Source: Clostridia bacterium (GTDB lineage: Bacteria; Bacillota; Clostridia; Christensenellales; CAG-917). From it: a DNA stretch of 64,000 nucleotides. How positions within the stretch are numbered: the stretch's first letter is position 1; each line of letters starts with the position of its first letter. The position numbers and the translations under genes are program-made. This document shows, in pieces, positions 1 through 64,000 of the stretch. Where the stretch lies: positions 14,062-78,061 of the forward strand of contig JAKSOR010000002.1 of assembly GCA_024405515.1 (NCBI GenBank), given 5' to 3'. Below the pieces are notes generated by a model. The model searched no databases, was not told where the DNA came from, and saw nothing but the letters and a program-made list of their open reading frames with translations.

Positions 1-3000
1 CAAAGTTTTCAGTAATCTTATAGAGATATGTCACATCGTTATTATCACCGTCAATAACTCTGTATGTTACTTTGTTTATAACAGAACCGGCCTGTTTGAT
101 TGTGGATGATTCATCGAAATCATATTCAAGTGTGTGACCCGGTTCAAGACTTGCGGCGCCCTTAATCTGGATTGTGTTCTTGTCTCCGTTAGTAAGAGGA
201 GTACCGTCATAGACTTTGGTGAGTCCAGGGGATGTGATGGTTATTTCTCTCAGAATAATTGTAAGATCTCCTTCATAAATAACGATATTATAAAGGTCGC
301 TTAAATCAATTTCATTTTCTTCGTCCATCATGTATACATCAGCTGCTGCCGAGTTCTTTCCTGACTTTTCTGTTGCCGAACCATAAACATTGACTCTGAG
401 GATATGTCCTATTTCCGTAAGGACGCTGCCTGAGAGAATTTCCCATTCATCGCATGTAAGAGGAGTACCGTCATATTTCTTTTCGGCGCTGAATGTAAGA
501 AGGATGATATTGCGTTTTGTAACTGTAAGAGTGCCGAAATCCTCATTAACTGTATAAACATATGTAACATCATTACCGTCTTCATCAAGTACTGTTACTG
601 TGTATGCGTTCGGGACTCTGCCAGGTTCTGTGATTTCTCCCGTTCTTTCACATACGACTCTGTGTCCTTCAAAGAGATTTGTATCATCAATGAAGAATGA
701 GGTGTCATCTTCTGAGTCAAGAATGAGAGGAGTACCGTCGTATTCTTTTTCATCACTGCCTGATGTGACAGATATGAACTTCTTGTAAAGCTTTAATTTT
801 CCGTAGTTTGTATTCTGGAAATTGTAGTTTGCTGTCATATCGTGGTTTTCACCGTCCATAACGATGAAATCAGCGGTGTTAGTTACTTCGTAGTATTTCT
901 CGCCGGTCTTGATATCGGTCTTAAGTTCTGCGCCGGCAGGAATCTCGGTAATGGAGGTCCAGTTTGTTGCAGTATAAATTGAGTGACCGCTTATGAGTCC
1001 GTCTCCGTCTGTGTAAACATATTCAGGGCAGGTAAGGGCTGTCTTGCCGTCATAATATCCTGTCTTGGATGCTGTTGTGAGTGTTACATTCTTCGGCATG
1101 ATGATAAGATCACCGTAATGATAATCAATTTCAAAGCTTGTATCCTCAACAGAATTTGCATCAAAGAGCTGAACCGTGAACGTGTTAGGTGCAGTCTGTG
1201 CGTTACCGTCTTTTGTCTTACCCGTGATAGTTACCTTTATTGTGTATCCTGCTGGTAGTTCTGAATATTCATAACCATCCGGATCACCTGCAAGCGGTGT
1301 ACCGTCGTAGAATTTAGCCTTTTCGGAAGATTTTACTGTGATAATCTTTGCTGCGACAGTAAGTTCACCGAATTCTTCGTTTACTGCATAGTATCTTGAA
1401 ACATCTTCACCGCTTTCTTTATCCGTGATAGTGTATTCGGCAGTGTTTAATGTCTTTCCGATATCCGTAATGGTTCCGGTTACTGTTACAAGGAACTGAT
1501 GAGAATCAAGTACGTTGCCTTCGATGGAATAGGTATCTTTTGTAAGAGGCTCGCCATCGTAGATCTTGCTTGCAGAGCCGGTTCTTAATATTACGGAAAT
1601 GCGTACAATCTGAAGTTTTCCGAATTCTTTAATTATATTGTAGTATGATGAAGCATCATTTCCGTCTTTGTCGGAAACTGATACGATGAAATCATTATCG
1701 ACTTCGCCGAGTTCTTTAATTGAAGAAATACATTCTACGAATTCCTTGTCTCCGCCTACAAATGAAGAACCGTCCTTTAATGTATAACTGTTCTTTGTGT
1801 GAATCTCGCCGTCATATGGCCAGTATCCAGGTGAAGAGACGATTGTCACATCTCTCTTTGTGATTTCGATAGTACCTTTTTCGTATGTTACAGAGCATGC
1901 CGAAGTAATATCAACAGGTGCTGCGCCCGGATTTTCAGGATCTCTCTTTGTGATATGGAATGTATCAGGGATGATTTCGCTTTCGTAGATGCCAGGTACG
2001 GTGCCTTCGCCTCTGAACATAGCTGTGAAATCATATCCGAGTGCTCTTAATGCCTCAATTCCGCCGAGTTCCTTAAGACCGATGACTTCAACAACAGATG
2101 CTGTATGTGAAACACCATCGTACTGTGCTGTGACATCCTTAGGTTTTACTGTGATTGTGAGGCTGTCCGGGATAGGCGGGATGACAGGTGATTCTTCTCC
2201 GTGTTCATGCATATGACCACGCTCACCACCGGTTACCTCTACCTGGAACCATCCGTAGTTATCAATATATACCTCGACCCATGCGTGTGCACTTTCGAAC
2301 GTGATATCCACAGGAGTATTTGCTTCAGTGATTTCTGTCACAAATCCTTCAACAAATCTTGCCGGAATTCCGAGGGCACGGTAGAGCATTGTAGCTGCTG
2401 TGGCAAAGTGCTTACAGATACCGCTCTTATACTGTGAGAGGAATGCAATGGCTACGTTTTCGGCGCTGTCAAGAGCCATGTCATATGTGAGTGAGTAGTC
2501 AGCGCTTGCCTGGATATATGATGCCACACCGGCTATCTTCTGATAGAGTGAGAGAGCAGGGTTATTAAGGTCATTATCTTTGATAATGCCATCCATAAAC
2601 TGCTTCGTGTCGGTATCTATTCCGAGGTATGTACTGTGTACATAACTGTTATAAGCATTTAATTCGCTTTCGTATTCACTGCCTAAAGATATGCTGCTTC
2701 CGAGCAGATTCTGTAAATCACTCATGGTCATTGTGTAATAACCTACTGTGTATGCAGCTGATGAATTGCCCGTGTATGCGGCATCGCTTGTCTGAACCTG
2801 GTATGTTCCTGATTCAGGGTCCATATAGTAAGGAAGCGGATATCCGAAGTCAAGATAAGATGTGATGGTTGCTGTATTTAAATCCTTGCCGTATTTTTCA
2901 AGGATAAGTGATGCAATATAATCAGCGCTTACCTGTTTTCCGTTAACAGTAATATGATTTGATGAAGAGGATACCATATTAAACGGAATGAAGCCGGTCT

Positions 3001-6000
3001 TTGCATATGAACCGTATGCGTTTATCTTAAGGTAAATCACGGAAGGTGCAGTGGTGAGAACGGTAAGCATCGGCTGATCCTCATCCTGTTCATCCTTTTC
3101 TTCCTCATCAGTGGCATATACTGTGAGTTTTCCGAAAATGACATTTGGTGAGTACAGTGCTGTCACATCATTTCCGTCTCCGTCCGTGACCTTGAACTTT
3201 GTCATGTCTACTGTATTGTCTTTGGTTGTTGTTTCTGTTGCGGTTCCTGTATTTGAACCTGTAGCTGCAGTAAGGATAGTATCATCAATGACGTCCCCGT
3301 CTCTTAACTGTGCAAACAGAATGTCCACTCTTGGGTTAGTAAGAGGTGTTTCATCAAAGTCTTTGGAATCTGATGCCGACTGGATGATTACGATTAATCC
3401 CGAAACAGTGAGTTCACCGAATTTTTCATTTACTGAATAGTATTTTGAGAATTCCGCATCAGAAACTCTTGCACCGGTACTGTCTTCAAGCCAGTATGCT
3501 ACTGTGTTGTATACTGTGCCAGGTTCGGTGATTGTTACATACGGATCTTCGTGACAGAATCTGTATCCTTCCTTAAGTTCATCTGTGTTGAGGGAGATGA
3601 TATCGCTTGAGTGTGGATTTCCGTCATAAATCCATGTTCCTGAACCGGTTATTATTTCAAGGGTTCTTTTCTTAATGGTGAGCGTACCCTCTGTTGTCTT
3701 AATTTCGTATAAGGCGGATACATCCTGATCATCTCCGTCAAGGATGCTGTATGTGAATGTGTTCTTTGAAGAACCGATACCTGTCTGTGAGCCGGTTATA
3801 CTGAATACGATATGGTGATCCTCGGAAAGCAGGTGGTCATCAATTTTATATGCTGTCTCATCATTGAATACAAGTGCCTGTCCGTCCTCAAGTTCATCAA
3901 GAAATACTGTCTTTGAAAGTGTGGTGAAGGAGATGAACGGATTTCCTATATAGAAGAGGTTTTCTACTTTTGTGATTTCGTAGAATTCAGTAAGTTTTTC
4001 TTCAGGATTGCTCTTAAGCACTATTTCACAGAGGGTTATTTCATTTGGTGTGCCTTCTGTGTATTTTGCAGCGAGTGTAACGGTTTCTGTTACAAGGATA
4101 TGGCCGCTTACGAGTGAACCGCTTGTAATCTTTACGACATTATGGTTATATGTCTTTCCTGCTTCATAAATATCGTGCCATTCCTCACTCTCTACCGTAA
4201 TCTTACGTTTAAGGATAGTGAGCGTTCCTTCCTCTTCCGTTATATCGTAGTTGGAAGTTGCATCTTCTCCTGAAACATTCATTACTGAAAGTGAAGTGAA
4301 GAATATTGTGTATTCGCCAGGTATTGTTCCGAGCTGAGGCGTGTCATAGAGAATATAATCCGAAACTGCGAGGCCGTCTGTTGAGACAATGAAGTCCTCT
4401 TTTCCGTAGTATTCTCCGGAATATTCATAAGCTGCATTCTTAAGTCTTACCGAAAGCGAAATCTTGGTAATTTCAAGGTAAGCATCTTCGTTTACGGAAA
4501 TAATGTAGTTGTCCGTGACGTCCTCATCATCGCTGTCCTTAATTTCGATGGTTACGCTGTTTAATACCCTTGATACGTTCTTAATCTTTACGTAATCTTT
4601 TGCGGATGCCGTATGTCCCGGAACTAACTGTGAAACGCCGTCATTTAATACTTCCTCGAAATCAGGAAGTGAATGCTCTGTTCCGTCATAATTCCATGTA
4701 GTGCTGCCGATGACAAAGCTTATCGGGCGTGCTGAAATTGTGAGGGTGCCTTTCTCTTCTATTATGACATTGTAGTTTGAAGAGACATCCTCATGTACTG
4801 AATCCTCAACTATTCTATAGAATGAGATTGAAGTGATATCGTTTGTGTAAATGCCGGCATTCTTTTCTTTTGTTGTGGTTATCTCAGTATTATCAGGTAC
4901 AAATCCCTCATCGAATGCTGCTGTGTAGAGACCTTCAAGATATTCTCCGTCATATACTTTTTCAGCAGAAAGGGTAGTGATTGTGTATGTTCTTCTTAAA
5001 ATGAGAAGTTCACCGGTAATATATTCAATTGAGTAGTTTGCTGTCACATCACTTTCGGATGAGTCTTTTATGATAACGGTAAGAAGGTTCTTTACTGAAG
5101 TCTCGCTGCCGTCCGCACCAAGCGTTACATCTGTTACCTTTGTGTATTCGGAAACAGAAGCGGCATGTCCCGTGACAAGAGGTGTTGTCTCTGAAACGGT
5201 GAATGTGCTGCTGTACTGGTATTCCTTATTGTACTTTGATGTGAGTGAACCTGTGGTTATTGTTACAGGTCTTGGTGTAACTGTAAGTGTTCCGTATTCA
5301 TCGGATACGGAGAAATTGTAAAGATCTGCGTATGAAGGATCTAATGAGAATGCAAGAACGTTATCTGTTCCTTCTGCAGCTACATCTGTGACTGTAGTGA
5401 ATGAAGTGCAGGTAAGAGAATGACCTTCAAGCAGTGATCCTGTGCTGAAGTGGTAACCGGCACCGTATTCTTTATAAGAGTGTTCTTCTCCGTCGTAAAC
5501 AAATTCCTGTGACTCGGTTACTATTTCAAGTGTTCTCTTTGTTATTTCAAGTGTGCCAGGGATTATGGTGAATGTATAACCGTTTGTATAGTCATTACCT
5601 TCTTCATCCTGGACAAGAATTGATGACAGATCGATACCGATTTCACTACTGTATGTACCGATATCCTTTCTTCCGCCGGTGAATACGAGGCTGTCTGTAA
5701 TGATTATATGACCTTCCGCAAGCTCACCGTCTGTAATCGTGAATGCTGTTGTGTCTGTCTGTCCCTGGGTTTCCGCATTGTATTCAAGAGATAAATCGGA
5801 AACAGTGATTTCGATTTCTCTTCCGAGAATTGTAAGAATTCCGAAATCTTCGGTTATATCGTAGTTTGCCGTTACGTCATTTTCGGTTGCCTTATCAAGA
5901 ATTACAATGGTAAGGGCATTTTCTTCAGAACCTATTTCTGTAACGGATGTGTATTCTGTTACTGAGATTTCATGTCCTTCTAGAAGAGCATTTGCATCCT

Positions 6001-9000
6001 CATATGATACAGAGTCGTTATAAAGAGGTGTGCCATCATAAGGTTTGCTGTCGGACTGTGACTTGATTGTGATAGGACGCTTTGAAATTGTTCCGTTGCC
6101 GTTTATAAATGTAATATTATAGTTTCCAGTTGAATCATAACCGGTTGCTTTCTTTGTTATTTTAAGTTTTGCCTTTCCTTCGGTATCAAATGCCACTCTG
6201 AATTCCTGGATGCCTGCATCAGAACCTGAGGTGAGGGTGATAAGTGAAGGAAGTATTTCATCTACGGTTTCCACAAGACCGTCTGTTGTGAATGTGCCGC
6301 TTAGAGGCGTGCCGTCATAAATCTTATCTGTAGGAACGGTTGTGATGGTGAGGTCTTTCTTTGTTACTGTAAGAACACCGTCCACACATGTGATATCGTA
6401 GTTTGAGGTCACATTGTTTTCAGATGAGTCTTTGATTACCACATTGCCAAGAGTGGAAGCGCCTGTTCCGGCGTCTGTTATTGAACCTGATGCAACGGCA
6501 GTGGCTGAGTGGCCTGAGATAAGACCTGAAACAGTGAATGTCGAAGGTGCATTAAGAGCAGTTCCGTCATATGTCTTTTCATTATCATCGGCTGTGAGAG
6601 TTGCTTCTTTTGGAAGAACCTTGATCTTTGCCAGTACGTAGGTGATAGTGTAGTTCGCGGTTACATCATTTACTCCGTCAGTAACTGAAACAGCAGTGAA
6701 TTCGTTTTCAGTATATGTTACGTTTTCGGCATCATATACTACGTTCTTATAAACTGTGGATGCCGATACAACAACTGAATGGCCGGAAGCAAGTCCCTGC
6801 TCGGAAGTGATTTCAAAATCGGTAAATGTATGTTCTTCAGCATCGTAGGTGAAGTCCTCACCGAGTGTGGTGATTTCAATTTCACGTGATGTGACAGTTA
6901 TTGTTCCGTCTGTATAGGATATATCGTAGTTTGAGGTCACATCGTTTCCGTCAGCATCATAAATAACAGCATCAGAAACAACAAGTGAATCTGTTCCTTT
7001 GTCTGTTAATGAACCGGATACTGTTGCTTCTGCCGTATGACCTTCCACCAGATTATCCGTAGTGAAATCAGTATCGGCGGCGGTAAGCGGTGTGCCGTCA
7101 TATATCTTAGAGATTGAATTTCCTGTAAATGTTATTTCACGGGCAGTTACACTCAGTGTTCCGTATGTCCATACTATGTCATAGCTGAGTGTGGCATCAT
7201 TTTCCTCATCACCGATACGTACGGTGAATTCATTATCCACATCGGTTATTACATCCTTTACGCCGGTTGATGAAATAATGCTGATTTCATCTCCTGAAAT
7301 AAGACCGTCATAAGTGAAGCCCTCAGTGAAATACTGCTCCTCTCCGTTATAAGTGAATTCCTTATCCGGGGTTGATATGCTGAGCTGACGGGCCGTGATT
7401 GTGATTGTGCCCGTTGAGACATAAACGAATGAATAGTTTTCAGTGACATCATTTCCGGATGCATCTTTTACATTGAATGTTATCTCATTCGGTGTACCGT
7501 CTGAAACTGCATAAATTACTTCGGTGAATGTATCTGCATCGGCAGTATGTCCCGAAATAATGCCGTCAAGTGAATAGCCTGTGCCTTCTTCGTGATTTGA
7601 GTGTTTTTCTTTATCGTATTGGAATGAAGCATCATATGTAGTGACTGATACTTCTTTAGGAAGAACAGTAAGTGTTCCGTATACGTATGTGATATCGTAG
7701 TTCGAAGTCTTGTCGTTTGCACCGTCTGAAACGGAAACGGTGAGGATATTGTCAGTGCCGTCTGTTATATAGTGAACGGTTGTTTCAGCATTAAGAAGTT
7801 CAGCAGTTTCGCCTGAAACTGTCTTTGTATCGGATGTGATCTCAAACGTGGTTGCCTGGTGATCTTCATCATCATAGGTCCATGTATCACTTGCCGTTGT
7901 TACTGTTATTGCACGTTTTGTGACCTCGAGTGCACCTTCAGTGGTCTCAATATCATAGTTGTCTGTTACATCCTCATCTCCGTCAGATACGGTTACAGAC
8001 TCTATTGTGTTAGAGGAAGTTCCTGCATCTGTCTGTGAACCTGTAATGACCACGTTAAGTGAATGTTCGCTTATTAGTCCTTCTGATGTGAATGTACTGC
8101 AGGTAAGTGCAGTTCCGTCGTATTCTTTTGAATCGTCATCCGAAACAACAGTTAATGATTTCTGTGTGACTGAAAGTTTTCCGTAAGTGTACGAAATAAG
8201 GTAGTTTGCAGTGGTATCAGTGCTGTCTTTCTTTACGGATATCTCAAACTGGTTATCCTTTCCGGACTCTGATACATTCTTTATAGTGCTTACAGAAGAT
8301 GCAACGACTTCGGCTGTTTCACCGCTTGCAAGTGAAGTGCCTCCTGTAACTGAGAAACCGGTCCATGAAAGTTCTTCGCCCGTGTATTCAAAAGTCTTGC
8401 TTTCTGTTGTGACTGACAAAGGACGTCTTAAAAGAGTGAGGGTACCTGTTTCATAGGTGATATCATACTGTTCTATTACATCTTTGCCTTCTGCGTCCTC
8501 AATTCTGTAAACAATGAGATTGTCTATGCTGTCCTCATTACCGTCAGTATCAAAGAATACATCTGTGATTGATGTGGTACTGAGTACTTTTATTGTCTGG
8601 TTAGGGGCAAGGCGGTCTGCACTGATTCTGTCATCAGAAAGCGGAGTGCCGTCATATGTTTTTGAAGCAGTAGGGGTGGTGACAGTGAGAACTCTCGGTT
8701 CTACTTTAACTGCTCCGTACTGATAGTTAATGGTGTAATTTGAGGTTACATCTTTTTCACCGTCTTCAACTTTAATCTCAAAGAGATTTACGAGATTTCC
8801 TACTTCTTTAATCTTTGTATCTGATGTGAATACGGCTTTCTGTCCGTTGGCAATTCCAAGGTCACCTACGGTGACAAATGAGTTCTCGAAATGTTCTGTT
8901 CCGTCATATTCGAAGGTTTTGCTGTTCGATTTGATGGTTATAACCCTCTTTTCGATAGAAATGTTGCCATATTCATATGAAATCTTATAGTTGAATGTGT

Positions 9001-10330
9001 TGTTTGTTTTATCTTTGCTGAGGATATTACATACGATTCTGTTTACTGCTGTTGAGCAGTCTGTGATTTTTTCACAGGAAACAACTTTTACCGTATCTTC
9101 TCCTGCAAGCTTGAGTTCTGAAATGACTTCAGTGTTTTCAGCAGAGTGAAGCTGTCCGTCATAAATCCATGACTCCGTAGCGCTTTTGATTGTTACCGGA
9201 CGCGGTGTAACCGTAAGAGTTCCGAATGTATATACAATGCTGTAGTTTGCCGAGATATCTTCACCGTTTCCGTCCTTGACAGAAAGAACGAGTGCATTTT
9301 CGACTCCCTCGCCATTTACATCCTGAACTTTGGTTGAACTCTCAACAACAAGCTGGTGCCCGTCCACAAGGCCATCCTGCATGAAATCTGTATATTCATG
9401 AACTGTTCCGTCATAATATGATGAATTTGACGGGGTGGTTACATAGATGAGTTTCTGTTCAACCGTGAGTTTGCCGAAATTCTGAATAAGGTTGTAGCGG
9501 TCAGTTACGTCAACGCCGTTACTGTTTATGATATGGAATTCAAGTTCATTTGATACCGAACCTACATTTGTTATGGACGGGAGAGGGAGAGTGCAGATTA
9601 ACGTATCTCCGAAAACAGATGAAAGTGAACCTTCTGTTATCTCATATCCGTCAGGGATTCTGACAGTAAGCGGTGAGGCTGAGTAAGTAGCTGTTTCCGA
9701 AGAAACTTTGATGGTCAGGAATCTCTTTTCAAGAGTGAGGTCCGAAGAAATAATATTAAGGTTATACGAAGAAGTTACATCTTCTCCGTCCTTGTTTAAT
9801 ATCTTGATTGCTGATTCTTTAGGGGTTACTTTGGTGGTTGATTTTGAAGGATCCTCAAAAATAAACTCTGAGCAGGTTATTGTATCCTCGTAACTTAAAT
9901 CTGCCCTGACAGTAGGAAGATCTCCGTAAGTAATTTTGTTTTCGGCTATATAAACATTTGTCTGCTGCGGCAGAATGGAGAATGCATGCGGAGAACCGGT
10001 ACGTTTTGTGCCGAAAATTCCCTTGGATACGGCTCGTACCTGATAATCACCTATTTCAGTAGGGACATCGGTGGTCCAGGTTATGCCGTCTGTACTGTAT
10101 TCATAATACACATCCTGCATGATTGCTCCTGCAGTATATGTGATTTCATTTCCGTAAATAAAGGAATCAGGGCAGTCAGCATCTGTTACTGTTCCCGTGA
10201 TTCCCATAAGGGTAGCGGTAAGGGCAAGAACAGCAGCTACAGCAAGAATAAATATGAATCTGTAACGGAAAAAGAACTTTCTAACTTTAGCAAGTTTTTC
10301 CATTTTCTGTTGGTATTCTTGATACAACAT
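1..10330 (-). CDS. Giant N-terminally anchored surface protein, partial (more than 3440 aa; C-terminus lies beyond the left edge). It is built from tandem ~75-80-aa YDG/MBG-like repeats with one embedded transglutaminase-like core.
   Basis: Hand translation of the minus strand. AGGAGG (10340-10345) lies 9 nt upstream of the ATG at 10330 and gives MLYQEYQQKMEKLAKVRKFFFRYRFIFILAVAAVLALTATLMG (hydrophobic anchor). An alternative in-frame ATG is at 10303. I translated the first ~450 codons without a stop. Frame continuity was confirmed at 2220-2440 and at 1-300. The ORF is missing from the track because it has no stop inside the window. No other frame holds a long ORF across 1-10330. The repeats carry YDG(T/Q)P/L, GH.L, a D(V/I)T..Y motif and G.LT(V/I), as in the neighbouring 1536-aa paralogue. 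Confidence 0.85.
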   Translation of the reverse strand, partial: MLYQEYQQKMEKLAKVRKFFFRYRFIFILAVAAVLALTATLMGITGTVTDADCPDSFIYGNEITYTAGAIMQDVYYEYSTDGITWTTDVPTEIGDYQVRAVSKGIFGTKRTGSPHAFSILPQQTNVYIAENKITYGDLPTVRADLSYEDTITCSEFIFEDPSKSTTKVTPKESAIKILNKDGEDVTSSYNLNIISSDLTLEKRFLTIKVSSETATYSASPLTVRIPDGYEITEGSLSSVFGDTLICTLPLPSITNVGSVSNELEFHIINSNGVDVTDRYNLIQNFGKLTVEQKLIYVTTPSNSSYYDGTVHEYTDFMQDGLVDGHQLVVESSTKVQDVNGEGVENALVLSVKDGNGEDISANYSIVYTFGTLTVTPRPVTIKSATESWIYDGQLHSAENTEVISELKLAGEDTVKVVSCEKITDCSTAVNRIVCNILSKDKTNNTFNYKISYEYGNISIEKRVITIKSNSKTFEYDGTEHFENSFVTVGDLGIANGQKAVFTSDTKIKEVGNLVNLFEIKVEDGEKDVTSNYTINYQYGAVKVEPRVLTVTTPTASKTYDGTPLSDDRISADRLAPNQTIKVLSTTSITDVFFDTDGNEDSIDNLIVYRIEDAEGKDVIEQYDITYETGTLTLLRRPLSVTTESKTFEYTGEELSWTGFSVTGGTSLASGETAEVVASSVSTIKNVSESGKDNQFEISVKKDSTDTTANYLISYTYGKLSVTQKSLTVVSDDDSKEYDGTALTCSTFTSEGLISEHSLNVVITGSQTDAGTSSNTIESVTVSDGDEDVTDNYDIETTEGALEVTKRAITVTTASDTWTYDDEDHQATTFEITSDTKTVSGETAELLNAETTVHYITDGTDNILTVSVSDGANDKTSNYDITYVYGTLTVLPKEVSVTTYDASFQYDKEKHSNHEEGTGYSLDGIISGHTADADTFTEVIYAVSDGTPNEITFNVKDASGNDVTENYSFVYVSTGTITITARQLSISTPDKEFTYNGEEQYFTEGFTYDGLISGDEISIISSTGVKDVITDVDNEFTVRIGDEENDATLSYDIVWTYGTLSVTAREITFTGNSISKIYDGTPLTAADTDFTTDNLVEGHTAEATVSGSLTDKGTDSLVVSDAVIYDADGNDVTSNYDISYTDGTITVTSREIEITTLGEDFTYDAEEHTFTDFEITSEQGLASGHSVVVSASTVYKNVVYDAENVTYTENEFTAVSVTDGVNDVTANYTITYVLAKIKVLPKEATLTADDNEKTYDGTALNAPSTFTVSGLISGHSATAVASGSITDAGTGASTLGNVVIKDSSENNVTSNYDITCVDGVLTVTKKDLTITTVPTDKIYDGTPLSGTFTTDGLVETVDEILPSLITLTSGSDAGIQEFRVAFDTEGKAKLKITKKATGYDSTGNYNITFINGNGTISKRPITIKSQSDSKPYDGTPLYNDSVSYEDANALLEGHEISVTEYTSVTEIGSEENALTIVILDKATENDVTANYDITEDFGILTILGREIEITVSDLSLEYNAETQGQTDTTAFTITDGELAEGHIIITDSLVFTGGRKDIGTYSSEIGIDLSSILVQDEEGNDYTNGYTFTIIPGTLEITKRTLEIVTESQEFVYDGEEHSYKEYGAGYHFSTGSLLEGHSLTCTSFTTVTDVAAEGTDNVLAFSLDPSYADLYNFSVSDEYGTLTVTPRPVTITTGSLTSKYNKEYQYSSTFTVSETTPLVTGHAASVSEYTKVTDVTLGADGSETSVKNLLTVIIKDSSESDVTANYSIEYITGELLILRRTYTITTLSAEKVYDGEYLEGLYTAAFDEGFVPDNTEITTTKEKNAGIYTNDITSISFYRIVEDSVHEDVSSNYNVIIEEKGTLTISARPISFVIGSTTWNYDGTEHSLPDFEEVLNDGVSQLVPGHTASAKDYVKIKNVSRVLNSVTIEIKDSDDEDVTDNYIISVNEDAYLEITKISLSVRLKNAAYEYSGEYYGKEDFIVSTDGLAVSDYILYDTPQLGTIPGEYTIFFTSLSVMNVSGEDATSNYDITEEEGTLTILKRKITVESEEWHDIYEAGKTYNHNVVKITSGSLVSGHILVTETVTLAAKYTEGTPNEITLCEIVLKSNPEEKLTEFYEITKVENLFYIGNPFISFTTLSKTVFLDELEDGQALVFNDETAYKIDDHLLSEDHHIVFSITGSQTGIGSSKNTFTYSILDGDDQDVSALYEIKTTEGTLTIKKRTLEIITGSGTWIYDGNPHSSDIISLNTDELKEGYRFCHEDPYVTITEPGTVYNTVAYWLEDSTGARVSDAEFSKYYSVNEKFGELTVSGLIVIIQSASDSKDFDETPLTNPRVDILFAQLRDGDVIDDTILTAATGSNTGTATETTTKDNTVDMTKFKVTDGDGNDVTALYSPNVIFGKLTVYATDEEEKDEQDEDQPMLTVLTTAPSVIYLKINAYGSYAKTGFIPFNMVSSSSNHITVNGKQVSADYIASLILEKYGKDLNTATITSYLDFGYPLPYYMDPESGTYQVQTSDAAYTGNSSAAYTVGYYTMTMSDLQNLLGSSISLGSEYESELNAYNSYVHSTYLGIDTDTKQFMDGIIKDNDLNNPALSLYQKIAGVASYIQASADYSLTYDMALDSAENVAIAFLSQYKSGICKHFATAATMLYRALGIPARFVEGFVTEITEANTPVDITFESAHAWVEVYIDNYGWFQVEVTGGERGHMHEHGEESPVIPPIPDSLTITVKPKDVTAQYDGVSHTASVVEVIGLKELGGIEALRALGYDFTAMFRGEGTVPGIYESEIIPDTFHITKRDPENPGAAPVDITSACSVTYEKGTIEITKRDVTIVSSPGYWPYDGEIHTKNSYTLKDGSSFVGGDKEFVECISSIKELGEVDNDFIVSVSDKDGNDASSYYNIIKEFGKLQIVRISVILRTGSASKIYDGEPLTKDTYSIEGNVLDSHQFLVTVTGTITDIGKTLNTAEYTITDKESGEDVSRYYAVNEEFGELTVAAKIITVKSSEKAKFYDGTPLAGDPDGYEYSELPAGYTIKVTITGKTKDGNAQTAPNTFTVQLFDANSVEDTSFEIDYHYGDLIIMPKNVTLTTASKTGYYDGKTALTCPEYVYTDGDGLISGHSIYTATNWTSITEIPAGAELKTDIKTGEKYYEVTNTADFIVMDGENHDMTANYNFQNTNYGKLKLYKKFISVTSGSDEKEYDGTPLILDSEDDTSFFIDDTNLFEGHRVVCERTGEITEPGRVPNAYTVTVLDEDGNDVTYVYTVNEDFGTLTVTKRNIILLTFSAEKKYDGTPLTCDEWEILSGSVLTEIGHILRVNVYGSATEKSGKNSAAADVYMMDEENEIDLSDLYNIVIYEGDLTIILREITITSPGLTKVYDGTPLTNGDKNTIQIKGAASLEPGHTLEYDFDESSTIKQAGSVINKVTYRVIDGDNNDVTYLYKITENF
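2220..2440 (-). other. Transglutaminase-like core inside the giant protein. The Cys and His are present; the third triad position reads Glu instead of Asp.
   Basis: Reverse translation gives QYKSGICKHFATAATMLYRALGIPARFVEGF...ESAHAWVEVYIDNYGWFQVEVTGG. The Cys codon is at 2414-2416 and is in frame with the start at 10330. Confidence 0.75.
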
Positions 10331-10348
10331 TACTGTCCGCCTCCTGTA

Positions 10349-13300
10349 TTATTTTGCGACAGTTACTGTAAGTGTTCCGTCAACAGTTGTTATGTTGTAG
10401 CATGATGTCACATCCTCGCCACCAGCATTCTTGATGATTACGCTGTCAATAGTGTTCGGGGATGAACCAGGTTTAAGCTGTGAGCCGCTTACTGTTACTG
10501 TGATAATATCTCCGGATGCAAGATCTCCGGTGATAGTGTATGTGGTGCATGTGAGTGCAACAGGGTCTGCTTTGTTGTATGTGCCCGATGCACTGTCTGC
10601 TGTAATTGTTATGTCTCTAGGTGTGACCTTGATAATTCCACAGTTTCCTGTGATTCTGTAGTACTTTGTGACATCATTTCCGCCTTCATCCACAATCTTA
10701 TAAGAAGCTACGTTATCTGCTTCGCCTACTTCTTTTCTTGATGCTGTTGCATTAAGATATTCAAATGAATGTCCGTCGGCAAGACCGGCAAGTGTTGCAG
10801 CCTGTTCAAGTGAAGTTACGGCAACGCCGTTAATTTTTATTGAGGATGATGAGTGCTCAGTACCGTCATATGTCACAACCATACCTTCTGTCTGAACGGC
10901 AATATCCTGCAGATATGTCTGCATCTTTCCGCCATAGTATGTGAACTTAAAGTCTTTTGTCACGTCGTTGCCATTCGGGTCGAGAAGAACAAATGAATCG
11001 ATGGCACTTGTATCCGTACCGAATCCGAGGAGTGTTCCGACGGTTTTTACTTTTTTGTATGTATATCCTTTTGCTTCGAGCTTCTCAAGACCTTCAAGAC
11101 CTGTCGGTGCATAAAGGGTATATGTTTCTCCGTCTTCGATATCTGCGGCCTTATAGGAAATGTTCACCGGTTTGACATAGTATGTTGCGCTTTTTTCTGC
11201 TTCGGTCAGAGGTGTTTCGTTTACGACCGTGTTTCCTGCGGTTGCATCAATCTGTACCCAGCCGATTCCGTTTACATAAACTTCCGTCCATGCATGGCGT
11301 TTCATATTTGTGATGGTTACCCATTCGTTTTCTTTTGCATATGCATAGTATCCTGAAACGTATCTTGCAGGGATACCTTTTGCTCTGAGCATCATTGTGC
11401 ATGCTTCAGCAAAATGAGAGCAGATACCCTGTTTATAATCTCTGAGGAATGCTATTACTTTATCCTGTTCGGAATCCAGCGCTCTGTCGTATGAGATATT
11501 GTAATCAGCTGCATTTCTTACATAATTTACGATATCCTCAACGGATACAAGACTGTTTTCTGCAATGATTTCATCAAGGAAAGTCTTTGTGTCTGAAGGA
11601 ATCTGGAGATATCTTCCTGCATTGCTTACAAATGCATAGTAATCAACTTCTTCGGAGGCATATGTGTAATCCAGAGGCTGACTCATTGCACTGATATCAT
11701 CATAAGTTAGTGAGTAATAATTTACTGTGTATTCACCGCCTTCAGGGCTTCCAGTATAGAGAATGTCACTTGTCTGAACGCCGTTTCCGTCCATTGCCAT
11801 ATAGTACGGAAGAACATAAGGGGAATTTATCAGTTTGATTGTTGCAGAAGAAGGTGTAATTCCTCCGTTTCCATCAATTACTGCGGATGTGAGATAGTTA
11901 TATGAATAAGTACCGTCTAAAAGTTCCGTATATTCGGTGCCTTTTGTCCATCCGTCCCCGTCATATCCTGTATAAGAGAAACTTCTTAAATATACAGGGC
12001 CGGTTTTATCTGCCTTGATGCTGAGCACACTGTATTCAGAGGCATACTCTTCTTCAGTTGAAAGGCCTGTTCTTTCCTTTGAGTAGACAAGGATTAACTG
12101 ACCTTCGTTTATTAAGATGTCATATGAATCAGTTACATCCTCATCGGTTTCAGGATCATATCCGTCTATTGTGTCAAAGAGTGATGCATCTGCCATAAAG
12201 CATACGAAAGTCTCTCCGTCATTTGTTGCCTTCACGTAAACTTTGTCAAAGTCCTGATTGAACCCGAGGAGGCTTATTGTTGAGAGTGAGTTGAAGGTAT
12301 CATCTCCTATAGTTATTGTGTTGCCGGTTGTAATCTTGATAAGACCGTCTGTTGAACTGTTTCTTCTGAAGATCTTAATACGTGCAAATGTGTTTGTTGC
12401 ATTTCCGATATAATCAAGGTTACCGTCAATTGTTGCCACAATATAATCAGTAGGGGCAGGTGAACCGTATGTGATATCAAATTCCTTATATGTAAGCGGA
12501 TGACCTGCATATTCTTCTGTTCTGTCTTTTGATCTTACCGTGATATCGCGCTCGACTATTTCAAGAGTTCCGTCAATAACTGTTATGTCATAGTTTGCAG
12601 TTACATCCTTTGATACTGCAAGAATCTTAAGTGAACCACTCTTCATTCCGTTGACTGCAGTGCCTACTTCATTTATTGAAGCGGATTCGGCAAGAATGAA
12701 TGTGAGCGTGTGACCGGAAATAAGTTCTCCTTCTGTGATTGTATAATCTTCTGATGTGAGTCTTAACGGAGTTCCGTCATACTGCTTTGATGCAGAATCA
12801 AGCTGAATGGTTATCGCAAGCGGCGACACAGTTAATGTGCCGAAGTCTTCAGTTATATCATAGTTAGAAGTCTTCGGGCTGTTTGCAACAATGTTTCTTA
12901 TCATATATGAGAAACTGTTGTCTTTTTCACCGGCATCTAAAATGGATGCATATGAACCGGAAACAACCAGTTCCTCGCCGTCAGCGATGACACCGTCGGT
13001 AATTGTGTATCCCTCACTTGTAAGCGGAGTTCCGTCATATGTCTTTGATGCGGAAAGCGTTGTGATAGTGAGAGTCTGCTTTTCAACAGTAAGTGTTCCG
13101 TATTCAGGAATAAGTTCATAGTTTGATGTGACGTCGTTTTCATCGGCATCTTTTACGAGAATTGAGAACTCGTTATCGATTGTTCCTGCATCGGTTAATG
13201 AATTAAGGAATGTTACCGTGAGAGTATGTCCGTCCGCCACAGTGGATTCAATAAGTTCATAATCCTGTTTTTCAAGCGGAGTTCCGTCATATGTCTTTGT

Positions 13301-14959
13301 TGCTGATAATGACTTAATATTAAGTGCTCTCTTTGCGATGGTTAATGTTCCCTCGTTAAGAATGAAATTGTAGTTTAAAGAATTATCTGTTCCGTCAGCT
13401 TTTGTCACGGAATATGTGATGGCGTTAGTTACTGAACCCGGTTCTGTCATTTCCGTATCAAGAGAGTAGGTCAGTATATCCCCGTCAGCGGCATCGCCTA
13501 CAGCGGTAATATCACCGCAGTCTATCTTTTCACCGTTATATACTTTGAGTTTATCCTCAGAGGTGAGGGTAATGTCTCTCTTTAAAATAGTGAATGTGCC
13601 GGTTGTTACGATAATATTGTAGTTTGAAGTTACATTTGTGTTGTTTGCATCAAATACGAGAGGACTTATCTTGTTCTCAATGTTTTCACATACATCTGTA
13701 ACTGTTGTCACTGCTCTGTAGTAAATTGTGTGTCCGTCGCATAATGTTCCGTCGGTTATTGTAAGATCGGCATCCGTGCTTGCAAGCGGAGTTCCGTCAT
13801 AAACTTTGGATTTTGTTGCACTTTCAACAAATAAATCACGAGGTATAACCTTGATTGTTCCGAACTGTGTATCAACAATATAGTTATCTGTTATATCGTT
13901 GCCGTCAGAATCTTTGAATGTCCATGTTACTTTATTAGGTGTTTCTCCGACATCAGTACGTGAACCTGTGTAGACAATATCAAATACATCGCCAGGAGCT
14001 ATTTCGCCCTGAACAATTTCATAACTCTCGCACTTAATAGGAGTGCCGGTGTATTCTTTGGTATCTGAACCGGTTTCGATGGCAATTCTTCTGATTCCCA
14101 CCTGAAGGGTTCCTTTCTGGCATGAAATAATATAGTTAAATGAAACATCATTACCGTCTTTATTTACAATCTTTACAGAGAAGTCATTAACAATGGTGCC
14201 TACGTTTGTGATAGATGAATCATTATCAACAATTATGTAGTCTCCTTCGACAAGTGAATCTTCATCCGTTTCAAAAGAAGTATCTTCAAGCGGTTCCCCG
14301 TCATAAATCTTTGAGGCAGAAGGGGATTTAACGGTAATGGAACGCGGTGTCACAACAAGTGAACCGAATTCTTTTGTGATATCATAGTTGGCCGTAACGT
14401 CTCTTGACTGTGAATCAAAAACAGTGACTGAGAATGTGTTTGCAACGGTTCCGACATAGGTTACCGACTGTGTGAAGTCAGCACTGATTCTGTGACCAGG
14501 TGCAAGTTTACTGTTCTCACTTATGGCATATTCATGGCTTTCAAGCAGTTTTCCGTCATAAGGTTTTGCCTTGGAAACGGAAGTAATTGTCAGTGGGGCC
14601 TTATTAACGGTAAGTGTTCCGAGTTTTATGTCAATTTCATAATAATCGGATACATCGGTGCCGTTGGCATCAACAATTGTTACAGACATATAGTTAAGGG
14701 AAGATCCAACCTCGGTCTGTGAACCATATACAACTACTTTCGGTGTATGGCCTGCTTTAAGACTTCCTTCTATTATCGAATAATCACTGCAGGTATGTTC
14801 CTGCCCGTCATAAACTGCTGTCAATGATGCGGATTCGAAGACAACTGATGATTTTTCGACATCAATTACATTGCCTCCGACCAAACCGAAAATGATTGCA
14901 AGAGTACTTGCAATTCCGATTACTACTGCACCTATGATGTAAACTAGTTTGTTCTTCAT
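10349..14959 (-). CDS. 1536-aa N-terminally anchored surface protein. It has about ten YDG/MBG-like repeats, a transglutaminase-like domain and two or three further repeats. No LPXTG, SLH or other C-terminal anchor was seen.
   Basis: ORF track. The N-terminus MKNKLVYIIGAVVIGIASTLAIIFGLVGG is a signal anchor. The recurring repeat is K.YDGTPL....Y.I..G.L..GH.L.......T..G...N.....I......DVT.NY.I....GTLT(V/I). The core reads DKVIAFLRDYKQGICSHFAEACTMMLRAKGIPARYVSGY...RHAWTEVYVNGIGWVQIDAT. The protein ends ...DGTLTVTVAK. Confidence 0.9.
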   Translation of the reverse strand: MKNKLVYIIGAVVIGIASTLAIIFGLVGGNVIDVEKSSVVFESASLTAVYDGQEHTCSDYSIIEGSLKAGHTPKVVVYGSQTEVGSSLNYMSVTIVDANGTDVSDYYEIDIKLGTLTVNKAPLTITSVSKAKPYDGKLLESHEYAISENSKLAPGHRISADFTQSVTYVGTVANTFSVTVFDSQSRDVTANYDITKEFGSLVVTPRSITVKSPSASKIYDGEPLEDTSFETDEDSLVEGDYIIVDNDSSITNVGTIVNDFSVKIVNKDGNDVSFNYIISCQKGTLQVGIRRIAIETGSDTKEYTGTPIKCESYEIVQGEIAPGDVFDIVYTGSRTDVGETPNKVTWTFKDSDGNDITDNYIVDTQFGTIKVIPRDLFVESATKSKVYDGTPLASTDADLTITDGTLCDGHTIYYRAVTTVTDVCENIENKISPLVFDANNTNVTSNYNIIVTTGTFTILKRDITLTSEDKLKVYNGEKIDCGDITAVGDAADGDILTYSLDTEMTEPGSVTNAITYSVTKADGTDNSLNYNFILNEGTLTIAKRALNIKSLSATKTYDGTPLEKQDYELIESTVADGHTLTVTFLNSLTDAGTIDNEFSILVKDADENDVTSNYELIPEYGTLTVEKQTLTITTLSASKTYDGTPLTSEGYTITDGVIADGEELVVSGSYASILDAGEKDNSFSYMIRNIVANSPKTSNYDITEDFGTLTVSPLAITIQLDSASKQYDGTPLRLTSEDYTITEGELISGHTLTFILAESASINEVGTAVNGMKSGSLKILAVSKDVTANYDITVIDGTLEIVERDITVRSKDRTEEYAGHPLTYKEFDITYGSPAPTDYIVATIDGNLDYIGNATNTFARIKIFRRNSSTDGLIKITTGNTITIGDDTFNSLSTISLLGFNQDFDKVYVKATNDGETFVCFMADASLFDTIDGYDPETDEDVTDSYDILINEGQLILVYSKERTGLSTEEEYASEYSVLSIKADKTGPVYLRSFSYTGYDGDGWTKGTEYTELLDGTYSYNYLTSAVIDGNGGITPSSATIKLINSPYVLPYYMAMDGNGVQTSDILYTGSPEGGEYTVNYYSLTYDDISAMSQPLDYTYASEEVDYYAFVSNAGRYLQIPSDTKTFLDEIIAENSLVSVEDIVNYVRNAADYNISYDRALDSEQDKVIAFLRDYKQGICSHFAEACTMMLRAKGIPARYVSGYYAYAKENEWVTITNMKRHAWTEVYVNGIGWVQIDATAGNTVVNETPLTEAEKSATYYVKPVNISYKAADIEDGETYTLYAPTGLEGLEKLEAKGYTYKKVKTVGTLLGFGTDTSAIDSFVLLDPNGNDVTKDFKFTYYGGKMQTYLQDIAVQTEGMVVTYDGTEHSSSSIKINGVAVTSLEQAATLAGLADGHSFEYLNATASRKEVGEADNVASYKIVDEGGNDVTKYYRITGNCGIIKVTPRDITITADSASGTYNKADPVALTCTTYTITGDLASGDIITVTVSGSQLKPGSSPNTIDSVIIKNAGGEDVTSCYNITTVDGTLTVTVAK
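11225..11450 (-). other. Transglutaminase-like Cys-His-Asp core of the 1536-aa protein
   Basis: GICSHFA (Cys codon 11420-11422), HAWTEVY and WVQIDAT motifs in canonical order and spacing. Confidence 0.8.
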
Positions 14960-14971
14960 AATCTTCCCGGT

Positions 14972-16384
14972 TTATGCATTTCTAGCAAGAGTTCTGATGT
15001 GTGTCTTGCATATCGGCATTCTGTCTACGCCGAATAATTCGTCTAAGTATGCACAGAGTTTATCGGCACTGTTTCTTAAGTAAACAGGGTTCTGTGCTTC
15101 AAGTTTTCTTATGACTTTCTTTGATAAAATGTCATCAAGTGCCTCAAGTTCGTTTCCGCCACATGCTACATATACTGGTATGTATGTCTTTATCTGCTTC
15201 ATGATTCGGTTACCGAATGTCATATGGAAGTTTTCAATTAAATATGCATCTAATTTCTCAAGTCTTCTCATATTTCTTGAGGTAATCTCATATTCTTCAA
15301 GTGCTTCTCTTGTCAGCTGATCGAACTGCTCTGCTGAAATGTGCACGTTCTTTGTCTTCGGTGCGATGAACGGTTCTGCTTTTGTATCAAGGTTAAGTAC
15401 CATAGCACGGTCATAAACCTTATCTGAGATAGCAAATGTAGAGTCGTCGTTGTTTGCTGTTCCTATAAACCACATGTTTACAGGGAGTTTTATTCTTCCG
15501 TTAACAAGTTCTGTCGGGTCTGTGTCCCATTTATCAGAAACTACGTCTAAGAATCTTTCATCCGGGTTAGGGAGTTCAAGGAGAGATAAGAACTCAGCAA
15601 AATAGTACTCGACACGGGCAATGTTCATTTCATCAAGAACTGTTACGTAAATGTCTTTAGAGTAGTTTGCTTCGTACATCTTCTCTAAGAGTTTTGTTTC
15701 ATTGAATCTCTGTGTGAATTCATTGTAGTAACCGATAAGGTCTGTTCTTTCTTTCCACATAGGCTGAACAGGGATAACAGTGGACTGGTTTTCAAGGAAG
15801 TCTCCGAATGCATGGGCAAGGGAGGTTTTACCTGTACCGGACATACCCTGAAGAATCATGATATGTGAAACCGAAAGACCTGCAATGAATCTTCTTATGT
15901 CATCAATTTCATAGTATAAGTGAAGCTTATTTGCTGCATACATATGGAATGAATCGCAGAATTTTTTAAGAGATATAGACTTATCGTAGTTTTCTCTCTG
16001 GTATGAGACTGCGTTCTGGTCTATCTGGGAAAGCATGCAGAAACGAGGAGTGTCGCCCTGTTCTTTCTTTTCTTTGACAGCTGACGGAGCAGCAACGCTG
16101 ATTCCGCCCTGAACCTGGATAGGGTTCTGACCATCGAGAACAATATCAATAGGCTCCGATTTTTTGGAAACGAACGATACTATGATGAGTATTACCAGGA
16201 ATACAGGCAGTAAAAGAAGGAATATGATAAGAACGTACATTGTTTCGGAATGTACAAGTGGAGGGTTGCCGCCTGCCTGTTCGAAATAATATGCGATGGA
16301 GAAAGCAAGCAATGCTGTCACAACGGCTATTGCTATGATAAATGCCACCATCATTATTATTTTCTTTGTTTTCTTATTTTCCAT
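14972..16384 (-). CDS. Membrane-tethered McrB-family (AAA_5-like) AAA+ NTPase, paralogue 1. It has an N-terminal 2-TM hairpin.
   Basis: Two hydrophobic helices sit at the N-terminus (IIMMVAFIIAIAVVTALLAFSIAYY and VLIIFLLLLPVFLVILIIVSFV). Walker A is ILQGMSGTGKTS (15824-15847). Walker B is VTVLDEMNIARVEYYFAEFLSLLE, which parallels McrB DEINRAN..FGEL..LIE. VIPVQPMW..TDLIGYY parallels McrB VQFHQSYSYEDFI.GY. The segment LPVNMWFIGTANNDDS...DRA parallels McrB IIGTMNTADRS...RRF. Confidence 0.8.
   Translation of the reverse strand: MENKKTKKIIMMVAFIIAIAVVTALLAFSIAYYFEQAGGNPPLVHSETMYVLIIFLLLLPVFLVILIIVSFVSKKSEPIDIVLDGQNPIQVQGGISVAAPSAVKEKKEQGDTPRFCMLSQIDQNAVSYQRENYDKSISLKKFCDSFHMYAANKLHLYYEIDDIRRFIAGLSVSHIMILQGMSGTGKTSLAHAFGDFLENQSTVIPVQPMWKERTDLIGYYNEFTQRFNETKLLEKMYEANYSKDIYVTVLDEMNIARVEYYFAEFLSLLELPNPDERFLDVVSDKWDTDPTELVNGRIKLPVNMWFIGTANNDDSTFAISDKVYDRAMVLNLDTKAEPFIAPKTKNVHISAEQFDQLTREALEEYEITSRNMRRLEKLDAYLIENFHMTFGNRIMKQIKTYIPVYVACGGNELEALDDILSKKVIRKLEAQNPVYLRNSADKLCAYLDELFGVDRMPICKTHIRTLARNA
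15000..16048. repeat. Direct repeat copy A: a 1049-bp tract identical to 18388-19436 (offset 3388 bp)
   Basis: Line-by-line comparison of about ten sampled blocks found no mismatch. The identical antisense ORFs in the track (15111-15320 and 18499-18708) agree with this. Confidence 0.85.
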
Positions 16385-16407
16385 ATTGTTCTTTTATATC
16401 TATATAT

Positions 16408-18357
16408 TTAGTTATTACTATCCATAAAGTCATCGAGTGACATTACTTCATCTTTTACGTTTGTAGCCTGAGGGATTTCATCCATATTCGGGATTTCTTC
16501 CTTAACTTCATCCTTTGAAACCTTTGCTTTCTTCGGAGCTTTGGCTTCTTTAGGAGCTTTTTCAGGCTTTGCCTCTTTGCCTTTTGCCGCTTTTTCTGCT
16601 TCTTTGTCTTTCTTTATTTCTTCCTTAAGTTCTTTTGCAGGTTTTCTTAAAACTTTCTTTCTTATGGATTTCTTTGTCTTATTCCATTCTTTCTCAAAGA
16701 ACTGCTGGAAGTATTCGTATTCTTTTTCGAGCTGTGCAAATCCTTCTTCGGAAGTGTAGTCATCCATTTCGCCTTCAAGTCCCTGAGCAGATCTTAATGA
16801 ATTAAGTCTTGCCTTAAGATGAGCAAATTCTGTCTGGAGGGCAATGAGTTCTTTCTGCTTTTCTGAAAGTTCCTGCTCTTTTGCCGCAAACAGCATATTT
16901 GCTGCCTGTAATTTCTGGGCATGGGCTCTGTCGGAATCCTGTTTGTCCTGGTACATCATTTCAATGACCTGGTCTTTGTGCTCCATATCTGCCTTAAGTC
17001 TCAGTTTTTCCGTATTGACTGCAGCAGCTATATCTTCATCTCTTGATTCTTCCATTTCCTCAATTCTCTCGTCACATTCTTCTTCCATAGCGGCAAGTTT
17101 GAGTTTGAAATCAGAGAGCTGTTTTGCATTTGTATAGGTAGCTTTTGCAAGTTCCTGCTGTGATTCATCGAGTTCTGCTTCAAGTGATTCAATCTGTTCT
17201 GATAAATCTTCTGCTTCGGAAGCCATCTTCTCAATGGTCTTTAAGGATGCAGCAAGGTTAGCATGGTCATTTTCAAGGGATTTGTTTCTTCCCTCAAGAA
17301 GTGCCATATATTCATCAGGATCACCACCATTTTCCTTTACATGTCGGCGTACGGTTCTGATTTTTTCCTGAAGTTTTAAGTCTTCTTCTTCCTTTCTTCT
17401 TAATTCTTCCTTCTCATAAGCGGATTTGTAGAGTTTCTTTATATCAAGGCCGTGTTCGTATGTAAGGAAGGCTGAAAGGAATATTACTTCAGAGAATTCA
17501 TCTCCGATGTCATCTCCGAACGGTGTTAATACCTTTGTTTCCTCGGTTATTGTGTATCCGTCTCCCTGGTAATCCGTGATAAAGGAGTATAGGGCAAGGG
17601 CGTTCTTGAAATTATGGTTCATCTTAAGAACGTTTGTTCTTGTGATAGGCGGTTTAATCATCGGTACTTTTGCAACTTCTTCCATGAGCGGGGTGGAAAG
17701 GAGTGCCTCTACGCCGATAAGACAGTTGTTGATTCTGTCGATGATTTCCTTTGATTTGTTATGTGTTGAAAGGTACTGGTCATTTAATCTTGTCTCATTA
17801 AGATCACAGGAGTATTCGAGAGTTTCGCCGTGGAATGAAATTGTCTTCTTCATTTTAAGTTTTCCGCGGTATGTGTTGGTTCTTTCAAGAATCTTCTCAT
17901 ATCTGTCCTGAATGAATGATCTTAAGTATGTGAGTACAAGATATAAGAATCTGTTCTCATATACTGCAAAATCACTGAATCTTTCAACGGAATAGAGAGA
18001 TGACGGAATAAGCGGTTCGCCTTCTTCCGGGATTCTGTCTACAAGGTTAGTGTGTTTTGCAAGGTGCTCAACGGATTCTTTTGATACATGCTTGATTTTT
18101 TCAATCGGCATGACTTCTCCGTTGCTCTGAATGAACTGACGCTGTTCGGCTATTGCTTTTTCAATATATACAAGGCCTGATTCGATCTGATTTACCCACT
18201 CCTCATCGATCTTGCAAACTGAACGGATAATCTCGATACGGTCATTTTCCGTACCTACGGAAGCAGCTATTGACCTGTAGGTCGTAGCTTCCTGAGATTC
18301 TTTCGTTATTTTGCGGTAATCAACCAGCGCTCGGTAATATAGATCGTATATGTTCAT
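16408..18357 (-). CDS. 649-aa cytoplasmic protein in the McrC position. It has a ~330-aa N-terminal globular domain (possibly McrC/DUF2357-like), a ~270-aa coiled coil, and a K/E/A/P-rich tail ending in an acidic stretch. No nuclease motif was recognised.
   Basis: The gene lies between the two McrB-like genes, with gaps of 2 nt and 23 nt. It contains the motif DFAVYENRFLYLVLTYLRSF and, later, PPITRTNVLKMNHNFKNALALYSFI. Residues ~330-560 are heptad-like and E/K/L/Q-rich. The tail reads KKDKEAEKAAKGKEAKPEKAPKEAKAPKKAKVSKDE...SLDDFMDSNN. There is no hydrophobic segment. Confidence 0.6.
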   Translation of the reverse strand: MNIYDLYYRALVDYRKITKESQEATTYRSIAASVGTENDRIEIIRSVCKIDEEWVNQIESGLVYIEKAIAEQRQFIQSNGEVMPIEKIKHVSKESVEHLAKHTNLVDRIPEEGEPLIPSSLYSVERFSDFAVYENRFLYLVLTYLRSFIQDRYEKILERTNTYRGKLKMKKTISFHGETLEYSCDLNETRLNDQYLSTHNKSKEIIDRINNCLIGVEALLSTPLMEEVAKVPMIKPPITRTNVLKMNHNFKNALALYSFITDYQGDGYTITEETKVLTPFGDDIGDEFSEVIFLSAFLTYEHGLDIKKLYKSAYEKEELRRKEEEDLKLQEKIRTVRRHVKENGGDPDEYMALLEGRNKSLENDHANLAASLKTIEKMASEAEDLSEQIESLEAELDESQQELAKATYTNAKQLSDFKLKLAAMEEECDERIEEMEESRDEDIAAAVNTEKLRLKADMEHKDQVIEMMYQDKQDSDRAHAQKLQAANMLFAAKEQELSEKQKELIALQTEFAHLKARLNSLRSAQGLEGEMDDYTSEEGFAQLEKEYEYFQQFFEKEWNKTKKSIRKKVLRKPAKELKEEIKKDKEAEKAAKGKEAKPEKAPKEAKAPKKAKVSKDEVKEEIPNMDEIPQATNVKDEVMSLDDFMDSNN

Positions 18358-18359
18358 TT

Positions 18360-19688
18360 TTATGCGTTCCTTGCGAGTGTTCTAATATGTGTCTTGCATA
18401 TCGGCATTCTGTCTACGCCGAATAATTCGTCTAAGTATGCACAGAGTTTATCGGCACTGTTTCTTAAGTAAACAGGGTTCTGTGCTTCAAGTTTTCTTAT
18501 GACTTTCTTTGATAAAATGTCATCAAGTGCCTCAAGTTCGTTTCCGCCACATGCTACATATACTGGTATGTATGTCTTTATCTGCTTCATGATTCGGTTA
18601 CCGAATGTCATATGGAAGTTTTCAATTAAATATGCATCTAATTTCTCAAGTCTTCTCATATTTCTTGAGGTAATCTCATATTCTTCAAGTGCTTCTCTTG
18701 TCAGCTGATCGAACTGCTCTGCTGAAATGTGCACGTTCTTTGTCTTCGGTGCGATGAACGGTTCTGCTTTTGTATCAAGGTTAAGTACCATAGCACGGTC
18801 ATAAACCTTATCTGAGATAGCAAATGTAGAGTCGTCGTTGTTTGCTGTTCCTATAAACCACATGTTTACAGGGAGTTTTATTCTTCCGTTAACAAGTTCT
18901 GTCGGGTCTGTGTCCCATTTATCAGAAACTACGTCTAAGAATCTTTCATCCGGGTTAGGGAGTTCAAGGAGAGATAAGAACTCAGCAAAATAGTACTCGA
19001 CACGGGCAATGTTCATTTCATCAAGAACTGTTACGTAAATGTCTTTAGAGTAGTTTGCTTCGTACATCTTCTCTAAGAGTTTTGTTTCATTGAATCTCTG
19101 TGTGAATTCATTGTAGTAACCGATAAGGTCTGTTCTTTCTTTCCACATAGGCTGAACAGGGATAACAGTGGACTGGTTTTCAAGGAAGTCTCCGAATGCA
19201 TGGGCAAGGGAGGTTTTACCTGTACCGGACATACCCTGAAGAATCATGATATGTGAAACCGAAAGACCTGCAATGAATCTTCTTATGTCATCAATTTCAT
19301 AGTATAAGTGAAGCTTATTTGCTGCATACATATGGAATGAATCGCAGAATTTTTTAAGAGATATAGACTTATCGTAGTTTTCTCTCTGGTATGAGACTGC
19401 GTTCTGGTCTATCTGGGAAAGCATGCAGAAACGAGGGGTGTCTCCCTGTTCTTTCTTTTCTTTCTTGATAGATACACCTTCAGTAACCGTACCATTTGCA
19501 ACGATAGGGAGTGCTGATGACGATGTGATGTTTGCCAGGAACTTGGAGTCATCCTTTCTGAATGCCGCAAAAACGAGAGCAATAAGAATTAATGCCAGGA
19601 TTACGACATAAATAATGAGAGCAGTTTTGTTGAAAACCACATTAAAGAATGACTGCATTGCTTCTGATGCGCTGATTAATATGTTCAT
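18360..19688 (-). CDS. Membrane-tethered McrB-family AAA+ NTPase, paralogue 2. It has a single N-terminal TM.
   Basis: The N-terminal TM is ALIIYVVILALILIALVFAAF. From KEKKEQGDTPRFCM to the C-terminus it is 100% identical in protein sequence to paralogue 1 and carries the same Walker A/B and NNDD motifs. Confidence 0.8.
   Translation of the reverse strand: MNILISASEAMQSFFNVVFNKTALIIYVVILALILIALVFAAFRKDDSKFLANITSSSALPIVANGTVTEGVSIKKEKKEQGDTPRFCMLSQIDQNAVSYQRENYDKSISLKKFCDSFHMYAANKLHLYYEIDDIRRFIAGLSVSHIMILQGMSGTGKTSLAHAFGDFLENQSTVIPVQPMWKERTDLIGYYNEFTQRFNETKLLEKMYEANYSKDIYVTVLDEMNIARVEYYFAEFLSLLELPNPDERFLDVVSDKWDTDPTELVNGRIKLPVNMWFIGTANNDDSTFAISDKVYDRAMVLNLDTKAEPFIAPKTKNVHISAEQFDQLTREALEEYEITSRNMRRLEKLDAYLIENFHMTFGNRIMKQIKTYIPVYVACGGNELEALDDILSKKVIRKLEAQNPVYLRNSADKLCAYLDELFGVDRMPICKTHIRTLARNA
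18388..19436. repeat. Direct repeat copy B of the 1049-bp identical tract
   Basis: Same comparison as for copy A. Confidence 0.85.
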
Positions 19689-19695
19689 ACTGTCC

Positions 19696-22600
19696 TCACT
19701 GCTGGCTTACCTGGAGGGAAGAAAGTGCAATTACTTTCTGGCACTGTGAAATGCTGTCATCCCCGAAGATAGCCCCGAATGTTTCTGTAAATTTCTCCGC
19801 GTCATAGTTTTCAGCGTTTCTGAGTACTGAAACAATAACCGGAAGGAACTTATATGCCAGTGTAAAGTCGAGAGCTTCCGAAGCATCGGAGTTACATGCA
19901 AGCATTGTTGCTGCGAACTGCTCTGTTCTCATACACAGTTTGTTACTCATATGGTAAGGACTGTATTTTGCTACAAGGTCCTCAAGTCTGTCGATCTTCT
20001 TCCATGTGTCTTCTTCAAGTTCAAACTCACGTTTTGCAACCTGTGTCATATACTGGAACTGATCATAATCAACCTTTGTGATAGGTGTCTTTTTGTCTTT
20101 CTTTGTGCACTCGCCGGCCTCAAGATTGATAAAGCATGCAAGGTCAGCAATGTGCTTTGGAAGTGCATCAAGGTTTTCATCTCCGCATACGTTCATGCAG
20201 ATCCATAAATTGGACGGTACTTCGATAGCTCTGTTGATACCGCTCTTAAGTTCAATCATGTTGACCTTATTAGGATTTGAGATGTACTTGATAACAGGTG
20301 AGAAGAATAAGTCAATAGAGGAGAGTTTAACATTCTGAAGTCCGACAAAGGAAATCTGGGGAGCAGTGAATGTCCCTTTTGCTGCTGCCTTAGCGAATGG
20401 TGTTTCCTCAAGTCTTGAACCGTTCTTTTTGTAGAAGAGATCAAGCGGTGATTCTGCTCCTGTAAGATCCTGGAGTGTATTCTGTGAGAAGAAATATGCG
20501 TTCATGATTGCCACTGTGAGATCGAAAATCTGTTTAGGGGCACGGATGAGCATAAGTCTTGATGTTGCCATTGATGAAAGAAGTAATCTTGCCTGGCTGT
20601 AGTTGATTCCGAGGCCTCTTTCGTTTGAGAATACCAGGAACTGTTTGCATATCTTTGAGAAAGTAATGTTCTTATCAACGAATGCCTGTCCTTCGTCTTC
20701 TTTATTTGCTGTTTCTTCCTCATCATCGAATTTGAAGTTCTCAAATTCTTTTTCGAAGATGTCATCAAGCTGGGATGAAGATACTCTTTCTGCATGTTTG
20801 AATCTGTCAGGAGCGGTCTTTTCAATCTGTTTCTTCTTTGAGAGGTCTTTAAGTCTTATGGCTGCCCATACGATAAGACCGATTCCGCTTACTCCGACGA
20901 GTCCGCATATAGCAGCTACGGCAGCCTGGATAAGAATGCCGTCATTCTTGAGCATTAATACTGATACTATCGCGCACGCAATACCTATTAATGTTGCAGC
21001 AATTCCACCTGCCAAAAGACCTGTCCATTTCTTGAGTTTTGCAGGGGTGGAAGTTGCACGTAATCTGAAATCATCATCAATGATATTTGATTCTGACTGC
21101 AGATAATCTTTCTTCTTTTCTCCTGTTTTAGCGAGATCCTTGCCTGCAACGGTCATCTCATCCATTATCTTGATATTTGATACGGATGGTCCGATATAGA
21201 GGTCATAGATTCCGGACTGGAGAATCATTGAATCGGTATCAGGGTCATAGAATTCAAGGTTTTCGATAGGTACTGTTACTTCCTGTGATTCGCCCGGATT
21301 AAGTTTAACCTGGACAAATGCCTTGAGTTCCTTGTTAGGCGTCATTACTGCAGAACCTTCGTTACCTACGTAAATTTGGGCAGTTTCTTTACCTGCCATA
21401 CTGCCGGTATTTGTGATTGTGAAGGTTACATCAGTGCCTTTTACCGAGAATTTTGAATATGTGAATGTCGTATATGAAAGACCGAAACCGAACGGATAAC
21501 GGACTGAAATATTGGATGAGTCATAGTTATAATAACCAATAAACTGTCCTACTTTGTTTCTTCCGCTGTCACGGTTGTTCTTTATCTGCTGGAACCAGTC
21601 GTTTGTATCTTCGTAAAGGGAGATGCTCATTCTTCCGACCGGGTTGAATTTGCCAAAGATTACATTGATGAGGGCATACGCTGAATATGTTCCTTCAATA
21701 GGTGCCCAGATGACACTCTGATAATCTCTGTCCCATCCCATATCAACAGGATATCCTGATGAAACGATGGCAACTGTCTTGTCTCCGAACTGGCTTAATC
21801 TGTCTATAAGTGCCTGCTGGTTTGCAGGGAGTGCAAGGTCCATTGAATTATGGATATTTGCCTCATATTCTTTGTTTGTTCCGAGGAACAGCCATATCAT
21901 ATCTGCCTGACCTGCAAGAGATTCAGCCTGGGAAAGAAGTTCTTCAGAGATATTTTCCTCAACATTGTATCCAGGAGCATGGCCTATAAATTCAAAATCA
22001 AGAGTCTTTGCATATGCTGTGAGACCGCCGATATAGTTAGGTGAACCGGAAAGTCCGTCCACGTCACCGATAATTGCTATTTTCTTTTTCTCTTTTACAG
22101 GGAGAATACCGAATTTATTCTTTAAAAGAACTACTGATTCGAGTGATGCTGCCTGAGCGCATGATGTGGCGCTGCTTGATGCCTGTCTGTTGCATGCATC
22201 GGCGAAATCAAAGAGTTTGTCAAGTGCTGCATCGAGCATTTCAGGAGATACTGCGCTTCCTTCCTCAATGGTCATGTTAAGGTCTTCAATTGAACCTGAA
22301 CCCTCGAGAATGGATTTCTGAAGTGACTGATAGTTCGCAACTGCAGAGGCGAGGGAAGATGCTGCGCCTTTAAGACACAGATTACCCTTTACAAGCTCTC
22401 TTAAAGTTTCATCAAAAGAATAGGCATCCGCAAATACTGTTGTTCCGAGCTGAGATTTGGCGACCTGGTCTATAAATGAGCGGTTTATATCCCCATAGTC
22501 TTTCAGCATTTTTGTTGAAGTTACGACTGCTTCGGCTTTGCACTTCTTCATTGCCTGCATATAAGGACTGATGAAGAAATGGTAGACAATTCTCTTAGAA

Positions 22601-23046
22601 GGAGTCGAATCGAAATATTCTATATCTGTATCCGCGACTGAGAAATCAGGAACGATGGATGCAGAACCTGCCTTGTGAACACCGCTGATGAAAGCGCCGG
22701 TGAAGATACCTGAAAGATACGGATCTTCACAAAGACCAGGCATGTACATGTTGCATCTAGGTTTTGCTGTCGGGACCTCAATAAGGTTTACGCCGGTTGC
22801 TCTTGCTGTGTTAGCGATATCGAGAGCACTTGCTTCCATAAGGGTGGTATCCCATGAATTTGCAAGGGCGGCGGCAGGCGGGTAAGCTTTTACTGCCTGT
22901 GTGCTGAGGTTTTCGAGAGTGTCCATTGTAACCTGCGGGACTCCCATTGCGTTCAGTTCCGGATTGGAGAGATTGGTCACATCCGTTAAGAGTGCAATCT
23001 TCTGCTGAACTGATAATTGATCGATAATTTGCGAATGTTTAATCAT
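19696..23046 (-). CDS. 1116-aa fusion protein: a GH3-like three-domain module (N-domain, C-domain, Fn3-like) with no signal peptide, a 2-TM hairpin and a degenerate (Walker-dead) McrB-like AAA+ domain
   Basis: GH3 hallmarks include KKIAIIGD, ADMIWLFLGTNKEYEAN...LALPANQQALI, PVGRMSISL, RYPFGFGLSYTTFTYS and GKETAQIYVG...ELKAFVQVKLNPGESQEVTV. The hydrophilic N-terminus is MIKHSQIIDQLSVQQ. The TM hairpin is WTGLLAGGIAATLIGIACAIVSVLML and ILIQAAVAAICGLVGVSGIGLIVWAAI (about 20851-21024). The C-terminal 323 aa align along their length with the neighbouring AAA+ proteins. Confidence 0.8.
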   Translation of the reverse strand: MIKHSQIIDQLSVQQKIALLTDVTNLSNPELNAMGVPQVTMDTLENLSTQAVKAYPPAAALANSWDTTLMEASALDIANTARATGVNLIEVPTAKPRCNMYMPGLCEDPYLSGIFTGAFISGVHKAGSASIVPDFSVADTDIEYFDSTPSKRIVYHFFISPYMQAMKKCKAEAVVTSTKMLKDYGDINRSFIDQVAKSQLGTTVFADAYSFDETLRELVKGNLCLKGAASSLASAVANYQSLQKSILEGSGSIEDLNMTIEEGSAVSPEMLDAALDKLFDFADACNRQASSSATSCAQAASLESVVLLKNKFGILPVKEKKKIAIIGDVDGLSGSPNYIGGLTAYAKTLDFEFIGHAPGYNVEENISEELLSQAESLAGQADMIWLFLGTNKEYEANIHNSMDLALPANQQALIDRLSQFGDKTVAIVSSGYPVDMGWDRDYQSVIWAPIEGTYSAYALINVIFGKFNPVGRMSISLYEDTNDWFQQIKNNRDSGRNKVGQFIGYYNYDSSNISVRYPFGFGLSYTTFTYSKFSVKGTDVTFTITNTGSMAGKETAQIYVGNEGSAVMTPNKELKAFVQVKLNPGESQEVTVPIENLEFYDPDTDSMILQSGIYDLYIGPSVSNIKIMDEMTVAGKDLAKTGEKKKDYLQSESNIIDDDFRLRATSTPAKLKKWTGLLAGGIAATLIGIACAIVSVLMLKNDGILIQAAVAAICGLVGVSGIGLIVWAAIRLKDLSKKKQIEKTAPDRFKHAERVSSSQLDDIFEKEFENFKFDDEEETANKEDEGQAFVDKNITFSKICKQFLVFSNERGLGINYSQARLLLSSMATSRLMLIRAPKQIFDLTVAIMNAYFFSQNTLQDLTGAESPLDLFYKKNGSRLEETPFAKAAAKGTFTAPQISFVGLQNVKLSSIDLFFSPVIKYISNPNKVNMIELKSGINRAIEVPSNLWICMNVCGDENLDALPKHIADLACFINLEAGECTKKDKKTPITKVDYDQFQYMTQVAKREFELEEDTWKKIDRLEDLVAKYSPYHMSNKLCMRTEQFAATMLACNSDASEALDFTLAYKFLPVIVSVLRNAENYDAEKFTETFGAIFGDDSISQCQKVIALSSLQVSQQ
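19699..20667 (-). other. Pseudo-ATPase McrB-like domain (Walker A and Walker B lost)
   Basis: Manual alignment to the paralogues:
- SHIMILQGMSGTGKTSLAHAF vs SRLMLIRAPKQIFDLTVAIM (GKT lost)
- VTVLDEMNIARVEYYFAEFLSLL vs SFVGLQNVKLSSIDLFFSPVIKYI (DE becomes LQ)
- IKLPVNMWFIGTANNDD..ISDKVYDRAMVLNLD vs IEVPSNLWICMNVCGDE..LPKHIADLACFINLE
- the C-terminal helical parts also align (ISAEQFDQL.. vs VDYDQFQYM..). Confidence 0.7.
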
Positions 23047-23067
23047 GGTTTATGCTCCTAAACTAGA

Positions 23068-26000
23068 TTAATCTATGTCCTTAGTTTTGATTTTTAATCC
23101 GTACAGATATACCTTGTCGTTTGCTGTACTGTTTGCTGATAAACTTGTGTTGTTAATCCTGAACTTGAGTGAATTGCCGGAGTTCAGTGTTATTGAGTAG
23201 TGAACTGGGTCAGCTGTGACTTTGATTCCGTCCTGGCTGAGTGCATCATTTATGAATACCTGGAGTTCTGAGGATGAACTCTTGAAATCTACAAAGTAAC
23301 TGAAGTCTGCCTCGACACTCTTACCTTCCGGTGCTTTTATTTCTATTGCTGTATAGTACTGTTTCTGGCTGCACTTTGATTTAAGCACTACTGCATTATC
23401 CTCGTATGCTACATATGAAACTCCCTGGAATATATCTGTAAGGGTAATTTCTTCTCGTGTCTTTGCATTGGCTGAATTGATTAATGTCCAGTGGCAGACC
23501 TTACATTCATTGTTTTCGTCAAGGTCATGGCTTCCCGGAGCAGTTGTTGAATATTCATCTCCACAGGCCGGGCATTTGAAGATTGTGTATACTTCGATAT
23601 CGCAGTTGTCTGATTCAACTCTGTCTGGAACGAAGTGGTTGATTTCTGTTGAGATTTCGCCTGCAGCTGTGAGTGTCCACTGAGTATTCTCATGTACACA
23701 TGCAGCATAATAAAGAACAGTGATATCACCGAAGCTTCTGTTTGATCTGATGCTTGGCCATGTTGTAGCTGTTCCTTTGTAATAAACAGTACCGGTGAAA
23801 TTGTTCGGATTCTGGAACCATAAGTTGGAGAATAATGCAATTGATGAAGGGGCGATAATCTTGTCAATATGTGAATCAGGATTTGTCATTGATAATTCGG
23901 CAACTGTGTAGGAATTAATCTCGCTTCCTTCGAATTCAAATGAATCGGCAAGTTCAAGAAGACCGTTTTCTGTTTCTCCTGAGATACTGTATAGATACCA
24001 TTTATCTGCATTATAGAGTGAATACGATACGTAGTAGAATTCTCCGTCTCTGAGTGTGTTTACGCTGAGAGCGCCTGCACTCTGGACAACTTCCTTTGCA
24101 TAGAGTGATACCTGGCCGTTGCTTGTTGTGCCGGTAACCACAGTTAAACCGGAAAGGTTGATGATGCCGTATAAATGCTTGCATCCCGTGAATGCTTCCG
24201 TAGAGATTGACTCAAGGTTTTCAGGAAGTGTGAGTACAGAGAGTCCGTAACAGTTATAGAATGCCTGCTCACCGATTGAAAGAAGTGAGGACGGCAGAGT
24301 GATATTATAAAGTCTGTAGCAGTTGTAATATGTTTTTCTGCTAATTGACTCAAGGTTTTCAGGAATATTTATATCTTCGAGTCTGTAACAGTTTTCGAAT
24401 GCACTTTCTCCGATTTCGGTTACTGTTGAAGGTATTGTGAGTGCAAGAAGTGAAGAGCAGTTCTTAAATACTTCTTCTCCGAATGATGTGAGATTAACGG
24501 AAGCAGAAGGAAGAGTTACAGCACTTAAATTCAGACATCCGCTGAACATGGAATCTGCAAGAACTTTTAATGATGAAGCACCGCTTAAATCTGCAGTCGT
24601 GAGTGAAGTGCAGCCTGCGAAACAGTTTTCAGGGAGTACTGTTACAGCTCCTGATACTGATACTGATTTGATTGCCGGGTTTGCATTGAAGATTCCGCCG
24701 AGAACTTTGTACTGGAAAGGGAGACCGTCATATGCATCTCCTTCTGCGGATTCGAATTCACCGAGGACGAGATTTTCAGGCATCATGCTATTAAGTGCAT
24801 ATAAGAACCAGTCTATTCCGTTTGTCTTGAAGACGAAATCGCCGTATACAGAATCGTAAAGGCTCTTCTTTGTTTTGTTATTGTGTATAAGAAGTGCATT
24901 CTTTGCAACATATCCGTGATTATCGCTTCCCTGTTCAATGTCAAATGATGTCAGATTGTATACATCATAAAGAACCGGGCATCCGATGAATGCGGATTCA
25001 CCGATATTTGCCTCACTGAGTGAGAACGGGAGATATACTGCAGAAAGTGATGAGTCATATGCAAATGCAAAGTCACTGATTGTTTCTGTTCCGTCAGGAA
25101 TTTTTGCATCTTTTAATTTTGCACAGCTGTTGAATGCATAACTGCCGATTTCCCTGAGATAACATGTGTCTTCCGGGAATAAAATGCTTTCAAGAGATGC
25201 GTTTTCTGAGAATGCATAGTCACCGATACTGCTGATACATGCTGCAATGCCGATCTTTGTGATGGCAGTGTTGGCCTCAGCAAAGTGCCCGATGATATTG
25301 TATTTTGATGCTGTTCTTACAATTCCTCTTGCATTTTCACCGGATGGTGTCTGAGGAAGTGTGAGTTCAGTCTTTGAATGATCGTAGTCAACAAGATACC
25401 AGTCACCGCCGTGTGTAACGTCTGCTTTATAGAATTCAAATCCGTTTTCATCAGTGAATTTTTCGGAATCAGCTATATATGCTGTTTCTGAATCATAGAC
25501 TGCGAGCGGGTTAGGGGCTACAGCTGTGAACGGTGAAGGGTTAATGATTTCAACAAGTTTATAGCAGTTGTTGAAAGCGTTTGATTCTATATCGTCAATA
25601 AGTCCCGACGGGATATTTATGTAGTTAAGGGATGTACATCCGTCAAATGCGTTGGACTCGATTGTCTTGATATCATCATTGAGAGAGACTCTCTTTAATG
25701 ATGTGAGTCCGTAGAATGCATTCTGAGGAATAAGTGTCGCTTTTGTAAGAGCAACTTCCCTGAGTGTTTCCGGTACATATTTATTTCCGTTTACCGCAAT
25801 GCCTGAACCGAAGATATATGCAAGATATCCGTACTCATCCCCGTTTCTGTTTCCGACATAAGGAAGTGATAACTTAACAAGGGAACCGCATCCGAGGAAT
25901 GAATTCTGACCGATGGTTGTGACTGTTTCGGCAATAGTTGCTTCGGTAAGGGCAGCACAGCTGTTGAATTCGTTTTCACTGATTAATGTGGCACCGTCTT

Positions 26001-28572
26001 TCTGTGTTAATGTGGTGAGTTTTGAGTTGTTTGCAAATGCATAAGGTTTTACATCGCTGCATACAGGAAGCTCAAGTGAAACAAGCTGTGTGTTCTGGAA
26101 TGCTTTTTCATCAATTAAATCAAGAGAACCTTTGAATTCTACTGAGGTAAGACCGCTCTCTGCAAAAGCCTGTTTTCCGATTGCTTTGATATTGTCCGGG
26201 ATTACGATGGTTTCAATACCGGATCTGTAGAAAGCTTTTTCCTGGATTTCAGTAAGATTTGCTGTGAGATTAATGCTTACAAGCTTGGCACATCCCTCAA
26301 AGGCGCTTGCCCCAATGGAATCGACGCCCTGGGAAAGTGTTATTGTCTGAATTGAAGATGCATTTTTGAATGCGCTGTCCGGAACAGTAACTGCATCAAG
26401 GAGAACAACAGAAACAACGGATGCCGGGATTTCTGTATCCTTTCTTGTTCCGAATAAATATGCGAATGTATGTGCGGTATCTGTTTTTGATGCACCTAAG
26501 TACGGGATGGTTACTTCTCTTAAGTTTGTGTCTCCTCCGAGAATGTTTGTTCCTATTTCGGTTACGGTTACAGGAATATATACCGAAGTTAATGATGTAC
26601 ATGATGCAAATGCATTGTTTCCGATTGTCCTGAGAGAGCTCTTTGGAAGAGTTAACTGTTTAAGTGATGCACAGTTGTGGAACGCAAATGTTCCGATGGA
26701 AACAACAGTATCTGGGATTTCGATTGTCTCTACATTCTTGCAGTGATAGAAAGCATTATCGACAAGTTCTGTTATATCGTTTCCGGTTAACTTGACCGTT
26801 TTAAGTGAGGCAGGAACTTGAACCTGACTTTCGGAATATGCTGCATTTCCGTTACCGAAAATGTAAGCAAAATGTCTGAACTGTGCTGAAGCAGTTCTTG
26901 ATTTTCCCATGAAAGGGACAGAAATTGATTTCATTGATGTGCAGCCTCTGAATGCACTGAGTCCGATGGACTGAACTGTTTCAGGAACGGTTGCATTTAA
27001 GATACCATCACAGTTTTCAAATGCGCTCTCGCCTATATTTCTTACTTTGTCTGAGAATGTGACATTTTTAAGTGAAGAGCATCCGAAGAATGTGTTGTCC
27101 GGGATATCCGTTGTGAGTTTTGATATATCTGTGTCAAGAGCTGAGCATCCTTCGAAAACGCTGGTTCCGAGTGCGGTGATTCCGGAAAGATCGAATTTTG
27201 TAATTCCGGAATTTTTGAATGCACTGTCACCGAGTTCTGTGAACTTGGATGGTGTTTCGATTGATGCAAGTTTATAGCAGTTTTCGAAAGCACTTTCTCC
27301 GACATATGTGTTTGAAAGGTCAAGAATCGTTAATGATTCAAGAGCTGTCATATTCTTTGAGAAATTATCACCGATTGCCGAAACATAGCCGAGAGTCAGC
27401 TTTTTGAGTGAATATGTTTTTGTATCGGCAAATTCTTTACCGAACATTTTATGAAGGGTGTCATCTGTTCCGGTGAATCCGAGTGTAGGGAGATAAATCT
27501 CTTCAAGTGAGAAGTCGTTTGCAAAGAGGAAATTAATGCCGTTTGCAACTGTTACAGGCTGATCTATTCTGACTGATTTTAATTTCTGACAGTTCAGGAA
27601 AACCTTTTCCCCGAGAGTGAGATCGGCTGTCCCTGAGAATGAAATACTTGATAAAGCAGTGCAGTCTTCAAATGCTCTGCTGCCTACAGTGAGCATGGAT
27701 TCTGAAGAAATGCTTTCAAGTGCAGGGCAGTTATAGAATGCCTGCATACCGATGGTGGTTGTGCTCCCGAGAGATACTGACTTAAGGTCTGTACAGTTTG
27801 CAAAAGCCCTGTCGCCGATTGCCGGATTTCCCTCAATAACCACCGAAGTGATGGTTTTGTTTGAGAGAGCTTCTTCTTTTATGGCTACGACTTTCATTCC
27901 CTGGATTACATCAGGAATGATGATATTTGTCTCATGTCCTTTATAGTTCGTTACAACTATTTCAGACATGTCATCAGCCGTGTCCGAGAATTCATATTCA
28001 ATGTTATCAAGAGTGAATACTGCGGCAGATTCAACGAAAGCACCGAGCTGGAGCCAGGTGAATCCGAATGCAGCAAGAATTACAACAACTGTAACGATGA
28101 GTAAAAGGCCGCCGAGTTTATAGTTTTTAGGAGCAACGGACTTTTTCTGAAGTCCCATTGTCTTTTTAATAGAATCATCAAGTTCAATCTGTTTCGGCGG
28201 GTCATAAGATACTGCCGTATTGTTCTTTTTGTAGGAATATTTGTAATCACCAAAGTCGGCTGCAACTATCTGTACCTTGAAATCGGTACAGTCATCATGA
28301 ATGAAAATGTCCTCACTAACGCTGAAACTTTCACCGCCGGCGCAGTGTATATCGTGTGATTTTACAAGCTGTTCACCGATTTTGTTTCCTCTCTTATCCA
28401 TTTCAAGGACGAGGAACTGGATTCCGCTGATAGTAGTCTCTTCATTGTTGTCAAAACGGAGGAGTAAACATTTTTTATCATTCTTATATGCAAAAATGAA
28501 CTGTTTTAAAGTTACCTGTTCATTTGACTGCGGATATGAGTAAAAACCTTTCGAAATTATCTGATAGTCCAT
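23068..28572 (-). CDS. 1834-aa type-II membrane protein. It has a ~155-aa cytoplasmic N-terminal domain, one TM, a long extracellular BspA-type (LRR_5-like) leucine-rich repeat array, a Cys-rich knuckle and a C-terminal beta-rich domain.
   Basis: The TM is KNYKLGGLLLIVTVVVILAAFGFTWL. There are dozens of units of the form I(G/P)..AF..C..L.S(I/V).(I/L)P..(V/L)..I. Near the C-terminus the sequence reads CPACGDEYSTTAPGSHDLDENNECKVCHW. No N-terminal signal peptide is present. Confidence 0.85.
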   Translation of the reverse strand: MDYQIISKGFYSYPQSNEQVTLKQFIFAYKNDKKCLLLRFDNNEETTISGIQFLVLEMDKRGNKIGEQLVKSHDIHCAGGESFSVSEDIFIHDDCTDFKVQIVAADFGDYKYSYKKNNTAVSYDPPKQIELDDSIKKTMGLQKKSVAPKNYKLGGLLLIVTVVVILAAFGFTWLQLGAFVESAAVFTLDNIEYEFSDTADDMSEIVVTNYKGHETNIIIPDVIQGMKVVAIKEEALSNKTITSVVIEGNPAIGDRAFANCTDLKSVSLGSTTTIGMQAFYNCPALESISSESMLTVGSRAFEDCTALSSISFSGTADLTLGEKVFLNCQKLKSVRIDQPVTVANGINFLFANDFSLEEIYLPTLGFTGTDDTLHKMFGKEFADTKTYSLKKLTLGYVSAIGDNFSKNMTALESLTILDLSNTYVGESAFENCYKLASIETPSKFTELGDSAFKNSGITKFDLSGITALGTSVFEGCSALDTDISKLTTDIPDNTFFGCSSLKNVTFSDKVRNIGESAFENCDGILNATVPETVQSIGLSAFRGCTSMKSISVPFMGKSRTASAQFRHFAYIFGNGNAAYSESQVQVPASLKTVKLTGNDITELVDNAFYHCKNVETIEIPDTVVSIGTFAFHNCASLKQLTLPKSSLRTIGNNAFASCTSLTSVYIPVTVTEIGTNILGGDTNLREVTIPYLGASKTDTAHTFAYLFGTRKDTEIPASVVSVVLLDAVTVPDSAFKNASSIQTITLSQGVDSIGASAFEGCAKLVSINLTANLTEIQEKAFYRSGIETIVIPDNIKAIGKQAFAESGLTSVEFKGSLDLIDEKAFQNTQLVSLELPVCSDVKPYAFANNSKLTTLTQKDGATLISENEFNSCAALTEATIAETVTTIGQNSFLGCGSLVKLSLPYVGNRNGDEYGYLAYIFGSGIAVNGNKYVPETLREVALTKATLIPQNAFYGLTSLKRVSLNDDIKTIESNAFDGCTSLNYINIPSGLIDDIESNAFNNCYKLVEIINPSPFTAVAPNPLAVYDSETAYIADSEKFTDENGFEFYKADVTHGGDWYLVDYDHSKTELTLPQTPSGENARGIVRTASKYNIIGHFAEANTAITKIGIAACISSIGDYAFSENASLESILFPEDTCYLREIGSYAFNSCAKLKDAKIPDGTETISDFAFAYDSSLSAVYLPFSLSEANIGESAFIGCPVLYDVYNLTSFDIEQGSDNHGYVAKNALLIHNNKTKKSLYDSVYGDFVFKTNGIDWFLYALNSMMPENLVLGEFESAEGDAYDGLPFQYKVLGGIFNANPAIKSVSVSGAVTVLPENCFAGCTSLTTADLSGASSLKVLADSMFSGCLNLSAVTLPSASVNLTSFGEEVFKNCSSLLALTIPSTVTEIGESAFENCYRLEDINIPENLESISRKTYYNCYRLYNITLPSSLLSIGEQAFYNCYGLSVLTLPENLESISTEAFTGCKHLYGIINLSGLTVVTGTTSNGQVSLYAKEVVQSAGALSVNTLRDGEFYYVSYSLYNADKWYLYSISGETENGLLELADSFEFEGSEINSYTVAELSMTNPDSHIDKIIAPSSIALFSNLWFQNPNNFTGTVYYKGTATTWPSIRSNRSFGDITVLYYAACVHENTQWTLTAAGEISTEINHFVPDRVESDNCDIEVYTIFKCPACGDEYSTTAPGSHDLDENNECKVCHWTLINSANAKTREEITLTDIFQGVSYVAYEDNAVVLKSKCSQKQYYTAIEIKAPEGKSVEADFSYFVDFKSSSSELQVFINDALSQDGIKVTADPVHYSITLNSGNSLKFRINNTSLSANSTANDKVYLYGLKIKTKDID

Positions 28573-28575
28573 GGT

Positions 28576-29262
28576 TTAACCTTTTTTCTCCTTCAGTTTG
28601 AGTCCCACAATGAGGGCTGCGGTTGCTATCGCACTCAGTCCGAGACCTATACCTATGGTAATAAAAATGCTGCCTAATGATGAATTGAACAGTTCCGCAT
28701 AAAGTCCGCCGACCATCTGGGAAAGGCAGTATTTAATAATAAAACACTCGGCAGTGATTAAAATGGCACTGATTACGCAGAACGGAATCAGTCTCTTAAG
28801 CTCAATGCTTGAGTGCTCGTCTTTTTCAATTTTGTCGTTATTAACCTGGTTGAGAATAAGGGATACGTATGAGGTTCCTTCAGGGAGTGCAATGATTGAT
28901 GTGGTTCCTTTCTTTTCAATGAGTTCCTTTACTGCAAGGACCTTGATGATTTTGTTTTCATCATCGAATGCCACTATATCAAAATCAATGTACTGGATGT
29001 CATCACGTATTTTTGCATAAAAGTATGACTGTGTTCCCTTTTCGTAAAGAATGTACTGGTTGATGTATTTTCTGATTTTAAGGGCAGGTACAAATAAAAT
29101 CCCGATACCGCTGGCATCTTTGAACTTTTTGATGCCTCTGTCTGAGGAAGATGTGATTTTGTAACGCGATTTAAGGAAAATTCTTGCAAGCGGAAATACT
29201 ATGATTAATGCCACTGCGACTATTGTTGCGAAAATTATTCCGATCCAGCCTGCAACACTCAT
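28576..29262 (-). CDS. 228-aa membrane protein, first gene of the operon. It has TM1, a ~130-aa cytoplasmic domain and two C-terminal TMs.
   Basis: The start at ATG 29262 is preferred over the track start at 29403. GGAGA lies 6-7 nt upstream (minus-strand context GCGAGGAGACTAAAAATG), and the predicted promoter lies inside the longer ORF. The protein begins MSVAGWIGIIFATIVAVALIIVF. The C-terminal helices are LIPFCVISAILITAECFII and IFITIGIGLGLSAIATAALIVGL. Confidence 0.7.
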   Translation of the reverse strand: MSVAGWIGIIFATIVAVALIIVFPLARIFLKSRYKITSSSDRGIKKFKDASGIGILFVPALKIRKYINQYILYEKGTQSYFYAKIRDDIQYIDFDIVAFDDENKIIKVLAVKELIEKKGTTSIIALPEGTSYVSLILNQVNNDKIEKDEHSSIELKRLIPFCVISAILITAECFIIKYCLSQMVGGLYAELFNSSLGSIFITIGIGLGLSAIATAALIVGLKLKEKKG

Positions 29263-29298
29263 TTTTAGTCTCCTCGCAATTAATAATAAATTATTAAG

Positions 29299-29327
29299 AT
29301 TGTAAGGAATTACCCGAAGATAGTCAA
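29299..29327 (-). promoter_or_regulatory. Sigma-A-type promoter of the large operon: TTGACT, 17 nt spacer, TACAAT
   Basis: Minus strand reading: -35 TTGACT (29322-29327), 17-nt spacer, -10 TACAAT (29299-29304). The -10 lies about 35 nt upstream of the ATG at 29262. Confidence 0.55.
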
Positions 29328-29414
29328 TTTCGAGAAAAAAGTTAATTATTAAAGTATCATATTGTGGTAAAGAGAACAAATATACACAATATGTTGTGCG
29401 CACATATATATGCG

Positions 29415-30056
29415 CTAGTCAAACCTGCATCCGCAGTAGTCCTGACGGTAGATGCCCCATTCCTTTGAAAGCTGGCACGATTTAAGATATCCGTCTTTCT
29501 TTTTGAAATTGGAATCGAGGTATTTTATCCCGAGTTTTCCGGCTATTCTGTTGCCTGTCTCATTAATCAGGATATGGTTTTTGTGAGGGGAGACAGTGAG
29601 CGTTGTGGCAAAGAAATCAAACTCATTTTCGTGGGCCTTAAAATAAGCTGCCGTACCCCCTAAACGTATGTCAAAACATATGCTGCATCTGGACTGTCCT
29701 TCAGGCAGATTTTCCATGCCTTTCACATACGGCAGATACTCTTCCTGATTATATTCAGGCACGATAAGTTTTACATCACTAAAATGCAAAATAACGGTTT
29801 TAAGTGCCTCTAATCTACGGATAAACTCCTCTTTTGGTAAAATATTCGGATTGTAAAAATATACTGTTATATCGAAATAATCGTGAAGATAATCGAGCAC
29901 GGAAGTGGAACACGGGCCACAGCAGGCATGCAGTAAAAGCCTTCTTTTCTGACCTGTTTCTTTCGCTTTTTCAATCTCATATTCAACTGTTCCGATGGAT
30001 GGTTTTGTCATAATAAATGAATTGTAAAATAGCACGGGAATATAGTCAAGGGCCAT
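29415..30056 (-). CDS. queH: Epoxyqueuosine reductase QueH (DUF208 family)
   Basis: Motifs LLLHACCGPCS, SRCSICF, TTLTVSPHKN and the C-terminal YRQDYCGC. The start is uncertain (ATG at 30056 or at 30011, the latter giving MTKPSIG). Confidence 0.85.
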   Translation of the reverse strand: MALDYIPVLFYNSFIMTKPSIGTVEYEIEKAKETGQKRRLLLHACCGPCSTSVLDYLHDYFDITVYFYNPNILPKEEFIRRLEALKTVILHFSDVKLIVPEYNQEEYLPYVKGMENLPEGQSRCSICFDIRLGGTAAYFKAHENEFDFFATTLTVSPHKNHILINETGNRIAGKLGIKYLDSNFKKKDGYLKSCQLSKEWGIYRQDYCGCRFD

Positions 30057-30106
30057 TAGGAATAATTCGGTTGCCTATTCGTGTTATACATAGTATAATC
30101 TTCTTT

Positions 30107-31624
30107 ATGATTACTATAAACACTTCGCTTTATAATTTTATGAAAAATTATCATGATAAGGGCAGTACAATGGCTCTTGCATTTGGTAATTTTCAGATGG
30201 ATTTTCCCGAATTTTTCTCGGAAACAGAAAAAATCGCTAAGTCTTTTTACAAAATCGGTGTGAGAAAGGGTGATGTTGTTGTCATTGCTCTTCCAAATAT
30301 TCCTCAGTGTGTAGTTGCAGTTTATGCTCTTTCCAGAATCGGTGCGGTTGCCTCAATGGTACATCCGGCTGTCGGCAAAGAGGATTTTTCAAGAATTATA
30401 AAAGAACAGAATCCTAAGGCAGTTCTTCTTTCTGCCATTAATTACAAAAAGTTCAGGAAATGCTGCGGCAAGAAAAAAATCGTATACTGCCCGTACACAG
30501 TTTATGCATATTTAGGTCTTCCGAGAGGCAAAGAATTCGAGCCATATACAGGAGACGGAAGTGATCCTATGTTTTATCTCCAGTCCGGAGGAACGATGGG
30601 CGTTCCGAAGACGGTAGTGCTTTCGTCAAAATCCTGCAATGCTATGGCATACAACCTTCTTTTCTATCTTGATGACAGATTTTCCGAAAAAACCTGTATG
30701 CTTTCGGCACTGCCTATGTTCCATACACTGGGACTCGGAGCTGGAATGCATGCACCGCTTTGTGCATCAATGCCGATTGTTCTTCAGCCGAAATTTGATG
30801 CAGTCCGTACAACAGAACTTATAGAAAAATACAATTGCACTTGTATGCTTGCAGTGCCTAGAATGGTAGACAAACTCCTGAATTTTACTGGATTCACATC
30901 GCAGATGACTAAGTCACTTCAGGATGTGTTCGTAGGCGGAGATGCCCTTTCACCAAAGACCCAGATAAAATTCAAGGAAATGATGGAAAAGGGAAACCTT
31001 CAGGCAAAACTTTATCCTGGATACGGTCTTACCGAGTCTTCGATATGCTTCCTCTCTAAAGGGAATGCTCCGTATGGTTCAATCGGTAAACCGCTGTTTT
31101 CAATTGAATACATGATAGTGGATGAGAACGAAAAACCTGTAAATCAGGGCGAAATAGGAGAACTTTATATTGCTTCCGATCAGGCAATGGTAGGCTATCT
31201 CAATGACGCAGAGGCCACAGATATGGTTCTCACAGAAATAGACGGAAAGAAATATGTCAGAACAGGTGACTATTTCAAAGAAGATGAAAACGGATTCCTT
31301 TTCTATGAAGGAAGAAAGAAGAGACTTATCAAAATTTCCGGCATGAATGTTTTCCCGACAGAAATCGAAAATACCGCAAAGGAACTCCCGTTTGTCGGTG
31401 AATGTGCCGCAATTGAGTATATAAAAGATAATAAAAACCATACCCGACTTCTTGTTGAGGGGCAGCTTACTGATGAAGAAAAGCAGAAAATCATAGTGCA
31501 CATAGCATCAAAGTTGTCCCACTGGTCAATTCCTCATGATGTTGTTTGCTTAGACCGTTTTTACAGAACGAAGATAGGGAAAATAGATATTAAGAGGCTT
31601 CAGGATGAATATCAAAAAGATTGA
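30107..31624 (+). CDS. AMP-dependent synthetase/ligase (acyl-CoA synthetase-like)
   Basis: The AMP-binding family motif equivalent is YLQSGGTMGVPKTVVLS; also GYGLTES and TGDYFKEDENGFLFYEGRKKRLIK. The track start at 30017 would overlap queH. ATG 30107 follows a TATAAT-like box at 30094-30099, but the start remains uncertain. Confidence 0.8.
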   Translation: MITINTSLYNFMKNYHDKGSTMALAFGNFQMDFPEFFSETEKIAKSFYKIGVRKGDVVVIALPNIPQCVVAVYALSRIGAVASMVHPAVGKEDFSRIIKEQNPKAVLLSAINYKKFRKCCGKKKIVYCPYTVYAYLGLPRGKEFEPYTGDGSDPMFYLQSGGTMGVPKTVVLSSKSCNAMAYNLLFYLDDRFSEKTCMLSALPMFHTLGLGAGMHAPLCASMPIVLQPKFDAVRTTELIEKYNCTCMLAVPRMVDKLLNFTGFTSQMTKSLQDVFVGGDALSPKTQIKFKEMMEKGNLQAKLYPGYGLTESSICFLSKGNAPYGSIGKPLFSIEYMIVDENEKPVNQGEIGELYIASDQAMVGYLNDAEATDMVLTEIDGKKYVRTGDYFKEDENGFLFYEGRKKRLIKISGMNVFPTEIENTAKELPFVGECAAIEYIKDNKNHTRLLVEGQLTDEEKQKIIVHIASKLSHWSIPHDVVCLDRFYRTKIGKIDIKRLQDEYQKD

Positions 31625-33338
31625 AAAGAAAGTCCATGAGATTGCTCCGTCCGTAAAGGTGGAGGAATATAATGGCTGTGTCAGACTCACAGGAGAACTT
31701 GACAAATGGGCAGATGTCTATAAGTGCGGCAGAGCTGCTGTATGTAAGGATTCTCTCGGAGTTCTCAATGATATAACCTTAAAAGGTTATACATCCCAGA
31801 TGAAGATGCCTTCGGTGAAGGATAATTCACTTGACGGCAAAAAGGTTGATGTGCTCGTTATCGGCGGCGGAATCACCGGCTGCGCCATATTAAGAGAGGT
31901 CATGCGTCTTAATGTATCGGCACTGCTTGTTGAAAAAGCAAACGATGTGGCTATGGCATCATCCTCAAGAAATGACGGCTGTATCCATGTAGGCATAGAC
32001 CTTCACAAGGGTCAGCAGAAACTTAAATACGTTTTAAGAGGTAACGAACTTTACGATACCCTCAAAGAAGACCTTGATATACAGTTCAAACGCTGGGCAC
32101 AGATGGTTATGTTCTCAACAAAATGGGAAAAGACAATCATCCCGCCTCTTTTCAAACTCAAGGCAAAAATGCTCGGCATAAAGCAGGTCGAATTTTACAA
32201 GACCGTAGATGTCAAGAATTATGAACCGGATCCGCCATCATGGTGCACAGGCGCTATGTTTATGGGAACCGGCGGTGTTATTTCCCCATACAAAACAACA
32301 GTAGCACTTGCAAACAATGCAATTGAAAACGGTGCCGAAATCTCATTAAGCACGGTTGTTCTCGGCATGGAAACAAAAGACGGGAAGGTGGTTTCCGTCA
32401 GCACAAACAGGGGAACAGTATATCCGAAAATCGTAGTCAATGCAGCCGGTGTCTTTTCTGATAAAATTGCGGAAATGGCAGGAGACAGAACATTTACGAT
32501 TCATCCGAGAAAGGGAACAGATATCATCCTTGATAAGAAAAAAGCAGGATATGCCCTTTCTTCATACAACAGAAGTTATTTTGCACCTCTTCCTGAGGCA
32601 AACCGTCCTGATGTCACGGAAGATGTCGGTCACACAAAGGGTGGCGGCGTCATGAGAACGGTAGACAATAATATCTTAGTCGGTCCTGATGCACATGAGG
32701 TCCCTGACAGAGAAGACTATACGACAAATATGCTCGACATCAACAATATGCTTAAAAAACAGGTTCTCTGCGCAGAGAAGATGACGAAGGCAGATGTCAT
32801 TACGTATTTCTCAGGAATAAGAGCAGCAACATATGAAGAAGACTTTGTTGTCCGTCGTGGTATTTTCACCAAAAACATCTACGAGGCAGCAGGTATTCAG
32901 TCACCTGGTATCACAGCAGCTCCTGCAATTGCAGAAGACATTGTAAAGTGGATCAGGGAAGATTATAAATTCGAAGATAACAAATCATTTAATCCAAAAT
33001 ATACCCACACACCGCGTCTTGCTGATCTGCCTGATGAGGAAAGGGAAAAATGGATTAAGAAAAATGCAGCATACGGTGAAATTGTCTGCAGATGTGAGGA
33101 AGTATCAAAGGGCGAAATAATTGATGCTCTTGAGCAGCCTCTTCACGTTGCAACAGTTGACGGCGTAAAGAGAAGAGTCAGACCGGGAATGGGAAGATGC
33201 CAGGGTGGTTTCTGTTCTCCTACAGTTGCGAAAATCATTGCTGAACACGAAGGTATAACTGTTGAGGAAGTTCTTAAATCCGATGGAAATTCCAATCTCG
33301 TTTTCGGAGATACAAAGGGAGGTAACGACAATGACTGA
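31605..33338 (+). CDS. FAD-dependent glycerol-3-phosphate dehydrogenase-like oxidoreductase with a C-terminal BFD-like [2Fe-2S] domain
   Basis: The dinucleotide fold is VDVLVIGGGITGCAILRE. The C-terminal motif is CRCEEVSKGEIIDAL...RPGMGRCQGGFC. It sits in the conserved trio with the next two genes. Confidence 0.8.
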   Translation: MNIKKIEKKVHEIAPSVKVEEYNGCVRLTGELDKWADVYKCGRAAVCKDSLGVLNDITLKGYTSQMKMPSVKDNSLDGKKVDVLVIGGGITGCAILREVMRLNVSALLVEKANDVAMASSSRNDGCIHVGIDLHKGQQKLKYVLRGNELYDTLKEDLDIQFKRWAQMVMFSTKWEKTIIPPLFKLKAKMLGIKQVEFYKTVDVKNYEPDPPSWCTGAMFMGTGGVISPYKTTVALANNAIENGAEISLSTVVLGMETKDGKVVSVSTNRGTVYPKIVVNAAGVFSDKIAEMAGDRTFTIHPRKGTDIILDKKKAGYALSSYNRSYFAPLPEANRPDVTEDVGHTKGGGVMRTVDNNILVGPDAHEVPDREDYTTNMLDINNMLKKQVLCAEKMTKADVITYFSGIRAATYEEDFVVRRGIFTKNIYEAAGIQSPGITAAPAIAEDIVKWIREDYKFEDNKSFNPKYTHTPRLADLPDEEREKWIKKNAAYGEIVCRCEEVSKGEIIDALEQPLHVATVDGVKRRVRPGMGRCQGGFCSPTVAKIIAEHEGITVEEVLKSDGNSNLVFGDTKGGNDND

Positions 33339-34584
33339 ACATTCATATGACGTTATCGTAATCGGCGGCGGACCAGCAGGACTTGCTGCAGCAAAGAGCG
33401 CAAAAGAGAATGGCGGAAACGTTGCCATTATCGAAAGAGAGCCTAGACTCGGCGGTATTTTAAAGCAGTGTGTTCACGACGGATTCGGTCTTATCAGATT
33501 CGGCGAAAAACTTGCCGGACCGGAATACAGCGAGAGATACATTGACTTTGTCAAAGAACTTAACATTGATGCATTTACCCTTACATTTGTTACCAAAATT
33601 GCAAAAGAGGGAGATAAATATATCATTACTGCTGTATCAAGTGCCGGTATTGAGAAATTCATCACAAAATCAATAGTGCTTGCAACAGGCTGCAGGGAAA
33701 GAACAGCCAAGCAGGTATTCATTCAGGGCACAAGACCGGCCGGTGTATTCACGGCAGGAACAGCTCAGAATTTTGTTAACCTTCAGGGAAAACTTCCTAC
33801 TAAGAAATGTGTCATTTTAGGTTCAGGAGACATAGGTCTTATCATGGCAAGAAGATTGACACTTGAAGGTGCAGAGGTCGAAGGTGTATACGAAGTAAAA
33901 CCTACTCCTTCAGGCCTTACACGTAATATTCATCAGTGTCTTCATGACTTTGATATCCCACTCTATTTAAGTCACACGGTAACAAGGGTTTTCGGTGTGG
34001 ACAGACTTGAGGCAGTTGAAGTGGCAAAAGTCGACGAAAAGATGAACCCGATTAAGGGAACGGAAAGAAAAATCGAATGTGATGCACTTATCCTTTCAGT
34101 AGGTCTTATACCAGAGAACGAACTTGCAGAGAATTTAGGTATAAAGATTAACGGATTCACAAAAGGACCGGACTGTGACCAGACATTCATGACAAGCATG
34201 GACGGCGTGTTCTCATGTGGCAACGCACTTAACGTTTTTGACCTCGTGGATTATGTTTCGGAGTGCTCTGAAGCAGCAGGTAAAAATGCAGTCGGATATA
34301 CCCCTTCTGGAAAGAATGTCCAGATAAAGAAAGGGAAAGGACTTTTATCATATATCCCTCACAGAATCGATCTTACAAAGGATTATTCAAAAGTTCTTCT
34401 CTTCTTCAGGGCAGCAAAAGACATGGATAAGGCTGAACTCAAGATTATGGTAAACGGAAAAGAAGCATTTTCAAAGAAATACAGCTGTCTCCGTCCGCCT
34501 GAAATGCAGAGACTTGAAATGGACTTCACAGCTCTCGGAATAAAAGAAAATTCCGAGATAGAGATTTTGGTGGAGGAAAAGTAA
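33331..34584 (+). CDS. NAD(P)/FAD-dependent pyridine-nucleotide-disulfide oxidoreductase (partner subunit)
   Basis: AAGGGAGG lies at 33315-33322 before the ATG at 33331. Motifs are YDVIVIGGGPAGLAAA and a second Rossmann motif, VILGSGDIGLIMA. It overlaps the upstream stop by 8 nt. Confidence 0.85.
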   Translation: MTEHSYDVIVIGGGPAGLAAAKSAKENGGNVAIIEREPRLGGILKQCVHDGFGLIRFGEKLAGPEYSERYIDFVKELNIDAFTLTFVTKIAKEGDKYIITAVSSAGIEKFITKSIVLATGCRERTAKQVFIQGTRPAGVFTAGTAQNFVNLQGKLPTKKCVILGSGDIGLIMARRLTLEGAEVEGVYEVKPTPSGLTRNIHQCLHDFDIPLYLSHTVTRVFGVDRLEAVEVAKVDEKMNPIKGTERKIECDALILSVGLIPENELAENLGIKINGFTKGPDCDQTFMTSMDGVFSCGNALNVFDLVDYVSECSEAAGKNAVGYTPSGKNVQIKKGKGLLSYIPHRIDLTKDYSKVLLFFRAAKDMDKAELKIMVNGKEAFSKKYSCLRPPEMQRLEMDFTALGIKENSEIEILVEEK

Positions 34585-34585
34585 T

Positions 34586-34924
34586 ATGGAACTTGTTTGT
34601 ATCGTATGCCCGAGAGGCTGCAGAATAAAAATTGAAGACGGCGTAATCACAGGTAATACCTGCAAAAAAGGTGAGGCATTCGCTCGCTCCGAGATGACAT
34701 GCCCTATGCGTACAGTCTGTTCTACTGTAAGAACAACATTTTCCTCAATGCCTGTTCTTCCGGTAAGAACACAGGGCGAGATTCCTAAATCCGAAATCAA
34801 GAATCTCATGAAGGAAATCAACAAAGTAACAGTAGATAAAAAAGTGAAAAAAGGCGATATCATTCTTAGCGGCGTTGTCGGGACTGAAGTCAATCTTATT
34901 GCCACAGAAAGTATACCAGATTAA
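34586..34924 (+). CDS. DUF1667 domain protein
   Basis: The sequence reads MELVCIVCPRGCRIKIE..GNTCKKGEAFARSE...PMRTVCSTVRT. This family is the usual third member of the oxidoreductase trio. Confidence 0.8.
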   Translation: MELVCIVCPRGCRIKIEDGVITGNTCKKGEAFARSEMTCPMRTVCSTVRTTFSSMPVLPVRTQGEIPKSEIKNLMKEINKVTVDKKVKKGDIILSGVVGTEVNLIATESIPD

Positions 34925-34938
34925 AAGGAGAGTCGTTT

Positions 34939-36504
34939 ATGAATAAAGACCCATTGGTATTAACAATAGACTTCGGTACTCAGAGCGTAAGAGCTATGCT
35001 CTTTGATAAAACCGGAAAAGACCTCGCAAAAAAACAGGTTAAGTTCGAAGAGCCGTACTACTCATTAAAACCGGGCTGGGCAGAACAGAAACCTGAGTTT
35101 TACTGGGAAAGACTCAAAGAGGCAACAAACGGCCTTAAAAAAGAGAATGAAGATTTGTGGGACAGAATTGAAGCTGTTGTCTGCACAACGATAAGAGACA
35201 CTGCAGTCATCGTAGACAAAACAGGCAAACCGTTAAGGGATGTCATTTTATGGCTCGATGCAAGACAGACACCTGAGGCTGAAAAAACAAGATTTAGTCC
35301 TTTCTTTATGGCTCTTGTCAAAACAATCGGTCTTTTTGATATGGCGGCAGGAAGTGCAAGAGTATCTGCATGTAACTGGGTGCATGAAAATGAACCGGAT
35401 GTCTGGAAGAATATGTATAAATTCCTGTTCTTCTCAGGATACATGACATACAGACTTACAGGCGTTATGAAAGACTGCGTTGCGAACCAGATAGGTCATA
35501 TCCCGTTTGATTACAAGAAAAAGAAATGGCAGAAACCAAGTGATATGACCGCATGTATTTATGACCTTAAAGAAAAAGACATGGTTGAACTTGTTCCTGC
35601 AGGTGAAGTCATCGGATATATAACAGGTGTTGCTTCTCAAGCACTTGGCATCAAGGCGGGAATTCCTGTTATTGCGGCAGGTTCTGATAAAGGATCCGAA
35701 ACACTCGGCGGCGGATGTGTTGATGAAACAGGCGCATCAATGTCCCTTGGGACCACGTCAACAGTTCAGGTAACAACTTCAAAGTATGTTGAACCAGAGC
35801 CGTTTGCACCATGCTACCCGGCAGTTCAGCCGGATAAATTCAATCCTGAAATTGAAATTTACAGAGGATACTGGATGCTTTCATGGTTCAAGCAGGAATT
35901 TGCAAAAGAAGAAGTGATGGAAGCCAAGGCAAAAGGAATATCAGCAGAGGAAATTCTTAACGGCCACTTAAAAGATATACCGGCAGGCTGTGAGGGATTA
36001 ATCCTTCAGCCATACTGGACACCTGGTATTAAGTATCCTACAGCCAGAGGGTCCATTCTCGGATTCTCCGATTTCCACACAAAGTATCATATCTACAGAG
36101 CAATTATCGAAGGAATCGCATACGGTCTTTATGACGGTATGAAAACCATCGAGAAAAAGACAAAGAAAAAAGTTGAGTTCATTACAGTATCAGGCGGCGG
36201 AAGCGTATCTGATGAAATCTGTCAGATCACATCAAATATTATGGGCGTAAAGGTCAGAAGAGTTCAGACTTCGGAAACCTCATCACTCGGTGCTGCCATC
36301 ACAGCATTCAAAGGAATCGGAGTGTATCCTAGCTTTGAAGAAGCTGCAAAGAACATGATCCGCGTATCATCAGAATTTGAACCTGATATGAAGGAACATG
36401 CACTTTATGAAGAACTTTATAACAGGATATACAGAAAGATTTACCCGAACAACAAGAACCTCTACAAAGATATTAGGGCTATCTTAAATAAATACGAAAA
36501 ATAA
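34939..36504 (+). CDS. FGGY-family carbohydrate/polyol kinase
   Basis: Motifs are LTIDFGTQSVRAMLFD, AGSDKGSETLGGG and VSGGGSVSDEICQI. It is not a canonical GlpK sequence. Confidence 0.8.
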   Translation: MNKDPLVLTIDFGTQSVRAMLFDKTGKDLAKKQVKFEEPYYSLKPGWAEQKPEFYWERLKEATNGLKKENEDLWDRIEAVVCTTIRDTAVIVDKTGKPLRDVILWLDARQTPEAEKTRFSPFFMALVKTIGLFDMAAGSARVSACNWVHENEPDVWKNMYKFLFFSGYMTYRLTGVMKDCVANQIGHIPFDYKKKKWQKPSDMTACIYDLKEKDMVELVPAGEVIGYITGVASQALGIKAGIPVIAAGSDKGSETLGGGCVDETGASMSLGTTSTVQVTTSKYVEPEPFAPCYPAVQPDKFNPEIEIYRGYWMLSWFKQEFAKEEVMEAKAKGISAEEILNGHLKDIPAGCEGLILQPYWTPGIKYPTARGSILGFSDFHTKYHIYRAIIEGIAYGLYDGMKTIEKKTKKKVEFITVSGGGSVSDEICQITSNIMGVKVRRVQTSETSSLGAAITAFKGIGVYPSFEEAAKNMIRVSSEFEPDMKEHALYEELYNRIYRKIYPNNKNLYKDIRAILNKYEK

Positions 36505-36563
36505 ACAAACGAGGGTTTATCTCCTGAATTTAAAGGGATAAACACCTAAATGGAGGAAATATT

Positions 36564-38276
36564 ATGTCACATCCGTACAAGGAATTTGAGCCAAAATGGA
36601 TAACAGATGCACCGAATCCAAAGTCGTTCCGTTCTATTATGAAGTGGGGAGATCCTAACTTCTACAAGGCACCAAAGGAAGGACTTTACAAACTCATCAA
36701 ATCCACATTCAATCTTACTGATGATGATTTCAAGGAAATGGTAGACACCGGTGAACAGATTGTCGATATGAAAGTCGAAACAAAACTTTCAGAAGAGCAG
36801 GTCAAGGCTATTAAGGAAATAGTCGGCGATGAATTTGCAACTATTGATGACTTCACAAGAATCTCTCTTGCATACGGCAAAACAATGATTGATATCATGA
36901 GATTAAGAAAGGGCATTGTGGAAAACGTTCCTGATATCGTTGTATATCCGTCAACAACTGAGGAAGTTCAGAAACTTCTTGCATATGCAGATTCAAACGG
37001 AATCAAGGTATATATCCATGCAGGCGGTTCTTCTGTTACAAGAGGAACAGAACCTATGGTAGGACCGAACATGATGATTGAAACTCAGAAGAGATTCAAC
37101 AAAGTCATTGAGTTTAACGAAGTTAACCAGACAATCACTGTTCAGCCTGGTATCACAGGACCGGCTCTTGAGAAGCTCTTAAATAATGCACCTGAAAATT
37201 TCGGTTCAACAAAGAGATATACATGTGGACATTTCCCGCAGTCCTTTGAATATTCATGTGTAGGCGGCTGGGTAACCACAAGAGGTTCAGGCCAGAACTC
37301 AACATATTACGGATGTGCTGCTGATATAGTTTTATCCCAGGAATATGTAACTCCTGTCGGAGTAATCAAATCAGACAACAAGCCGAGAAAGGCAACAGGT
37401 CCTGATATCGACCAGATTATGATGGGAAGTGAAGGATGCTTCGGTATCTTGACACAGGTAACACTCAAGATATTCAATCTTTCCGAAAAACACCTCAAAT
37501 TCTCATTCATGTTCCCTACATGGGAAGAAGGTATGGCAGTAATGAGGGAAGTTATGCAGGGTGAATTCGGTCATCCGTCAGCTTTCAGACTTTCAGATGC
37601 TGAAGAAACAGATATGATGAGCCATATGTACGGAATTATCGGAAGCCCGCTTGAACCGATGCTCAAAGCAACAGGTTACAAGATGCATCAGAGATGCCTC
37701 CTTCTCGGATTCTGCGACGGTGAAATCGGATATCAGAAAAACGTTGTAAAGAACATTAAGAAAATTGCCAAGAAGCACCATGGCTTATATCTTACAGGAT
37801 ATGTAACAACCTCATGGGAGCACGGCAGATTCAATGACCCGTATCTCCGTGACACAATTCAGGACTACGGCATCATCATTGATACACTTGAGTGTGCTGT
37901 AAACTGGGATAATATGCCGTCTGTTCATGACAGCGTAAGAGAAGTTGTAAAAGCATGGCCGAATGCAATCTGCACATGCCACATTTCACACAGCTATCCT
38001 CAGGGTGCAAACCTTTACTTCATCTTCATTATTAAAACAACATCCCTTGAAGATTTCAAGAAATATCACAGTTCAATTCTTAAGGCAATTGCTGATTCAG
38101 GTGCAGCACTTTCACACCATCACGGAATCGGCAAACTCTTTGCCCCGTATCTTGAAGAGAACATCGGTACTGCACAGATGAATGTAAACAAAGAACTGAA
38201 GAAATACTTCGATCCTAATAACACTCTTAACCCGGGCGGAACGTTAGGCCTTGATGAACATCCTGATAATTTCTAA
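36564..38276 (+). CDS. FAD-linked oxidase (alkyl-DHAP synthase / GlcD-like family)
   Basis: The PCMH-type FAD-binding region is VVYPSTTEEVQKLLAYADSNGIKVYIHAGGSSVTRG, and the C-terminal motif is LSHHHGIGK. GGAGGA lies upstream of the ATG. Confidence 0.75.
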   Translation: MSHPYKEFEPKWITDAPNPKSFRSIMKWGDPNFYKAPKEGLYKLIKSTFNLTDDDFKEMVDTGEQIVDMKVETKLSEEQVKAIKEIVGDEFATIDDFTRISLAYGKTMIDIMRLRKGIVENVPDIVVYPSTTEEVQKLLAYADSNGIKVYIHAGGSSVTRGTEPMVGPNMMIETQKRFNKVIEFNEVNQTITVQPGITGPALEKLLNNAPENFGSTKRYTCGHFPQSFEYSCVGGWVTTRGSGQNSTYYGCAADIVLSQEYVTPVGVIKSDNKPRKATGPDIDQIMMGSEGCFGILTQVTLKIFNLSEKHLKFSFMFPTWEEGMAVMREVMQGEFGHPSAFRLSDAEETDMMSHMYGIIGSPLEPMLKATGYKMHQRCLLLGFCDGEIGYQKNVVKNIKKIAKKHHGLYLTGYVTTSWEHGRFNDPYLRDTIQDYGIIIDTLECAVNWDNMPSVHDSVREVVKAWPNAICTCHISHSYPQGANLYFIFIIKTTSLEDFKKYHSSILKAIADSGAALSHHHGIGKLFAPYLEENIGTAQMNVNKELKKYFDPNNTLNPGGTLGLDEHPDNF

Positions 38277-38374
38277 TTTCTGACAACTATACATGCCCGG
38301 TTCAGGGCCGGGCGTGTATGCGTTCACATCAGTCCCGTGAGGGCGCTCGACAAGGTGTGAGAACAAAATAACAT

Positions 38375-39373
38375 ATGAAAAAAAGACTGCTGCTAATTAT
38401 TTCTGCTCTGCTCGTTTTGACACTGGCTATTTCATTAACTGCATGTGGTGGTGATGATAATAATAACAATAATGAACCGGCTGAGGCAGCAAATTATACA
38501 ATTGAATACAATTTAGATGGTGGAGTGAACGATATATCAAATCCTTCCTCCTATACAAAAAATGACACATTTACTCTTAATGCACCTACAAAAGACGGCT
38601 ATGAATTCGATGGCTGGAGCGGAACAGGTATATCAGGAAAGAGCAAAGATGTCACAGTAAAAAAAGGAAGCACTGGTGACAGGTCATACAAAGCCAACTG
38701 GAGCATTCCAACCTATAAAATCACGTACATCCTTGTCAGTGGCAAAGTAAACGGAGTAAATCCGACATCTTATACTGCTCAGACAGATACATTCACGCTC
38801 ATTAATCCGACAAAAGATGGTTATGACTTTGACGGATGGAGTGAAAAAGGCGTACAGGGCAAGAAGATGGAAGTCACCATTGAAAAAGGAAGCAAAGGGG
38901 ACAGAACTTTTACCGCAACATGGAAATCCGAAAGTTTCACAATTTCTTATGATCTTTCAGGCGGCACGGTAATCGGAACAAACCCGGTATCATACAATGT
39001 AGACACTCCGACATTCACGCTTATCAATCCGACAAAAGACGGTTATGACTTTGAAGGCTGGAGCGGAACAGGTATCTCCGGAAAGAACAAGAATCTTACC
39101 ATTTCCAAAGGTAATTCCGGAAGCAGGGAATATACAGCGAACTGGAAAGCAACACAATATGTCATCCGTTATAACCTTAATGAGGGTACAGTAACGAATC
39201 CTGTTTTCTATGATATTGAGACAGATTCATTCACGCTTATCAATCCTACAAGAGCAGGTTATGTGTTCGAAGGCTGGAGCGGAACCGGTATTGACGGTAT
39301 GAGTAAGAGCGTAACAATTGAAAAGGGCAGCACAGGAGAAAGAACATACACTGCTAACTGGTCAGAACCATAA
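38375..39373 (+). CDS. Lipoprotein with four Listeria-Bacteroides (InlB B-repeat / Flg_new-type) repeats
   Basis: The lipobox is LAISLTAC followed by GG. There are four ~70-aa repeats of the form Y.I.Y.L.GG....NP.SYT....FTL.NPTKDGY.F.GWSG.GI.GK....TI.KGS.G.R.YTANW. Confidence 0.85.
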   Translation: MKKRLLLIISALLVLTLAISLTACGGDDNNNNNEPAEAANYTIEYNLDGGVNDISNPSSYTKNDTFTLNAPTKDGYEFDGWSGTGISGKSKDVTVKKGSTGDRSYKANWSIPTYKITYILVSGKVNGVNPTSYTAQTDTFTLINPTKDGYDFDGWSEKGVQGKKMEVTIEKGSKGDRTFTATWKSESFTISYDLSGGTVIGTNPVSYNVDTPTFTLINPTKDGYDFEGWSGTGISGKNKNLTISKGNSGSREYTANWKATQYVIRYNLNEGTVTNPVFYDIETDSFTLINPTRAGYVFEGWSGTGIDGMSKSVTIEKGSTGERTYTANWSEP

Positions 39374-39393
39374 AAATATTTCAGTAAAACAAA

Positions 39394-39427
39394 TGCCACT
39401 GGGAGAAAAACCCGGTGGCATTTTCAT
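39394..39427 (+). terminator. Rho-independent terminator between convergent genes
   Basis: The stem is TGCCACTGGG (39394-39403) paired with CCCGGTGGCA (39411-39420), with one G-T wobble, followed by TTTTCATT. Confidence 0.6.
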
Positions 39428-39544
39428 TATATATCTTCAGTTTCAATTAACTGCACTTTCACTGAAACTATTGAAAAGTCATTTAGAGGTCTACATATTA
39501 TATAGAAAATGGCTTGTATAGTGGGAAATTACCTTAGAAAAATA

Positions 39545-40333
39545 TTAATTCTCGTATTTCTTTGAGGAATCGTAATCTTTGCCGTCTTCCTGTTTAAGTT
39601 TGTTGCTTTTTTTCTTTGATGAAACAAAGAAACATGTAAAGATTACAACAGCAGCAACTGCGAGGCAGACAATAATAGCGATACGGATTCCTTTAGATGT
39701 GGATGCAGGAAGTTCTTCGTTAGGATCAAAATTATTTTCATTTAAAAGCGCTTCCCTTTCTGCAGCCTTTAAAGATTCGTAAGGGACTGTAAAATCAGTC
39801 AGCTTGTTTTTTGCAATAAAGCCGAGTGCTTTCTCCCCGTCTTTTTCTGCTATAACAAAGATTTTGGTTAAATCTTCGCTGTATCCTGCAAATCTTATTG
39901 TAAATGTGTTATCCACTGTTATGCCGTTTATGACTTCTGTTTCACTGTCTTTAAGTGTGAGTGAAACTGCAGGGTCCTGGCTGGCATTTGCCGGAAGAGC
40001 AATGAGGGTAGGGTTTTCAGTTGTTATGAAAAATTCCTCACCGAGATACAAACATTTATAAGTATCCGCAAACTGATTTTCCCCGAGCTTTACATAATAA
40101 CTTTCAGGGATATAGAAAGTTTCGTCATCAGTTGAGAGTGCTATAACAGATTTGCCTGCGGAAGGGTTGTTTTTTAGATCCGAAACAGGAGCCTCAATAT
40201 AACTTTCCCCGTCTGCATAAACGACACCTGCTATTTCAGAAAACTGTAATAATAAAATTGCCACAAGTGCAAGCACAAGCAGTACTACAAATATTGATTC
40301 TATTACGTTTTCAGCAGTTTTGTTCTTACGCAT
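39545..40333 (-). CDS. Hypothetical bitopic membrane protein (N- and C-terminal TM helices, K-rich tail)
   Basis: ORF track. The TM helices are IFVVLLVLALVAILLLQ and IRIAIIVCLAVAAVVIFTCFFV. No family was recognised. The start was chosen at MRKNKTAENV and is uncertain. Confidence 0.5.
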   Translation of the reverse strand: MRKNKTAENVIESIFVVLLVLALVAILLLQFSEIAGVVYADGESYIEAPVSDLKNNPSAGKSVIALSTDDETFYIPESYYVKLGENQFADTYKCLYLGEEFFITTENPTLIALPANASQDPAVSLTLKDSETEVINGITVDNTFTIRFAGYSEDLTKIFVIAEKDGEKALGFIAKNKLTDFTVPYESLKAAEREALLNENNFDPNEELPASTSKGIRIAIIVCLAVAAVVIFTCFFVSSKKKSNKLKQEDGKDYDSSKKYEN

Positions 40334-40433
40334 ATGTCTATAATACAACATTTCATCTTTTTGTGAAAGCATAATAACAAAATGCGGCAAATTCAACATT
40401 TATTTAATGTTGGGAGTATGGTACAATTATTCT

Positions 40434-40787
40434 ATGACTATAGAAGAAGCATTAACCCGACTTTCAGAGTCTAAATTCCGTTCATCTTTTTACCTTGCAA
40501 AGAAAGATAAAGAGTATTTCAGTGCAAAAGGCAGGGATACAATAAAAAGCCACGCAGCGGATTTCGTGAGAGCCAAACTTGCTCCTGCCGAGCCTCTGAA
40601 CGATGGCAAACAGACACCTATGAGCGGGCACCCTGTTTTCAAGGCAATGCACGCGTGCGCGTGCTGCTGCAGAGGATGTCTCAACAAGTGGTATAAAGTG
40701 CCTAAAGGAAGAGAACTCACCCAGGATGAACAGGAAAAAATAGTTAATCTTCTGATGGCATGGATTGACAGGGAAACAGATAAATGA
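40434..40787 (+). CDS. DUF4186 domain protein
   Basis: The sequence reads SKFRSSFYL..KDKEY...G.DTIKSHAADFV ... HPVFKAMHACACCCRGCLNKWY. The start is uncertain (40407 or 40434). Confidence 0.7.
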   Translation: MTIEEALTRLSESKFRSSFYLAKKDKEYFSAKGRDTIKSHAADFVRAKLAPAEPLNDGKQTPMSGHPVFKAMHACACCCRGCLNKWYKVPKGRELTQDEQEKIVNLLMAWIDRETDK

Positions 40788-41329
40788 ACGCACTCAGCAT
40801 TGTACATGACACAATAAAGAAATATGTAGGCGAAGGCTCTGTATGCATTGATGCAACAGCCGGCCGCGGTTTTGATACAGCGTTTCTCTGCGAACTGACA
40901 GGTAAATCCGGGAAAGTGTACGCATTTGATATTCAGGAAGATGCAATAGAGTCAACAAGAAAACTCCTTGATTCAAAAGGCCTTGAGGCAACACTTATTC
41001 TTGATTCCCATTCTGAAATGAAAAAGTATGTAAAAGAAGAAGCAGACTGCATAGTCTTTAATCTCGGGTACCTTCCTAAGGGCGACCACACAATCTTTAC
41101 GCATGCCGATTCAACAATAAAAGCAATTGAGGCAGGACTAGGCCTTCTTAAAAAGGGCGGGCTCATGTGCGTTTCCGTTTATTACGGCGGCGACAGCGGA
41201 TACGAGGAAAAAGATGCACTTCTGCCATATATAAAAAATCTTGATGATGAAAAATATCAGGTTATCGGTACTTTTTTCTATAACTGGAAGAAAGATCCTC
41301 CGATACCTTTCTTTATTATAAAGAACTAG
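40784..41329 (+). CDS. mnmM: SAM-dependent methyltransferase of the YtqB/MnmM (putative rRNA methylase) family
   Basis: The sequence reads VCIDATAGRGFDTAFLCELTGKSGKVYAFDIQEDAIESTRKLL and later NLGYLPKGDH. The gene symbol is assigned by family resemblance only. Confidence 0.7.
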   Translation: MNALSIVHDTIKKYVGEGSVCIDATAGRGFDTAFLCELTGKSGKVYAFDIQEDAIESTRKLLDSKGLEATLILDSHSEMKKYVKEEADCIVFNLGYLPKGDHTIFTHADSTIKAIEAGLGLLKKGGLMCVSVYYGGDSGYEEKDALLPYIKNLDDEKYQVIGTFFYNWKKDPPIPFFIIKN

Positions 41330-41337
41330 GAGGAACT

Positions 41338-44250
41338 ATGTTAAGTCTAAAAGACATCACAAAAGTCTACGTTGTTGGTGACAGGACGGTTAACGCATTA
41401 AGGGGCGTTACAGCAGAGTTCGGCGATACCGGACTGGTTTCTATCCTCGGCCAGAGCGGCTGCGGAAAGACAACACTCATGAACATAATAGGCGGTCTTG
41501 ACAAGGCAACAACCGGCGAACTTACTATTAACGGCCAGTCAACTGCTTCCTACACGGAAAAAGACTGGAATACGTACAGAAACAATGTCATTGGTTTCGT
41601 TTTCCAGACATATCATCTTATTCCTCATATGAACGTTGTTGGCAACGTTGAACTTGCACTTACACTTTCGGGCGTTGATGCAAAAGAAAGAAGAGCTAGA
41701 GCTCTTGAGATGCTTGATAGAGTAGGTCTTAAGGACCAGGCTTTCAAAAAACCTAACCAGTTATCTGGCGGTCAGTGCCAGAGAGTTGCCATCGCTCGTG
41801 CTCTTATAAATAATCCGACCATTATTCTTGCCGATGAACCTACCGGTGCTATAGACAGCAGAACAAGTGTTCAGATTATGGATATCCTTAAGGAAATTTC
41901 AGTGAACTGTCTTATTATAATGGTTACCCATAACTCAGAACTTGCCGAGCAGTATTCAGACAGAATAATCAGCATGAAAGACGGCGTGATAACTGACGAG
42001 AGAACTATTGAGGCAAAAGCTCCTGAGAGGGAAAAAACAGAAGAGATTCCGCAGGAAGAACCAGTAATAGCTGAAACGGAACCTGAAGAAGAAGCAGAGC
42101 CGATTGCTGCAGAAGAAATAGCTGAGGAAATTCAGGCTGAACCTGTAAAAGAAGAAGTGCCTGAAGAAAAACCGGCACTGTCAGAAGCGACTCCTGCAAA
42201 GAAAAAGAAAAAGCAGAGAGCTTCAATGAGTTTCCTGACTGCATTCAAATTATCACTTACAAACCTTATAAACAAAAAAGGAAGAACAATGCTTACTGTT
42301 ATTGCAGGATCCATAGGTATTATATGTATCTCACTTATCCTTGCAATGAACACAGGTTTTTCAGCATACATCAACCGTTACGAATCGGATTCACTTTCAA
42401 AATACCCGATAGCAATTTATTCTCAGTCAAGTTCTTTAATGGATATGATGGAGGATGCTATTCACGGTGGCGATATTGATGTATCAAGAATTGATATGAA
42501 TACTGTTATCGACATCTTTAAAGAGGAAGAAGCAGTAAGGGAAAAATATCCGGATGCAGATAAAATTTTCCTTGAAAAAGTTATTCTCGGAATTATCGAG
42601 GGCGATATGGAGAATATGGGCATAAAACTTGATGCTGATATTTCAAAATTTGCCGAGGAACTGAATGCAAATTATGACCCGTCCTGGGGAACAATAAGAA
42701 AAGACTACGGATTAAGACTTAATGTGTATACAGAACTTGAGGAGGGAATTTACGACAGAATAAATCCTCTCTACGATAAGATTCTTGAGCAGGTCGGAGA
42801 CAGCATTCCGTCAGGTATTACCGAAGAAACAAAGAACCAGGTTAAGACCATGCTTGACTCTTTAAAGACCTGGACAATGATGATAGATGATAAGGATGTC
42901 ATTCTGAATCAGTATGATGTAATTGCAGGACACCTTCCTGACTACACAACTGAAGAAGGAATGAAGGAAATCGTTATCGTAGTGGATGAATATAACCAGA
43001 TTGATGATGACATTCTTCTTTTCTTAAACAAGATTTCCATTACAGACTTCCTCCAGGCATTCTTATTGGGCTCAGCAGAAGAAGTAAAACAGGAATTTGA
43101 TTTTAATGAATTCATCGGTCAGGAATATACGGTAATGGCATCAAGCGATTACTATACATATGTTCCTGCAGCGGGATTTATGAATCCTGAGCATTTTGAT
43201 TATTCAGCTACCAATGAGATTATTGCTGAAAGAGGAACAAAGATTAAGATAGCTGGTATCTTAAGACTTAAAGAAGGACTGACAGCAGGATGTATTGACG
43301 GAACTATCGGTTATACACAGGCTTTTGCCGAATATATTATCAATAAAATCAATGGTTCAGACCTCATCACCAAACAGAAAGGCGAGTATCAGAAATATCT
43401 TGATAAGCAGCAGAAGATGACTGAAGCCATTGAAGCTCTTGCTGAATACGGATATGAGTTCAGCATTGAAGAATTATCCCAGATGACTCAGGAAGAACAG
43501 ACAACCTTCATTAACGATATAATGACTGCCCATCCGCAGGAAGGTATGGCTGTTATGGCCGGAATGACAGCAAAAATCAGGAACATTATTTCCGGGGAAC
43601 AAATGTCCACATCCGACTATGAGCAGCTTCTTGAAGACCTTTCCGTAAAAGACCTTAATAAACCGAAATCAATTTATATTTATCCGACATCCATAGAGAA
43701 TAAGGATAAGACACTTGAATTCGTAAACAATTTCAATGCTAAGATTAATGCGGATCCTGAACTGGCAAATTCATTTGTTGATTATACGGTAACATATACG
43801 GATGACCTTTCACAGATTACATCTTCCATGAAAAGCATGATAGATACTATCACATACATCCTTGTAGCCGTTGCAGTTCTTGCAGTCGTTGTTGCAATGC
43901 TTCTTGTTGCAATCATCCTTTATATCTCTGTTCAGGACAGAACAAAGGAAATCGGTATTTTAAGGTCTCTTGGTGCTTCCAAGGGCAATGTATCATCAGT
44001 ATTTATCGCTGAGACATTCATAATAGGTCTCATCTCCGGTATCATAGGCGTTGTCATAGGCGTAATCCTTAAATTCCCGGCGAACGCGATAATTATTAAG
44101 GTTCTCGGCATACCGAACCTTTTACAGCCGTCATGGTGGCAGTGCCTTGCACTTATCGGCTTCTCATTCATAACAACAGTAATAAGCGGTATCATCCCGT
44201 CTTCACTTGCTGCTAAGAAAGACCCGGTTGCAGCACTCAGAACAGATTAA
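41338..44250 (+). CDS. Fused ABC transporter: a MacB/FtsE-like ATPase, an acidic linker and an FtsX-type permease with a large extracytoplasmic domain
   Basis: Walker A is GQSGCGKTT, the signature is LSGGQCQRVAIARAL and Walker B is ILADEPTGAID. The linker is EEIPQEEPVIAETEPEEEAEPIAAEE...KKKKKQ. The C-terminal FtsX motif is VQDRTKEIGILRSLGASK, followed by TM helices. Confidence 0.85.
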   Translation: MLSLKDITKVYVVGDRTVNALRGVTAEFGDTGLVSILGQSGCGKTTLMNIIGGLDKATTGELTINGQSTASYTEKDWNTYRNNVIGFVFQTYHLIPHMNVVGNVELALTLSGVDAKERRARALEMLDRVGLKDQAFKKPNQLSGGQCQRVAIARALINNPTIILADEPTGAIDSRTSVQIMDILKEISVNCLIIMVTHNSELAEQYSDRIISMKDGVITDERTIEAKAPEREKTEEIPQEEPVIAETEPEEEAEPIAAEEIAEEIQAEPVKEEVPEEKPALSEATPAKKKKKQRASMSFLTAFKLSLTNLINKKGRTMLTVIAGSIGIICISLILAMNTGFSAYINRYESDSLSKYPIAIYSQSSSLMDMMEDAIHGGDIDVSRIDMNTVIDIFKEEEAVREKYPDADKIFLEKVILGIIEGDMENMGIKLDADISKFAEELNANYDPSWGTIRKDYGLRLNVYTELEEGIYDRINPLYDKILEQVGDSIPSGITEETKNQVKTMLDSLKTWTMMIDDKDVILNQYDVIAGHLPDYTTEEGMKEIVIVVDEYNQIDDDILLFLNKISITDFLQAFLLGSAEEVKQEFDFNEFIGQEYTVMASSDYYTYVPAAGFMNPEHFDYSATNEIIAERGTKIKIAGILRLKEGLTAGCIDGTIGYTQAFAEYIINKINGSDLITKQKGEYQKYLDKQQKMTEAIEALAEYGYEFSIEELSQMTQEEQTTFINDIMTAHPQEGMAVMAGMTAKIRNIISGEQMSTSDYEQLLEDLSVKDLNKPKSIYIYPTSIENKDKTLEFVNNFNAKINADPELANSFVDYTVTYTDDLSQITSSMKSMIDTITYILVAVAVLAVVVAMLLVAIILYISVQDRTKEIGILRSLGASKGNVSSVFIAETFIIGLISGIIGVVIGVILKFPANAIIIKVLGIPNLLQPSWWQCLALIGFSFITTVISGIIPSSLAAKKDPVAALRTD

Positions 44251-44251
44251 C

Positions 44252-44722
44252 ATGAAGGTACTCTTTGTCTGTTCATCAAACGTATGCAGGAGCCCGTACT
44301 GTGAGTATGTGCTCCGCCGTCTTGTAAAAGAGGACCCGGATTTAAACGGAAAAGTAGAGATAAAGTCTTCGGCGGTGTTTAACAAAATGAAAAACATTTT
44401 TCCGAAGGCTATCCCGTCTTTAATAAAGGAAGGGTATACAGAGGAAGAGATAAAAGCACATAAACCGGATTATATCTGGTGCAATTATAAACCGTTTAAG
44501 GAAGCAGATATCATTATCGGGATGTCCAGAAGCCACAGATTTCTGCTCCCGGTATGGCTCTGGAAAAAGTATAAACCGCTGTCCGTTGCAGCAGGGGACA
44601 AATATCACCTTGTTCCGGACCCGTTCCTTTATAGAACTCAGGAAGAATATGACGAGTGTATGGGGAAGATACGGGAATATGTGGTGAAATACTATAATAA
44701 AATCAAAGAGGAACTTAGATGA
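44252..44722 (+). CDS. Low-molecular-weight protein phosphatase (LMW-PTP / arsenate reductase fold)
   Basis: The start MKVLFVCSSNVCRSP carries the CX5R-S P-loop, and the DP motif is LVPDPF. ATG 44252 begins 1 nt after the upstream stop. Confidence 0.8.
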   Translation: MKVLFVCSSNVCRSPYCEYVLRRLVKEDPDLNGKVEIKSSAVFNKMKNIFPKAIPSLIKEGYTEEEIKAHKPDYIWCNYKPFKEADIIIGMSRSHRFLLPVWLWKKYKPLSVAAGDKYHLVPDPFLYRTQEEYDECMGKIREYVVKYYNKIKEELR

Positions 44723-44997
44723 ACGTTTTACTGATAGTGGTTATTGCGGTATTTGTTTTATTAAGCCTTATGGGCTTTATTGTTATGGGAATCGATAAGT
44801 CAAAGGCAAAAGAAGGCAAGTGGAGGATTCCTGAGAAGGTACTGTTCCTGTTTGCATTCTTCGGTGGCGTGGGTTCAACACTCGGGATGTATGTATTCCG
44901 TCATAAAACAAAGCACTGGTATTTCGTTGTATTCTTCCCTCTTTTTGCTCTTATTGATATTGCAGCCCTTGCCGCCGCAATTTACTTTATTGTCTGA
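44719..44997 (+). CDS. DUF1294 small membrane protein
   Basis: The sequence reads GIDKSKAKEGKWRIPEKVLFLFAFFGGVGSTLGMYVFRHKTKHWYF. Confidence 0.75.
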   Translation: MNVLLIVVIAVFVLLSLMGFIVMGIDKSKAKEGKWRIPEKVLFLFAFFGGVGSTLGMYVFRHKTKHWYFVVFFPLFALIDIAALAAAIYFIV

Positions 44998-45881
44998 TGA
45001 AAACTGTCTGCGTAGGGGAAAATCTGGTAGATACATATATAACGGAGAATGGAGAAACTGCCGTTCCCGGCGGTGCGCCGCTTAACGTTGCATGCTATCT
45101 TTCATCGATGGGTTTTGACTCTTATATAATAACTTCTGTTTCCACCGACAAATACGGAGAAAAAATTCTTAATACCATTGAAAAATACGGTGTAAAAAAG
45201 GACATGATAGTTTACTCAGAACTGCCGTCTTCAAAATCAGTGGTTACCATTAATAGCACCGGAGACAGGTCATTCAGGTTTGAAAAAGAAGGTACTGCAG
45301 GATTTACAGTTAGTAAAGAAGATATAGATAAGGAGAAACTTAAAGGAGTGTCTCTTGTCCATTTCTGCACGGTATCTTTATTCAATGAAAAAATGCGTGA
45401 GGCAACTGAAAAAGTTCTCTCAGAAGCTGTCTCAGACGGGGCAATTATATCATATGATCTTAACATAAGAAACGGCCTCTTTGACAGTGAAAAGAAACAG
45501 AAAGAGACAGCACTTGAGTTTTTAAAATATGCTGATATGATTAAACTTACTGATGAGGAACTTGAGTTTATAACAGGAACTGAAAATACAGAAGAGGCAC
45601 TTAAAACAGTCTTTAAGTATGCATCAAATGCTAAAGTTGTGTTTTTAACTCTTGGCGAGAACGGCTCGTATGCTTATTCAAGAAACCTCGAAAGTGCCTA
45701 TCAGCCGGCAGAAAAGATACAGGCCGTGGATACTTTGGGCGCCGGTGATATGTTCTCTGCATCCTGTATTAAATACATACTCGGCAACGGATTTAAAGAA
45801 AACGCGAAAGGCTATTCAGACTGCCTGAAAACAGCAAGTATCAATGCCTCTGAGATATGCCTTAAAAAAGGAGCATTATAA
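44997..45881 (+). CDS. PfkB-family sugar kinase (fructokinase-like)
   Basis: The anion-hole motif DTLGAGDMFSA is present, and length and layout fit the ribokinase fold. Confidence 0.8.
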   Translation: MKTVCVGENLVDTYITENGETAVPGGAPLNVACYLSSMGFDSYIITSVSTDKYGEKILNTIEKYGVKKDMIVYSELPSSKSVVTINSTGDRSFRFEKEGTAGFTVSKEDIDKEKLKGVSLVHFCTVSLFNEKMREATEKVLSEAVSDGAIISYDLNIRNGLFDSEKKQKETALEFLKYADMIKLTDEELEFITGTENTEEALKTVFKYASNAKVVFLTLGENGSYAYSRNLESAYQPAEKIQAVDTLGAGDMFSASCIKYILGNGFKENAKGYSDCLKTASINASEICLKKGAL

Positions 45882-46360
45882 TGAAAATACTTCTCTATAT
45901 TTTATACTGGCTAATCCAGTGCACATACGGAATTATCCAGACCCTGATAGGATTCTGTATTTTTATAAAGCACATAAAATGTAAACATGAGTTCTATCAC
46001 GGAGCAATCCTTACATATCATGAAGGAGACTGGGGCGGAGTATCTATGGGCCCGTTCATATTTGTTAACGGAAAGAGATGGGAAACATGGGTTAAAGAAA
46101 CCAGGGTACATGAATATGGCCACACAATTCAGTCTCTTATTCTCGGACCGCTCTATTTCTTTGTTATAGGTATTCCTTCCATGATCTGGTGCAATGCAAA
46201 GAAGTTCAGGGATATGAGGGAAAGAGGAGAGAAAAACTATTTTGACCTTTACTGTGAGTCCGGTGCAAATACACTCGGTGCTCTAGTTACAGGTGAAGAA
46301 AAACCGAAGAGAGAACATACTACTGAAGAAATGAGAAGAAGGGAAAGAGAGAATGGATGA
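45881..46360 (+). CDS. Hypothetical membrane protein with an HExxH motif
   Basis: It has an N-terminal TM, the motif VHEYGHT and a second TM, then a charged tail. Its start and stop are coupled to the flanking genes. Confidence 0.5.
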   Translation: MKILLYILYWLIQCTYGIIQTLIGFCIFIKHIKCKHEFYHGAILTYHEGDWGGVSMGPFIFVNGKRWETWVKETRVHEYGHTIQSLILGPLYFFVIGIPSMIWCNAKKFRDMRERGEKNYFDLYCESGANTLGALVTGEEKPKREHTTEEMRRRERENG

Positions 46361-47042
46361 TTTTCTTTTAAGAACAAGAATGATAGTTCCGTCCGTTGAT
46401 GAACTTAAAGACAAGAAGGTTATTATCTTCGGGCTCGGCGGAGTAGGCGGTTATGTGCTTGAATCTCTTGTAAGAACAGGAGTGGGTCATATCGGCCTTG
46501 TTGATAACGATGTTTTTTCTGAGTCCAATTTAAACCGTCAGATTCTGGCGACCGTTGAAACAGTCGGGAAAGCTAAAACTGAAGTAGCAAAAGAGAGGGC
46601 TCTTTCAATCAATCCTTCATGTGACATTAAAACATATAATCTTTTCTATTCTGATGAGACTGAAAACGAAATCGCTCTCAAAGAGTACGATTATATTGTG
46701 GATGCAATAGATTCAGTTGCAAGCAAAGTCCTTTTAATAAAGAGAGCAAAGGAAAATAATATTCCGATAATTTCTTCTATGGGCACAGGTAACAAACTTT
46801 CAGTAAATTATGAAGTTACTGACATCTATAAAACACAGGTATGTCCTCTTGCAAAAGCCATGAGGCAGAAACTTAAAGAAGAAGGAATAAAAAATCTTAA
46901 AGTTGTATATTCAAAAGATGAACCTATTAAGGTTGCATCTAAAGATAATAAAAAACAGGTACCCGGAAGTATCTGTTTCTCACCTGCTGTTGCAGGCCTT
47001 ACAATTTCAAAAGAAGTTATTAAGGATTTATTAAAGATATGA
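46353..47042 (+). CDS. tcdA: tRNA threonylcarbamoyladenosine dehydratase (ThiF/MoeB-family, TcdA-like)
   Basis: The sequence reads GLGGVGGYVLESLVRTGVGHIGLVDNDVFSESNLNRQ. Confidence 0.8.
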   Translation: MDDFLLRTRMIVPSVDELKDKKVIIFGLGGVGGYVLESLVRTGVGHIGLVDNDVFSESNLNRQILATVETVGKAKTEVAKERALSINPSCDIKTYNLFYSDETENEIALKEYDYIVDAIDSVASKVLLIKRAKENNIPIISSMGTGNKLSVNYEVTDIYKTQVCPLAKAMRQKLKEEGIKNLKVVYSKDEPIKVASKDNKKQVPGSICFSPAVAGLTISKEVIKDLLKI

Positions 47043-48081
47043 TTTTATCAGTAACCTGGCTGGTTGAATAAATTCCGCCAAGGTCCTGAGTCATATATCC
47101 TTCATTTATGGCCGCTTCAACGGCCTTTTCTATATCTGCTGCTTCATCTGATAAGTCAAACGAGAGCCTGAGCATCATCGCTGCTGAAAGAATTGTGCCT
47201 ACAGGATCTGCGATATTGAGCCCTGCGATATCAGGTGCCGAGCCGTGAATTGCCTCATACATTCCTAGCGTTGTGTCTCCGAGTGATGCTGACGGCATTA
47301 CTCCTATTGAACCAACAAGAGCAGCGGATAAATCCGAGAGTATATCACCGAACATATTTGAGGTGAGAATCACATCAAAGTGGGAAGGGTTTAGTACCAT
47401 CTGCATTGCTGCGTTGTCAACATACATCATATCAACAATTACATCCGGGTAATCCTCATTAATATCGGTTACAATCTTTCTCCAGAGTTTTGAAGATGTA
47501 AGGACATTCGCCTTATCAACGAGTGTTATATGGTGATTTCTTTTCTGAGCAAGTTCATATGCGATTCTTGACACTCTTTCTATTTCAAGTTCACTGTAGC
47601 ACTCTGTGTCATATGCTTCTCTTCCGAAAGTTTTGTTATCCCTGAATCCTCTCTCTCCGAAATATATTCCGCCGGTGAGTTCTCTTACTGTCACAAAGTC
47701 TATTCCGTTTTCAACAATTTCGTTTTTGAGGACGCTTCTGTTTTTTAGTGCAGGATAGATTTTCGCTGGTCTTAAATTTGCATAGAGTTTAAGTTCTTTC
47801 CTTATGCCGAGCAGGGCAGCTTCTGGACGCTTTGGTGCATTGTCCCATTTGTATCCGCCTACTGCACCTAAAAGAACGGCGCCGGAAGACTTAGCTGCTT
47901 TTATGGTTTCTTCAGGAAGAGGATCTCCGAAATTGTCTATAGCAAATCCTCCGATAGGGGCATCTTTGATAATGAATTCATGGCCGTATTTTCTGCCGAC
48001 AGCCTCTATTACTCTCTTTGCACTTTCTATTACTTCAGGGCCGATTCCGTCTCCCGAGAGTGTACAGATACTGTATGTCAT
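47020..48081 (-). CDS. leuB: 3-isopropylmalate dehydrogenase
   Basis: Motifs are SGDGIGPEV and NMFGDILSDLSAALVGSIG. The gene sits within the leu operon. Confidence 0.95.
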   Translation of the reverse strand: MTYSICTLSGDGIGPEVIESAKRVIEAVGRKYGHEFIIKDAPIGGFAIDNFGDPLPEETIKAAKSSGAVLLGAVGGYKWDNAPKRPEAALLGIRKELKLYANLRPAKIYPALKNRSVLKNEIVENGIDFVTVRELTGGIYFGERGFRDNKTFGREAYDTECYSELEIERVSRIAYELAQKRNHHITLVDKANVLTSSKLWRKIVTDINEDYPDVIVDMMYVDNAAMQMVLNPSHFDVILTSNMFGDILSDLSAALVGSIGVMPSASLGDTTLGMYEAIHGSAPDIAGLNIADPVGTILSAAMMLRLSFDLSDEAADIEKAVEAAINEGYMTQDLGGIYSTSQVTDKIISLINP

Positions 48082-48560
48082 TTTCTTATCGCCTCCATAA
48101 GTCCGCCTTTCTCAATGATGGAAGAAATGAACGGATCCATCTCAGGAAGTTTGTATTCCCTGCCTGTTGTTAAATCTTTTAAAATGCCTTTATCGAAACT
48201 TAAAGTATCTCCGTTCGATATTTCATCTGCCATTTCTGCATTTTCAACTATATAAAGACCTGTATTGATAGCGTTACGGAAAAAGATTCTTGCAAAGCTT
48301 TTTGCTATTACCATTTTGACTCCCGATGCCTTAAGTGCAAGCGGTGCATGCTCTCTTGATGAACCACATCCGAAGTTGAATCCTGCAACTACCACATCTC
48401 CGTTTTTCACGGATGAACCAAAGTCTTTATCTATATCTTCCATACAGTGAAGTTTAAGATTTTCCTCTGAGGAATCATTAAGATATCTTGCAGGAATAAT
48501 GACGTCGGTATTTACGTTATCTTCGTATTTGAATACTTTTCCTTTGAACTTGAGCTTCAT
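48078..48560 (-). CDS. leuD: 3-isopropylmalate dehydratase small subunit
   Basis: It is 160 aa, contains GCGSSREHAP and lies downstream of leuC with a 4-nt overlap. Confidence 0.9.
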   Translation of the reverse strand: MKLKFKGKVFKYEDNVNTDVIIPARYLNDSSEENLKLHCMEDIDKDFGSSVKNGDVVVAGFNFGCGSSREHAPLALKASGVKMVIAKSFARIFFRNAINTGLYIVENAEMADEISNGDTLSFDKGILKDLTTGREYKLPEMDPFISSIIEKGGLMEAIRK

Positions 48561-49831
48561 AAGATTTCCTCCGGTGAACAGATATATCCCATCACTGCAG
48601 ATGCTGCAGCCACATACGGGGAAGCAAGATAAATCTCAGAGTCTTTTGCACCCATTCTTCCGACGAAGTTACGGTTTGTTGTTGCAACACATTTTTCTCC
48701 GCTTGCAAGTATTCCCATATATCCTCCGAGGCACGGACCACAGGTAGGGGTGGATACCGCACATCCTGCTCTCATGAAAATCTCAATAATTCCCTGGTCC
48801 ATTGCAAACCTGTATACCTCAGGGGTAGCCGGGATAATTATGCATCTTACTCCCTTTGCGACTTTCTTTCCCTGGAATATGGTCGCTGCTTCGCAAAGGT
48901 CTGAGAACCTTCCGTTTGTACAACTTCCTATTACAACCTGGTCTATATTTATTTTCCCTATGTCATCCACACCGAGTTTGCGTATGTTGCTCGGAAGGTG
49001 AGGGAAGGCAACGGTTGGTCTTATCTTGGATAAGTCAAGGACTATTTCCTGATCGTATTCGGCATCCTCATCAGGGAAGATGGCGTTTTCTTCAAGGTAC
49101 TGCTTTGTGCATGCGCCTCTTACAACAAGGTACATTTTTGCCTCATCATCAAGAGGGAAGAATGCATTTTTTGCACCGCATTCAACCGCCATATTTGCGA
49201 CAGTGAGTCTTTCTTCCAGAGACAGCGCTGAAATCTCTCCTGCAAATTCAAGGGATTTATATGTAGCACCGTCTACCCCGAGCATTCCTATGAGTGTAAG
49301 GATTACATCTTTTCCGGTTACATATTCAGGAAGTGAGTTTTTAAGGGTTACCTTAATTGCTGACGGAACTTTGAGCCAGACTTTGCCGTTTAACATAGCT
49401 GCTGCCATATCCGTGGACCCGATTCCTGTTGAGAAACAGCCGAGTGCCCCGTATGTGCATGTATGGGAGTCTGCTCCGATAATAAGGTCTCCTGGGTGAA
49501 CTAGTCCTCTTTCAGGAAGAAGTGCATGTTCTATTCCCATACGGCCGACATCATAAAAATGTTTGATTTCCTGTTTTTTTGCAAAGTCTCTTACGATTTT
49601 GCACTGTTCTGCGGATTTTATGTCTTTGCAAGGGGAGAAGTGGTCGAGAACAAGAGCAATTTTATCTTTGTCAAAAACTCTGTCGTTTTCGTTTAAAAGT
49701 TTTATAGCAACAGGAGAGGTAATATCATTACCCATAACAAGATCCACATCACAGGTGATGAGTTCTCCTGGTTTTACTTCTTTCCTTCCTGCTTTTTTTG
49801 CTAATATTTTCTGAGTTGCTGTAAGTCCCAT
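48557..49831 (-). CDS. leuC: 3-isopropylmalate dehydratase large subunit
   Basis: Aconitase-family motifs: IGADSHT, GSCTNGR and CGPCLG. Confidence 0.93.
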   Translation of the reverse strand: MGLTATQKILAKKAGRKEVKPGELITCDVDLVMGNDITSPVAIKLLNENDRVFDKDKIALVLDHFSPCKDIKSAEQCKIVRDFAKKQEIKHFYDVGRMGIEHALLPERGLVHPGDLIIGADSHTCTYGALGCFSTGIGSTDMAAAMLNGKVWLKVPSAIKVTLKNSLPEYVTGKDVILTLIGMLGVDGATYKSLEFAGEISALSLEERLTVANMAVECGAKNAFFPLDDEAKMYLVVRGACTKQYLEENAIFPDEDAEYDQEIVLDLSKIRPTVAFPHLPSNIRKLGVDDIGKINIDQVVIGSCTNGRFSDLCEAATIFQGKKVAKGVRCIIIPATPEVYRFAMDQGIIEIFMRAGCAVSTPTCGPCLGGYMGILASGEKCVATTNRNFVGRMGAKDSEIYLASPYVAAASAVMGYICSPEEIL

Positions 49832-49834
49832 AAT

Positions 49835-51361
49835 CTACCTTGTTAGAATATATTCGAAACTGTCTGCCAAGGCATTGAATGATGCCCTTATTATGTCTGT
49901 TGATACTCCGATTGTAGTCCAGGCCGATGATTTGTCTTTTGATGTGATAAGTACTCTTACATCTGCGCCGGTTGCTTTTGTTGAGTCCACAACTCTAACT
50001 TTATAGTCTATGAGCTGGACATCATTTAAAGAAGGATAGTAGACAGCGAGTGCTTTTCTTAATGCTTTGTCAAGAGCGTTGACCGGGCCGTTACCTGTAC
50101 ATGTTCCGGTTGATACTGAATTTCCGACTCTTATTGAAACAGATGCCATGTCTTCTCCGCTGCTTGAAGTTGAAATGGAATAATTCTCAAGAGCAAACGG
50201 TGAGTTAAAATCACGCATGATTTTTTCGGCCATTAATATGAAAGAAGCTTCTGCGCCTTCAAACTGATATCCTTCGTTTTCAAGTTCTTTTACTCTGTTT
50301 AATATTTCCTGAACTTTAGGATTTGACTTATCAAGGTCAGGGAATAAGAGACTGAGTTTTGCAATGATGGCACTTTTACCTGAAAACTCACTTAGTATAA
50401 GGTGTGTGTCGTTGCCGACTTTTCTTGGGTCAATGTGCTCAAAAGAATCAGATTCTTTTATTACTGCATCAACATGCATTCCTGCTTTGTGAGAAAATGC
50501 AGCATTGCCCACATACGGCATATGGGACGGAAGGACAAGATTTGCAATTTCCGCAATGGATTTTGCTGCAGAAGTTAACTGCTCAAGATGACATCTGCAT
50601 CCTGCGTGGCCTTTTAAAGAAAGGTTGGCAATTATTGTTGAAAGATTAGCATTGCCGCATCTTTCCCCGAATCCTAAAAATGTTCCCTGAACGTGTGTTG
50701 CTCCTGCCTGGGCTGCCATAACCGAATTGGCAACAGCCATGCCACAGTCATTATGTGCATGAATTCCGATTCTTAAGGAACTGAATTTCTCTGTTACTGT
50801 TTTTACAATTCTGAAGACAGTATCCGGCATCGTGCCACCATTTGTATCGCAGAGAACGAGTGTGTCTGCTCCTGCATCAGCTGCTGCATTAAGGCAGGTA
50901 AGGGCATACTTTTCGTCAGTCAGAAAACTGTCAAAAAAGTGTTCTGCATCGAATATGACTCTCTTTTTCTTAGATACAAGGTATGAAACAGTTGAAGAAA
51001 TCAGTTTCAGATTTTCCTCTTTTGATATCCCGAGTATCTCGGTTGCCTGTTTCTCGGATGACTTGCCGAAAATGACAACGGTATCAGTTCCTGCCTGGAT
51101 AAGTTTTTTTATGTTCTCATCTTTATCGGCAGTGGTGTCTTTTCTGTGTGTTGCACCAAAAGCAGCGAGTCTGCTGCTTCTTGTTTCTTTAAAGAATTCT
51201 TCATCTTTAGGATTGGACGCAGGATCCCCGCCTTCGATAATATCTATACCGAATTCATCAAGAATTTTAAAGACGGACTGCATGTCTTTTACTGAGAAAC
51301 TGATTCCTACAGCCTGTGCTCCGTCTCGTAGTGTTGTGTCCAGAAATTCAATATATGCCAT
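49835..51361 (-). CDS. cimA: (R)-citramalate synthase (LeuA-family, CimA type)
   Basis: The N-terminus reads IEFLDTTLRDGAQAVGISFSVKDM...IIEGGDPASNPKDEEFF. It also contains HAHNDCGMAVANS and a C-terminal regulatory domain. It is distinct from the adjacent canonical leuA. Confidence 0.8.
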   Translation of the reverse strand: MAYIEFLDTTLRDGAQAVGISFSVKDMQSVFKILDEFGIDIIEGGDPASNPKDEEFFKETRSSRLAAFGATHRKDTTADKDENIKKLIQAGTDTVVIFGKSSEKQATEILGISKEENLKLISSTVSYLVSKKKRVIFDAEHFFDSFLTDEKYALTCLNAAADAGADTLVLCDTNGGTMPDTVFRIVKTVTEKFSSLRIGIHAHNDCGMAVANSVMAAQAGATHVQGTFLGFGERCGNANLSTIIANLSLKGHAGCRCHLEQLTSAAKSIAEIANLVLPSHMPYVGNAAFSHKAGMHVDAVIKESDSFEHIDPRKVGNDTHLILSEFSGKSAIIAKLSLLFPDLDKSNPKVQEILNRVKELENEGYQFEGAEASFILMAEKIMRDFNSPFALENYSISTSSSGEDMASVSIRVGNSVSTGTCTGNGPVNALDKALRKALAVYYPSLNDVQLIDYKVRVVDSTKATGADVRVLITSKDKSSAWTTIGVSTDIIRASFNALADSFEYILTR

Positions 51362-51402
51362 TTTATCTTCTTGTTTCGTATATATAAAATATACGTTCTG
51401 TA

Positions 51403-52911
51403 TTATTCTTCGTACTGAATGAGCTTGTTGATTGCATCAAGATAGGCAATTAAAGATGCTTCCATAACGTCTGTTGATATGCCTTTGCCTGTCATGATTT
51501 CCTTACCGTTTGTAAGTTTTACGATAGCCTCACCGAGAGCATCCTTACCTTCTGTAATGGAGTGTACCTGATAGTCAAGAAGTCTGAAGAAGTCTCCGGT
51601 AATATTGAGGATTGCCTTGAATCCGGCATCAATAGGTCCGTCTCCTGTCATCTTTTCGGTCTGTGATTTACCTTCGGATTCAAGAGTGATAGTAGCCGAT
51701 GCCTGATTTTTAATTGCAGAGATTTCATAGTCTTTAAGAGTATATATTCTCTTGATTACTCGTCTTGTATATCCGGCAAGAAGTGTTTCTATATCTACTC
51801 TTGAGACATCTTTCTTTCTGTCGGCAAGTTCTTTGAACTTAGGGAAGAGGGTATCAATTTGTTCGTCTGTAAGTGTGTATCCCATTTCGACAGTCAGGTC
51901 CTTGAATGCATGGCGTCCTGAATGTTTTCCTATAACAAGTGCGTTTTCAGGGATACCGATATCTGACGGGTCCATAATCTGATAAGTTGCCTTATCCTGA
52001 AGAATTCCGTGCTGATGGATTCCTGATTCGTGAAGGAATGCATTTGAACCTATAATAGCCTTATTTGCGGACGGCTTGATACCGACAATGGAAGATACAA
52101 GTTTTGATGTCCTGTAAATTTTCTTTGTATCAATACCGGTTTCAAGTTTATAGTATTCTTTTCTTGTCTTGATGCCCATCGCAATTTCTTCAAGAGGGGC
52201 ATTTCCGGCTCTTTCTCCGATTCCGTTGATGGTGCACTCAATCTGGCCGGCACCTACCACTGCTGCAGCGAGTGAGTTTGCAACTGCAAGACCAAGGTCA
52301 TCATGGCAGTGAACGGAAATGGTTACATTGTCTATGCCTTTCACATTCTTTTTAAGGTATACGATCATACCGGAAAATTCCTGAGGTGTAATAAAACCTG
52401 TGGTATCCGGAATATTGATGGTTGTTGCTCCCGCATTTACTGCAGTCTGTGCGCATTTTGCAAGAAAATCTATAGGGGTACGTGATGCATCCTCAAAACT
52501 GAACTGAACATCGTCAGTGTACTTTTTTGCATATCTTGTATATTTGTCGATAATCTGTATGCACTCATCCTGGGTGATATTGAGTTTATGATTCAGATGG
52601 ACAGGGGATGTTGCAATGAAAATATGAAGGCGCGGATGAACTGCGTCTTTTATTGCATCAAATCCTTTATCTATATCATCCTCACGGCAGCGGCAGAGAA
52701 CAGCGACAGAAGCTCTTTTTACTACTCCTGCGATTTCTTTGACTGCCTTGAATTCTCCTTCGGAGGATGCAGGGAAACCTGCCTCGATTACATCCACTCC
52801 GAGCTTGTCAAGAGCTTCTGCTATATCGAGTTTTTCACCAAGATGCATTGAGCATCCAGGGGATTGTTCCCCGTCTCTTAATGTGGTGTCAAAAATAGTT
52901 ATTTTTCTCAT
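51403..52911 (-). CDS. leuA: 2-isopropylmalate synthase
   Basis: Motifs are ITIFDTTLRDGEQSPG, HCHDDLGLAVANSLAA and the LeuA dimerisation/regulatory C-terminus. Confidence 0.93.
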   Translation of the reverse strand: MRKITIFDTTLRDGEQSPGCSMHLGEKLDIAEALDKLGVDVIEAGFPASSEGEFKAVKEIAGVVKRASVAVLCRCREDDIDKGFDAIKDAVHPRLHIFIATSPVHLNHKLNITQDECIQIIDKYTRYAKKYTDDVQFSFEDASRTPIDFLAKCAQTAVNAGATTINIPDTTGFITPQEFSGMIVYLKKNVKGIDNVTISVHCHDDLGLAVANSLAAAVVGAGQIECTINGIGERAGNAPLEEIAMGIKTRKEYYKLETGIDTKKIYRTSKLVSSIVGIKPSANKAIIGSNAFLHESGIHQHGILQDKATYQIMDPSDIGIPENALVIGKHSGRHAFKDLTVEMGYTLTDEQIDTLFPKFKELADRKKDVSRVDIETLLAGYTRRVIKRIYTLKDYEISAIKNQASATITLESEGKSQTEKMTGDGPIDAGFKAILNITGDFFRLLDYQVHSITEGKDALGEAIVKLTNGKEIMTGKGISTDVMEASLIAYLDAINKLIQYEE

Positions 52912-53426
52912 TATTTTTCTTCCTCACTCTCAGCCATAACTTTATTCCCGCGCTCAAGTGCAGCGCCGCCTGTCCTTGCCATTTCAAGAATCTTATAGCT
53001 TCCGAGTGTTGCAATAAATGCATCGATTTTATCTGTATTTCCTGTGAGCTCAAGCATCATGGAATCCATTGTGGTATCTATTGATTTTGCCTTGAAAAGC
53101 GTGCATAAATCCACGATTTCCCCTCTCTTTTCAGGTGCTACTGCAAGTTTTATAAGCAGGAGTTCCCTGAGTGCAACATTTCCGTGATCAAATGTCATGA
53201 CTTTGACAACGTCTTCCTGTTTTTCAAGCTGGGCTGTAATCTGCTTTGCTGTTGACAGCGTGCCGTTAAGGCAGATTGTCATTCTTGAATATCTTTCATC
53301 CTCTGTGGCACATACTGACAAACTGTCAATATTGTATCCGCGTCTTGAGAATAATCCTGATATTCTTGACAGTACACCAGGCTGGTTGTTTACGAGTATT
53401 GCAATAATCTGTCTTGAGTTTTCCAT
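52911..53426 (-). CDS. ilvN: Acetolactate synthase small (regulatory) subunit
   Basis: The ACT domain is ILVNNQPGVLSRISGLFSRRGYNIDSL. The gene is coupled to ilvB and leuA. Confidence 0.9.
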   Translation of the reverse strand: MENSRQIIAILVNNQPGVLSRISGLFSRRGYNIDSLSVCATEDERYSRMTICLNGTLSTAKQITAQLEKQEDVVKVMTFDHGNVALRELLLIKLAVAPEKRGEIVDLCTLFKAKSIDTTMDSMMLELTGNTDKIDAFIATLGSYKILEMARTGGAALERGNKVMAESEEEK

Positions 53427-53427
53427 A

Positions 53428-55005
53428 TTAATGAATTCCTTCGTTTATTGATATCCTGCAGTCTATGACAACAGGAAGTGAGCCGTTTAAGGCCTCGTTT
53501 AGTTTTTCGTTTATATCATCTGTTTCGTTTATGACAATTCCTCTTGCTCCCATAGACTCTGCAAGTTTTACATAGTCTGTATTAAGGTAAAGGGAAGATG
53601 CCATATATCCTTTTGATTTTCTCCCGTACTGAAGAAGACGGATAAGCCCTAATGAATTATTGTTAAGGACAACAATTATCACAGGGATATGGTATTTAAC
53701 GCAAGTGAGAAGCTCATTGAAATTCATATTGAATGAACCGTCTCCCGTGATTATGAGCTGTTTTCCTCCGGTTGCAAAGTGTGAACCTATTGCTGCGCCA
53801 ATTGAAAATCCCATTGCCCCGAGCCCTCCGCTCGTCAGGAACTTATTAGGGGAGAGAAATTTATAATTCAGTGCTGTCCAGATCTGATGAAGTCCGACAT
53901 CCGTTGATACTGTTACGCTGTCCTTAAGTTTTTCTGAAAGTGCACATATTATCTGTATGCCCCGGTTTGTGTCTTCAGGGAGTTCTTCCTCTTTATATGC
54001 CCATTCAAGCATTTCCCTCTGCTCAATTTCCGGGTTTACCTTTGAGAGGACTTCTTTTATGTCTCCTAAAACTGATGCGGTAGTTAAGATGTTTTTATCT
54101 ATTTCAGCTCTGTCAGCATCTATCTGAAGAACAGCTATCTTTCTCTTTTTAAGTGTGTTGAAGGCATTGAATCTTGAATTGAATCTTGCCCCGAGAGTTA
54201 TAAAGAGGTCGCATTCTTTGAAGATGGAAGGCAGCATTAAGTTCTCGTTGGATAAAACTCCGGCATAAAGGGGACTTGACTGATCGAATGAACCGATTCC
54301 CATAAAAGATGTAACTACAGGACAGTTTAATTTTTCCGCAAGTATTTTTACTTCCTTTTCTGCTCCTGAGAATTTTACACCTCCACCTACATATATAACA
54401 GGTTTCTCGGCGCTTTTGATTAAACTCACGGCGGCGGAAATTTCTTCCGGAGACGGGTCTTTATGGGTGAATTTCTGTGAAGGCTCTTTTTCATATGTGC
54501 CCGTTTCATCAAGAACACTCTTCGGGATATCTACAAGAACAGGTCCTTTTCTCCCGCTCTCGGCAATGGTGAATGCCTTTCTTATTAGTGGTGCAATATC
54601 ATCTGCCTTTGTTATGATGATTGAATATTTTGTTACAGGCATTGCCATGTCAAAAATATCCACTTCCTGGAAAGAATCATGCCCCAGATCCTCAAGATTG
54701 ACGTTTCCTGTTATTGCTACCATAGGAACGGAATCCATATATGCATCTGCAAGACCGGTTAATAGGTTAGTGGCTCCAGGTCCTGAGGTTGCAAGACAGA
54801 CACCTGCTTTAAATGAGGATCTTGCATATCCTTCTGCAGCAAAAGCCGCGCCCTGTTCATCTGTACATAAAATATGCTTAATGGAAGAAGACGGCAGTGC
54901 ATCGTATACGGAAAGAATGGCAGCACCAGGGTAGCCGAATATGTTTTCGACTCCTCTTTCCTCAAGTGTTTTGATTAAAATCTGGGCACCTGTGTATCTT
55001 GCCAT
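53428..55005 (-). CDS. ilvB: Acetolactate synthase large (catalytic) subunit
   Basis: Motifs are GAQILIKTLEERGVENIFGYPGAAIL and the ThDP motif GDGSFNMNFNEL. Confidence 0.93.
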   Translation of the reverse strand: MARYTGAQILIKTLEERGVENIFGYPGAAILSVYDALPSSSIKHILCTDEQGAAFAAEGYARSSFKAGVCLATSGPGATNLLTGLADAYMDSVPMVAITGNVNLEDLGHDSFQEVDIFDMAMPVTKYSIIITKADDIAPLIRKAFTIAESGRKGPVLVDIPKSVLDETGTYEKEPSQKFTHKDPSPEEISAAVSLIKSAEKPVIYVGGGVKFSGAEKEVKILAEKLNCPVVTSFMGIGSFDQSSPLYAGVLSNENLMLPSIFKECDLFITLGARFNSRFNAFNTLKKRKIAVLQIDADRAEIDKNILTTASVLGDIKEVLSKVNPEIEQREMLEWAYKEEELPEDTNRGIQIICALSEKLKDSVTVSTDVGLHQIWTALNYKFLSPNKFLTSGGLGAMGFSIGAAIGSHFATGGKQLIITGDGSFNMNFNELLTCVKYHIPVIIVVLNNNSLGLIRLLQYGRKSKGYMASSLYLNTDYVKLAESMGARGIVINETDDINEKLNEALNGSLPVVIDCRISINEGIH

Positions 55006-55067
55006 ATCTTATGTTTCCTATTATTAAAAATATATAAATATTCTATATCAAACGCGTGCATAAAGCA

Positions 55068-55094
55068 ATTATATTCACAAATGGAGGTATGCAA
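55068..55094 (-). promoter_or_regulatory. Candidate promoter of the ilvB-leuB operon: TTGCAT, 15 nt spacer, TATAAT
   Basis: Minus strand: -35 TTGCAT (55089-55094) and -10 TATAAT (55068-55073). The spacer is short at 15 nt. Confidence 0.35.
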
Positions 55095-55189
55095 AATGAA
55101 TAAAAAATGAATAAACGTGTATAAAATAGTGATTTTATGCATAAAACGAGAAAAATATTAATTTTTTTGAAATATTTATTCAAATTTGT

Positions 55190-55218
55190 TTGCAATTTAT
55201 TTTTGATGGTGCTATGAT
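55190..55218 (+). promoter_or_regulatory. Promoter of the amino-acid ABC transporter operon: TTGCAA, 17 nt spacer, TGc-TATGAT (extended -10)
   Basis: The -35 box is at 55190-55195, TG at 55210-55211 and the -10 box at 55213-55218. This lies about 45 nt upstream of the ATG at 55263, and GAGG precedes the start. Confidence 0.55.
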
Positions 55219-55262
55219 GTGAACATAAAATAAAAAAACAAACTCATAGCGAGGTAAAAATT

Positions 55263-56105
55263 ATGAAAAAATTAGTAAAGGTTTTAGCAGTAGTGCTTGC
55301 AATTGCAACACTCACAGCATGTTTATGTTTTACACTCACAGCATGTAATACAGATAAAGGCATTACAGATTCATCTCCAGAAGGAATTAAAGAATATGGT
55401 AAGTTAGTAGTTGCAACGAATGCTTACTTCCCGCCATTTGAATTTGTTGATAAGTCAGGAAAGATTACAGGTTGGGATATGGAACTTGCTAAAGCATTAG
55501 CAGACAAATTAGGCGTAGAATTAGAAATATTAAATGTTGAATTTGATTCTGTATTAGTAGCTCCGGGAACAAATAAAGCTCATATTGCTATGGCAGGTAT
55601 CAGCAAAACAGAAGAAAGAGATAAAACTATGGATTTCACAGATGGTGTCTTCAATAGTTCTCAGGTTATCATTGTAAAAAATGGATCTACAATCAGCGGA
55701 CCAATGGATTTAGCAGGAAAAGTTGTAGGTTGCCAGTTAGGAACAATAGGACAGTACCTTGGAAATATGGATCCAGACTATGCTTTCTATGAAGATGAAT
55801 TTGGTCAGACAGTTGCATCACTTGGTGCTCCAAAACAGTGTGTAGCATATACAACAGGTGCTGAAGCGGTTATGGCATTAAAGAATGGTTCAATTGACGC
55901 TGTAATCATCGATAAATATCCAGCAGAAAGTTTTGTAAAAGCATATGAAGGAATCAAGATTTTAAGCGAAGCTGTATACGAAGATGAATATGCATTTGCA
56001 GTTGCTGAAGGCAATAAAGCATTAGTTGACTGGTTGAATCAGGCAATTGCAGAATTAAAAGCTGACGGAACAATGGAAGCTCTTAATCAGAAATACTTTG
56101 CATAA
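55263..56105 (+). CDS. Amino-acid ABC transporter substrate-binding lipoprotein
   Basis: The signal peptide has two LTAC lipobox-like motifs. The layout is SBP family 3 (VVATNAYFPPFEF, GLD-type region MAGISKTEERDKTMDF). Confidence 0.88.
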   Translation: MKKLVKVLAVVLAIATLTACLCFTLTACNTDKGITDSSPEGIKEYGKLVVATNAYFPPFEFVDKSGKITGWDMELAKALADKLGVELEILNVEFDSVLVAPGTNKAHIAMAGISKTEERDKTMDFTDGVFNSSQVIIVKNGSTISGPMDLAGKVVGCQLGTIGQYLGNMDPDYAFYEDEFGQTVASLGAPKQCVAYTTGAEAVMALKNGSIDAVIIDKYPAESFVKAYEGIKILSEAVYEDEYAFAVAEGNKALVDWLNQAIAELKADGTMEALNQKYFA

Positions 56106-56179
56106 TAACTATTGAATAATTGAATATAGTAGGAGGAGGTTGTGCAACAGCATAATCTTTTCCTATTAATAAGAGAAGA

Positions 56180-56875
56180 ATGAAAATAGATTTTAGTATT
56201 TTTAATCCGGATATAATTAAACTCCTTGGGACGGCGTACGGTTGGACAATTGCCATTACTGTCGTAGCACTTGCGATAGGAATAATAATAGGTACAGTTT
56301 TGGCAATTTTCATGGTTTTGCCAAAAACCAATATTTTCAACAAGTTCCTGAATTTTATTGCCAATGCTTATTTGGCTGTAATCAGAGGTACTCCTTCACT
56401 TGTCCAGTTGATGATTATTTACTTTGTAATATTCTCTGACGTTGTTTTCTTTAACAGAGCGGTAAGTCCATACATAATTGCGATGATTGGATTCGGACTA
56501 AATTCCGGAGCATATGTTGCAGAAATTATGAGGGCAGGAATCCAGAGCGTAGACAAAGGCCAGATGGAAGCCGGTAGGTCCCTCGGTCTTAGTTATGGTT
56601 CCACAATGTGGCATATTATACTTCCTCAGTCTGCAAAAAATATCTTGCCTCCATTAGGAAATGAAGCAATAGCATTGGTAAAAGAAACATCAGTAGCATT
56701 AATCATTGGTGTCAGTGAGTTCTTTACTGCAATTAAGAGTATTGCCGCATCAACTTACAATGTTATTACACCATATTTATTAGCTGCAGTAGTGTATTTT
56801 GTCACGGTATATATTATGACAATTGGAATCAAACTTTTAGAAAAGAGGTTAAGGAAGAATGAACACAGAAGATAA
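56180..56875 (+). CDS. Amino-acid ABC transporter permease (His/Glu/Gln/Arg family)
   Basis: It has multiple TM helices and the EAA-loop region [24 protein letters not shown]. Confidence 0.9.
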
Positions 56876-57953
56876 TTCATTAATTAAAGTAGAAAAATTA
56901 ACAAAGAAATTCGGTAATCTTCTTGTTCTTGATGAGATTGATTGTGAGATAAAACAAGGAGAGAAAGTAGTAATAATAGGACCTTCTGGTGGAGGTAAGT
57001 CAACATTTTTAAGATGCCTGAACTGTTTAGAAGATCCTACGGCAGGGAAAGTGTTTTTTGATGGAATTGATTTAGCTGATGTCAAAGTTAATATTAATAT
57101 TCAGCGTCAAAAAATGGGCATGGTTTTTCAGCAATTTAACCTGTTTAACAATTTGACAGTACAAAAAAATATCACGCTGGCGCCGATTAAAGTAGGGAAG
57201 GACAGACTCCGTAAAGCAAAAATTAATAATTTGCTTGCTCCAGTTTATAATAAACTAATATTTAAAGTTTTTAGTGAAAAATATAATTCAAATATTGATT
57301 CTAAAATTCATTCTATGAATGAAAAGATTGATAATCTGAAACTTGAATTGGAACCAATTGAAAAGGACTGGGCAAGTACTGAGGTTGAAAAAACTATTGC
57401 CGGAAAGACATTCACTACATATGACCCAAAACTTACAAAGCAAAAACTTGCATTAACTTCCAAAATTGAAAAATTAGAGCGTAAAATAACGCATACTTTA
57501 CCAATGAAGGAAAAGGAATTTATTACGCCAGAATTTTCAACAAAAAAAGAGATAATTGATGCTGCTAATAAAAAAGCAACGGAATTATTAGAGAGGATTG
57601 GACTGTTAGATAAAGCTAATCAATATCCTAACACGTTGTCGGGTGGTCAAAAACAGAGAGTGGCAATTGCTAGATCATTAGCAATGAATCCTAAAGTAAT
57701 GTTGTTTGATGAACCGACATCTGCTCTCGATCCTGAAATGGTAGGGGAAGTTCTTGACTTAATCAAACAGGTTGCAGATACCGGAATGACGATGATAATT
57801 GTTACTCATGAGATGGGATTTGCTAAAGAAGTCGGTAACAGAATTCTGTTCATGGCACAGGGTAAAATACTTGAACAGGGTCCACCAGATGAATTCTTTA
57901 ATAATCCTCAGCATCCTAGATTACAGGAATTTTTGTCTAAAGTATTAATTTAA
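56859..57953 (+). CDS. Amino-acid ABC transporter ATP-binding protein with a ~110-aa insertion in the helical subdomain
   Basis: Walker A is GPSGGGKST, the Q-loop MVFQQFNLF, the signature [16 protein letters not shown], Walker [14 protein letters not shown] and the H-loop IVTHEM. The protein is 364 aa, whereas the family norm is about 240-250 aa. Confidence 0.9.
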
Positions 57954-57969
57954 TAGAGTATGAATAAAT

Positions 57970-58003
57970 AAAAAGCGCCCATCGTCATGATAGGCGCTTT
58001 TTC
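57970..58003. terminator. Bidirectional rho-independent terminator between convergent operons
   Basis: The sequence is AAAAAGCGCC-catcgtcatgata-GGCGCTTTTT, flanked by an A-run and a T-run. Confidence 0.7.
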
Positions 58004-58020
58004 TACGCGGTTTAATAGTA

Positions 58021-59175
58021 TTAAGTTCTGTTTGCTGCAATTACAGCCTCAGCTACAACCTTGGCAACTTCTTTGTTAAGAGGAGAAGCAATTATATTGT
58101 TTTCGTTTAAGTCCTCATCTTTAATCATTGATGCAAGAGCATATGAAGCAGCCTTTTTCATTTCTTCTGTTATTGCTTTTGCCCTGCAGTCAAGTGCTCC
58201 TCTGAAAATTCCAGGGAAAGCGAGAACGTTATTTATCTGGTTAGGGAAATCTGATCTTCCGGTACCTACTATTCTGGCTCCCGCTTTTAATGCGAGATCC
58301 GGCATGATTTCAGGAGTAGGGTTTGCCATAGGGAAAACGATAGCATCTTTATTCATGGACTTTATCATATCTTCCGAGACAATATTAGGGGCTGATACTC
58401 CTATAAATACATCTGCACCTTTAAGTGCATCTTGTAATGAACCGGTAATATGTTCCCTGTTTGTAAGTTTTGCAATATCTGCCTGTGCACTGTTTAAATT
58501 CTCATCGTTTTCGACAATCAGCCCGAAACGGTCTGACATAATTATATTTTTTACGCCGAGATTTAGTAAATGCCTGCAGATTGCAAGACCGGCTGAGCCT
58601 GCTCCGCTGATTACAACCTTAATTGTATCAATGGATTTTTCAACTACTTTTACTGCATTAATGAGGGCAGCGCCAACGACTACCGCCGTTCCGTGCTGAT
58701 CATCATGGAAAACCGGGATATCACAGATTGCTTTTAATTTCTCTTCGATCTCAAAGCATCTAGGTGCGGCAATATCTTCAAGGTTTATTCCGCCAAAAGA
58801 GCCGGAAATAAGATAGATGGTTCTTACTATTTCATCGACGTCTTTGCTTTTTACACAGATAGGGAAAGCATCGACATCTGCAAATTCTTTAAAAAGTGCA
58901 CACTTTCCTTCCATAACAGGCATTCCTGCCTCAGGACCTATGTCCCCGAGACCGAGTACTGCCGTTCCGTCTGTAATTACGGCAACAAGATTTGATCTTC
59001 TTGTCAGTTCAAAAGATTTATTTATGTCTTTCTGTATTTCAAGACACGGCTGGGCAACTCCAGGAGTATAGGCAAGTGAAAGGTCTTCTCTGGTGTTTAT
59101 TTTAGGACGGGAAATTACTTCGATTTTCCCTTTCCATTCATAGTGCTTTTTTAATGATTCTTCCTGTATTGACAT
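58021..59175 (-). CDS. NAD(P)-dependent malic enzyme (short form)
   Basis: Motifs are LSLAYTPGVA, FHDDQHGTA and VISGAGSAG. Confidence 0.9.
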   Translation of the reverse strand: MSIQEESLKKHYEWKGKIEVISRPKINTREDLSLAYTPGVAQPCLEIQKDINKSFELTRRSNLVAVITDGTAVLGLGDIGPEAGMPVMEGKCALFKEFADVDAFPICVKSKDVDEIVRTIYLISGSFGGINLEDIAAPRCFEIEEKLKAICDIPVFHDDQHGTAVVVGAALINAVKVVEKSIDTIKVVISGAGSAGLAICRHLLNLGVKNIIMSDRFGLIVENDENLNSAQADIAKLTNREHITGSLQDALKGADVFIGVSAPNIVSEDMIKSMNKDAIVFPMANPTPEIMPDLALKAGARIVGTGRSDFPNQINNVLAFPGIFRGALDCRAKAITEEMKKAASYALASMIKDEDLNENNIIASPLNKEVAKVVAEAVIAANRT

Positions 59176-59182
59176 ATATCCC

Positions 59183-60550
59183 TCAGATCATCTTTTCAGG
59201 ATGATAGTTTTCATCAAATTCTTTTTCTGTTAAATACCCGAGCTTTATGCAGGCTTCCTTTAAAGTGATATTTTCACTGAATGCTTTTTTTGTTGTTTCT
59301 GCAGCTTTGTCGTATCCGATTACAGGTGACAGACATGTTACTGTCATAAGAGACTTTTCCATATTGTTCTTCATTACACTTTCATTTGCTTTGATTCCTG
59401 AAACGCATCTTTCTGTAAAAGAATTAATGCCGTCTGTTAATAGTCTTACTGACTGCAGGAAATTATATGCTGTAACCGGCAGGAATACGTTAAGTTCAAA
59501 ATTGCCCTGTGTTGCTGCCATTGAAATTGTGGTGTCATTTCCTATTACCTGAAGAGCAATCATTGTTACTGCCTCACACTGTGTAGGGTTTACTTTGCCA
59601 GGCATAATGGATGAACCAGGTTCGTTTGAAGGTATTGTAATCTCACCGAGTCCGCATCTAGGACCGGATGCAAGAAGTCTTATGTCGTTTGCAATTTTCA
59701 TAAGATCTGCTGCAAGAGCCTTCAGTGCACCATGTGCAAATACCATTCTGTCAAGAGATGTCAGAGCATGGAATTTATTAGGTGAATCCACAAACTGTAT
59801 TGATGTAAGTGAGGAAAGTTTTTCACAGACATTCTTCCCGAAATCCTTTGGCGCGTTTAAACCGGTTCCGACAGCTGTTCCGCCGATTGCTATGTTTGAA
59901 AGTACAGAAAGAGTATTTAAAATGTTTGTTCTGTCAGTCTCAAGCATCGCCTTCCATCCTGAGATTTCCTGCCCGAAGGTGAGAGGCACTGCATCCTGAA
60001 GGTGGGTTCTGCCGATTTTTATAACACTGCTGTTTTCTTTTTCAAGTTTATCAAGAACGCTGATTAATCTGTCTACGGCAGAAATAAGTTCGGTTTTTAC
60101 ACTGGTTACAGCTGCTATGTTCATAGCTGACGGAAATGTATCGTTTGAACTTTGTGACATATTGACATCATCGTTAGGGTGAAGCACTTTCTCTCCGGCT
60201 TTTCTGTTTCCGACATTTGCAATTACTTCGTTAACATTCATATTGGACTGGGTTCCGCTTCCTGTCTGCCATACGACAAGAGGAAATTCATCGTTTAATT
60301 TCCCGCTCAGTATTTCTCTGCATGCATATTCTATTAAGCTGAATTTTTCCTTTGTCATCTTCGGATTAAGTTCCAGGTTAGATGAAGCGCAGGCAAGTTT
60401 GAGATAAGCAAATGCTTTTATGATTTCTTGCGGCATCTTTTCCCACCCGATAGGGAAATTCTCTAGACTTCTCTGAGTCTGTGCTCCCCAGAATTTTTCT
60501 GCAGGTACTCTGATCTCTCCCATAGTGTCATGTTCGGTTCTGAAATTCAT
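59183..60550 (-). CDS. fumC: Class II fumarate hydratase
   Basis: It carries the signature GSSIMPGKVNPTQCEA, plus N-terminal EHDTMGEIRVP and GWEKMP. Confidence 0.93.
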   Translation of the reverse strand: MNFRTEHDTMGEIRVPAEKFWGAQTQRSLENFPIGWEKMPQEIIKAFAYLKLACASSNLELNPKMTKEKFSLIEYACREILSGKLNDEFPLVVWQTGSGTQSNMNVNEVIANVGNRKAGEKVLHPNDDVNMSQSSNDTFPSAMNIAAVTSVKTELISAVDRLISVLDKLEKENSSVIKIGRTHLQDAVPLTFGQEISGWKAMLETDRTNILNTLSVLSNIAIGGTAVGTGLNAPKDFGKNVCEKLSSLTSIQFVDSPNKFHALTSLDRMVFAHGALKALAADLMKIANDIRLLASGPRCGLGEITIPSNEPGSSIMPGKVNPTQCEAVTMIALQVIGNDTTISMAATQGNFELNVFLPVTAYNFLQSVRLLTDGINSFTERCVSGIKANESVMKNNMEKSLMTVTCLSPVIGYDKAAETTKKAFSENITLKEACIKLGYLTEKEFDENYHPEKMI

Positions 60551-60700
60551 ATTCTGTCTCCAGGTTGTTAATATCTATATTTTACTATTTTCACCGGAAA
60601 ATCTAAAGTATTATTTCTTCGGACAGAATTTTGCATAAAAACTGCATATTTGTATAATTTTATGAATAATCGTGAATAAATTTTTATTTTTACTGAAAAA

Positions 60701-60718
60701 TCTGAATATTTAATCATT
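60701..60718 (+). promoter_or_regulatory. Candidate ArgR/AhrC operator (ARG box) next to the argG promoter
   Basis: TCTGAATATTTAATCATT has one mismatch in the second half-site to the remembered consensus TNTGAATWWWWATTCANW. Weaker TGAATAA half-sites lie at 60663-60680. Confidence 0.35.
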
Positions 60719-60723
60719 TTTGT

Positions 60724-60752
60724 TTGCCTTTATCATATTAAAGTATTATGAT
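60724..60752 (+). promoter_or_regulatory. argGH promoter: TTGCCT, 17 nt spacer, TATGAT
   Basis: The -35 box is at 60724-60729 and the -10 box at 60747-60752. AGGAGA precedes the ATG at 60787. Confidence 0.5.
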
Positions 60753-60786
60753 TGATATACATTTATGAGCATACAGGAGATTTCAT

Positions 60787-62013
60787 ATGGACAAAAAGAA
60801 CATAAAGAAAGTTGTTTTAGCATATTCGGGCGGACTTGATACATCTATCATCATCCCGTGGTTAAAAGAAAATTATAACAACTGTGAAGTCATTGCAGTA
60901 GCAGGAAACGTAGGTCAGGCAGATGAGCTTGAGGGATTAGAGGAAAAAGCCATTAAGACAGGAGCCTCAAAATTATACGTTCTCGATTTGACTGACGAAT
61001 ATGTAGATAATTATATTATTCCGACAATGAAGGCAGGAGCAAAGTATGAGGAATACCTTCTCGGCACAAGCCATGCACGTCCGTGTATTGCAAAGGGACT
61101 GTGTGAGATTGCTAAAAAGGAAAAAGCTGATGCAATCTGTCACGGCTGTACAGGTAAGGGAAATGACCAGGTAAGATTTGAACTTGCAATCAAGCATTTT
61201 GCACCTGAAATGCAGATTATTGCTCCGTGGAGAGAGTGGTCAATTAAGTCCCGTGATGAGGAAATTGATTACGCAGAAGCACACAATGTTCCTCTCAAGA
61301 TAAACAGAGAAACAAACTACAGCAAAGATAAGAACTTATGGCACCTTTCACATGAGGGCCTTGATCTTGAGAATCCTGGCAATGAACCGAATTATGACAA
61401 AAAAGGTTTCCTTGAAATGGGAGTATCCCCGTTTATGGCACCTGATGAACCGACATATGTTGAGATTGAATTTGAAAAAGGATGCCCGGTTGCAATCGAT
61501 GGTGAGAAGAAATCCGCAAAAGAGATTATCTATAAGCTTAATGAACTCGGCGGAAAGAACGGAATCGGTCTTCTTGATATTGTCGAAAACCGTCTTGTCG
61601 GCATGAAGAGCCGTGGCGTTTATGAAACTCCTGGCGGAACAATTTTATACTTTGCACACAGCTATCTTGAATCAATCTGTCTTGACAAGATGACAGCACA
61701 TGAAAAAGAGAAACTCTCTATCACATTCGGTGAGGTTTTATATAACGGACAGTGGTTCACACCTCTTCGTGAAGCTTTATCAGCATTCGTTGATAAGACA
61801 CAGGAAACTGTAACAGGTAAAGTAAAACTCAAACTCTATAAAGGAAACATCATCAAAGCAGGAGTATGGAGTGATTATTCATTATACAACGAAGACCTAG
61901 CTTCATTTGGTGAAAGCGATTATGACCAGACGGATTCAAGGGGATTCATCAATCTCTTCGGGCTTCCGATTAAGGTCAAAGCAATTTTAGACAAACAGAG
62001 AGAAAACAAATAA
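60787..62013 (+). CDS. argG: Argininosuccinate synthase
   Basis: Motifs are [11 protein letters not shown] and [15 protein letters not shown]. Confidence 0.95.
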
Positions 62014-62019
62014 TTCATT

Positions 62020-62048
62020 ATCCTGCTCTTGCAGGATTTTGATTCTTT
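62020..62048 (+). terminator. Hairpin plus T-tract between argG and argH (possible partial terminator or processing site)
   Basis: ATCCTGC (62020-62026), loop tctt, GCAGGAT (62031-62037), then TTTTGATTCTTT. Confidence 0.35.
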
Positions 62049-62063
62049 AAGGAGAAAATCCAG

Positions 62064-63443
62064 ATGGAAAAAATGTGGGCCGGAAGAACTGACGGGAACA
62101 CCAGTAAAATAGCCGATGATTTCAATTCATCGATAAAGTTTGATAAGAGATTATTTGAGGAAGATATTAAGGGCAGTATGGCTCATGCAATGATGCTGTC
62201 TGTAAAAAATATTATCTCTAAAGAGGAAGAGGAAAAACTTCTTTCAGGTCTTGAATCAATTCTTAATGATATTAAATCAGGTGAACTTATAATAGATGAG
62301 AATGCTGAAGACATTCATATGTTCGTGGAAAAGGTTCTTACTGAGAGAATAGGGGAAACAGGCAAAAAACTTCATACGGCAAGAAGCAGGAATGATCAGG
62401 TAGCACTTGACCTTAAAATGTATACAAGAAGTGAAATAGAAACAATTATTTCAAAACTTAAGGATTTTGTAACTGTTATTTCTTCCAAAGCAGACCAGTA
62501 CAAAAAGAGTATCATGCCTGGATACACTCATCTTCAGCGTGCACAGCCTGTTACTTTCGGACATCACTTAATGACATATGCAATGATGTTTCTGAGGGAC
62601 ATCTCAAGACTTAATGACTGCAGAAATAGACTCAATGTATCTCCTATAGGAAGCTGCGCCTTAGCAGGTACCACTTATGATACAGACAGATATTTCGAAG
62701 CAGAAAAACTTGGATTTGACTCGGTTACATTAAATTCAATAGACGGCGTTTCTGACAGGGATTACTGTGTCGAACTTCTTGCCGATTTGTCTCTTTTAAT
62801 GGTACATCTTTCAAGACTGTCTGAAGAAATTATTCTCTGGTCTTCATGGGAATTTAAGTTTGTTGAACTTTCAGATGCCTTTACAACAGGTTCTTCGATT
62901 ATGCCTCAGAAAAAGAATTCTGACATGGCTGAACTTGTAAGGGGAAAGTCGGGAAGAGTTATAGGAGATCTGGTCGGAACCCTTACAATGCTCAAGGGTC
63001 TTCCGCTTGCCTATAACAAAGATATGCAGGAAGATAAGGAAAGTCTGTTTGATGCTCTTGATACCGTAAAGATGAGTTTAGACGTATATATTCCGATGTT
63101 AAACTCTATGATTGCGCTGGAAGACAATATGATTAACGCTGCTAAGGGCGGGTTTATAAATGCAACTGATCTCGCAGATTATCTCGTTAAAAAAGGAATG
63201 CCTTTCAGAACCGCATACAAGGTTTCAGGCAGTATAGTTTCATACTGCATAAAGAACGGCAAAACGCTCGATACCTTATCCCTGGATGAGTACAAGCAGT
63301 TTGATGAACTCTTTGAAAATGACCTGTACGATGCAATATCCCTTGAGACATGCGTAAGCAAGAGGATATCAGTCGGCGGTACAAGTGCGGCATCTTTTGA
63401 TAAACAGCTTGAATTCGTTAAAACTGAACTTATGAAATTCTGA
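62064..63443 (+). CDS. argH: Argininosuccinate lyase
   Basis: It has the lyase-1 signature GSSIMPQKKNSD and an N-terminal MWAGR. Confidence 0.95.
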   Translation: MEKMWAGRTDGNTSKIADDFNSSIKFDKRLFEEDIKGSMAHAMMLSVKNIISKEEEEKLLSGLESILNDIKSGELIIDENAEDIHMFVEKVLTERIGETGKKLHTARSRNDQVALDLKMYTRSEIETIISKLKDFVTVISSKADQYKKSIMPGYTHLQRAQPVTFGHHLMTYAMMFLRDISRLNDCRNRLNVSPIGSCALAGTTYDTDRYFEAEKLGFDSVTLNSIDGVSDRDYCVELLADLSLLMVHLSRLSEEIILWSSWEFKFVELSDAFTTGSSIMPQKKNSDMAELVRGKSGRVIGDLVGTLTMLKGLPLAYNKDMQEDKESLFDALDTVKMSLDVYIPMLNSMIALEDNMINAAKGGFINATDLADYLVKKGMPFRTAYKVSGSIVSYCIKNGKTLDTLSLDEYKQFDELFENDLYDAISLETCVSKRISVGGTSAASFDKQLEFVKTELMKF

Positions 63444-63462
63444 CAGTAAATTTTACAGATTT

Positions 63463-63490
63463 AACCCGGTATCTGCCGGGTTTTTCTTTT
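63463..63490 (+). terminator. Rho-independent terminator after argH
   Basis: AACCCGG-tatctg-CCGGGTT followed by TTTTCTTTT. Confidence 0.7.
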
Positions 63491-63573
63491 CTCTTCTCGC
63501 GCGCAGGTTTGTATCCCGAATTAACTATTACTTTGCATAAAGGCTTTTTGTGTGTTATCATATCTTGATAGAT

Positions 63574-64000
63574 ATGACTTACAATGAATTTAAAGAACAG
63601 CTTCAGAATGAAAAAATCGGAGCAGATAATCTCGCCCCGTGTTATTTCGTGACCGGAACGGATGAATATGTTTTCGATCAGATGGTCCTTGCCCTCAAAG
63701 AATATGTGGACAGGGATTTCCGTGATATGAACTATTCAGAGTATTCGGAGGATGAAATTTCGGATGCTGTTTATTCTCTCTCCACGTTCCCTATGTTCAC
63801 GGATAAGAGAATGGTTGTTCTTACACTTAATAAACCGTCCAGAGTGAAAGAGGAAGAGGAAGCACAGGGCGGAGGGGATGCTCTTGAAAAAGAGAAAACA
63901 AAAGTCCCTGATTTAATTGATTCATATCTTGATAATCCTCTTGATTCTACCATTTTCGTAATCAATGCAATGGCAAACCCGCAGTTCAAACTGAAAAGCA
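63574..64000 (+). CDS. holA: DNA polymerase III delta subunit-like protein, N-terminal part (partial; runs off the right edge)
   Basis: Hand translation gives MTYNEFKEQLQNEKIGADNLAPCYFVTGTDEYVFDQMVLALKEYV...FPMFTDKRMVVL. The frame is open to the window end. The pattern resembles the HolA N-terminal domain, but the assignment is tentative. Confidence 0.5.
   Translation, partial: MTYNEFKEQLQNEKIGADNLAPCYFVTGTDEYVFDQMVLALKEYVDRDFRDMNYSEYSEDEISDAVYSLSTFPMFTDKRMVVLTLNKPSRVKEEEEAQGGGDALEKEKTKVPDLIDSYLDNPLDSTIFVINAMANPQFKLKS

Follow-up and report, generated by a model that had tools for sequence, protein, structure and literature searches.

The locus examined here raises the question of whether McrB-like NTPases encoded together with LRR and giant transglutaminase-bearing proteins form a restriction system or a device of the cell envelope. 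Eight genes are located on the minus strand within positions 1-29262 of the window, that is, the whole 64,000-nucleotide stretch of Clostridia bacterium contig JAKSOR010000002.1 that was analysed. Their order is A-B-C-D1-E-D2-TGase-TGase, with E placed between D1 and D2, and the ORF coordinates give intergenic gaps of 3, 21, 7, 2, 23, 12 and 18 nt, exactly the series given in an earlier note on this DNA. The features are as follows.

29299..29327, minus strand: sigma-70-type promoter TTGACT-17-TACAAT, fronting the cluster and followed by GAGGAG and an ATG at 29262
28576..29262, minus strand: protein A, 228 aa, start placed from the promoter/GAGGAG context and homologue alignment
23068..28572, minus strand: B-LRR, 1834 aa, LRR_5 match (E 2.7e-185), TM segment at 153-171
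19696..23046, minus strand: protein C, 1116 aa, degenerate GH3-like module with Fn3-like part, 2-TM hairpin and McrB-like pseudo-AAA domain
18360..19688, minus strand: D1, 442 aa, 1 TM and McrB-like NTPase (Walker A GMSGTGKT, Walker B LDEMN, signature GTANNDD)
18388..19436: direct repeat copy 2, 1049 nt, perfect, corresponding to the NTPase domain of D1
16408..18357, minus strand: E, 649 aa, DUF2357 domain (~310 aa), coiled coil (~220 aa) and short conserved basic C-terminal motif
14972..16384, minus strand: D2, 470 aa, 2 TM and an NTPase domain identical to that of D1
15000..16048: direct repeat copy 1, 1049 nt, perfect, corresponding to the NTPase domain of D2
10349..14959, minus strand: giant surface protein 1, 1536 aa, N-terminal signal anchor, YDG/MBG-type repeats, transglutaminase-like core
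1..10330, minus strand, 3' end outside the window: giant surface protein 2, >3443 aa, signal anchor, MBG repeats, transglutaminase-like core

The promoter proposed earlier was recovered on the minus strand; it agrees with 10 of the 12 consensus positions, is the joint best promoter match of the region and is rated as strong on its sequence. The earlier remark that the cluster lacks an internal terminator also held, as a consensus scan of the intergenic minus strand from 10.2 to 30.1 kb returned no convincing one. The surroundings of the cluster in the window are housekeeping and core metabolism genes, and mobile or defence genes are absent. In all, the picture of an operon-like cluster with these products was confirmed.

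The topology of all products was predicted from hydrophobicity plus the positive-inside rule, and the resulting split into cytoplasmic and extracellular parts matches that of the earlier note. The longest ORF for protein A (28576-29403) would give 275 aa, and homologues align only from its residue ~48; this length was rejected in favour of 228 aa because GAGGAG and then an ATG at 29262 come after the promoter. Protein A is predicted to have a short N-out tail, one TM segment, a beta-rich cytoplasmic domain of ~125 aa and two further TM segments. It has orthologues in other loci of the cluster, and a Pfam search returned no known domain. B-LRR combines a cytoplasmic domain of ~150 aa with a single TM segment, flanked by K/R on its N-terminal side, and ~1660 aa outside, mostly BspA-type LRRs plus a Cys-rich C-terminal part. 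Its residues 8-196 are homologous to stand-alone proteins of ~200 aa in other loci. A and B are both TM proteins with cytoplasmic beta-rich domains, B being extended outside in the window.

The two NTPases carry intact motifs and each has an AAA_5 Pfam match (E about 8e-7). Among PDB sequences, E. coli McrB alone matches their NTPase domain; Foldseek groups the domain with RavA, MCM, McrB (fifth in rank), NorQ and dynein, a ranking that leaves McrB, MoxR and MCM unseparated. Soluble relatives are plasmid-borne and are followed by genes annotated as DUF2357, so that the McrB/AAA_5 placement made in the earlier note stands. The superfamily signature G-T-A-N-x-D-[D/E] fits the NxD branch of McrB-like NTPases (PMC11090510), and D1 and D2 are probably active members of it. 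Since 70 family members show no variation in Walker A, Walker B or the signature motif, the NTPase genes are under selection rather than decaying. In each protein, a TM anchor at the N-terminus is predicted to hold the NTPase at the cytoplasmic side of the membrane. Gene conversion keeps the two identical, and in the window this takes the form of the perfect repeat. The PADLOC candidate-defence model PDC-M26A matches the NTPase domain at 1.4e-46; given this match and the plasmid-borne soluble relatives, the lineage therefore has defence-type members.

Protein E is likened to McrC from one Pfam domain match and its gene position. The match is to DUF2357, the McrC N-terminal domain (2.2e-7, 30.8 bits against a Pfam gathering cutoff of 23.3), and PF09823 is annotated in many members of the family as well. 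In McrBC, this domain inserts into the McrB hexamer and activates it, and McrC bridges two such hexamers. Neither hhalign of E against E. coli McrC nor Foldseek against the PDB gave a match. The best-conserved stretch, residues 48-152, contains a segment of low AF2 confidence (74-128), as would be expected for a finger ordered only in a complex. A PD-(D/E)xK nuclease was not found by Pfam, NCBIfam, PADLOC or PDB profile searches or by AF2 with Foldseek, which bears out the earlier description of a nuclease-less coiled-coil protein in the McrC position. Across the cluster, domain, profile and structure searches revealed neither a nuclease nor a DNA-binding domain.

Protein C had been described as a Walker-dead McrB-like domain fused to a GH3-like module, and both halves of this description proved correct. 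Its C-terminal 330 aa align end to end with the D NTPase domain, and none of the three motifs (Walker A, Walker B, signature) is left there. The remainder matches Glyco_hydro_3_C (5.7e-33), an Fn3-like domain and, weakly, the GH3 N-terminal domain; the full GH3 fold is recognised, with a PDB match to 7ms2 (E 2.5e-57). Aligned to 7ms2, the module has other residues in place of the substrate-binding Arg and Lys-His and of the acid/base Glu (SEGxDR), and neither these positions nor the nucleophile are conserved among 31 family members. All NCBIfam GH3 enzyme matches are sub-threshold, far below the cutoffs. The module has no signal peptide and is predicted on the cytoplasmic side of the TM hairpin. 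By its residues, it is a catalytically degenerate pseudo-enzyme.

Both giant proteins have Transglut_core matches (1.1e-21 and 4e-20) and weak MBG_2 matches, in agreement, together with the LRR_5 match of B, with the surface proteins proposed earlier. With a Cys-His-Asp triad in protein 1 and Cys-His-Glu in protein 2, both are predicted to keep intact transglutaminase/cysteine-protease-type cores.

The same gene order is common to about 40 long loci in many species, and the two giant MBG/transglutaminase genes are always co-encoded with the module. E has relatives in 270 species-representative genomes. All of these are gut Clostridia and most are MAGs, but the cultured Anaerocaecibacter muris (CLA-AA-M11) is among them. 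Because the order recurs in these loci and E in these genomes, chance adjacency is excluded. Flanking genes vary between genomes, with no further gene family conserved on either side. Identity is ~30% for A, B, C and the surface-exposed parts versus 70% for the NTPase. The cluster is probably self-contained and vertically maintained in gut Clostridia. The nearest relatives elsewhere (D 40-47%, E 25-28% identity) lie in other nuclease-less surface or lifestyle operons. Some of these sister pairs share their operons with S26-like peptidase, ABC transporter and Flg_new proteins, others EAL, GGDEF-EAL and Big_3 proteins.

Comparison with known systems places the cluster further. As in E. coli EcoKMcrBC, a type IV restriction system, an McrB-type AAA+ gene adjoins a DUF2357 gene. 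However, the cluster has TM anchors in place of the DNA-binding domain, a coiled coil in place of the PD-(D/E)xK nuclease, NxD[D/E] rather than NxxD, one Arg left at the double-Arg position, a duplicated NTPase and an added pseudo-NTPase subunit. In MoxR-DUF58-TgpA/Bat-type operons, a helix-2-insert-clade AAA+ gene is linked to a membrane transglutaminase-like protein, and the structures that Foldseek ranks high for the D NTPase include RavA, MoxR and NorQ. No AAA_3/MoxR profile match and no DUF58 or VWA partner was found in the cluster, whose partner is DUF2357 and whose transglutaminase cores lie inside giant repeat proteins. In LapD-LapG-LapA of Pseudomonas, a giant repeat adhesin and a cysteine protease of the transglutaminase fold are under cytoplasmic control via a membrane protein. 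This likeness is a functional analogy, with no homology expected and a different envelope type; in the cluster the core is built into the giant protein itself, and an NTPase, not a c-di-GMP receptor, makes up the cytoplasmic module.

In view of CoCoPALM (PMC11090510) and PcdA (PMC10602043), the earlier note can no longer be followed in taking the known McrB systems to be soluble restriction enzymes. The CoCoPALM relatives of McrBC, briefly named in 2024 as TM-fused, coiled-coil and pilus-linked (PMC11090510), share with the cluster an NxD-type McrB-like NTPase with an N-terminal TM region, a coiled-coil McrC homologue without a working nuclease, and surface-structure operons; the operons of the nearest D/E relatives fit their description. 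Unlike CoCoPALM, the cluster lacks a signal-peptidase-family gene, shows no coiled coil on the NTPase itself, has two NTPase genes flanking the McrC-like gene and an extra GH3-like/pseudo-AAA fusion, and encodes giant transglutaminase/MBG and LRR proteins instead of small pilin-like ones. CoCoNuTs share the NxD branch, long coiled coils and McrC homologues often without an active nuclease, but they are soluble and always combined with HEPN or other nucleases and RNA-binding domains (PMC11090510), none of which was found in the cluster. PcdA of Staphylococcus aureus, an exapted McrB-family protein with a cell-envelope function (PMC10602043), is a precedent for recruitment from restriction to the envelope. 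It keeps EVE domains, has degraded NTPase motifs and lacks both an McrC-NTD partner and a TM anchor, whereas the cluster retains intact motifs and the partner. The pseudo-enzyme GH3 module, the NxD signature, the CoCoPALM-like relatives and the D1/D2 gene conversion are new in this analysis.

The most likely reading, at a probability of roughly 0.55, is a membrane complex built around an exapted McrBC-type NTPase module and acting on surface proteins. In such a complex, D1 and D2 would form rings, possibly incorporating C, with E as activator; an E dimer, held by its coiled coil, could bridge two rings as McrC does with two McrB hexamers. A, B and C, as TM partners, might relay nucleotide hydrolysis so that the giant surface proteins are assembled, anchored, remodelled or released. 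Alternatively, their state might be signalled inward. Ring composition, E dimerisation and signalling direction are guesses. Coupling of the NTPases to the surface proteins is suggested by synteny, and adhesin deployment, remodelling or signalling by synteny and topology.

Other explanations have to be weighed against this complex. That an ordinary, decayed McrBC module sits beside adhesin genes by chance has a negligible probability: the McrB-like and DUF2357 genes do adjoin as in restriction operons, but the shared eight-gene order in independent loci, one promoter followed by genes only 2-23 nt apart, TM anchors on every NTPase protein, invariant motifs, and the missing DNA-binding and nuclease domains all speak against it, and the conserved synteny effectively refutes it. 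It is also quite improbable that C is an active membrane-associated GH3 glycosidase of the NagZ or BglX type that acts on precursors of the wall or capsule, with the transglutaminase proteins cross-linking wall proteins and the AAA+ proteins serving as accessory chaperones. The complete GH3 fold, the NCBIfam matches and the intact transglutaminase triads would suit this role; the replaced and unconserved active-site residues, the low scores and the cytoplasmic placement of the module would not.

A membrane-based anti-phage or conflict system is unlikely, though more can be said for it. The LRR and giant proteins would then be phage sensors or decoys and the NTPase a switch, with an unrecognised effector, such as the transglutaminase cores or membrane perturbation, blocking infection. 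The PDC-M26A match, the defensive ancestry of McrBC (PMC11090510), the plasmid-borne relatives beside DUF2357 genes, the unconserved flanks and the fast-evolving surface parts, A, B and C are consistent with this. However, the searches revealed neither a nuclease nor any other known effector domain, E has no PADLOC match, and a cluster of 25-35 kb dominated by giant repeat proteins is atypical of defence islands. Moreover, its context in the window is core metabolism, phage records yield only two relatives, both weak, and the fixed gene order is confined to one group of gut Clostridia.

The membrane complex acting on surface proteins, rather than a DNA restriction system, is also what the earlier note proposed, and the AAA_5 placement, the neighbourhood and the nuclease searches are all consistent with it. 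The cluster would represent a restriction-type motor, McrBC, stripped of its nuclease and DNA-binding domain and anchored in the membrane. These losses, the anchor and the linked giant adhesin-like surface proteins point to an undescribed cell-surface machine of gut Clostridia instead of a DNA-cutting defence.

The left part of the window holds eight head-to-tail ORFs on the minus strand, extending from 29403 down to the left window end. Their coordinates reproduce exactly the gene gaps claimed in the earlier note, which are, in order, 3, 21, 7, 2, 23, 12 and 18 nt. The promoter proposed there is confirmed as well, and its claim that internal terminators are absent agrees with a consensus scan, which is not evidence of transcription, of the minus strand from 10.2-30.1 kb, where no convincing intergenic terminator was found. 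The promoter sits inside the longest ORF of gene A, upstream of a GAGGAG ribosome-binding site and an ATG at 29262, and homologues of A can be aligned only from this point onward. Consequently, A is taken to be a protein of 228 aa. The last ORF starts at 10330 and leaves the window at its left end, so that its product exceeds 3443 aa. The features of the cluster are as follows.

29327..29299, minus strand: promoter TTGACT-17-TACAAT, which ties for the best consensus match in the region
28576-29262, minus strand: A, a cytoplasmic domain of ~125 aa preceded by one transmembrane (TM) helix and followed by two; no known domain
23068-28572, minus strand: B, a cytoplasmic domain of ~150 aa, one TM helix and ~1660 aa extracellular
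19696-23046, minus strand: C, a complete GH3 fold, a two-helix TM hairpin and a pseudo-AAA C-terminus
18360-19688, minus strand: D1, an AAA_5 protein with one TM helix
16408-18357, minus strand: E, with DUF2357, a helical region of ~220 aa and a short conserved basic C-terminal motif
14972-16384, minus strand: D2, an AAA_5 protein with two TM helices
10349-14959, minus strand: g1536, the smaller giant surface protein (1536 aa), with an N-terminal signal anchor, YDG/MBG-type repeats and Transglut_core
1-10330, minus strand: the larger giant, with the same three elements

The G+C content is uniform throughout the window, and its remaining half consists of housekeeping genes (queH, acyl-CoA ligase, glp genes, leu/ilv genes) and contains neither mobile nor defence genes. 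The queH gene (29415-30056, minus strand) is preceded by a separate TTGACT-17-TACAAT promoter (30049-30021) and is divergent from an AMP-binding-enzyme gene (30017-31624), the longest ORFs of the two overlapping at their starts. Within the leu/ilv cluster, two adjacent LeuA-like paralogues (HMGL-like plus LeuA_dimer) occupy 49835-51361 and 51403-52911.

The same unit recurs in other genomes. A large protein collection contains 831 homologues of the N-terminal domain of E, and a scan of species-representative genomes located relatives of E in 270 genomes, most of them gut MAGs. Of the 80 loci listed, all but one 2.2-kb contig labelled Acidiphilium have titles that name Clostridia or Bacillota. 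Two cultured strains, Anaerocaecibacter muris CLA-AA-M11 and Pumilibacter intestinalis, are among the carriers. Approximately 40 loci have enough length for the gene order to be assessed; it is invariably A, B, C, D1, E, D2, followed by one or two transglutaminase/MBG giants, and the neighbourhood envisaged in the earlier note is thus conserved in relatives. A search of both flanks for further gene families shared by at least three loci yielded none. B occurs in two forms, either as a stand-alone protein of ~200 aa or as this domain with 860-1800 aa of LRRs attached. Upstream of the stand-alone form, and only alongside it, albeit in small numbers, some loci carry an additional gene, X_500, which is missing from loci with an LRR-fused B (the window, L007 and L042); no homologue of it was found in the window.

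L001 2342-3829, L003 1975-3480 and seven other loci: X_500, ~500 aa, with a multi-TM N-terminus and no known domain

Between genomes, identity is approximately 70% for the NTPase domain, 50% for the N-terminal domain of E, and 30% for C and the surface proteins. In the MAG JAZRGJ01, contigs L034 and L059 each carry an E homologue, and some genomes may therefore hold two clusters.

D1 and D2 are TM-anchored NTPases, and their placement in the AAA_5/McrB clade, claimed in the earlier note, is supported by AAA_5 matches and by a search of D against PDB sequences, in which the sole match is E. coli McrB (6hz4, E 0.0027). The Walker A (GMSGTGKT) and Walker B (LDEMN) motifs are invariant in 70 D-family sequences. 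The Asn/Asp signature at the sensor-1 position reads GTANNDD in the window and G-T-A-N-x-D-[D/E] across 150 representatives of the superfamily, in agreement with the variant in which NxD is followed by D or E, which defines the branch holding CoCoNuTs and CoCoPALMs (PMC11090510). An NxxD signature, suggested by an ungapped phmmer alignment to E. coli McrB, was rejected in view of this superfamily pattern. The AF2 model of the D domain (pLDDT 77.9) retrieves RavA, MCM, a MoxR-like protein, McrB (rank 5) and NorQ in Foldseek; McrB has the highest identity (16%) among these, and RavA, MCM and the MoxR-like protein score equally well. The predicted structure thus places D in the right AAA+ supergroup and does not single out McrB. 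The N-termini of D1 and D2 consist of one and two TM helices, respectively, plus a short linker, and a modified-DNA reader domain is absent from them.

A full HMMER scan with the D domain returned 8694 cluster representatives at E ≤ 0.001. Three architectures occur among the relatives: NTPases with one or two TM helices, NTPases with four, and soluble proteins 700-800 aa long. A soluble plasmid relative from Rhodoferax is followed by an annotated DUF2357 gene. This is independent confirmation that NTPases of this subfamily have McrC-type partners.

Over their last 340 aa, the D1 and D2 of one genome share at least 98% identity in 24 of 30 genomes and are fully (100%) identical in most of these 24, compared with a mean identity of 70% between genomes. 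Short-read assemblers may erase small differences between copies, which has to be kept in mind when reading these values. In a minority clade, the two copies are only 70-83% identical. In the window, the identity extends to the nucleotide level.

15000-16048 and 18388-19436: perfect 1049-nt direct repeat covering the NTPase domains of D2 and D1

The 27 nt adjoining the repeat, at the 3' ends of D1 and D2, encode the same peptide with seven wobble-position differences. A perfect repeat beside such synonymous differences indicates a gene-conversion tract within a region under purifying selection. The repeat probably also breaks assembly, so that many metagenome contigs are no longer than 2-3 kb and hold E as their sole gene of the cluster. 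The N-terminal anchors of D1 and D2 differ, and the cell apparently requires a single type of catalytic domain to be held at the membrane by two different tethers.

E is a protein of 649 aa encoded between D1 and D2. It matches DUF2357 at residues 57-167 with 30.8 bits against a Pfam cutoff of 23.3; this is the N-terminal domain of McrC, which binds and activates McrB (PMC11090510). Its variable helical region of ~220 aa matches coiled-coil proteins only, and residues 330-649 comprise a coiled coil and a basic tail. Modelled with AF2 (pLDDT 79.7), residues 1-340 form a helical bundle that carries two beta-hairpins, and helix 307-339 leads into the coiled coil. Residues 74-128 are among the most conserved segments of the family and are modelled with low confidence; they may form a finger that becomes ordered only inside a partner ring. 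Direct comparison lends the McrC likeness no support, either by Foldseek or by hhalign of the E-family profile against E. coli McrC, which gave a probability of 0.07; E. coli McrC is probably too distant to serve as a comparator. The profile retrieved only coiled-coil noise from PDB sequences. The likeness of E to McrC is proposed on the basis of the Pfam match, PF09823 flags on many family members and gene position.

The earlier note described the McrBC-like modules as nuclease-less, and the searches of E agree with this description. No nuclease family was detected in E by Pfam, NCBIfam or PADLOC, which report nothing beyond DUF2357, and Foldseek of the 1-340 model against the PDB reached a best E of 0.18 with neither an McrC nor a nuclease fold. 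The C-terminal PD-(D/E)xK endonuclease typical of McrC was thus not found by these searches.

C combines two domains with degenerate active sites. Its GH3 part is readily recognised (Glyco_hydro_3_C 5.7e-33, an Fn3-like domain, PDB 7ms2 at 2.5e-57), and the C-terminal 330 aa of the protein can be aligned over their whole length with D's NTPase domain, with Walker A, Walker B and signature motifs all replaced and variable. Compared with 7ms2, the substrate-binding R is replaced by M and KH by PD, and the acid/base Glu motif SEGFDR by ANIHNS. The nucleophile Asp is the sole GH3 catalytic residue retained in the window protein, and across 31 C orthologues the catalytic and substrate-binding columns, nucleophile included, are unconserved. 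Given these replacements, C is predicted to be a pseudo-enzyme in both its domains and to lie on the cytoplasmic membrane face.

The extracellular part of B matches LRR_5 at E 2.7e-185. Its C-terminal ~330 aa (23068-24060) form a non-LRR extracellular tail with a CPAC...CKVC zinc-ribbon-like motif and a beta-rich end. Apart from LRR_5, A, B and X_500 return nothing in PADLOC, NCBIfam or Pfam, and a homologue search with the N-terminal domain of B gave one protein only, which makes alignment-based structure prediction of A or B impossible. Homology is possible between the cytoplasmic domains of A and B (28576-29262 and 28093-28572), both fast-evolving and without known fold: hhalign aligns them over 81 columns with E 2.6e-4 and a probability of 42%. 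Both giants match Transglut_core (1.1e-21 and 4e-20). The catalytic Cys-His-Asp of g1536 lies in GICSHF, HAWTEVY and QIDAT; the larger giant has Cys-His-Glu, with Glu replacing Asp as the third residue (GICKHF, HAWVEVY, QVEVT).

Two sister operons extend the comparison. The four-TM NTPases belong to an operon conserved in two unrelated samples (L086 4177-21842 and L087 4311-21833), with 6-7 small unknown proteins, an ABC transporter (12TM_1), a protein of ~830 aa and a Flg_new surface protein. Its 475-aa protein has a sub-threshold DUF2357 match, a zinc ribbon and a YENRF motif shared with E, and L086 gives a weak signal-peptidase S26 match; the operon is probably of the CoCoPALM type. Downstream of the nearest one-TM outgroup of D lies a clear homologue of E (25-28% identity, E about 1e-20). 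The neighbours of this outgroup encode EAL and GGDEF-EAL (c-di-GMP) proteins and a surface protein with Big_3.

L088 3386-17852, also L090, L091 and L095: operons of the nearest one-TM relatives of D, all of them with an E homologue

Every membrane-anchored relative of D that was inspected belongs to a surface or lifestyle operon that lacks a nuclease.

McrBC is the textbook GTP-driven restriction enzyme. The cluster retains its NTPase-activator pair, lacks the nuclease and the DNA reader, and has every NTPase anchored in the membrane. The MoxR-DUF58-TgpA operon pairs MoxR (AAA_3) with a DUF58/VWA partner, for which the cluster has no Pfam match, and the tandem HEPN or other nuclease genes of CoCoNuT are likewise missing. 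With CoCoPALM (PMC11090510), the cluster shares a coiled coil on the McrC homologue. The CoCoPALM NTPase is an NxD GTPase fused to a TM-containing, FtsB-like N-terminus; D1 and D2 have the NxD signature and TM anchors, which may correspond to it, and their linker of 60-80 aa shows no obvious coiled coil. CoCoPALM also has signal-peptidase-family (pilus assembly) genes, and the window cluster is without them: Peptidase_S26 has no match in its proteins, nor in A, B and X_500 of L001 and L003. A precedent for exaptation of an McrB-family protein is PcdA (PMC10602043).

By analogy with McrBC structures, and drawing in part on PMC11090510, the following mechanism can be inferred. D1 and D2, possibly together with C, would form membrane-tethered rings, which the DUF2357 finger of E would activate. 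The coiled coil of E, located in the nuclease's place, would act as a dimerising element, and A, B and C would provide the coupling between nucleotide hydrolysis and the giant surface proteins.

The cluster shows strict synteny and kinship with other membrane-linked nuclease-less McrBC relatives. With the anatomy and topology described, catalytic loss in C, retained motifs in D1 and D2, and no recognisable nuclease or DNA reader, it is read, with a probability of roughly 0.55, as a system for surface-protein assembly, control or signalling. The soluble D relatives match the PADLOC candidate-defence model PDC-M26A and are found on plasmids; for the cluster itself, a membrane-based role in defence or conflict is unlikely. 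A genuine glycan or wall enzyme system is less probable still: the residues that an active GH3 enzyme uses for catalysis and substrate binding are replaced in C and unconserved in its 31 orthologues. Chance adjacency of McrBC-like and adhesin genes can be set aside almost entirely, since the gene order is constant in ~40 loci and no other family is conserved on the flanks, which gives the unit sharp borders.

The preferred reading, surface-protein assembly, control or signalling, can be extended to a broader one, which is possible and, taken as a whole, doubtful. According to it, membrane-tethered nuclease-less McrBC rings would be the cytoplasmic motor common to a class of Gram-positive surface-fibre or adhesin machines not recognised before, comprising CoCoPALM-like operons, c-di-GMP-linked operons and the window cluster. 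Here, two rings, D1 and D2, kept identical by gene conversion, would be completed by the dead C and bridged by an E coiled-coil dimer. The output would be the assembly or regulated release of the giants, whose transglutaminase cores would cross-link or cleave them into a surface structure.

Literature searches on PDC-M26, on McrB with transglutaminase, and on McrB-like with transmembrane and GH3 yielded no description of the cluster, and the text portions of the CoCoNuT paper's supplements do not mention GH3, transglutaminase or Christensenellaceae. The broader class is already named, not analysed, as CoCoPALM (PMC11090510). The cluster is distinguished by a duplicated NTPase with homogenised copies, a fusion of GH3 with pseudo-AAA, a modular B and transglutaminase-bearing giants.

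The within-genome identity of D1 and D2 provides a clean example of concerted evolution and probably accounts for a recurrent break in metagenome assemblies. The conserved operon locks an NTPase-activator pair together with surface proteins that rank among the largest of gut Clostridia, which are abundant and poorly studied. The proposed role is testable, as cultured carriers exist (Anaerocaecibacter muris and Pumilibacter intestinalis). It would represent a concrete case, partners included, of a defence motor re-used for cell-surface biology, and would offer a handle on the function of the unexplored membrane/coiled-coil branch of McrBC. For Christensenellaceae-like gut bacteria, the cluster would be a candidate determinant of adhesion or aggregation.

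Follow-up and report, generated by a model that had tools for sequence, protein, structure and literature searches.

How can two genes that have drifted apart at both ends remain identical, letter for letter, over more than a kilobase in between? The question is posed by a 64,000-nucleotide stretch of DNA from a Clostridia bacterium (hereafter the window), in which two genes for McrB-like AAA+ NTPases lie in the same orientation on either side of a gene for a DUF2357 protein (Table 1). A preliminary description of the locus had reported a 1049-bp identity between the two genes at an offset of 3388 bp, bounded by purely synonymous differences, and had ascribed it either to gene conversion between old copies or to an unusual constraint to stay identical. 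Ungapped comparison recovers a single exact run of this length and offset, with no scattered mismatches inside it.

The exact run forms part of a homologous tract of 1105 bp, which in the downstream gene begins in the linker, seven codons ahead of the conserved RF core start, and runs to 1 nt beyond the stop codon. Upstream of positions 16075 and 19463 the sequences are unrelated, in agreement both with the earlier account of the membrane anchors and with TM prediction: the upstream gene encodes a short N-terminus, one predicted TM helix, a linker and a cytoplasmic core, whereas the downstream gene encodes a 2-TM hairpin anchor and a linker ahead of the same core. The tract contains nine mismatches, seven at its 3' end in gene sense (downstream-copy positions 14978, 14981, 14984, 14987, 14990, 14996, and 14999) and two at its 5' end (16049 and 16055), and codon-by-codon comparison shows that all nine are synonymous third-position changes, as had been claimed. 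The 3'-edge codon pairs are N AAT/AAC, R AGA/AGG, A GCT/GCA, L CTT/CTC, T ACT/ACA, I ATC/ATT, and H CAC/CAT, and those at the 5' edge are T ACT/ACC and G GGC/GGA.

Table 1. Features of the window. Coordinates are positions within the window; a point marks features given without a strand.
Feature	Position	Strand	Basis or remark
Transglutaminase-like core with Ig-like repeats and N-terminal hydrophobic anchor; conserved downstream neighbor	10349..14959	-	Pfam
Downstream McrB-like AAA+ gene, 470 aa	14972..16384	-	ORF, Pfam, PADLOC, TM prediction
DUF2357 (McrC N-terminal-like) gene, 649 aa	16408..18357	-	Pfam DUF2357, 30.8 bits (cut-off 23.3)
Upstream McrB-like AAA+ gene, 442 aa	18360..19688	-	Pfam AAA_5, E=7e-7; PADLOC PDC-M26A, E=1e-46
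GH3-like and Fn3-like domains with C-terminal McrB-like paralogue, predicted dead; first conserved operon neighbor	19696..23046	-	Pfam, alignments
BspA-type LRR protein, upstream, same orientation	23068..28572	-	Pfam LRR_5, E=3e-185
Exact tract, downstream-gene copy	15000..16048	.	1049 bp, ungapped comparison
Exact tract, upstream-gene copy	18388..19436	.	1049 bp, ungapped comparison
Full homologous (conversion-competent) tract, downstream copy	14971..16075	.	1105 bp
Full homologous tract, upstream copy	18359..19463	.	1105 bp
3'-edge cluster, seven synonymous differences in the last nine sense codons	14978..14999	-	Partners 18366-18387
5'-edge synonymous pair	16049..16055	-	Partner positions 19437, 19443
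AAGGA Shine-Dalgarno-like motif within the final codons of the upstream copy	18368..18372	-	10 nt from the ATG of the DUF2357 gene

Such clustering is not expected by chance: nine differences in 368 codons leave a clean run of 349 codons (P ~ 3e-11), a result not reached in any of 2,000,000 permutations. At the 3' edge, seven of nine codons differ, where full synonymous saturation predicts 4.8 (P of seven or more = 0.13), and at the 5' edge two of nine differ, against 3.9 expected, so that both edges are compatible with saturation, although the counts are small. The differences at the 3' edge arose on both copies, as judged from two related contigs (L073 and L076), and relative to one of these, the sister contig L073 (89% amino acid identity), both window copies have equal numbers of differences in every 60-nt block of the core.

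The same arrangement recurs well beyond the window. A 1-TM McrB-like gene, a DUF2357 coiled-coil gene, and a 2-TM McrB-like gene follow one another in 36 loci, which belong to many Clostridia and to metagenome-assembled genomes (MAGs) of Acholeplasmatales and Anaeroplasmataceae, and in every two-copy locus with extracted anchors, the upstream copy has one TM helix and the downstream copy two. Anchors match those of the same type in other genomes at a median of 25 to 29% identity, compared with 18% for the other type, and the motif (R/H)SE(T/M)xY before the second TM helix is common to the downstream copies of the window and of other genomes. Because both anchor types are orthologous across genomes and the gene order is conserved, the duplication is ancient, which bears out the age that had been read from the tract flanks. 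One of these genomes (L046) is that of an isolate, Anaerocaecibacter muris, sequenced at 444x coverage.

Despite this age, the two cores share at least 97% of their nucleotides in 32 of the 36 loci, with exact runs of 726 to 1199 bp. Within genomes, core identity is 97 to 100% at the amino acid level in 17 of 18 genomes, compared with a between-genome median of 67.5%. Four-sequence site patterns in 84 genome pairs are concerted at 30,343 sites and orthologous at only 2, and the pattern persists at close range, with 109 concerted and no orthologous sites in the closest pair (L023/L029), 214 and 0 between L037 and the isolate, and 90 and 0 between L074 and L075, even though these are 99.2% identical in amino acids. 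Additional metagenome loci behave alike (cores at least 98.8% identical in 14 of 16, with exact runs of 726 to 1162 bp), as do at least 13 further pairs of 1-TM and 2-TM proteins with 100% identical cores, among which strain-level sets have strain-specific substitutions common to both paralogues. These data favor homogenization by recent or ongoing gene conversion, the first of the two explanations originally offered: the genes are very probably ancient tandem paralogues whose cores have been repeatedly overwritten by conversion between the copies.

When repeats are nearly identical, a De Bruijn assembler can pop the SNP bubbles between them, keeping only differences within about one k-mer of the repeat edge, and because short-read assemblers can erase isolated interior SNPs, a perfect interior with differences at its edges could be mimicked. 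Copies that differ somewhat, or even a single copy, would then appear as a collapsed repeat written twice. The 1049-bp interior is therefore strictly perfect only as assembled. Assemblers do struggle at these sites, with 48 of 87 visible contig ends at or beside a core copy (72 genome loci), but this is also expected if the repeats are near-identical in most genomes. Moreover, no difference between the window's two copies is more than 31 nt from a tract end; 77 of 116 differences in the 32 homogenized loci fall within 100 nt of an edge, an enrichment on the scale of common k-mer sizes that bubble popping may inflate; and the isolate retains 14 interior differences (~98.5% identity). Collapse, however, erases only sparse SNPs between copies that are nearly identical to begin with, and could not create identity from the 10 to 30% nucleotide divergence of orthologues. 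The two-copy order was recovered in 36 independent assemblies, including that of the isolate, in which the concerted pattern also holds, and the discontinuity at the 3' edge (7 of 22 nt different, then none) is real whatever the exact identity of the interior. We regard an artefact of assembly as highly improbable.

A very young duplicate would also look like a 1049-bp exact repeat, and the core could in principle have been copied onto another existing anchor, or the whole gene copied and its anchor replaced, separately in each lineage and with no conversion at all. To account for the family, at least 30 independent events would be needed, each yielding the 1-TM/DUF2357/2-TM order with orthologous anchors, and relatives with orthologous two-copy loci were found. 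Synonymous divergence at the tract edges is near saturation, the 5' boundary is not the same among genomes, and three lineages with diverged cores (L057, L113, and L122) have the same architecture. We give this scenario almost no credence.

Harder to dismiss, though still unlikely, is that selection is what mainly maintains identity, conversion being only its means, with variants of unequal cores purged because both copies serve one ring or one DUF2357 partner. Two live cores and one dead paralogue have only one DUF2357 partner among them in the operon, genes under long-lasting concerted evolution mostly encode subunits of stable complexes (PMC6053082), and the direct repeats, although prone to deletion, have persisted, which suggests that both anchors are required. 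Yet identity is not obligatory, since the three diverged lineages escaped and retain the operon with cores only 64 to 77% identical, and a fourth (L055) has escaped in part, with ~93% nucleotide identity between its cores. Synonymous sites, which differ freely between genomes, are homogenized as fully as nonsynonymous sites, which excludes pure protein-level selection, and the homogenized tract takes in 4 to 37 poorly conserved linker codons, which is not an expected product of selection on the protein. Mechanism alone explains the synonymous pattern, and the unusual constraint entertained in the preliminary description finds no support as a requirement.

Recurrent conversion would operate on two cores of ~1.1 kb, directly repeated at a spacing of 3.4 kb within an operon conserved among gut Clostridia, with each core overwriting the other through nonreciprocal homologous recombination, presumably by a RecA-type pathway. 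If repeats this long and identical convert far more often than they acquire point mutations, new substitutions would be either lost or copied into both genes, and the cores would evolve in concert because conversion outpaces mutation. Because a conversion event requires homology to either side of it, the tract would end where homology ends, i.e., at the stop codon and in the linker that follows the unrelated anchors. The outermost few tens of bases would be converted least, allowing synonymous differences to build up while purifying selection holds the conserved C-terminal peptide, and edge mismatches, once present, may block heteroduplex extension and so produce the sharp edge at 15000/18388. 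Across loci, the stop codon marks the end of the tract in almost every case, the 5' boundary varies in position between genomes, and 3'-edge clusters of synonymous differences recur in L042, L015, L051, and L055. In several loci, identity continues straight past the stop codon, indicating that escape of the edge is not universal.

The preliminary description had further suggested that the tract stops where it does because the upstream copy supplies a ribosome-binding site. The 3' end of this copy was quoted correctly: it reads GCAAGGAACGCATAAAAATG, with AAGGA ahead of the DUF2357 gene (stop codon at 18360-18362, ATG at 18355-18357), and the corresponding site in the downstream copy reads TAGAA. 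Only 2 nt lie between the upstream copy and the DUF2357 gene, and the block that makes the motif, ACA CTC GCA AGG, is present in sister contig L076, whose spacer is 3 nt, and absent from the more distant L073, so that it is apparently derived in the window lineage. There, the spacer may have shrunk until the final codons of the upstream gene doubled as a Shine-Dalgarno sequence, which would add selection against conversion of the 3' edge. As the reason that the tract stops, this role is unnecessary, because ending at the stop codon is nearly general and the same synonymous cluster marks the 3' edge in L042, where the spacer is ~300 nt; the argument applies to one lineage, in which two of the seven 3'-edge changes touch the motif.

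By sequence, the cores have E. coli McrB (6hz4) as their sole PDB match. GMSGTGKT, VLDEMN, and GTANNDD align to GPPGVGKT, IIDEIN, and GLMNTAD of E. coli McrB, and the Walker A, Walker B (DExN), and signature-motif positions are invariant in 77 homologues. The label McrB-like holds at the level of these motifs, with the subclass ambiguous, as NNDD fits NxxD and can also be read as NxD+D. An AlphaFold2 (AF2) model of the core (pLDDT 83, pTM 0.86) retrieves with Foldseek a group comprising MCM, dynein, MoxR/RavA, NorQ, and McrB, in which MCM, dynein, and MoxR/RavA rank above McrB (6ut3 and 6ut4, at ranks 40 to 44 with E ~ 2e-4). Both AAA proteins match the PADLOC model of the PDC-M26 A protein (PDLC04547; E ~ 1e-46), with the best stretch covering only profile positions 313 to 430 of 724; the other operon proteins match no PADLOC model, and a literature search found no published mention of PDC-M26.

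The partner between the two genes matches DUF2357 (PF09823; E=2e-7) at residues 57 to 167, followed by a long coiled coil with a heptad-like Leu/Glu-rich pattern in the A1 alignment consensus and, in the window, a Lys-rich tail. A Foldseek search of the PDB with the AF2 model of residues 1 to 340 (pLDDT 81) gave no match at E < 0.1 and did not recover McrC, and Pfam, NCBIfam, and PADLOC detected no C-terminal PD-(D/E)xK nuclease. Upstream, the GH3-like neighbor has a hydrophobic, probably TM stretch in mid-protein (about residues 676 to 740, from full-length alignment to L009) and a C-terminal 350 aa related to the McrB-like core (E=5e-17, 20% identity). In that region, RAPKQIFD aligns to GMSGTGKT and LQNVK to LDEMN; with both Walker motifs lost, this paralogue is, by its sequence, catalytically dead. 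The transglutaminase-like gene is kept in L009, L046, L074, and L075, and the LRR gene occupies the same position in L074, L002, L041, and L048.

These proteins share with McrBC (E. coli McrB/McrC and Thermococcus gammatolerans McrB; PDB 6hz4, 6ut3, and 6ut4) an AAA+ core with Walker A GxxGxGKT, Walker B DE(M/I)N, and G-T-x-N-x-x-D, and an adjacent partner bearing DUF2357, the N-terminal domain of McrC. Unlike McrB, both AAA proteins are devoid of an N-terminal DNA-binding specificity domain, having instead a single TM helix or a 2-TM hairpin and a short linker. They also differ from McrBC in comprising two live copies and one dead, in a partner with no detectable nuclease, and in neighbors that are GH3-like, transglutaminase-like, and LRR proteins rather than methyltransferases. 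Among McrBC derivatives, the CoCoPALM/CoCoNuT-like systems, in the part of their description considered here (Bell et al. 2024, PMC11090510), likewise fuse an McrB-like NTPase to a membrane-associated N-terminus and have a coiled-coil McrC homologue that often misses an active nuclease. The CoCoPALM GTPases, however, have an FtsB-like TM helix with a coiled coil and links to signal peptidase or pili; the AAA proteins here have TM anchors with no coiled coil and LRR, GH3-like, and transglutaminase-like neighbors, and we do not assign them to CoCoPALM. The same part of that source reports neither twin copies nor concerted evolution.

Tentatively, and with more doubt than confidence, the operon may encode a single membrane-bound, nuclease-less machine derived from McrBC, in which identical live AAA+ cores on an N-out single TM helix and an N-in hairpin would co-assemble with the dead GH3-fused paralogue around the one DUF2357 coiled-coil partner. 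Homogenization would then be more than a passive by-product, since domain-limited conversion would keep the live subunits interchangeable while their anchors specialize, and the machine, co-operonic with LRR and transglutaminase surface proteins, could act as an envelope sensor or motor and not in restriction.

The nearest precedent for the conversion itself is tufA/tufB of Salmonella and E. coli (PMC5485169), again two paralogues of ~1.2 kb kept near-identical at both synonymous and nonsynonymous sites by recombination-dependent nonreciprocal transfer, with bounds set by the gene ends. The tuf genes are duplicated over their whole length and lie at distant sites in opposite orientation; here, homogenization is confined to a domain-sized core, present as two direct repeats spaced 3.4 kb within a single operon and attached in each copy to a different, nonhomogenized anchor. 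Long-lasting concerted evolution of protein-coding paralogues is held to be very rare in prokaryotes and is ascribed to recurrent conversion; a survey by Wang and Chen (2018) recognized 26 such genes (PMC6053082). As in those cases, the paralogues described here are closer within than between species over deep phylogenetic distances, and as in one of them, mtrA, they combine tandem duplication with domain rearrangement. A text search of the survey for McrB found nothing, and uncultured gut Clostridia were hardly sampled in it. The present locus is clearly a new case of a known phenomenon, in an uncharacterized operon.

It adds a clean, domain-limited example, repeated across dozens of species among uncultured gut Clostridia and their relatives, with natural replicates at every stage from perfect pairs through eroded edges to partial and full escape. 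The set is a natural experiment on where conversion tracts end, on how boundaries become fixed by edge mismatches or by overlapping signals such as Shine-Dalgarno sequences, and on how paralogues escape conversion. In practice, short-read assemblies of these genomes systematically break off at the 1.1-kb twin repeat or take a shortcut across it, and annotation pipelines and users of MAGs should expect fragmented or collapsed versions of the operon. It also draws attention to an operon of anchored McrB-like NTPases, a nuclease-less DUF2357 partner and an apparently dead GH3-fused paralogue, and to an McrB-like family that is very abundant, with at least 8000 candidates returned per protein search.

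The upstream and downstream McrB-like genes share a homologous tract of 1,105 bp (14971-16075 and 18359-19463) with only nine mismatches in an ungapped comparison, all nine of which are synonymous and fall at third codon positions when the copies are compared codon by codon. Seven of the mismatches are clustered within the last nine sense codons (14978-14999), and the other two, 16055 and 16049, are set in from its 5' end by 21 and 27 nt. The intervening 1,049 bp are identical (15000-16048 and 18388-19436, offset 3,388), and a clean run of 349 codons, given nine differences in 368 codons, has a probability of about 3e-11. Beyond the tract, on the upstream side, the two copies are unrelated. 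Relative to full synonymous saturation, as computed from the codon usage of the operon, 7 of 9 codons differ at the 3' edge (4.8 expected) and 2 differ at the 5' edge (3.9 expected), so neither edge departs significantly from saturation, although the counts are small. The 3' ends read GCAAGGAAC in the upstream-type copy and GCTAGAAAT in the downstream-type copy. The preliminary description of this tract is accurate in every detail checked, its quoted 3' sequence included, and the scattered interior mismatches that it named as contrary evidence are absent from the 1,049-bp run. An exact-sequence look-up of both window proteins returned a single match, GCA_024500545.1, an accession for which a literature search gave no result.

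Genes of the operon containing the McrB-like copies, in operon order
Gene	Position	Strand	Features
BspA-type LRR protein	23068-28572	-	first of six genes
GH3-like/Fn3-like protein	19696-23046	-	second
Upstream McrB-like gene	18360-19688	-	442 aa, one predicted TM helix
DUF2357 gene	16408-18357	-	649 aa, Pfam DUF2357 above threshold
Downstream McrB-like gene	14972-16384	-	470 aa, predicted 2-TM hairpin
Ig-repeat/transglutaminase-like protein	10349-14959	-	last

Each of the two flanking proteins is recognized by Pfam AAA_5 and by the PADLOC candidate model PDC-M26A (E about 1e-46), and a sequence search for solved structures returned E. coli McrB alone. In the shared core, the Walker A, Walker B (DEMN) and G-T-x-N-x-x-D motifs line up with their E. 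coli McrB counterparts and do not vary across 77 homologues. Foldseek places an AF2 model of this core (pLDDT 83) with a group of AAA+ proteins that comprises MCM, dynein, MoxR and McrB but does not single out McrB among these related clades, and the positive-inside rule would put both cores in the cytoplasm. The domain matched by the middle gene, DUF2357, is the N-terminal domain of McrC; the remainder of the protein is a coiled coil followed by a Lys-rich tail, with no detectable nuclease domain. A Foldseek search of its confident N-terminal model against the PDB yielded no meaningful match and so did not confirm its likeness to McrC by structure. The motif alignment and the DUF2357 match therefore make the earlier naming of an McrB-like protein with a McrC-position partner a fair one at the level of motifs, but the trio does not make up a McrBC restriction enzyme of the canonical type. 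Residues 75-127 of the DUF2357 protein, which fall inside the Pfam match, form the sole low-confidence stretch of its AF2 model (pLDDT below 50) and contain many invariant residues (e.g., R73, Q74, F75, G80, E81, K87, H98 and P118 in and around it); this stretch may become ordered only upon binding a partner.

The family is very large, with at least 8,000 candidates in each protein search. Related loci were drawn from a scan of species-representative genomes (72 loci), an alignment-based metagenome scan (80 loci) and two ENA contigs; a metagenome scan queried with a single DUF2357 protein found no relatives, whereas the alignment-based scan did. Both copies are present on one contig in 36 loci, including the window, and in 32 of these the DNA identity of the two cores is 97% or higher, with exact runs of 726 to 1,199 bp. 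Among the rest, the cores of locus L055 are about 93% identical in nucleotides, and those of L057, L113 and L122 have diverged to 64-77% amino acid identity. Between genomes, core protein identity ranges from 56 to 96% (median, 67.5%). Site patterns were compared over the 84 genome pairs of equal core length among 17 genome loci and the window. At 30,343 variable sites the two copies in one genome are alike and unlike either copy in the other (the concerted pattern), versus 2 sites with the orthologous pattern. The closest pairs behave in the same way (109:0 for L023/L029, 214:0 for L037 versus L046, from the cultured isolate Anaerocaecibacter muris CLA-AA-M11, and 90:0 for L074/L075), as do strain-level sets in the protein database, where P0007/P0111 and P0011/P0129 are 100% identical within pairs and 98.3% identical between pairs. 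The membrane anchors behave as orthologues: the single TM helix is always on the upstream copy and the hairpin, with a common (R/H)SE(T/M)xY motif, is always on the downstream copy. With orthologous anchors joined to concerted cores, the duplication is old and its cores have been homogenized repeatedly, a case of concerted evolution by gene conversion. The finding is real, and its main point had been interpreted correctly.

Core identity could reflect either recombination or a requirement that the two proteins remain the same. The homogenized tract takes in 4 to 37 linker codons that are unconserved between genomes, synonymous sites are as fully homogenized as nonsynonymous sites, and L057, L113 and L122 keep the operon with diverged cores, all of which argue that the identity is produced by a recombination process and not by an absolute functional requirement. 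Even in these escaped lineages, and in L055, each paralogue is closer to its twin than to any other core; for L057, L113 and L122 this indicates an earlier period of concerted evolution from which they later escaped. The identity may be reinforced by selection for subunits that can be interchanged. Constraint at the nucleotide level, such as an embedded RNA, is rejected because synonymous sites diverge freely between genomes, and programmed diversification of the DGR type is rejected because the copies have not diversified but are identical, and they show no template/variable asymmetry.

Short-read assembly can also make near-identical copies look perfectly identical. Assemblers crossing such repeats can pop isolated SNP bubbles, so that the only differences left are those no further than one k-mer from the repeat border. 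The window shows precisely this pattern, and the isolate L046, at 444x coverage, retains 14 interior differences (about 98.5% identity). The exact interior identity of the window copies is thus identity as assembled, since bubble popping can give the same pattern. However, the abrupt change from 7 differences within 22 nt to zero across 1,049 nt is real in any scenario, as is the concerted site pattern. The repeats leave a broader mark on assemblies: 48 of the 87 visible contig ends in genome loci are inside a core copy or adjacent to one, and many contigs of 2.2 to 3.8 kb consist of the loop between the repeats (core end, DUF2357 gene, 2-TM anchor, core start). Such contigs, which include L033, L045, L049, L056, L059, L063, L069, L071, L076 and many of L077-L156, are orphans left by short-read assemblers, and MAGs of carrier organisms will often misrepresent this operon.

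Direct repeats would be expected to generate deletions as well. Four loci (L002, L019, L041 and L048) have the order GH3-like gene, one core, transglutaminase-like gene, without the DUF2357 gene or a second copy, exactly the product expected from direct-repeat recombination; they are either real pop-out deletions or cases in which the assembler skipped the loop. In L001, the DUF2357 gene is present and the downstream copy is absent.

The limits of homogenization differ at the two ends. In nearly all loci, identity ends at the 3' side with the stop codon plus 0 to 6 nt, whereas the 5' limit varies among loci. Of 116 differences in the 32 homogenized loci, 77 are found no more than 100 nt from an end of the tract. 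Synonymous differences also cluster in the final codons of L042, L015, L051 and L055; in L042, the stop codon and every one of the five sense codons before it differ. This edge pattern fits the model for tuf genes, in which the ends of the gene limit gene conversion (PMC5485169). Two sister contigs bear on the window. The upstream copy in L073 (89% amino acid identity) agrees with the upstream copy of the window at CAT, ATT and AAC but with the downstream one at ACT, CTT, GCT and AGA; the 3'-edge differences therefore arose on both copies. The proposal that the AAGGA Shine-Dalgarno-like motif in the last codons of the upstream copy limits the tract is plausible for the window lineage: the spacer from the stop codon to the next gene is 2 nt in the window alone among 18 loci compared, and the second sister contig, L076, with a 95% identical DUF2357 protein, shares the derived block ACA CTC GCA AGG and has a 3-nt spacer. 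In the remaining loci of the 18 the spacer is longer, and several of them show a Shine-Dalgarno motif of their own. The motif does not account in general for the tract stopping at the gene end.

Concerted evolution through gene conversion is already known from bacteria, examples being tufA/tufB and the 26 cases of long-lasting concerted evolution in prokaryotes (PMC6053082); what is new is an unusually well-replicated, domain-limited case. Literature searches found no paper tying McrB to gene conversion between paralogues, none naming PDC-M26, and CoCoPALM nowhere beyond the CoCoNuT paper. The CoCoNuT/CoCoPALM derivatives of McrBC (PMC11090510) resemble the present system in their coiled-coil, nuclease-less McrC homologues but are defined by features of anchors and neighbors that it lacks. 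The host system of the twin McrB-like genes is uncharacterized.

The trio lies within a tightly spaced operon (intergenic gaps, 2 to 23 nt), and related loci repeat the same gene order around the McrB-like genes. The conserved six-gene operon (10349-28572, minus strand) occurs likewise in L009, L046, L074 and L075. PADLOC matched none of its members except the AAA proteins, Rfam and tRNA scans across the window were empty, and a promoter/terminator scan found nothing convincing within the operon. The GH3-like protein has a hydrophobic stretch in mid-protein, and its C-terminal 350 residues (19696-20748) are distantly related to the core (E = 5e-17, 20% identity), with both Walker A and Walker B replaced. 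This region is a third, catalytically dead McrB-like paralogue, and it is too diverged for conversion with the live cores.

On the minus strand of positions 1-10348, a stop-free frame of >3,440 aa starts near 10330 with a hydrophobic anchor and runs past the start of the window; related loci hold further transglutaminase/Ig-repeat genes at this position. Within the transglutaminase-like gene, direct-repeat families at multiples of about 255 bp (12472-14576; motif CGGAGTTCCGTCATA on the plus strand) match tandem Ig-like (MBG/AgI-II-like) domains.

Follow-up and report, generated by a model that had tools for sequence, protein, structure and literature searches.

What does a McrC-like protein do when no nuclease can be found in it? 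McrBC is a GTP-driven restriction enzyme, in which canonical McrC carries a C-terminal PD-(D/E)xK endonuclease and, inserted in the hexamer formed by McrB, stimulates the hydrolysis of GTP. The question is raised by a gene in the 64,000-nt stretch of Clostridia DNA analysed here (hereafter, the window), for which an initial annotation had proposed a plug of the AAA+ ring, with a coiled coil or a basic tail in place of the endonuclease. The open reading frame was confirmed, as were the gaps of 2 nt on its upstream side and 23 nt on its downstream side, and the gene, for which no strand had been given, lies on the minus strand (Table 1). Both neighbours, previously described as McrB-like, match AAA_5 above the Pfam cut-off, and all peptides quoted in the initial annotation are present in the translation, namely DFAVYENRFLYLVLTYL (aa 129-145), PPITRTNVLKMNHNFKNALALYSFI (aa 236-260), AKGKEAKPEKAPKEAKAPKKAKVSK and the terminal SLDDFMDSNN. 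Homologues of full length number at least 1200; the protein occurs in 294 species genomes, and a search at E 1e-30 or better gave 741 representatives. Carriers comprise hundreds of gut and rumen species, mostly uncultured and with small genomes; two cultured carriers exist, Anaerocaecibacter muris CLA-AA-M11 and Pumilibacter intestinalis CLA-AA-M10.

Table 1. Features of the McrC-like gene and of the surrounding cluster (positions in the window)
Feature	Position	Strand	Basis or remark
McrC-like protein CDS, complete	16408..18357	-	649 aa + stop; ORF list, translation
N-terminal alpha/beta domain, aa 1-305	17443..18357	-	AlphaFold2 model
DUF2357 (McrC N-terminal domain) match, aa 56-167	17857..18192	-	Pfam PF09823
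Putative ring-inserting finger, most conserved segment, aa 71-130	17968..18147	-	Conservation and low pLDDT; candidate role
Helical rod, aa 307-524	16786..17439	-	Model helices 307-342 and 347-524
Conserved C-terminal module, aa 533-570	16648..16761	-	Consensus of 91 sequences: D.t..e.F.ElE.qy..F..ff..eW.ktKk.IRk
Disordered lineage-specific tail, aa 571-649	16411..16647	-	Basic K/E/A/P stretch, then acidic end
Upstream McrB-like AAA+ NTPase, 442 aa, one N-terminal TM helix	18360..19688	-	AAA_5; hydrophobic window aa 13-47
Downstream McrB-like AAA+ NTPase, 470 aa, two N-terminal TM helices	14972..16384	-	AAA_5; windows aa 4-35, 41-79
GH3-like domain, TM hairpin and Walker-dead McrB-like domain, 1116 aa	19696..23046	-	Glyco_hydro_3_C; TM windows aa 674-732
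BspA-type LRR giant, 1834 aa, internal TM anchor	23068..28572	-	LRR_5 E 3e-185; TM window aa 149-181
Small multi-TM protein, cluster head, 228 aa from internal ATG	28576..29262	-	TM windows
Transglutaminase-core giant, 1536 aa, N-terminal TM anchor	10349..14959	-	Transglut_core E 1e-21; TM window aa 3-34
Second giant repeat protein, >3443 aa, leaves window	2..10330	-	Open-ended ORF; TM window aa 18-49

The N-terminal region had been noted to recall conserved blocks of McrC and DUF2357 proteins, a resemblance that is borne out by the proposed profile check: PF09823 matches with 30.8 bits over the whole protein and 36.7 bits over aa 1-340 alone (cut-off 23.3), the match spanning profile positions 90-198 of 251, and the family likewise scores above the cut-off in 51 of 51 relatives tested. 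DUF2357 is the N-terminal domain of McrC that contacts and activates McrB (PMC11090510). Homology to McrC is supported, the link depending on this one Pfam family together with gene position. E. coli McrC is assigned by Pfam to PF10117, not DUF2357, and no match to a solved McrC was obtained by sequence profile, hhalign or Foldseek. Specifically, among PDB sequences (hmmsearch) the N-domain profile found zero matches and the full-length profile retrieved hits due to coiled coils or composition only; the N-domain profile aligned to E. coli McrC with a probability of 0.1% (hhalign), the single-sequence target making this a weak test; the N-domain model retrieved neither McrC nor a nuclease from the PDB (Foldseek, best E 0.12, TM <0.2), and the full-length model retrieved nothing under E 0.2. 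Neither PADLOC nor NCBIfam has a family for the protein.

AlphaFold2 modelling on 51 aligned N-domains, whose mean column identity is 65%, reached a pLDDT of 82 and a pTM of 0.67. Within this domain, aa 71-130 combine a block conservation of 0.66-0.92 and nine invariant residues (R73, Q74, G80, E86, K89, S95, H98, H102 and P118), yet have a pLDDT of only 34-54 in both AlphaFold2 models. Conserved but poorly ordered in the models, this segment may be the finger that enters the NTPase ring.

The neighbourhood of the gene points away from DNA restriction. Both flanking NTPases retain an intact Walker A motif (GMSGTGKTS in the upstream one) and the NNDD signature, which can be parsed as NxxD or, alternatively, as NxD plus a further D; the CoCoNuT GTPase is of the NxD type. 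The two NTPase genes share 99.2% DNA identity over 1104 nt, so that the McrC-like gene is bracketed by 1.1-kb direct repeats able to delete it, but it is still present in all loci. Further upstream, the 1116-aa protein ends in 384 aa that can be aligned with the McrB-like neighbour (E 3e-16) and in which other residues take the place of Walker A. The membrane anchors of both NTPases, like all transmembrane helices of the cluster proteins called by hydropathy windows only, and the third, Walker-dead McrB-like domain did not figure in the initial annotation. The gene order GH3-like/dead-McrB, McrB, McrC-like, McrB, transglutaminase giants is identical in 27 of 27 long loci, all of which also contain the paralogous repeats of the second giant; a homologue of the small multi-transmembrane protein was found in nine of them. 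In a minimal variant, in which the McrC-like protein has 459 aa, the locus consists of McrB, McrC-like, McrB and MBG-repeat surface proteins. The constant linkage to giant membrane-anchored surface proteins in the long loci agrees with the earlier suggestion that the McrBC architecture has been re-purposed. Because the unit is always encoded with such giants, its function is probably at the envelope or cell surface.

The same genes could, alternatively, make up a system of the CoCoNuT or CoCoPALM kind for anti-phage or inter-bacterial conflict, in which the giants detect or bind invaders or competitors and the McrBC-like unit transduces the signal, with the McrC-like protein as a signalling adaptor and the effector elsewhere (for example, transglutaminase-like cores, or membrane damage). 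We consider this unlikely. Restriction-system ancestry, a match of the NTPases to the PADLOC candidate PDC-M26A (E 1e-46) and the loss of the nuclease from CoCoNuT McrC homologues as well (PMC11090510) speak for it, and the patchy occurrence of the gene, with a clear orthologue in only ~8 of 301 genomes sampled from the order and in none of four congeners searched, would also fit an accessory conflict system. However, no nuclease, HEPN domain or toxin was detected in the conserved core, whereas CoCoNuTs always have an adjacent replacement nuclease (PMC11090510), and the McrC-like protein has no PADLOC match. Furthermore, the G+C content of the cluster (41.2%) is close to that of the rest of the window (40.1%), giving no island signal by composition, and a cluster of >29 kb is large for a defence island in a genome of ~1.2-1.4 Mb.

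In the place that the nuclease occupies in McrC, the protein has a helical rod, most of which is modelled by AlphaFold2 as a single unbroken helix of 178 residues (aa 347-524). Its residues include 16% E, 14% A, 12% L, 9% K, 7% D and 7% Q, and its hydrophobic periodicity peaks at 3.58 residues, a power reached by one of 500 shuffles; the periodicity lies at 3.58-3.64 in 82 of 91 relatives. Residues ~330-560 had been called heptad-like: the long helical stretch is real, but the repeat is close to 3.6, and a pure heptad coiled coil was rejected, the phase concentration at 3.5 being only 0.11-0.23. Across relatives, the rod measures 171-339 residues and changes in steps of mostly 11 or 7, with 62 of the 91 lengths falling into the classes 11n+3 and 11n+10. 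The set of distinct lengths has a best period of 3.64 with a phase concentration R of 0.59, which none of 1000 random sets exceeded. Such steps preserve the helical phase, and this suggests that the rod acts as a rigid spacer or as a dimerisation strut.

Length steps of 11 residues, together with the actual tandem repeats of 11 residues that some relatives contain, also bring to mind amphipathic helices of the apolipoprotein or perilipin type, which would lie along the cytoplasmic side of the membrane, beside the anchored NTPases, as a membrane-shaping or lipid-binding scaffold and not form a coiled coil. PF01442 is precomputed for some relatives, the full-length profile matches apolipoprotein A-I in the PDB (E ~1e-4), and the partner NTPases are membrane-anchored. 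The apolipoprotein hits, however, look compositional and stand among many coiled-coil proteins (hmmsearch, PDB), and the narrow hydrophobic stripe (~3 of 11 positions) of the very acidic, charged rod suits a soluble coiled coil better. We therefore regard a lipid-associated helix as quite unlikely.

The rod is followed by a module that the initial annotation mentioned no more than it did the 11- and 7-residue length steps. In its short form, it reads F..LE.QY..EW.KTKK.IRK; E544 and W558 are invariant, and the module is kept in the 459-aa minimal variant at 29% overall identity. The K/E/A/P tail that comes after it is real, although common to the closest relatives only, and had been suggested as a polyanion-binding effector. 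This suggestion is not supported: past aa 570, the tail varies from 11 to 196 residues (no longer than 15 in 16 of the 91 relatives) and is not conserved in sequence. Over aa 593-649, its pLDDT is 31-44. We rejected it as an effector because it is unconserved; as a lineage-specific element, it would not belong to the functional core.

The reported lack of a D...(D/E)xK block held up: no pair of [DE] and K columns two positions apart reaches 80% conservation in the 51 aligned N-domains. PD-(D/E)xK or McrBC nuclease families were not found in the protein with Pfam, NCBIfam or PADLOC, nor was any nuclease found by PDB profile search or fold search, and the C-terminal half is all helix in the AlphaFold2 model. 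That the McrC-like protein is without a detectable nuclease is thus supported. A nuclease fold could nevertheless persist in inactivated form in aa 130-305 and bind nucleic acids, such that the protein would still act on DNA or RNA, as the McrC homologues of Type II, III-B and III-C CoCoNuTs keep inactivated nuclease folds (PMC11090510). The order of elements in the model (helix, beta hairpin, helices, strand, helix) bears a loose resemblance to the core of an alpha/beta nuclease; against such a relic, which we consider improbable, stand the confident N-domain model without a nuclease match in the PDB, the missing conserved acidic-x-Lys pair and the absence of nuclease family matches. As for a decaying, functionless McrBC remnant, for which the vanished nuclease might be taken to speak, we reject it as highly improbable because the gene is conserved: it is intact and full-length across its many host species, with fixed synteny and a strongly conserved N-domain, and is kept between recombinogenic direct repeats.

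We favour, at a probability of roughly 0.6, the reading that the McrC-like protein is an adaptor without catalytic activity, part of a GTPase machine that derives from McrBC, is tethered to the membrane and has a role at the envelope or surface and not in DNA restriction. Under this adaptor model, the N-domain with its DUF2357 core would be the GTPase-engaging part retained from McrC, and its finger, by analogy with McrBC, would reach into a ring of the adjacent McrB-like NTPases and stimulate it. The rod would set the distance and rotation between the two ends of the protein and might mediate dimerisation, the aromatic and basic C-terminal module would dock a partner or the membrane, and the disordered tail would be dispensable. 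The NTPase partners carry membrane anchors, and the Walker-dead third paralogue is fused to the GH3-like domain. More speculatively, and with less than even confidence, we suggest that the two anchored NTPases, the dead-McrB/GH3-like subunit and the rod protein form the cytoplasmic motor of an undescribed envelope machine of gut Clostridia, which would export, assemble, tension or signal through the giant surface proteins, the rod being a phase-locked ruler or strut that joins the GTPase ring to a second site.

An activator subunit of McrBC in which a phase-preserving rod of tunable length and a putative docking module have taken the place of the nuclease, with the motor at the membrane, makes the cluster a well-delimited example in which to ask what else, besides moving DNA, a McrB-type ring can do. 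The finding also corrects a likely mis-annotation of the protein as a restriction subunit and, if the envelope-machine reading is true, a restriction enzyme has been turned into a cell-surface apparatus.

Comparison with known systems places the cluster among McrBC derivatives. As with McrC of E. coli K-12 and Thermococcus gammatolerans, a DUF2357-type N-domain is encoded next to McrB-like AAA+ NTPases on the same strand, and by analogy one plug per ring would be expected. In contrast to McrC, a rod of 171-339 residues and a conserved C-terminal module replace the PD-(D/E)xK nuclease; in contrast to McrBC, the NTPase partners have membrane anchors, not DNA-reading domains, and comprise two active paralogues and a dead one. 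A precedent for a move of a McrB-family NTPase from restriction to a cell-structural role is PcdA of Staphylococcus aureus, which was co-opted for division-plane selection and works with FtsZ and DivIVA (PMC10602043); unlike the cluster NTPases, PcdA has been described without a McrC-like partner and is not reported to be membrane-anchored. CoCoNuTs (CnuB/CnuC) are McrBC derivatives with long coiled coils fused to the GTPase, in which the nuclease is lost or inactivated in many McrC homologues and there is always a HEPN domain or some other nuclease next to them (PMC11090510). Here, in contrast, nothing but transmembrane helices and a short linker precedes the AAA+ core of the NTPases, and neither the eight cluster genes nor the conserved core of the 27 loci yielded a HEPN domain or other nuclease; conversely, CoCoNuTs are without the membrane anchors and surface giants of the cluster.

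The cluster also resembles CoCoPALM, with which it shares a membrane-anchored McrB-like NTPase, a nuclease-free McrC homologue with a helical or coiled-coil extension (here, helix 347-524 with periodicity 3.58) and a linkage to surface-structure genes. In literature searches, CoCoPALM appeared only in an article in eLife and the preprint of that article, and no later work on it was found; none of the papers retrieved for DUF2357 treats the architecture of a McrC-like rod, and searches joining McrB with transglutaminase, LRR and Clostridia gave nothing relevant. The cluster differs from CoCoPALM in having no Peptidase_S26 (signal peptidase) among its genes and, apparently, no FtsB-like coiled coil on its NTPases, whose 40-60-residue linkers show none evident by eye next to the transmembrane helices, as well as in the near-identical NTPase genes on either side of the McrC-like gene, the GH3-like/dead-McrB fusion and the giant LRR and transglutaminase proteins. 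A locus on a separate contig of the same genome does fit CoCoPALM: it encodes a McrB fused to a transmembrane helix and a short coiled coil, together with a DUF2357 protein and Peptidase_S26. Compared with the cluster, identity is 52% for the NTPase and 28% for the McrC-like N-domain, and the McrC-like paralogue of this locus does not have the C-terminal module. The McrC-like cluster is related to CoCoPALM, a system named but unstudied, as a relative without the signal peptidase.

The McrC-like protein is encoded between two genes whose products match AAA_5, the Pfam family that includes McrB, at exactly the distances reported in the initial annotation, and every peptide quoted there is found in the translation. 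The resemblance to McrC/DUF2357 blocks noted initially is borne out by Pfam: DUF2357 is matched above its curated cut-off of 23.3 bits, with the full-length protein scoring 30.8 and aa 1-340 scoring 36.7, and the match spans aa 56-167 of the protein and profile positions 90-198 of 251. The same family was matched by 51 of 51 N-domains (aa 1-305 in our protein) taken from related genome loci, and Bell et al., who surveyed McrBC systems (PMC11090510), regard DUF2357 as the McrC N-terminal domain. A search with the family profile found no solved McrC among the PDB sequences, and E. coli McrC, which Pfam assigns to PF10117 and not to DUF2357, gave no match to the family with hhalign. Because no direct link to solved McrC structures was obtained, membership in the McrC N-domain family rests on the Pfam match and gene position. 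We consider that the protein is best read as a non-catalytic, McrC-derived adaptor (probability about 0.6).

Features of the McrC-like cluster and of the second McrBC-derived locus in the same genome (window coordinates except for L089, the locus on contig C17)
Feature	Position	Strand	Size	Basis or remark
McrC-like protein	16408-18357	minus	649 aa	ORF list and translation
Upstream McrB-like NTPase	18360-19688	minus	442 aa	AAA_5 match; 2 nt from McrC-like gene
Downstream McrB-like NTPase	14972-16384	minus	470 aa	AAA_5 match; 23 nt from McrC-like gene
Third McrB paralogue, C-terminal domain of GH3-like protein	19696-20850	minus		Homology, E 3e-16
Second McrBC-derived locus	L089:9364-15095			Fits CoCoPALM description

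The product of the gene directly upstream of the 442-aa NTPase combines a GH3-like domain and a hydrophobic hairpin with a McrB-like domain (C-terminal 384 aa, 21% identity to the McrB-like NTPases) that has other residues at the positions of Walker A, Walker B and NNDD. With this dead copy, the cluster has three McrB-like modules in all. The surrounding genes code for a BspA-type LRR giant, two transglutaminase-core/MBG-repeat giants and a small multi-TM protein, with hydrophobic anchors in all of the giants and in the small protein. Among related loci of at least 15 kb, the order GH3-like/dead-McrB, McrB, McrC-like, McrB, transglutaminase giants was found in 27 of 27, often headed by the LRR giant and the small TM protein. 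We regard a conflict system whose effector lies elsewhere as an unlikely alternative. A minimal form, present in loci L091 (genome G074, contig C20) and L092 (genome G149, contig C15), consists of McrB-like, McrC-like and McrB-like genes followed by those for MBG-repeat proteins of 423-914 aa; its McrC-like protein (459-465 aa) has a short rod and a C-module, and neither the GH3-like/dead-McrB gene nor the LRR giant was detected in these two loci. Upstream in L091 lie, among others, the gene for a Cthe_2159 carbohydrate-binding protein and that for a protein of 622 aa whose match to barnase-type ribonucleases is weak and below threshold (E 0.002).

In the AlphaFold2 model, the rod (aa 307-524) consists of two helices, of which one has 178 residues. 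Residues ~330-560 had been described as heptad-like; the hydrophobic period of the rod, 3.58 residues (power reached by 1 of 500 shuffles), is not that of a heptad (3.50) and lies between this value and that of a hendecad (3.67). A period of 3.58-3.64 recurs in 82 of 91 relatives, and in some relatives an 11-residue unit, for example NEAHAEEIRQL, is literally repeated in tandem. The distance between Y350 and W558, both invariant, ranges from 171 to 339 residues across relatives, and for 62 of 91 it belongs to the class 11n+3 or 11n+10. Because related sequences have lengths in common, the rod-length test was redone on the 38 distinct lengths only, for which phase concentration was maximal at a period of 3.64 (R 0.59), reached by 0 of 1000 random length sets. 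Rod length varies by 11s and 7s, and the rotational setting of both rod ends is therefore preserved. We find an 11-mer amphipathic helix lying on the membrane a rather improbable alternative.

The C-module (aa 533-570), separated from the rod by a short loop of low confidence, has the consensus D.t..e.F.ElE.qy..F..ff..eW.ktKk.IRk and invariant E544 and W558; it is kept in the 459-aa minimal variant, only 29% identical overall, and is not present in the paralogue from the same genome that resembles CoCoPALM, a McrBC-derived system. The tail (aa 571-649) is predicted to be disordered in the AlphaFold2 model. The K/E/A/P stretch and the acidic end noted initially do exist, but they are not conserved widely: this stretch and the DDFMD ending are common only to the closest relatives (58-69% identity), and the 91 relatives, with tails of 11-196 residues (15 or fewer in 16 of 91), have no conserved tail sequence. 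Many long-tailed homologues finish in a short acidic motif, for example, NKDE, DEDE, KTDE, IDEE or NDEQ, which may be a C-terminal linear motif that recurs on a linker with no other conservation.

In both models, the N-domain is alpha/beta, with a pLDDT of ~90 except for aa 71-130, at 34-54. No part of the family is better conserved than this segment, which falls within the DUF2357 match (block conservation 0.66-0.92; R73, Q74, G80, E86, K89, S95, H98, H102 and P118 invariant). Because strong conservation without stable monomer structure would be expected of a finger that folds only within the partner ring, the models suggest that aa 71-130 is a putative finger of this kind. No D...(D/E)xK nuclease block had been found initially, and four tests likewise gave no sign of a nuclease. 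No nuclease family was matched in Pfam, NCBIfam or PADLOC; the alignment of 51 N-domains contains no acidic column with a lysine column two positions away where both reach 80% conservation; beyond aa 307, the AlphaFold2 prediction is helix or disorder throughout; and Foldseek comparison of the confident N-domain model (pLDDT 82, pTM 0.67) with the PDB gave nothing better than E 0.12 and TM 0.2, neither a nuclease nor McrC. A much-altered, inactivated nuclease-like fold could have been retained in the alpha/beta part at aa 130-305, but it found support in none of these tests and is improbable.

The two active NTPases share an identical protein sequence over the last ~360 residues, and their genes are 99.2% identical over 1104 nt; their N-termini differ, that of the upstream protein having a single hydrophobic helix and that of the downstream protein two (hydropathy windows). 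In 21 of 27 loci, the NTPase cores of one genome are 99-100% identical, against 62-75% between genomes; in six (L027, L044, L063, L072, L081 and L086) the two have diverged to 67-80%. This sequence pattern points to persistent gene conversion. The McrC-like gene therefore lies between recombinogenic direct repeats, yet is retained in every locus, and we give next to no credence to the view that this nuclease-free gene is a remnant. Many metagenome and MAG contigs with the gene are just 2-3.5 kb long with little else aboard, which fits assembly breaks at the repeated NTPase flanks; MAGs therefore probably understate the number of cassettes and contain them in fragments. The NTPase signature GTANNDDS (window 15443-15454 and 18831-18842), compared ungapped and by eye with GLMNTADRS of E. 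coli McrB, fits NxxD and equally "NxD followed by D/E", the form assigned in the literature to the clade of CoCoPALM and CoCoNuT, another McrBC-derived system.

By pattern scan, relatives occur in 294 species-level genomes, almost all from uncultured gut or rumen Clostridia (Christensenellaceae, Pumilibacteraceae, Candidatus Scatosoma and similar labels), with two cultured strains, Anaerocaecibacter muris CLA-AA-M11 and Pumilibacter intestinalis CLA-AA-M10. A profile search run exhaustively over 1.84 billion representatives yielded 1603 matches at E <=0.001 (741 at E <=1e-30), and in nearly all of the best 150 matches listed the domain begins at or near the N-terminus. Among 301 sampled genomes of the order, ~8 have a clear orthologue and ~40 more a paralogue-level match. 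An orthologue is missing from all four congeners searched, of which three have the CoCoPALM-type paralogue alone and one gave no match; cluster G+C is nevertheless near that elsewhere in the window. The cassette thus looks accessory, though compositionally at home.

As an adaptor, the McrC-like protein would engage a membrane-tethered NTPase ring through its N-domain and finger, the phase-preserving rod would act as a spacer or dimerisation strut, and the conserved C-module would dock to the membrane or a partner. The analysis demonstrates the homology, nuclease loss, anatomy and context; ring insertion, activation, dimerisation and the cellular role are our inferences.

CoCoPALM systems are described in one paragraph (PMC11090510), and we found no paper analysing systems of this type or of the kind in the window. 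The C17 locus has genes for a TM protein (302 aa), a McrB-like NTPase of 504 aa bearing a TM helix and a short coiled coil, a DUF2357 protein of 823 aa whose long disordered region is acidic and rich in K/E/P/A, and a Peptidase_S26-like protein; the contig terminates just beyond it. Given its fit to CoCoPALM and its identity to the window cluster (52% for the NTPase and 28% for the McrC-like N-domain), the latter is a sister of CoCoPALM-type systems. S. aureus PcdA offers a precedent of a McrB-family protein gone from restriction (PMC10602043). The McrC-like finding is real, unusual and of the McrBC/CoCoPALM kind. The window cluster lacks the signal peptidase of CoCoPALM and shows no evident FtsB-like coiled coil; what it has beyond CoCoPALM is a second NTPase copy, the fusion that carries the dead McrB-like domain, the giant proteins and the C-module.
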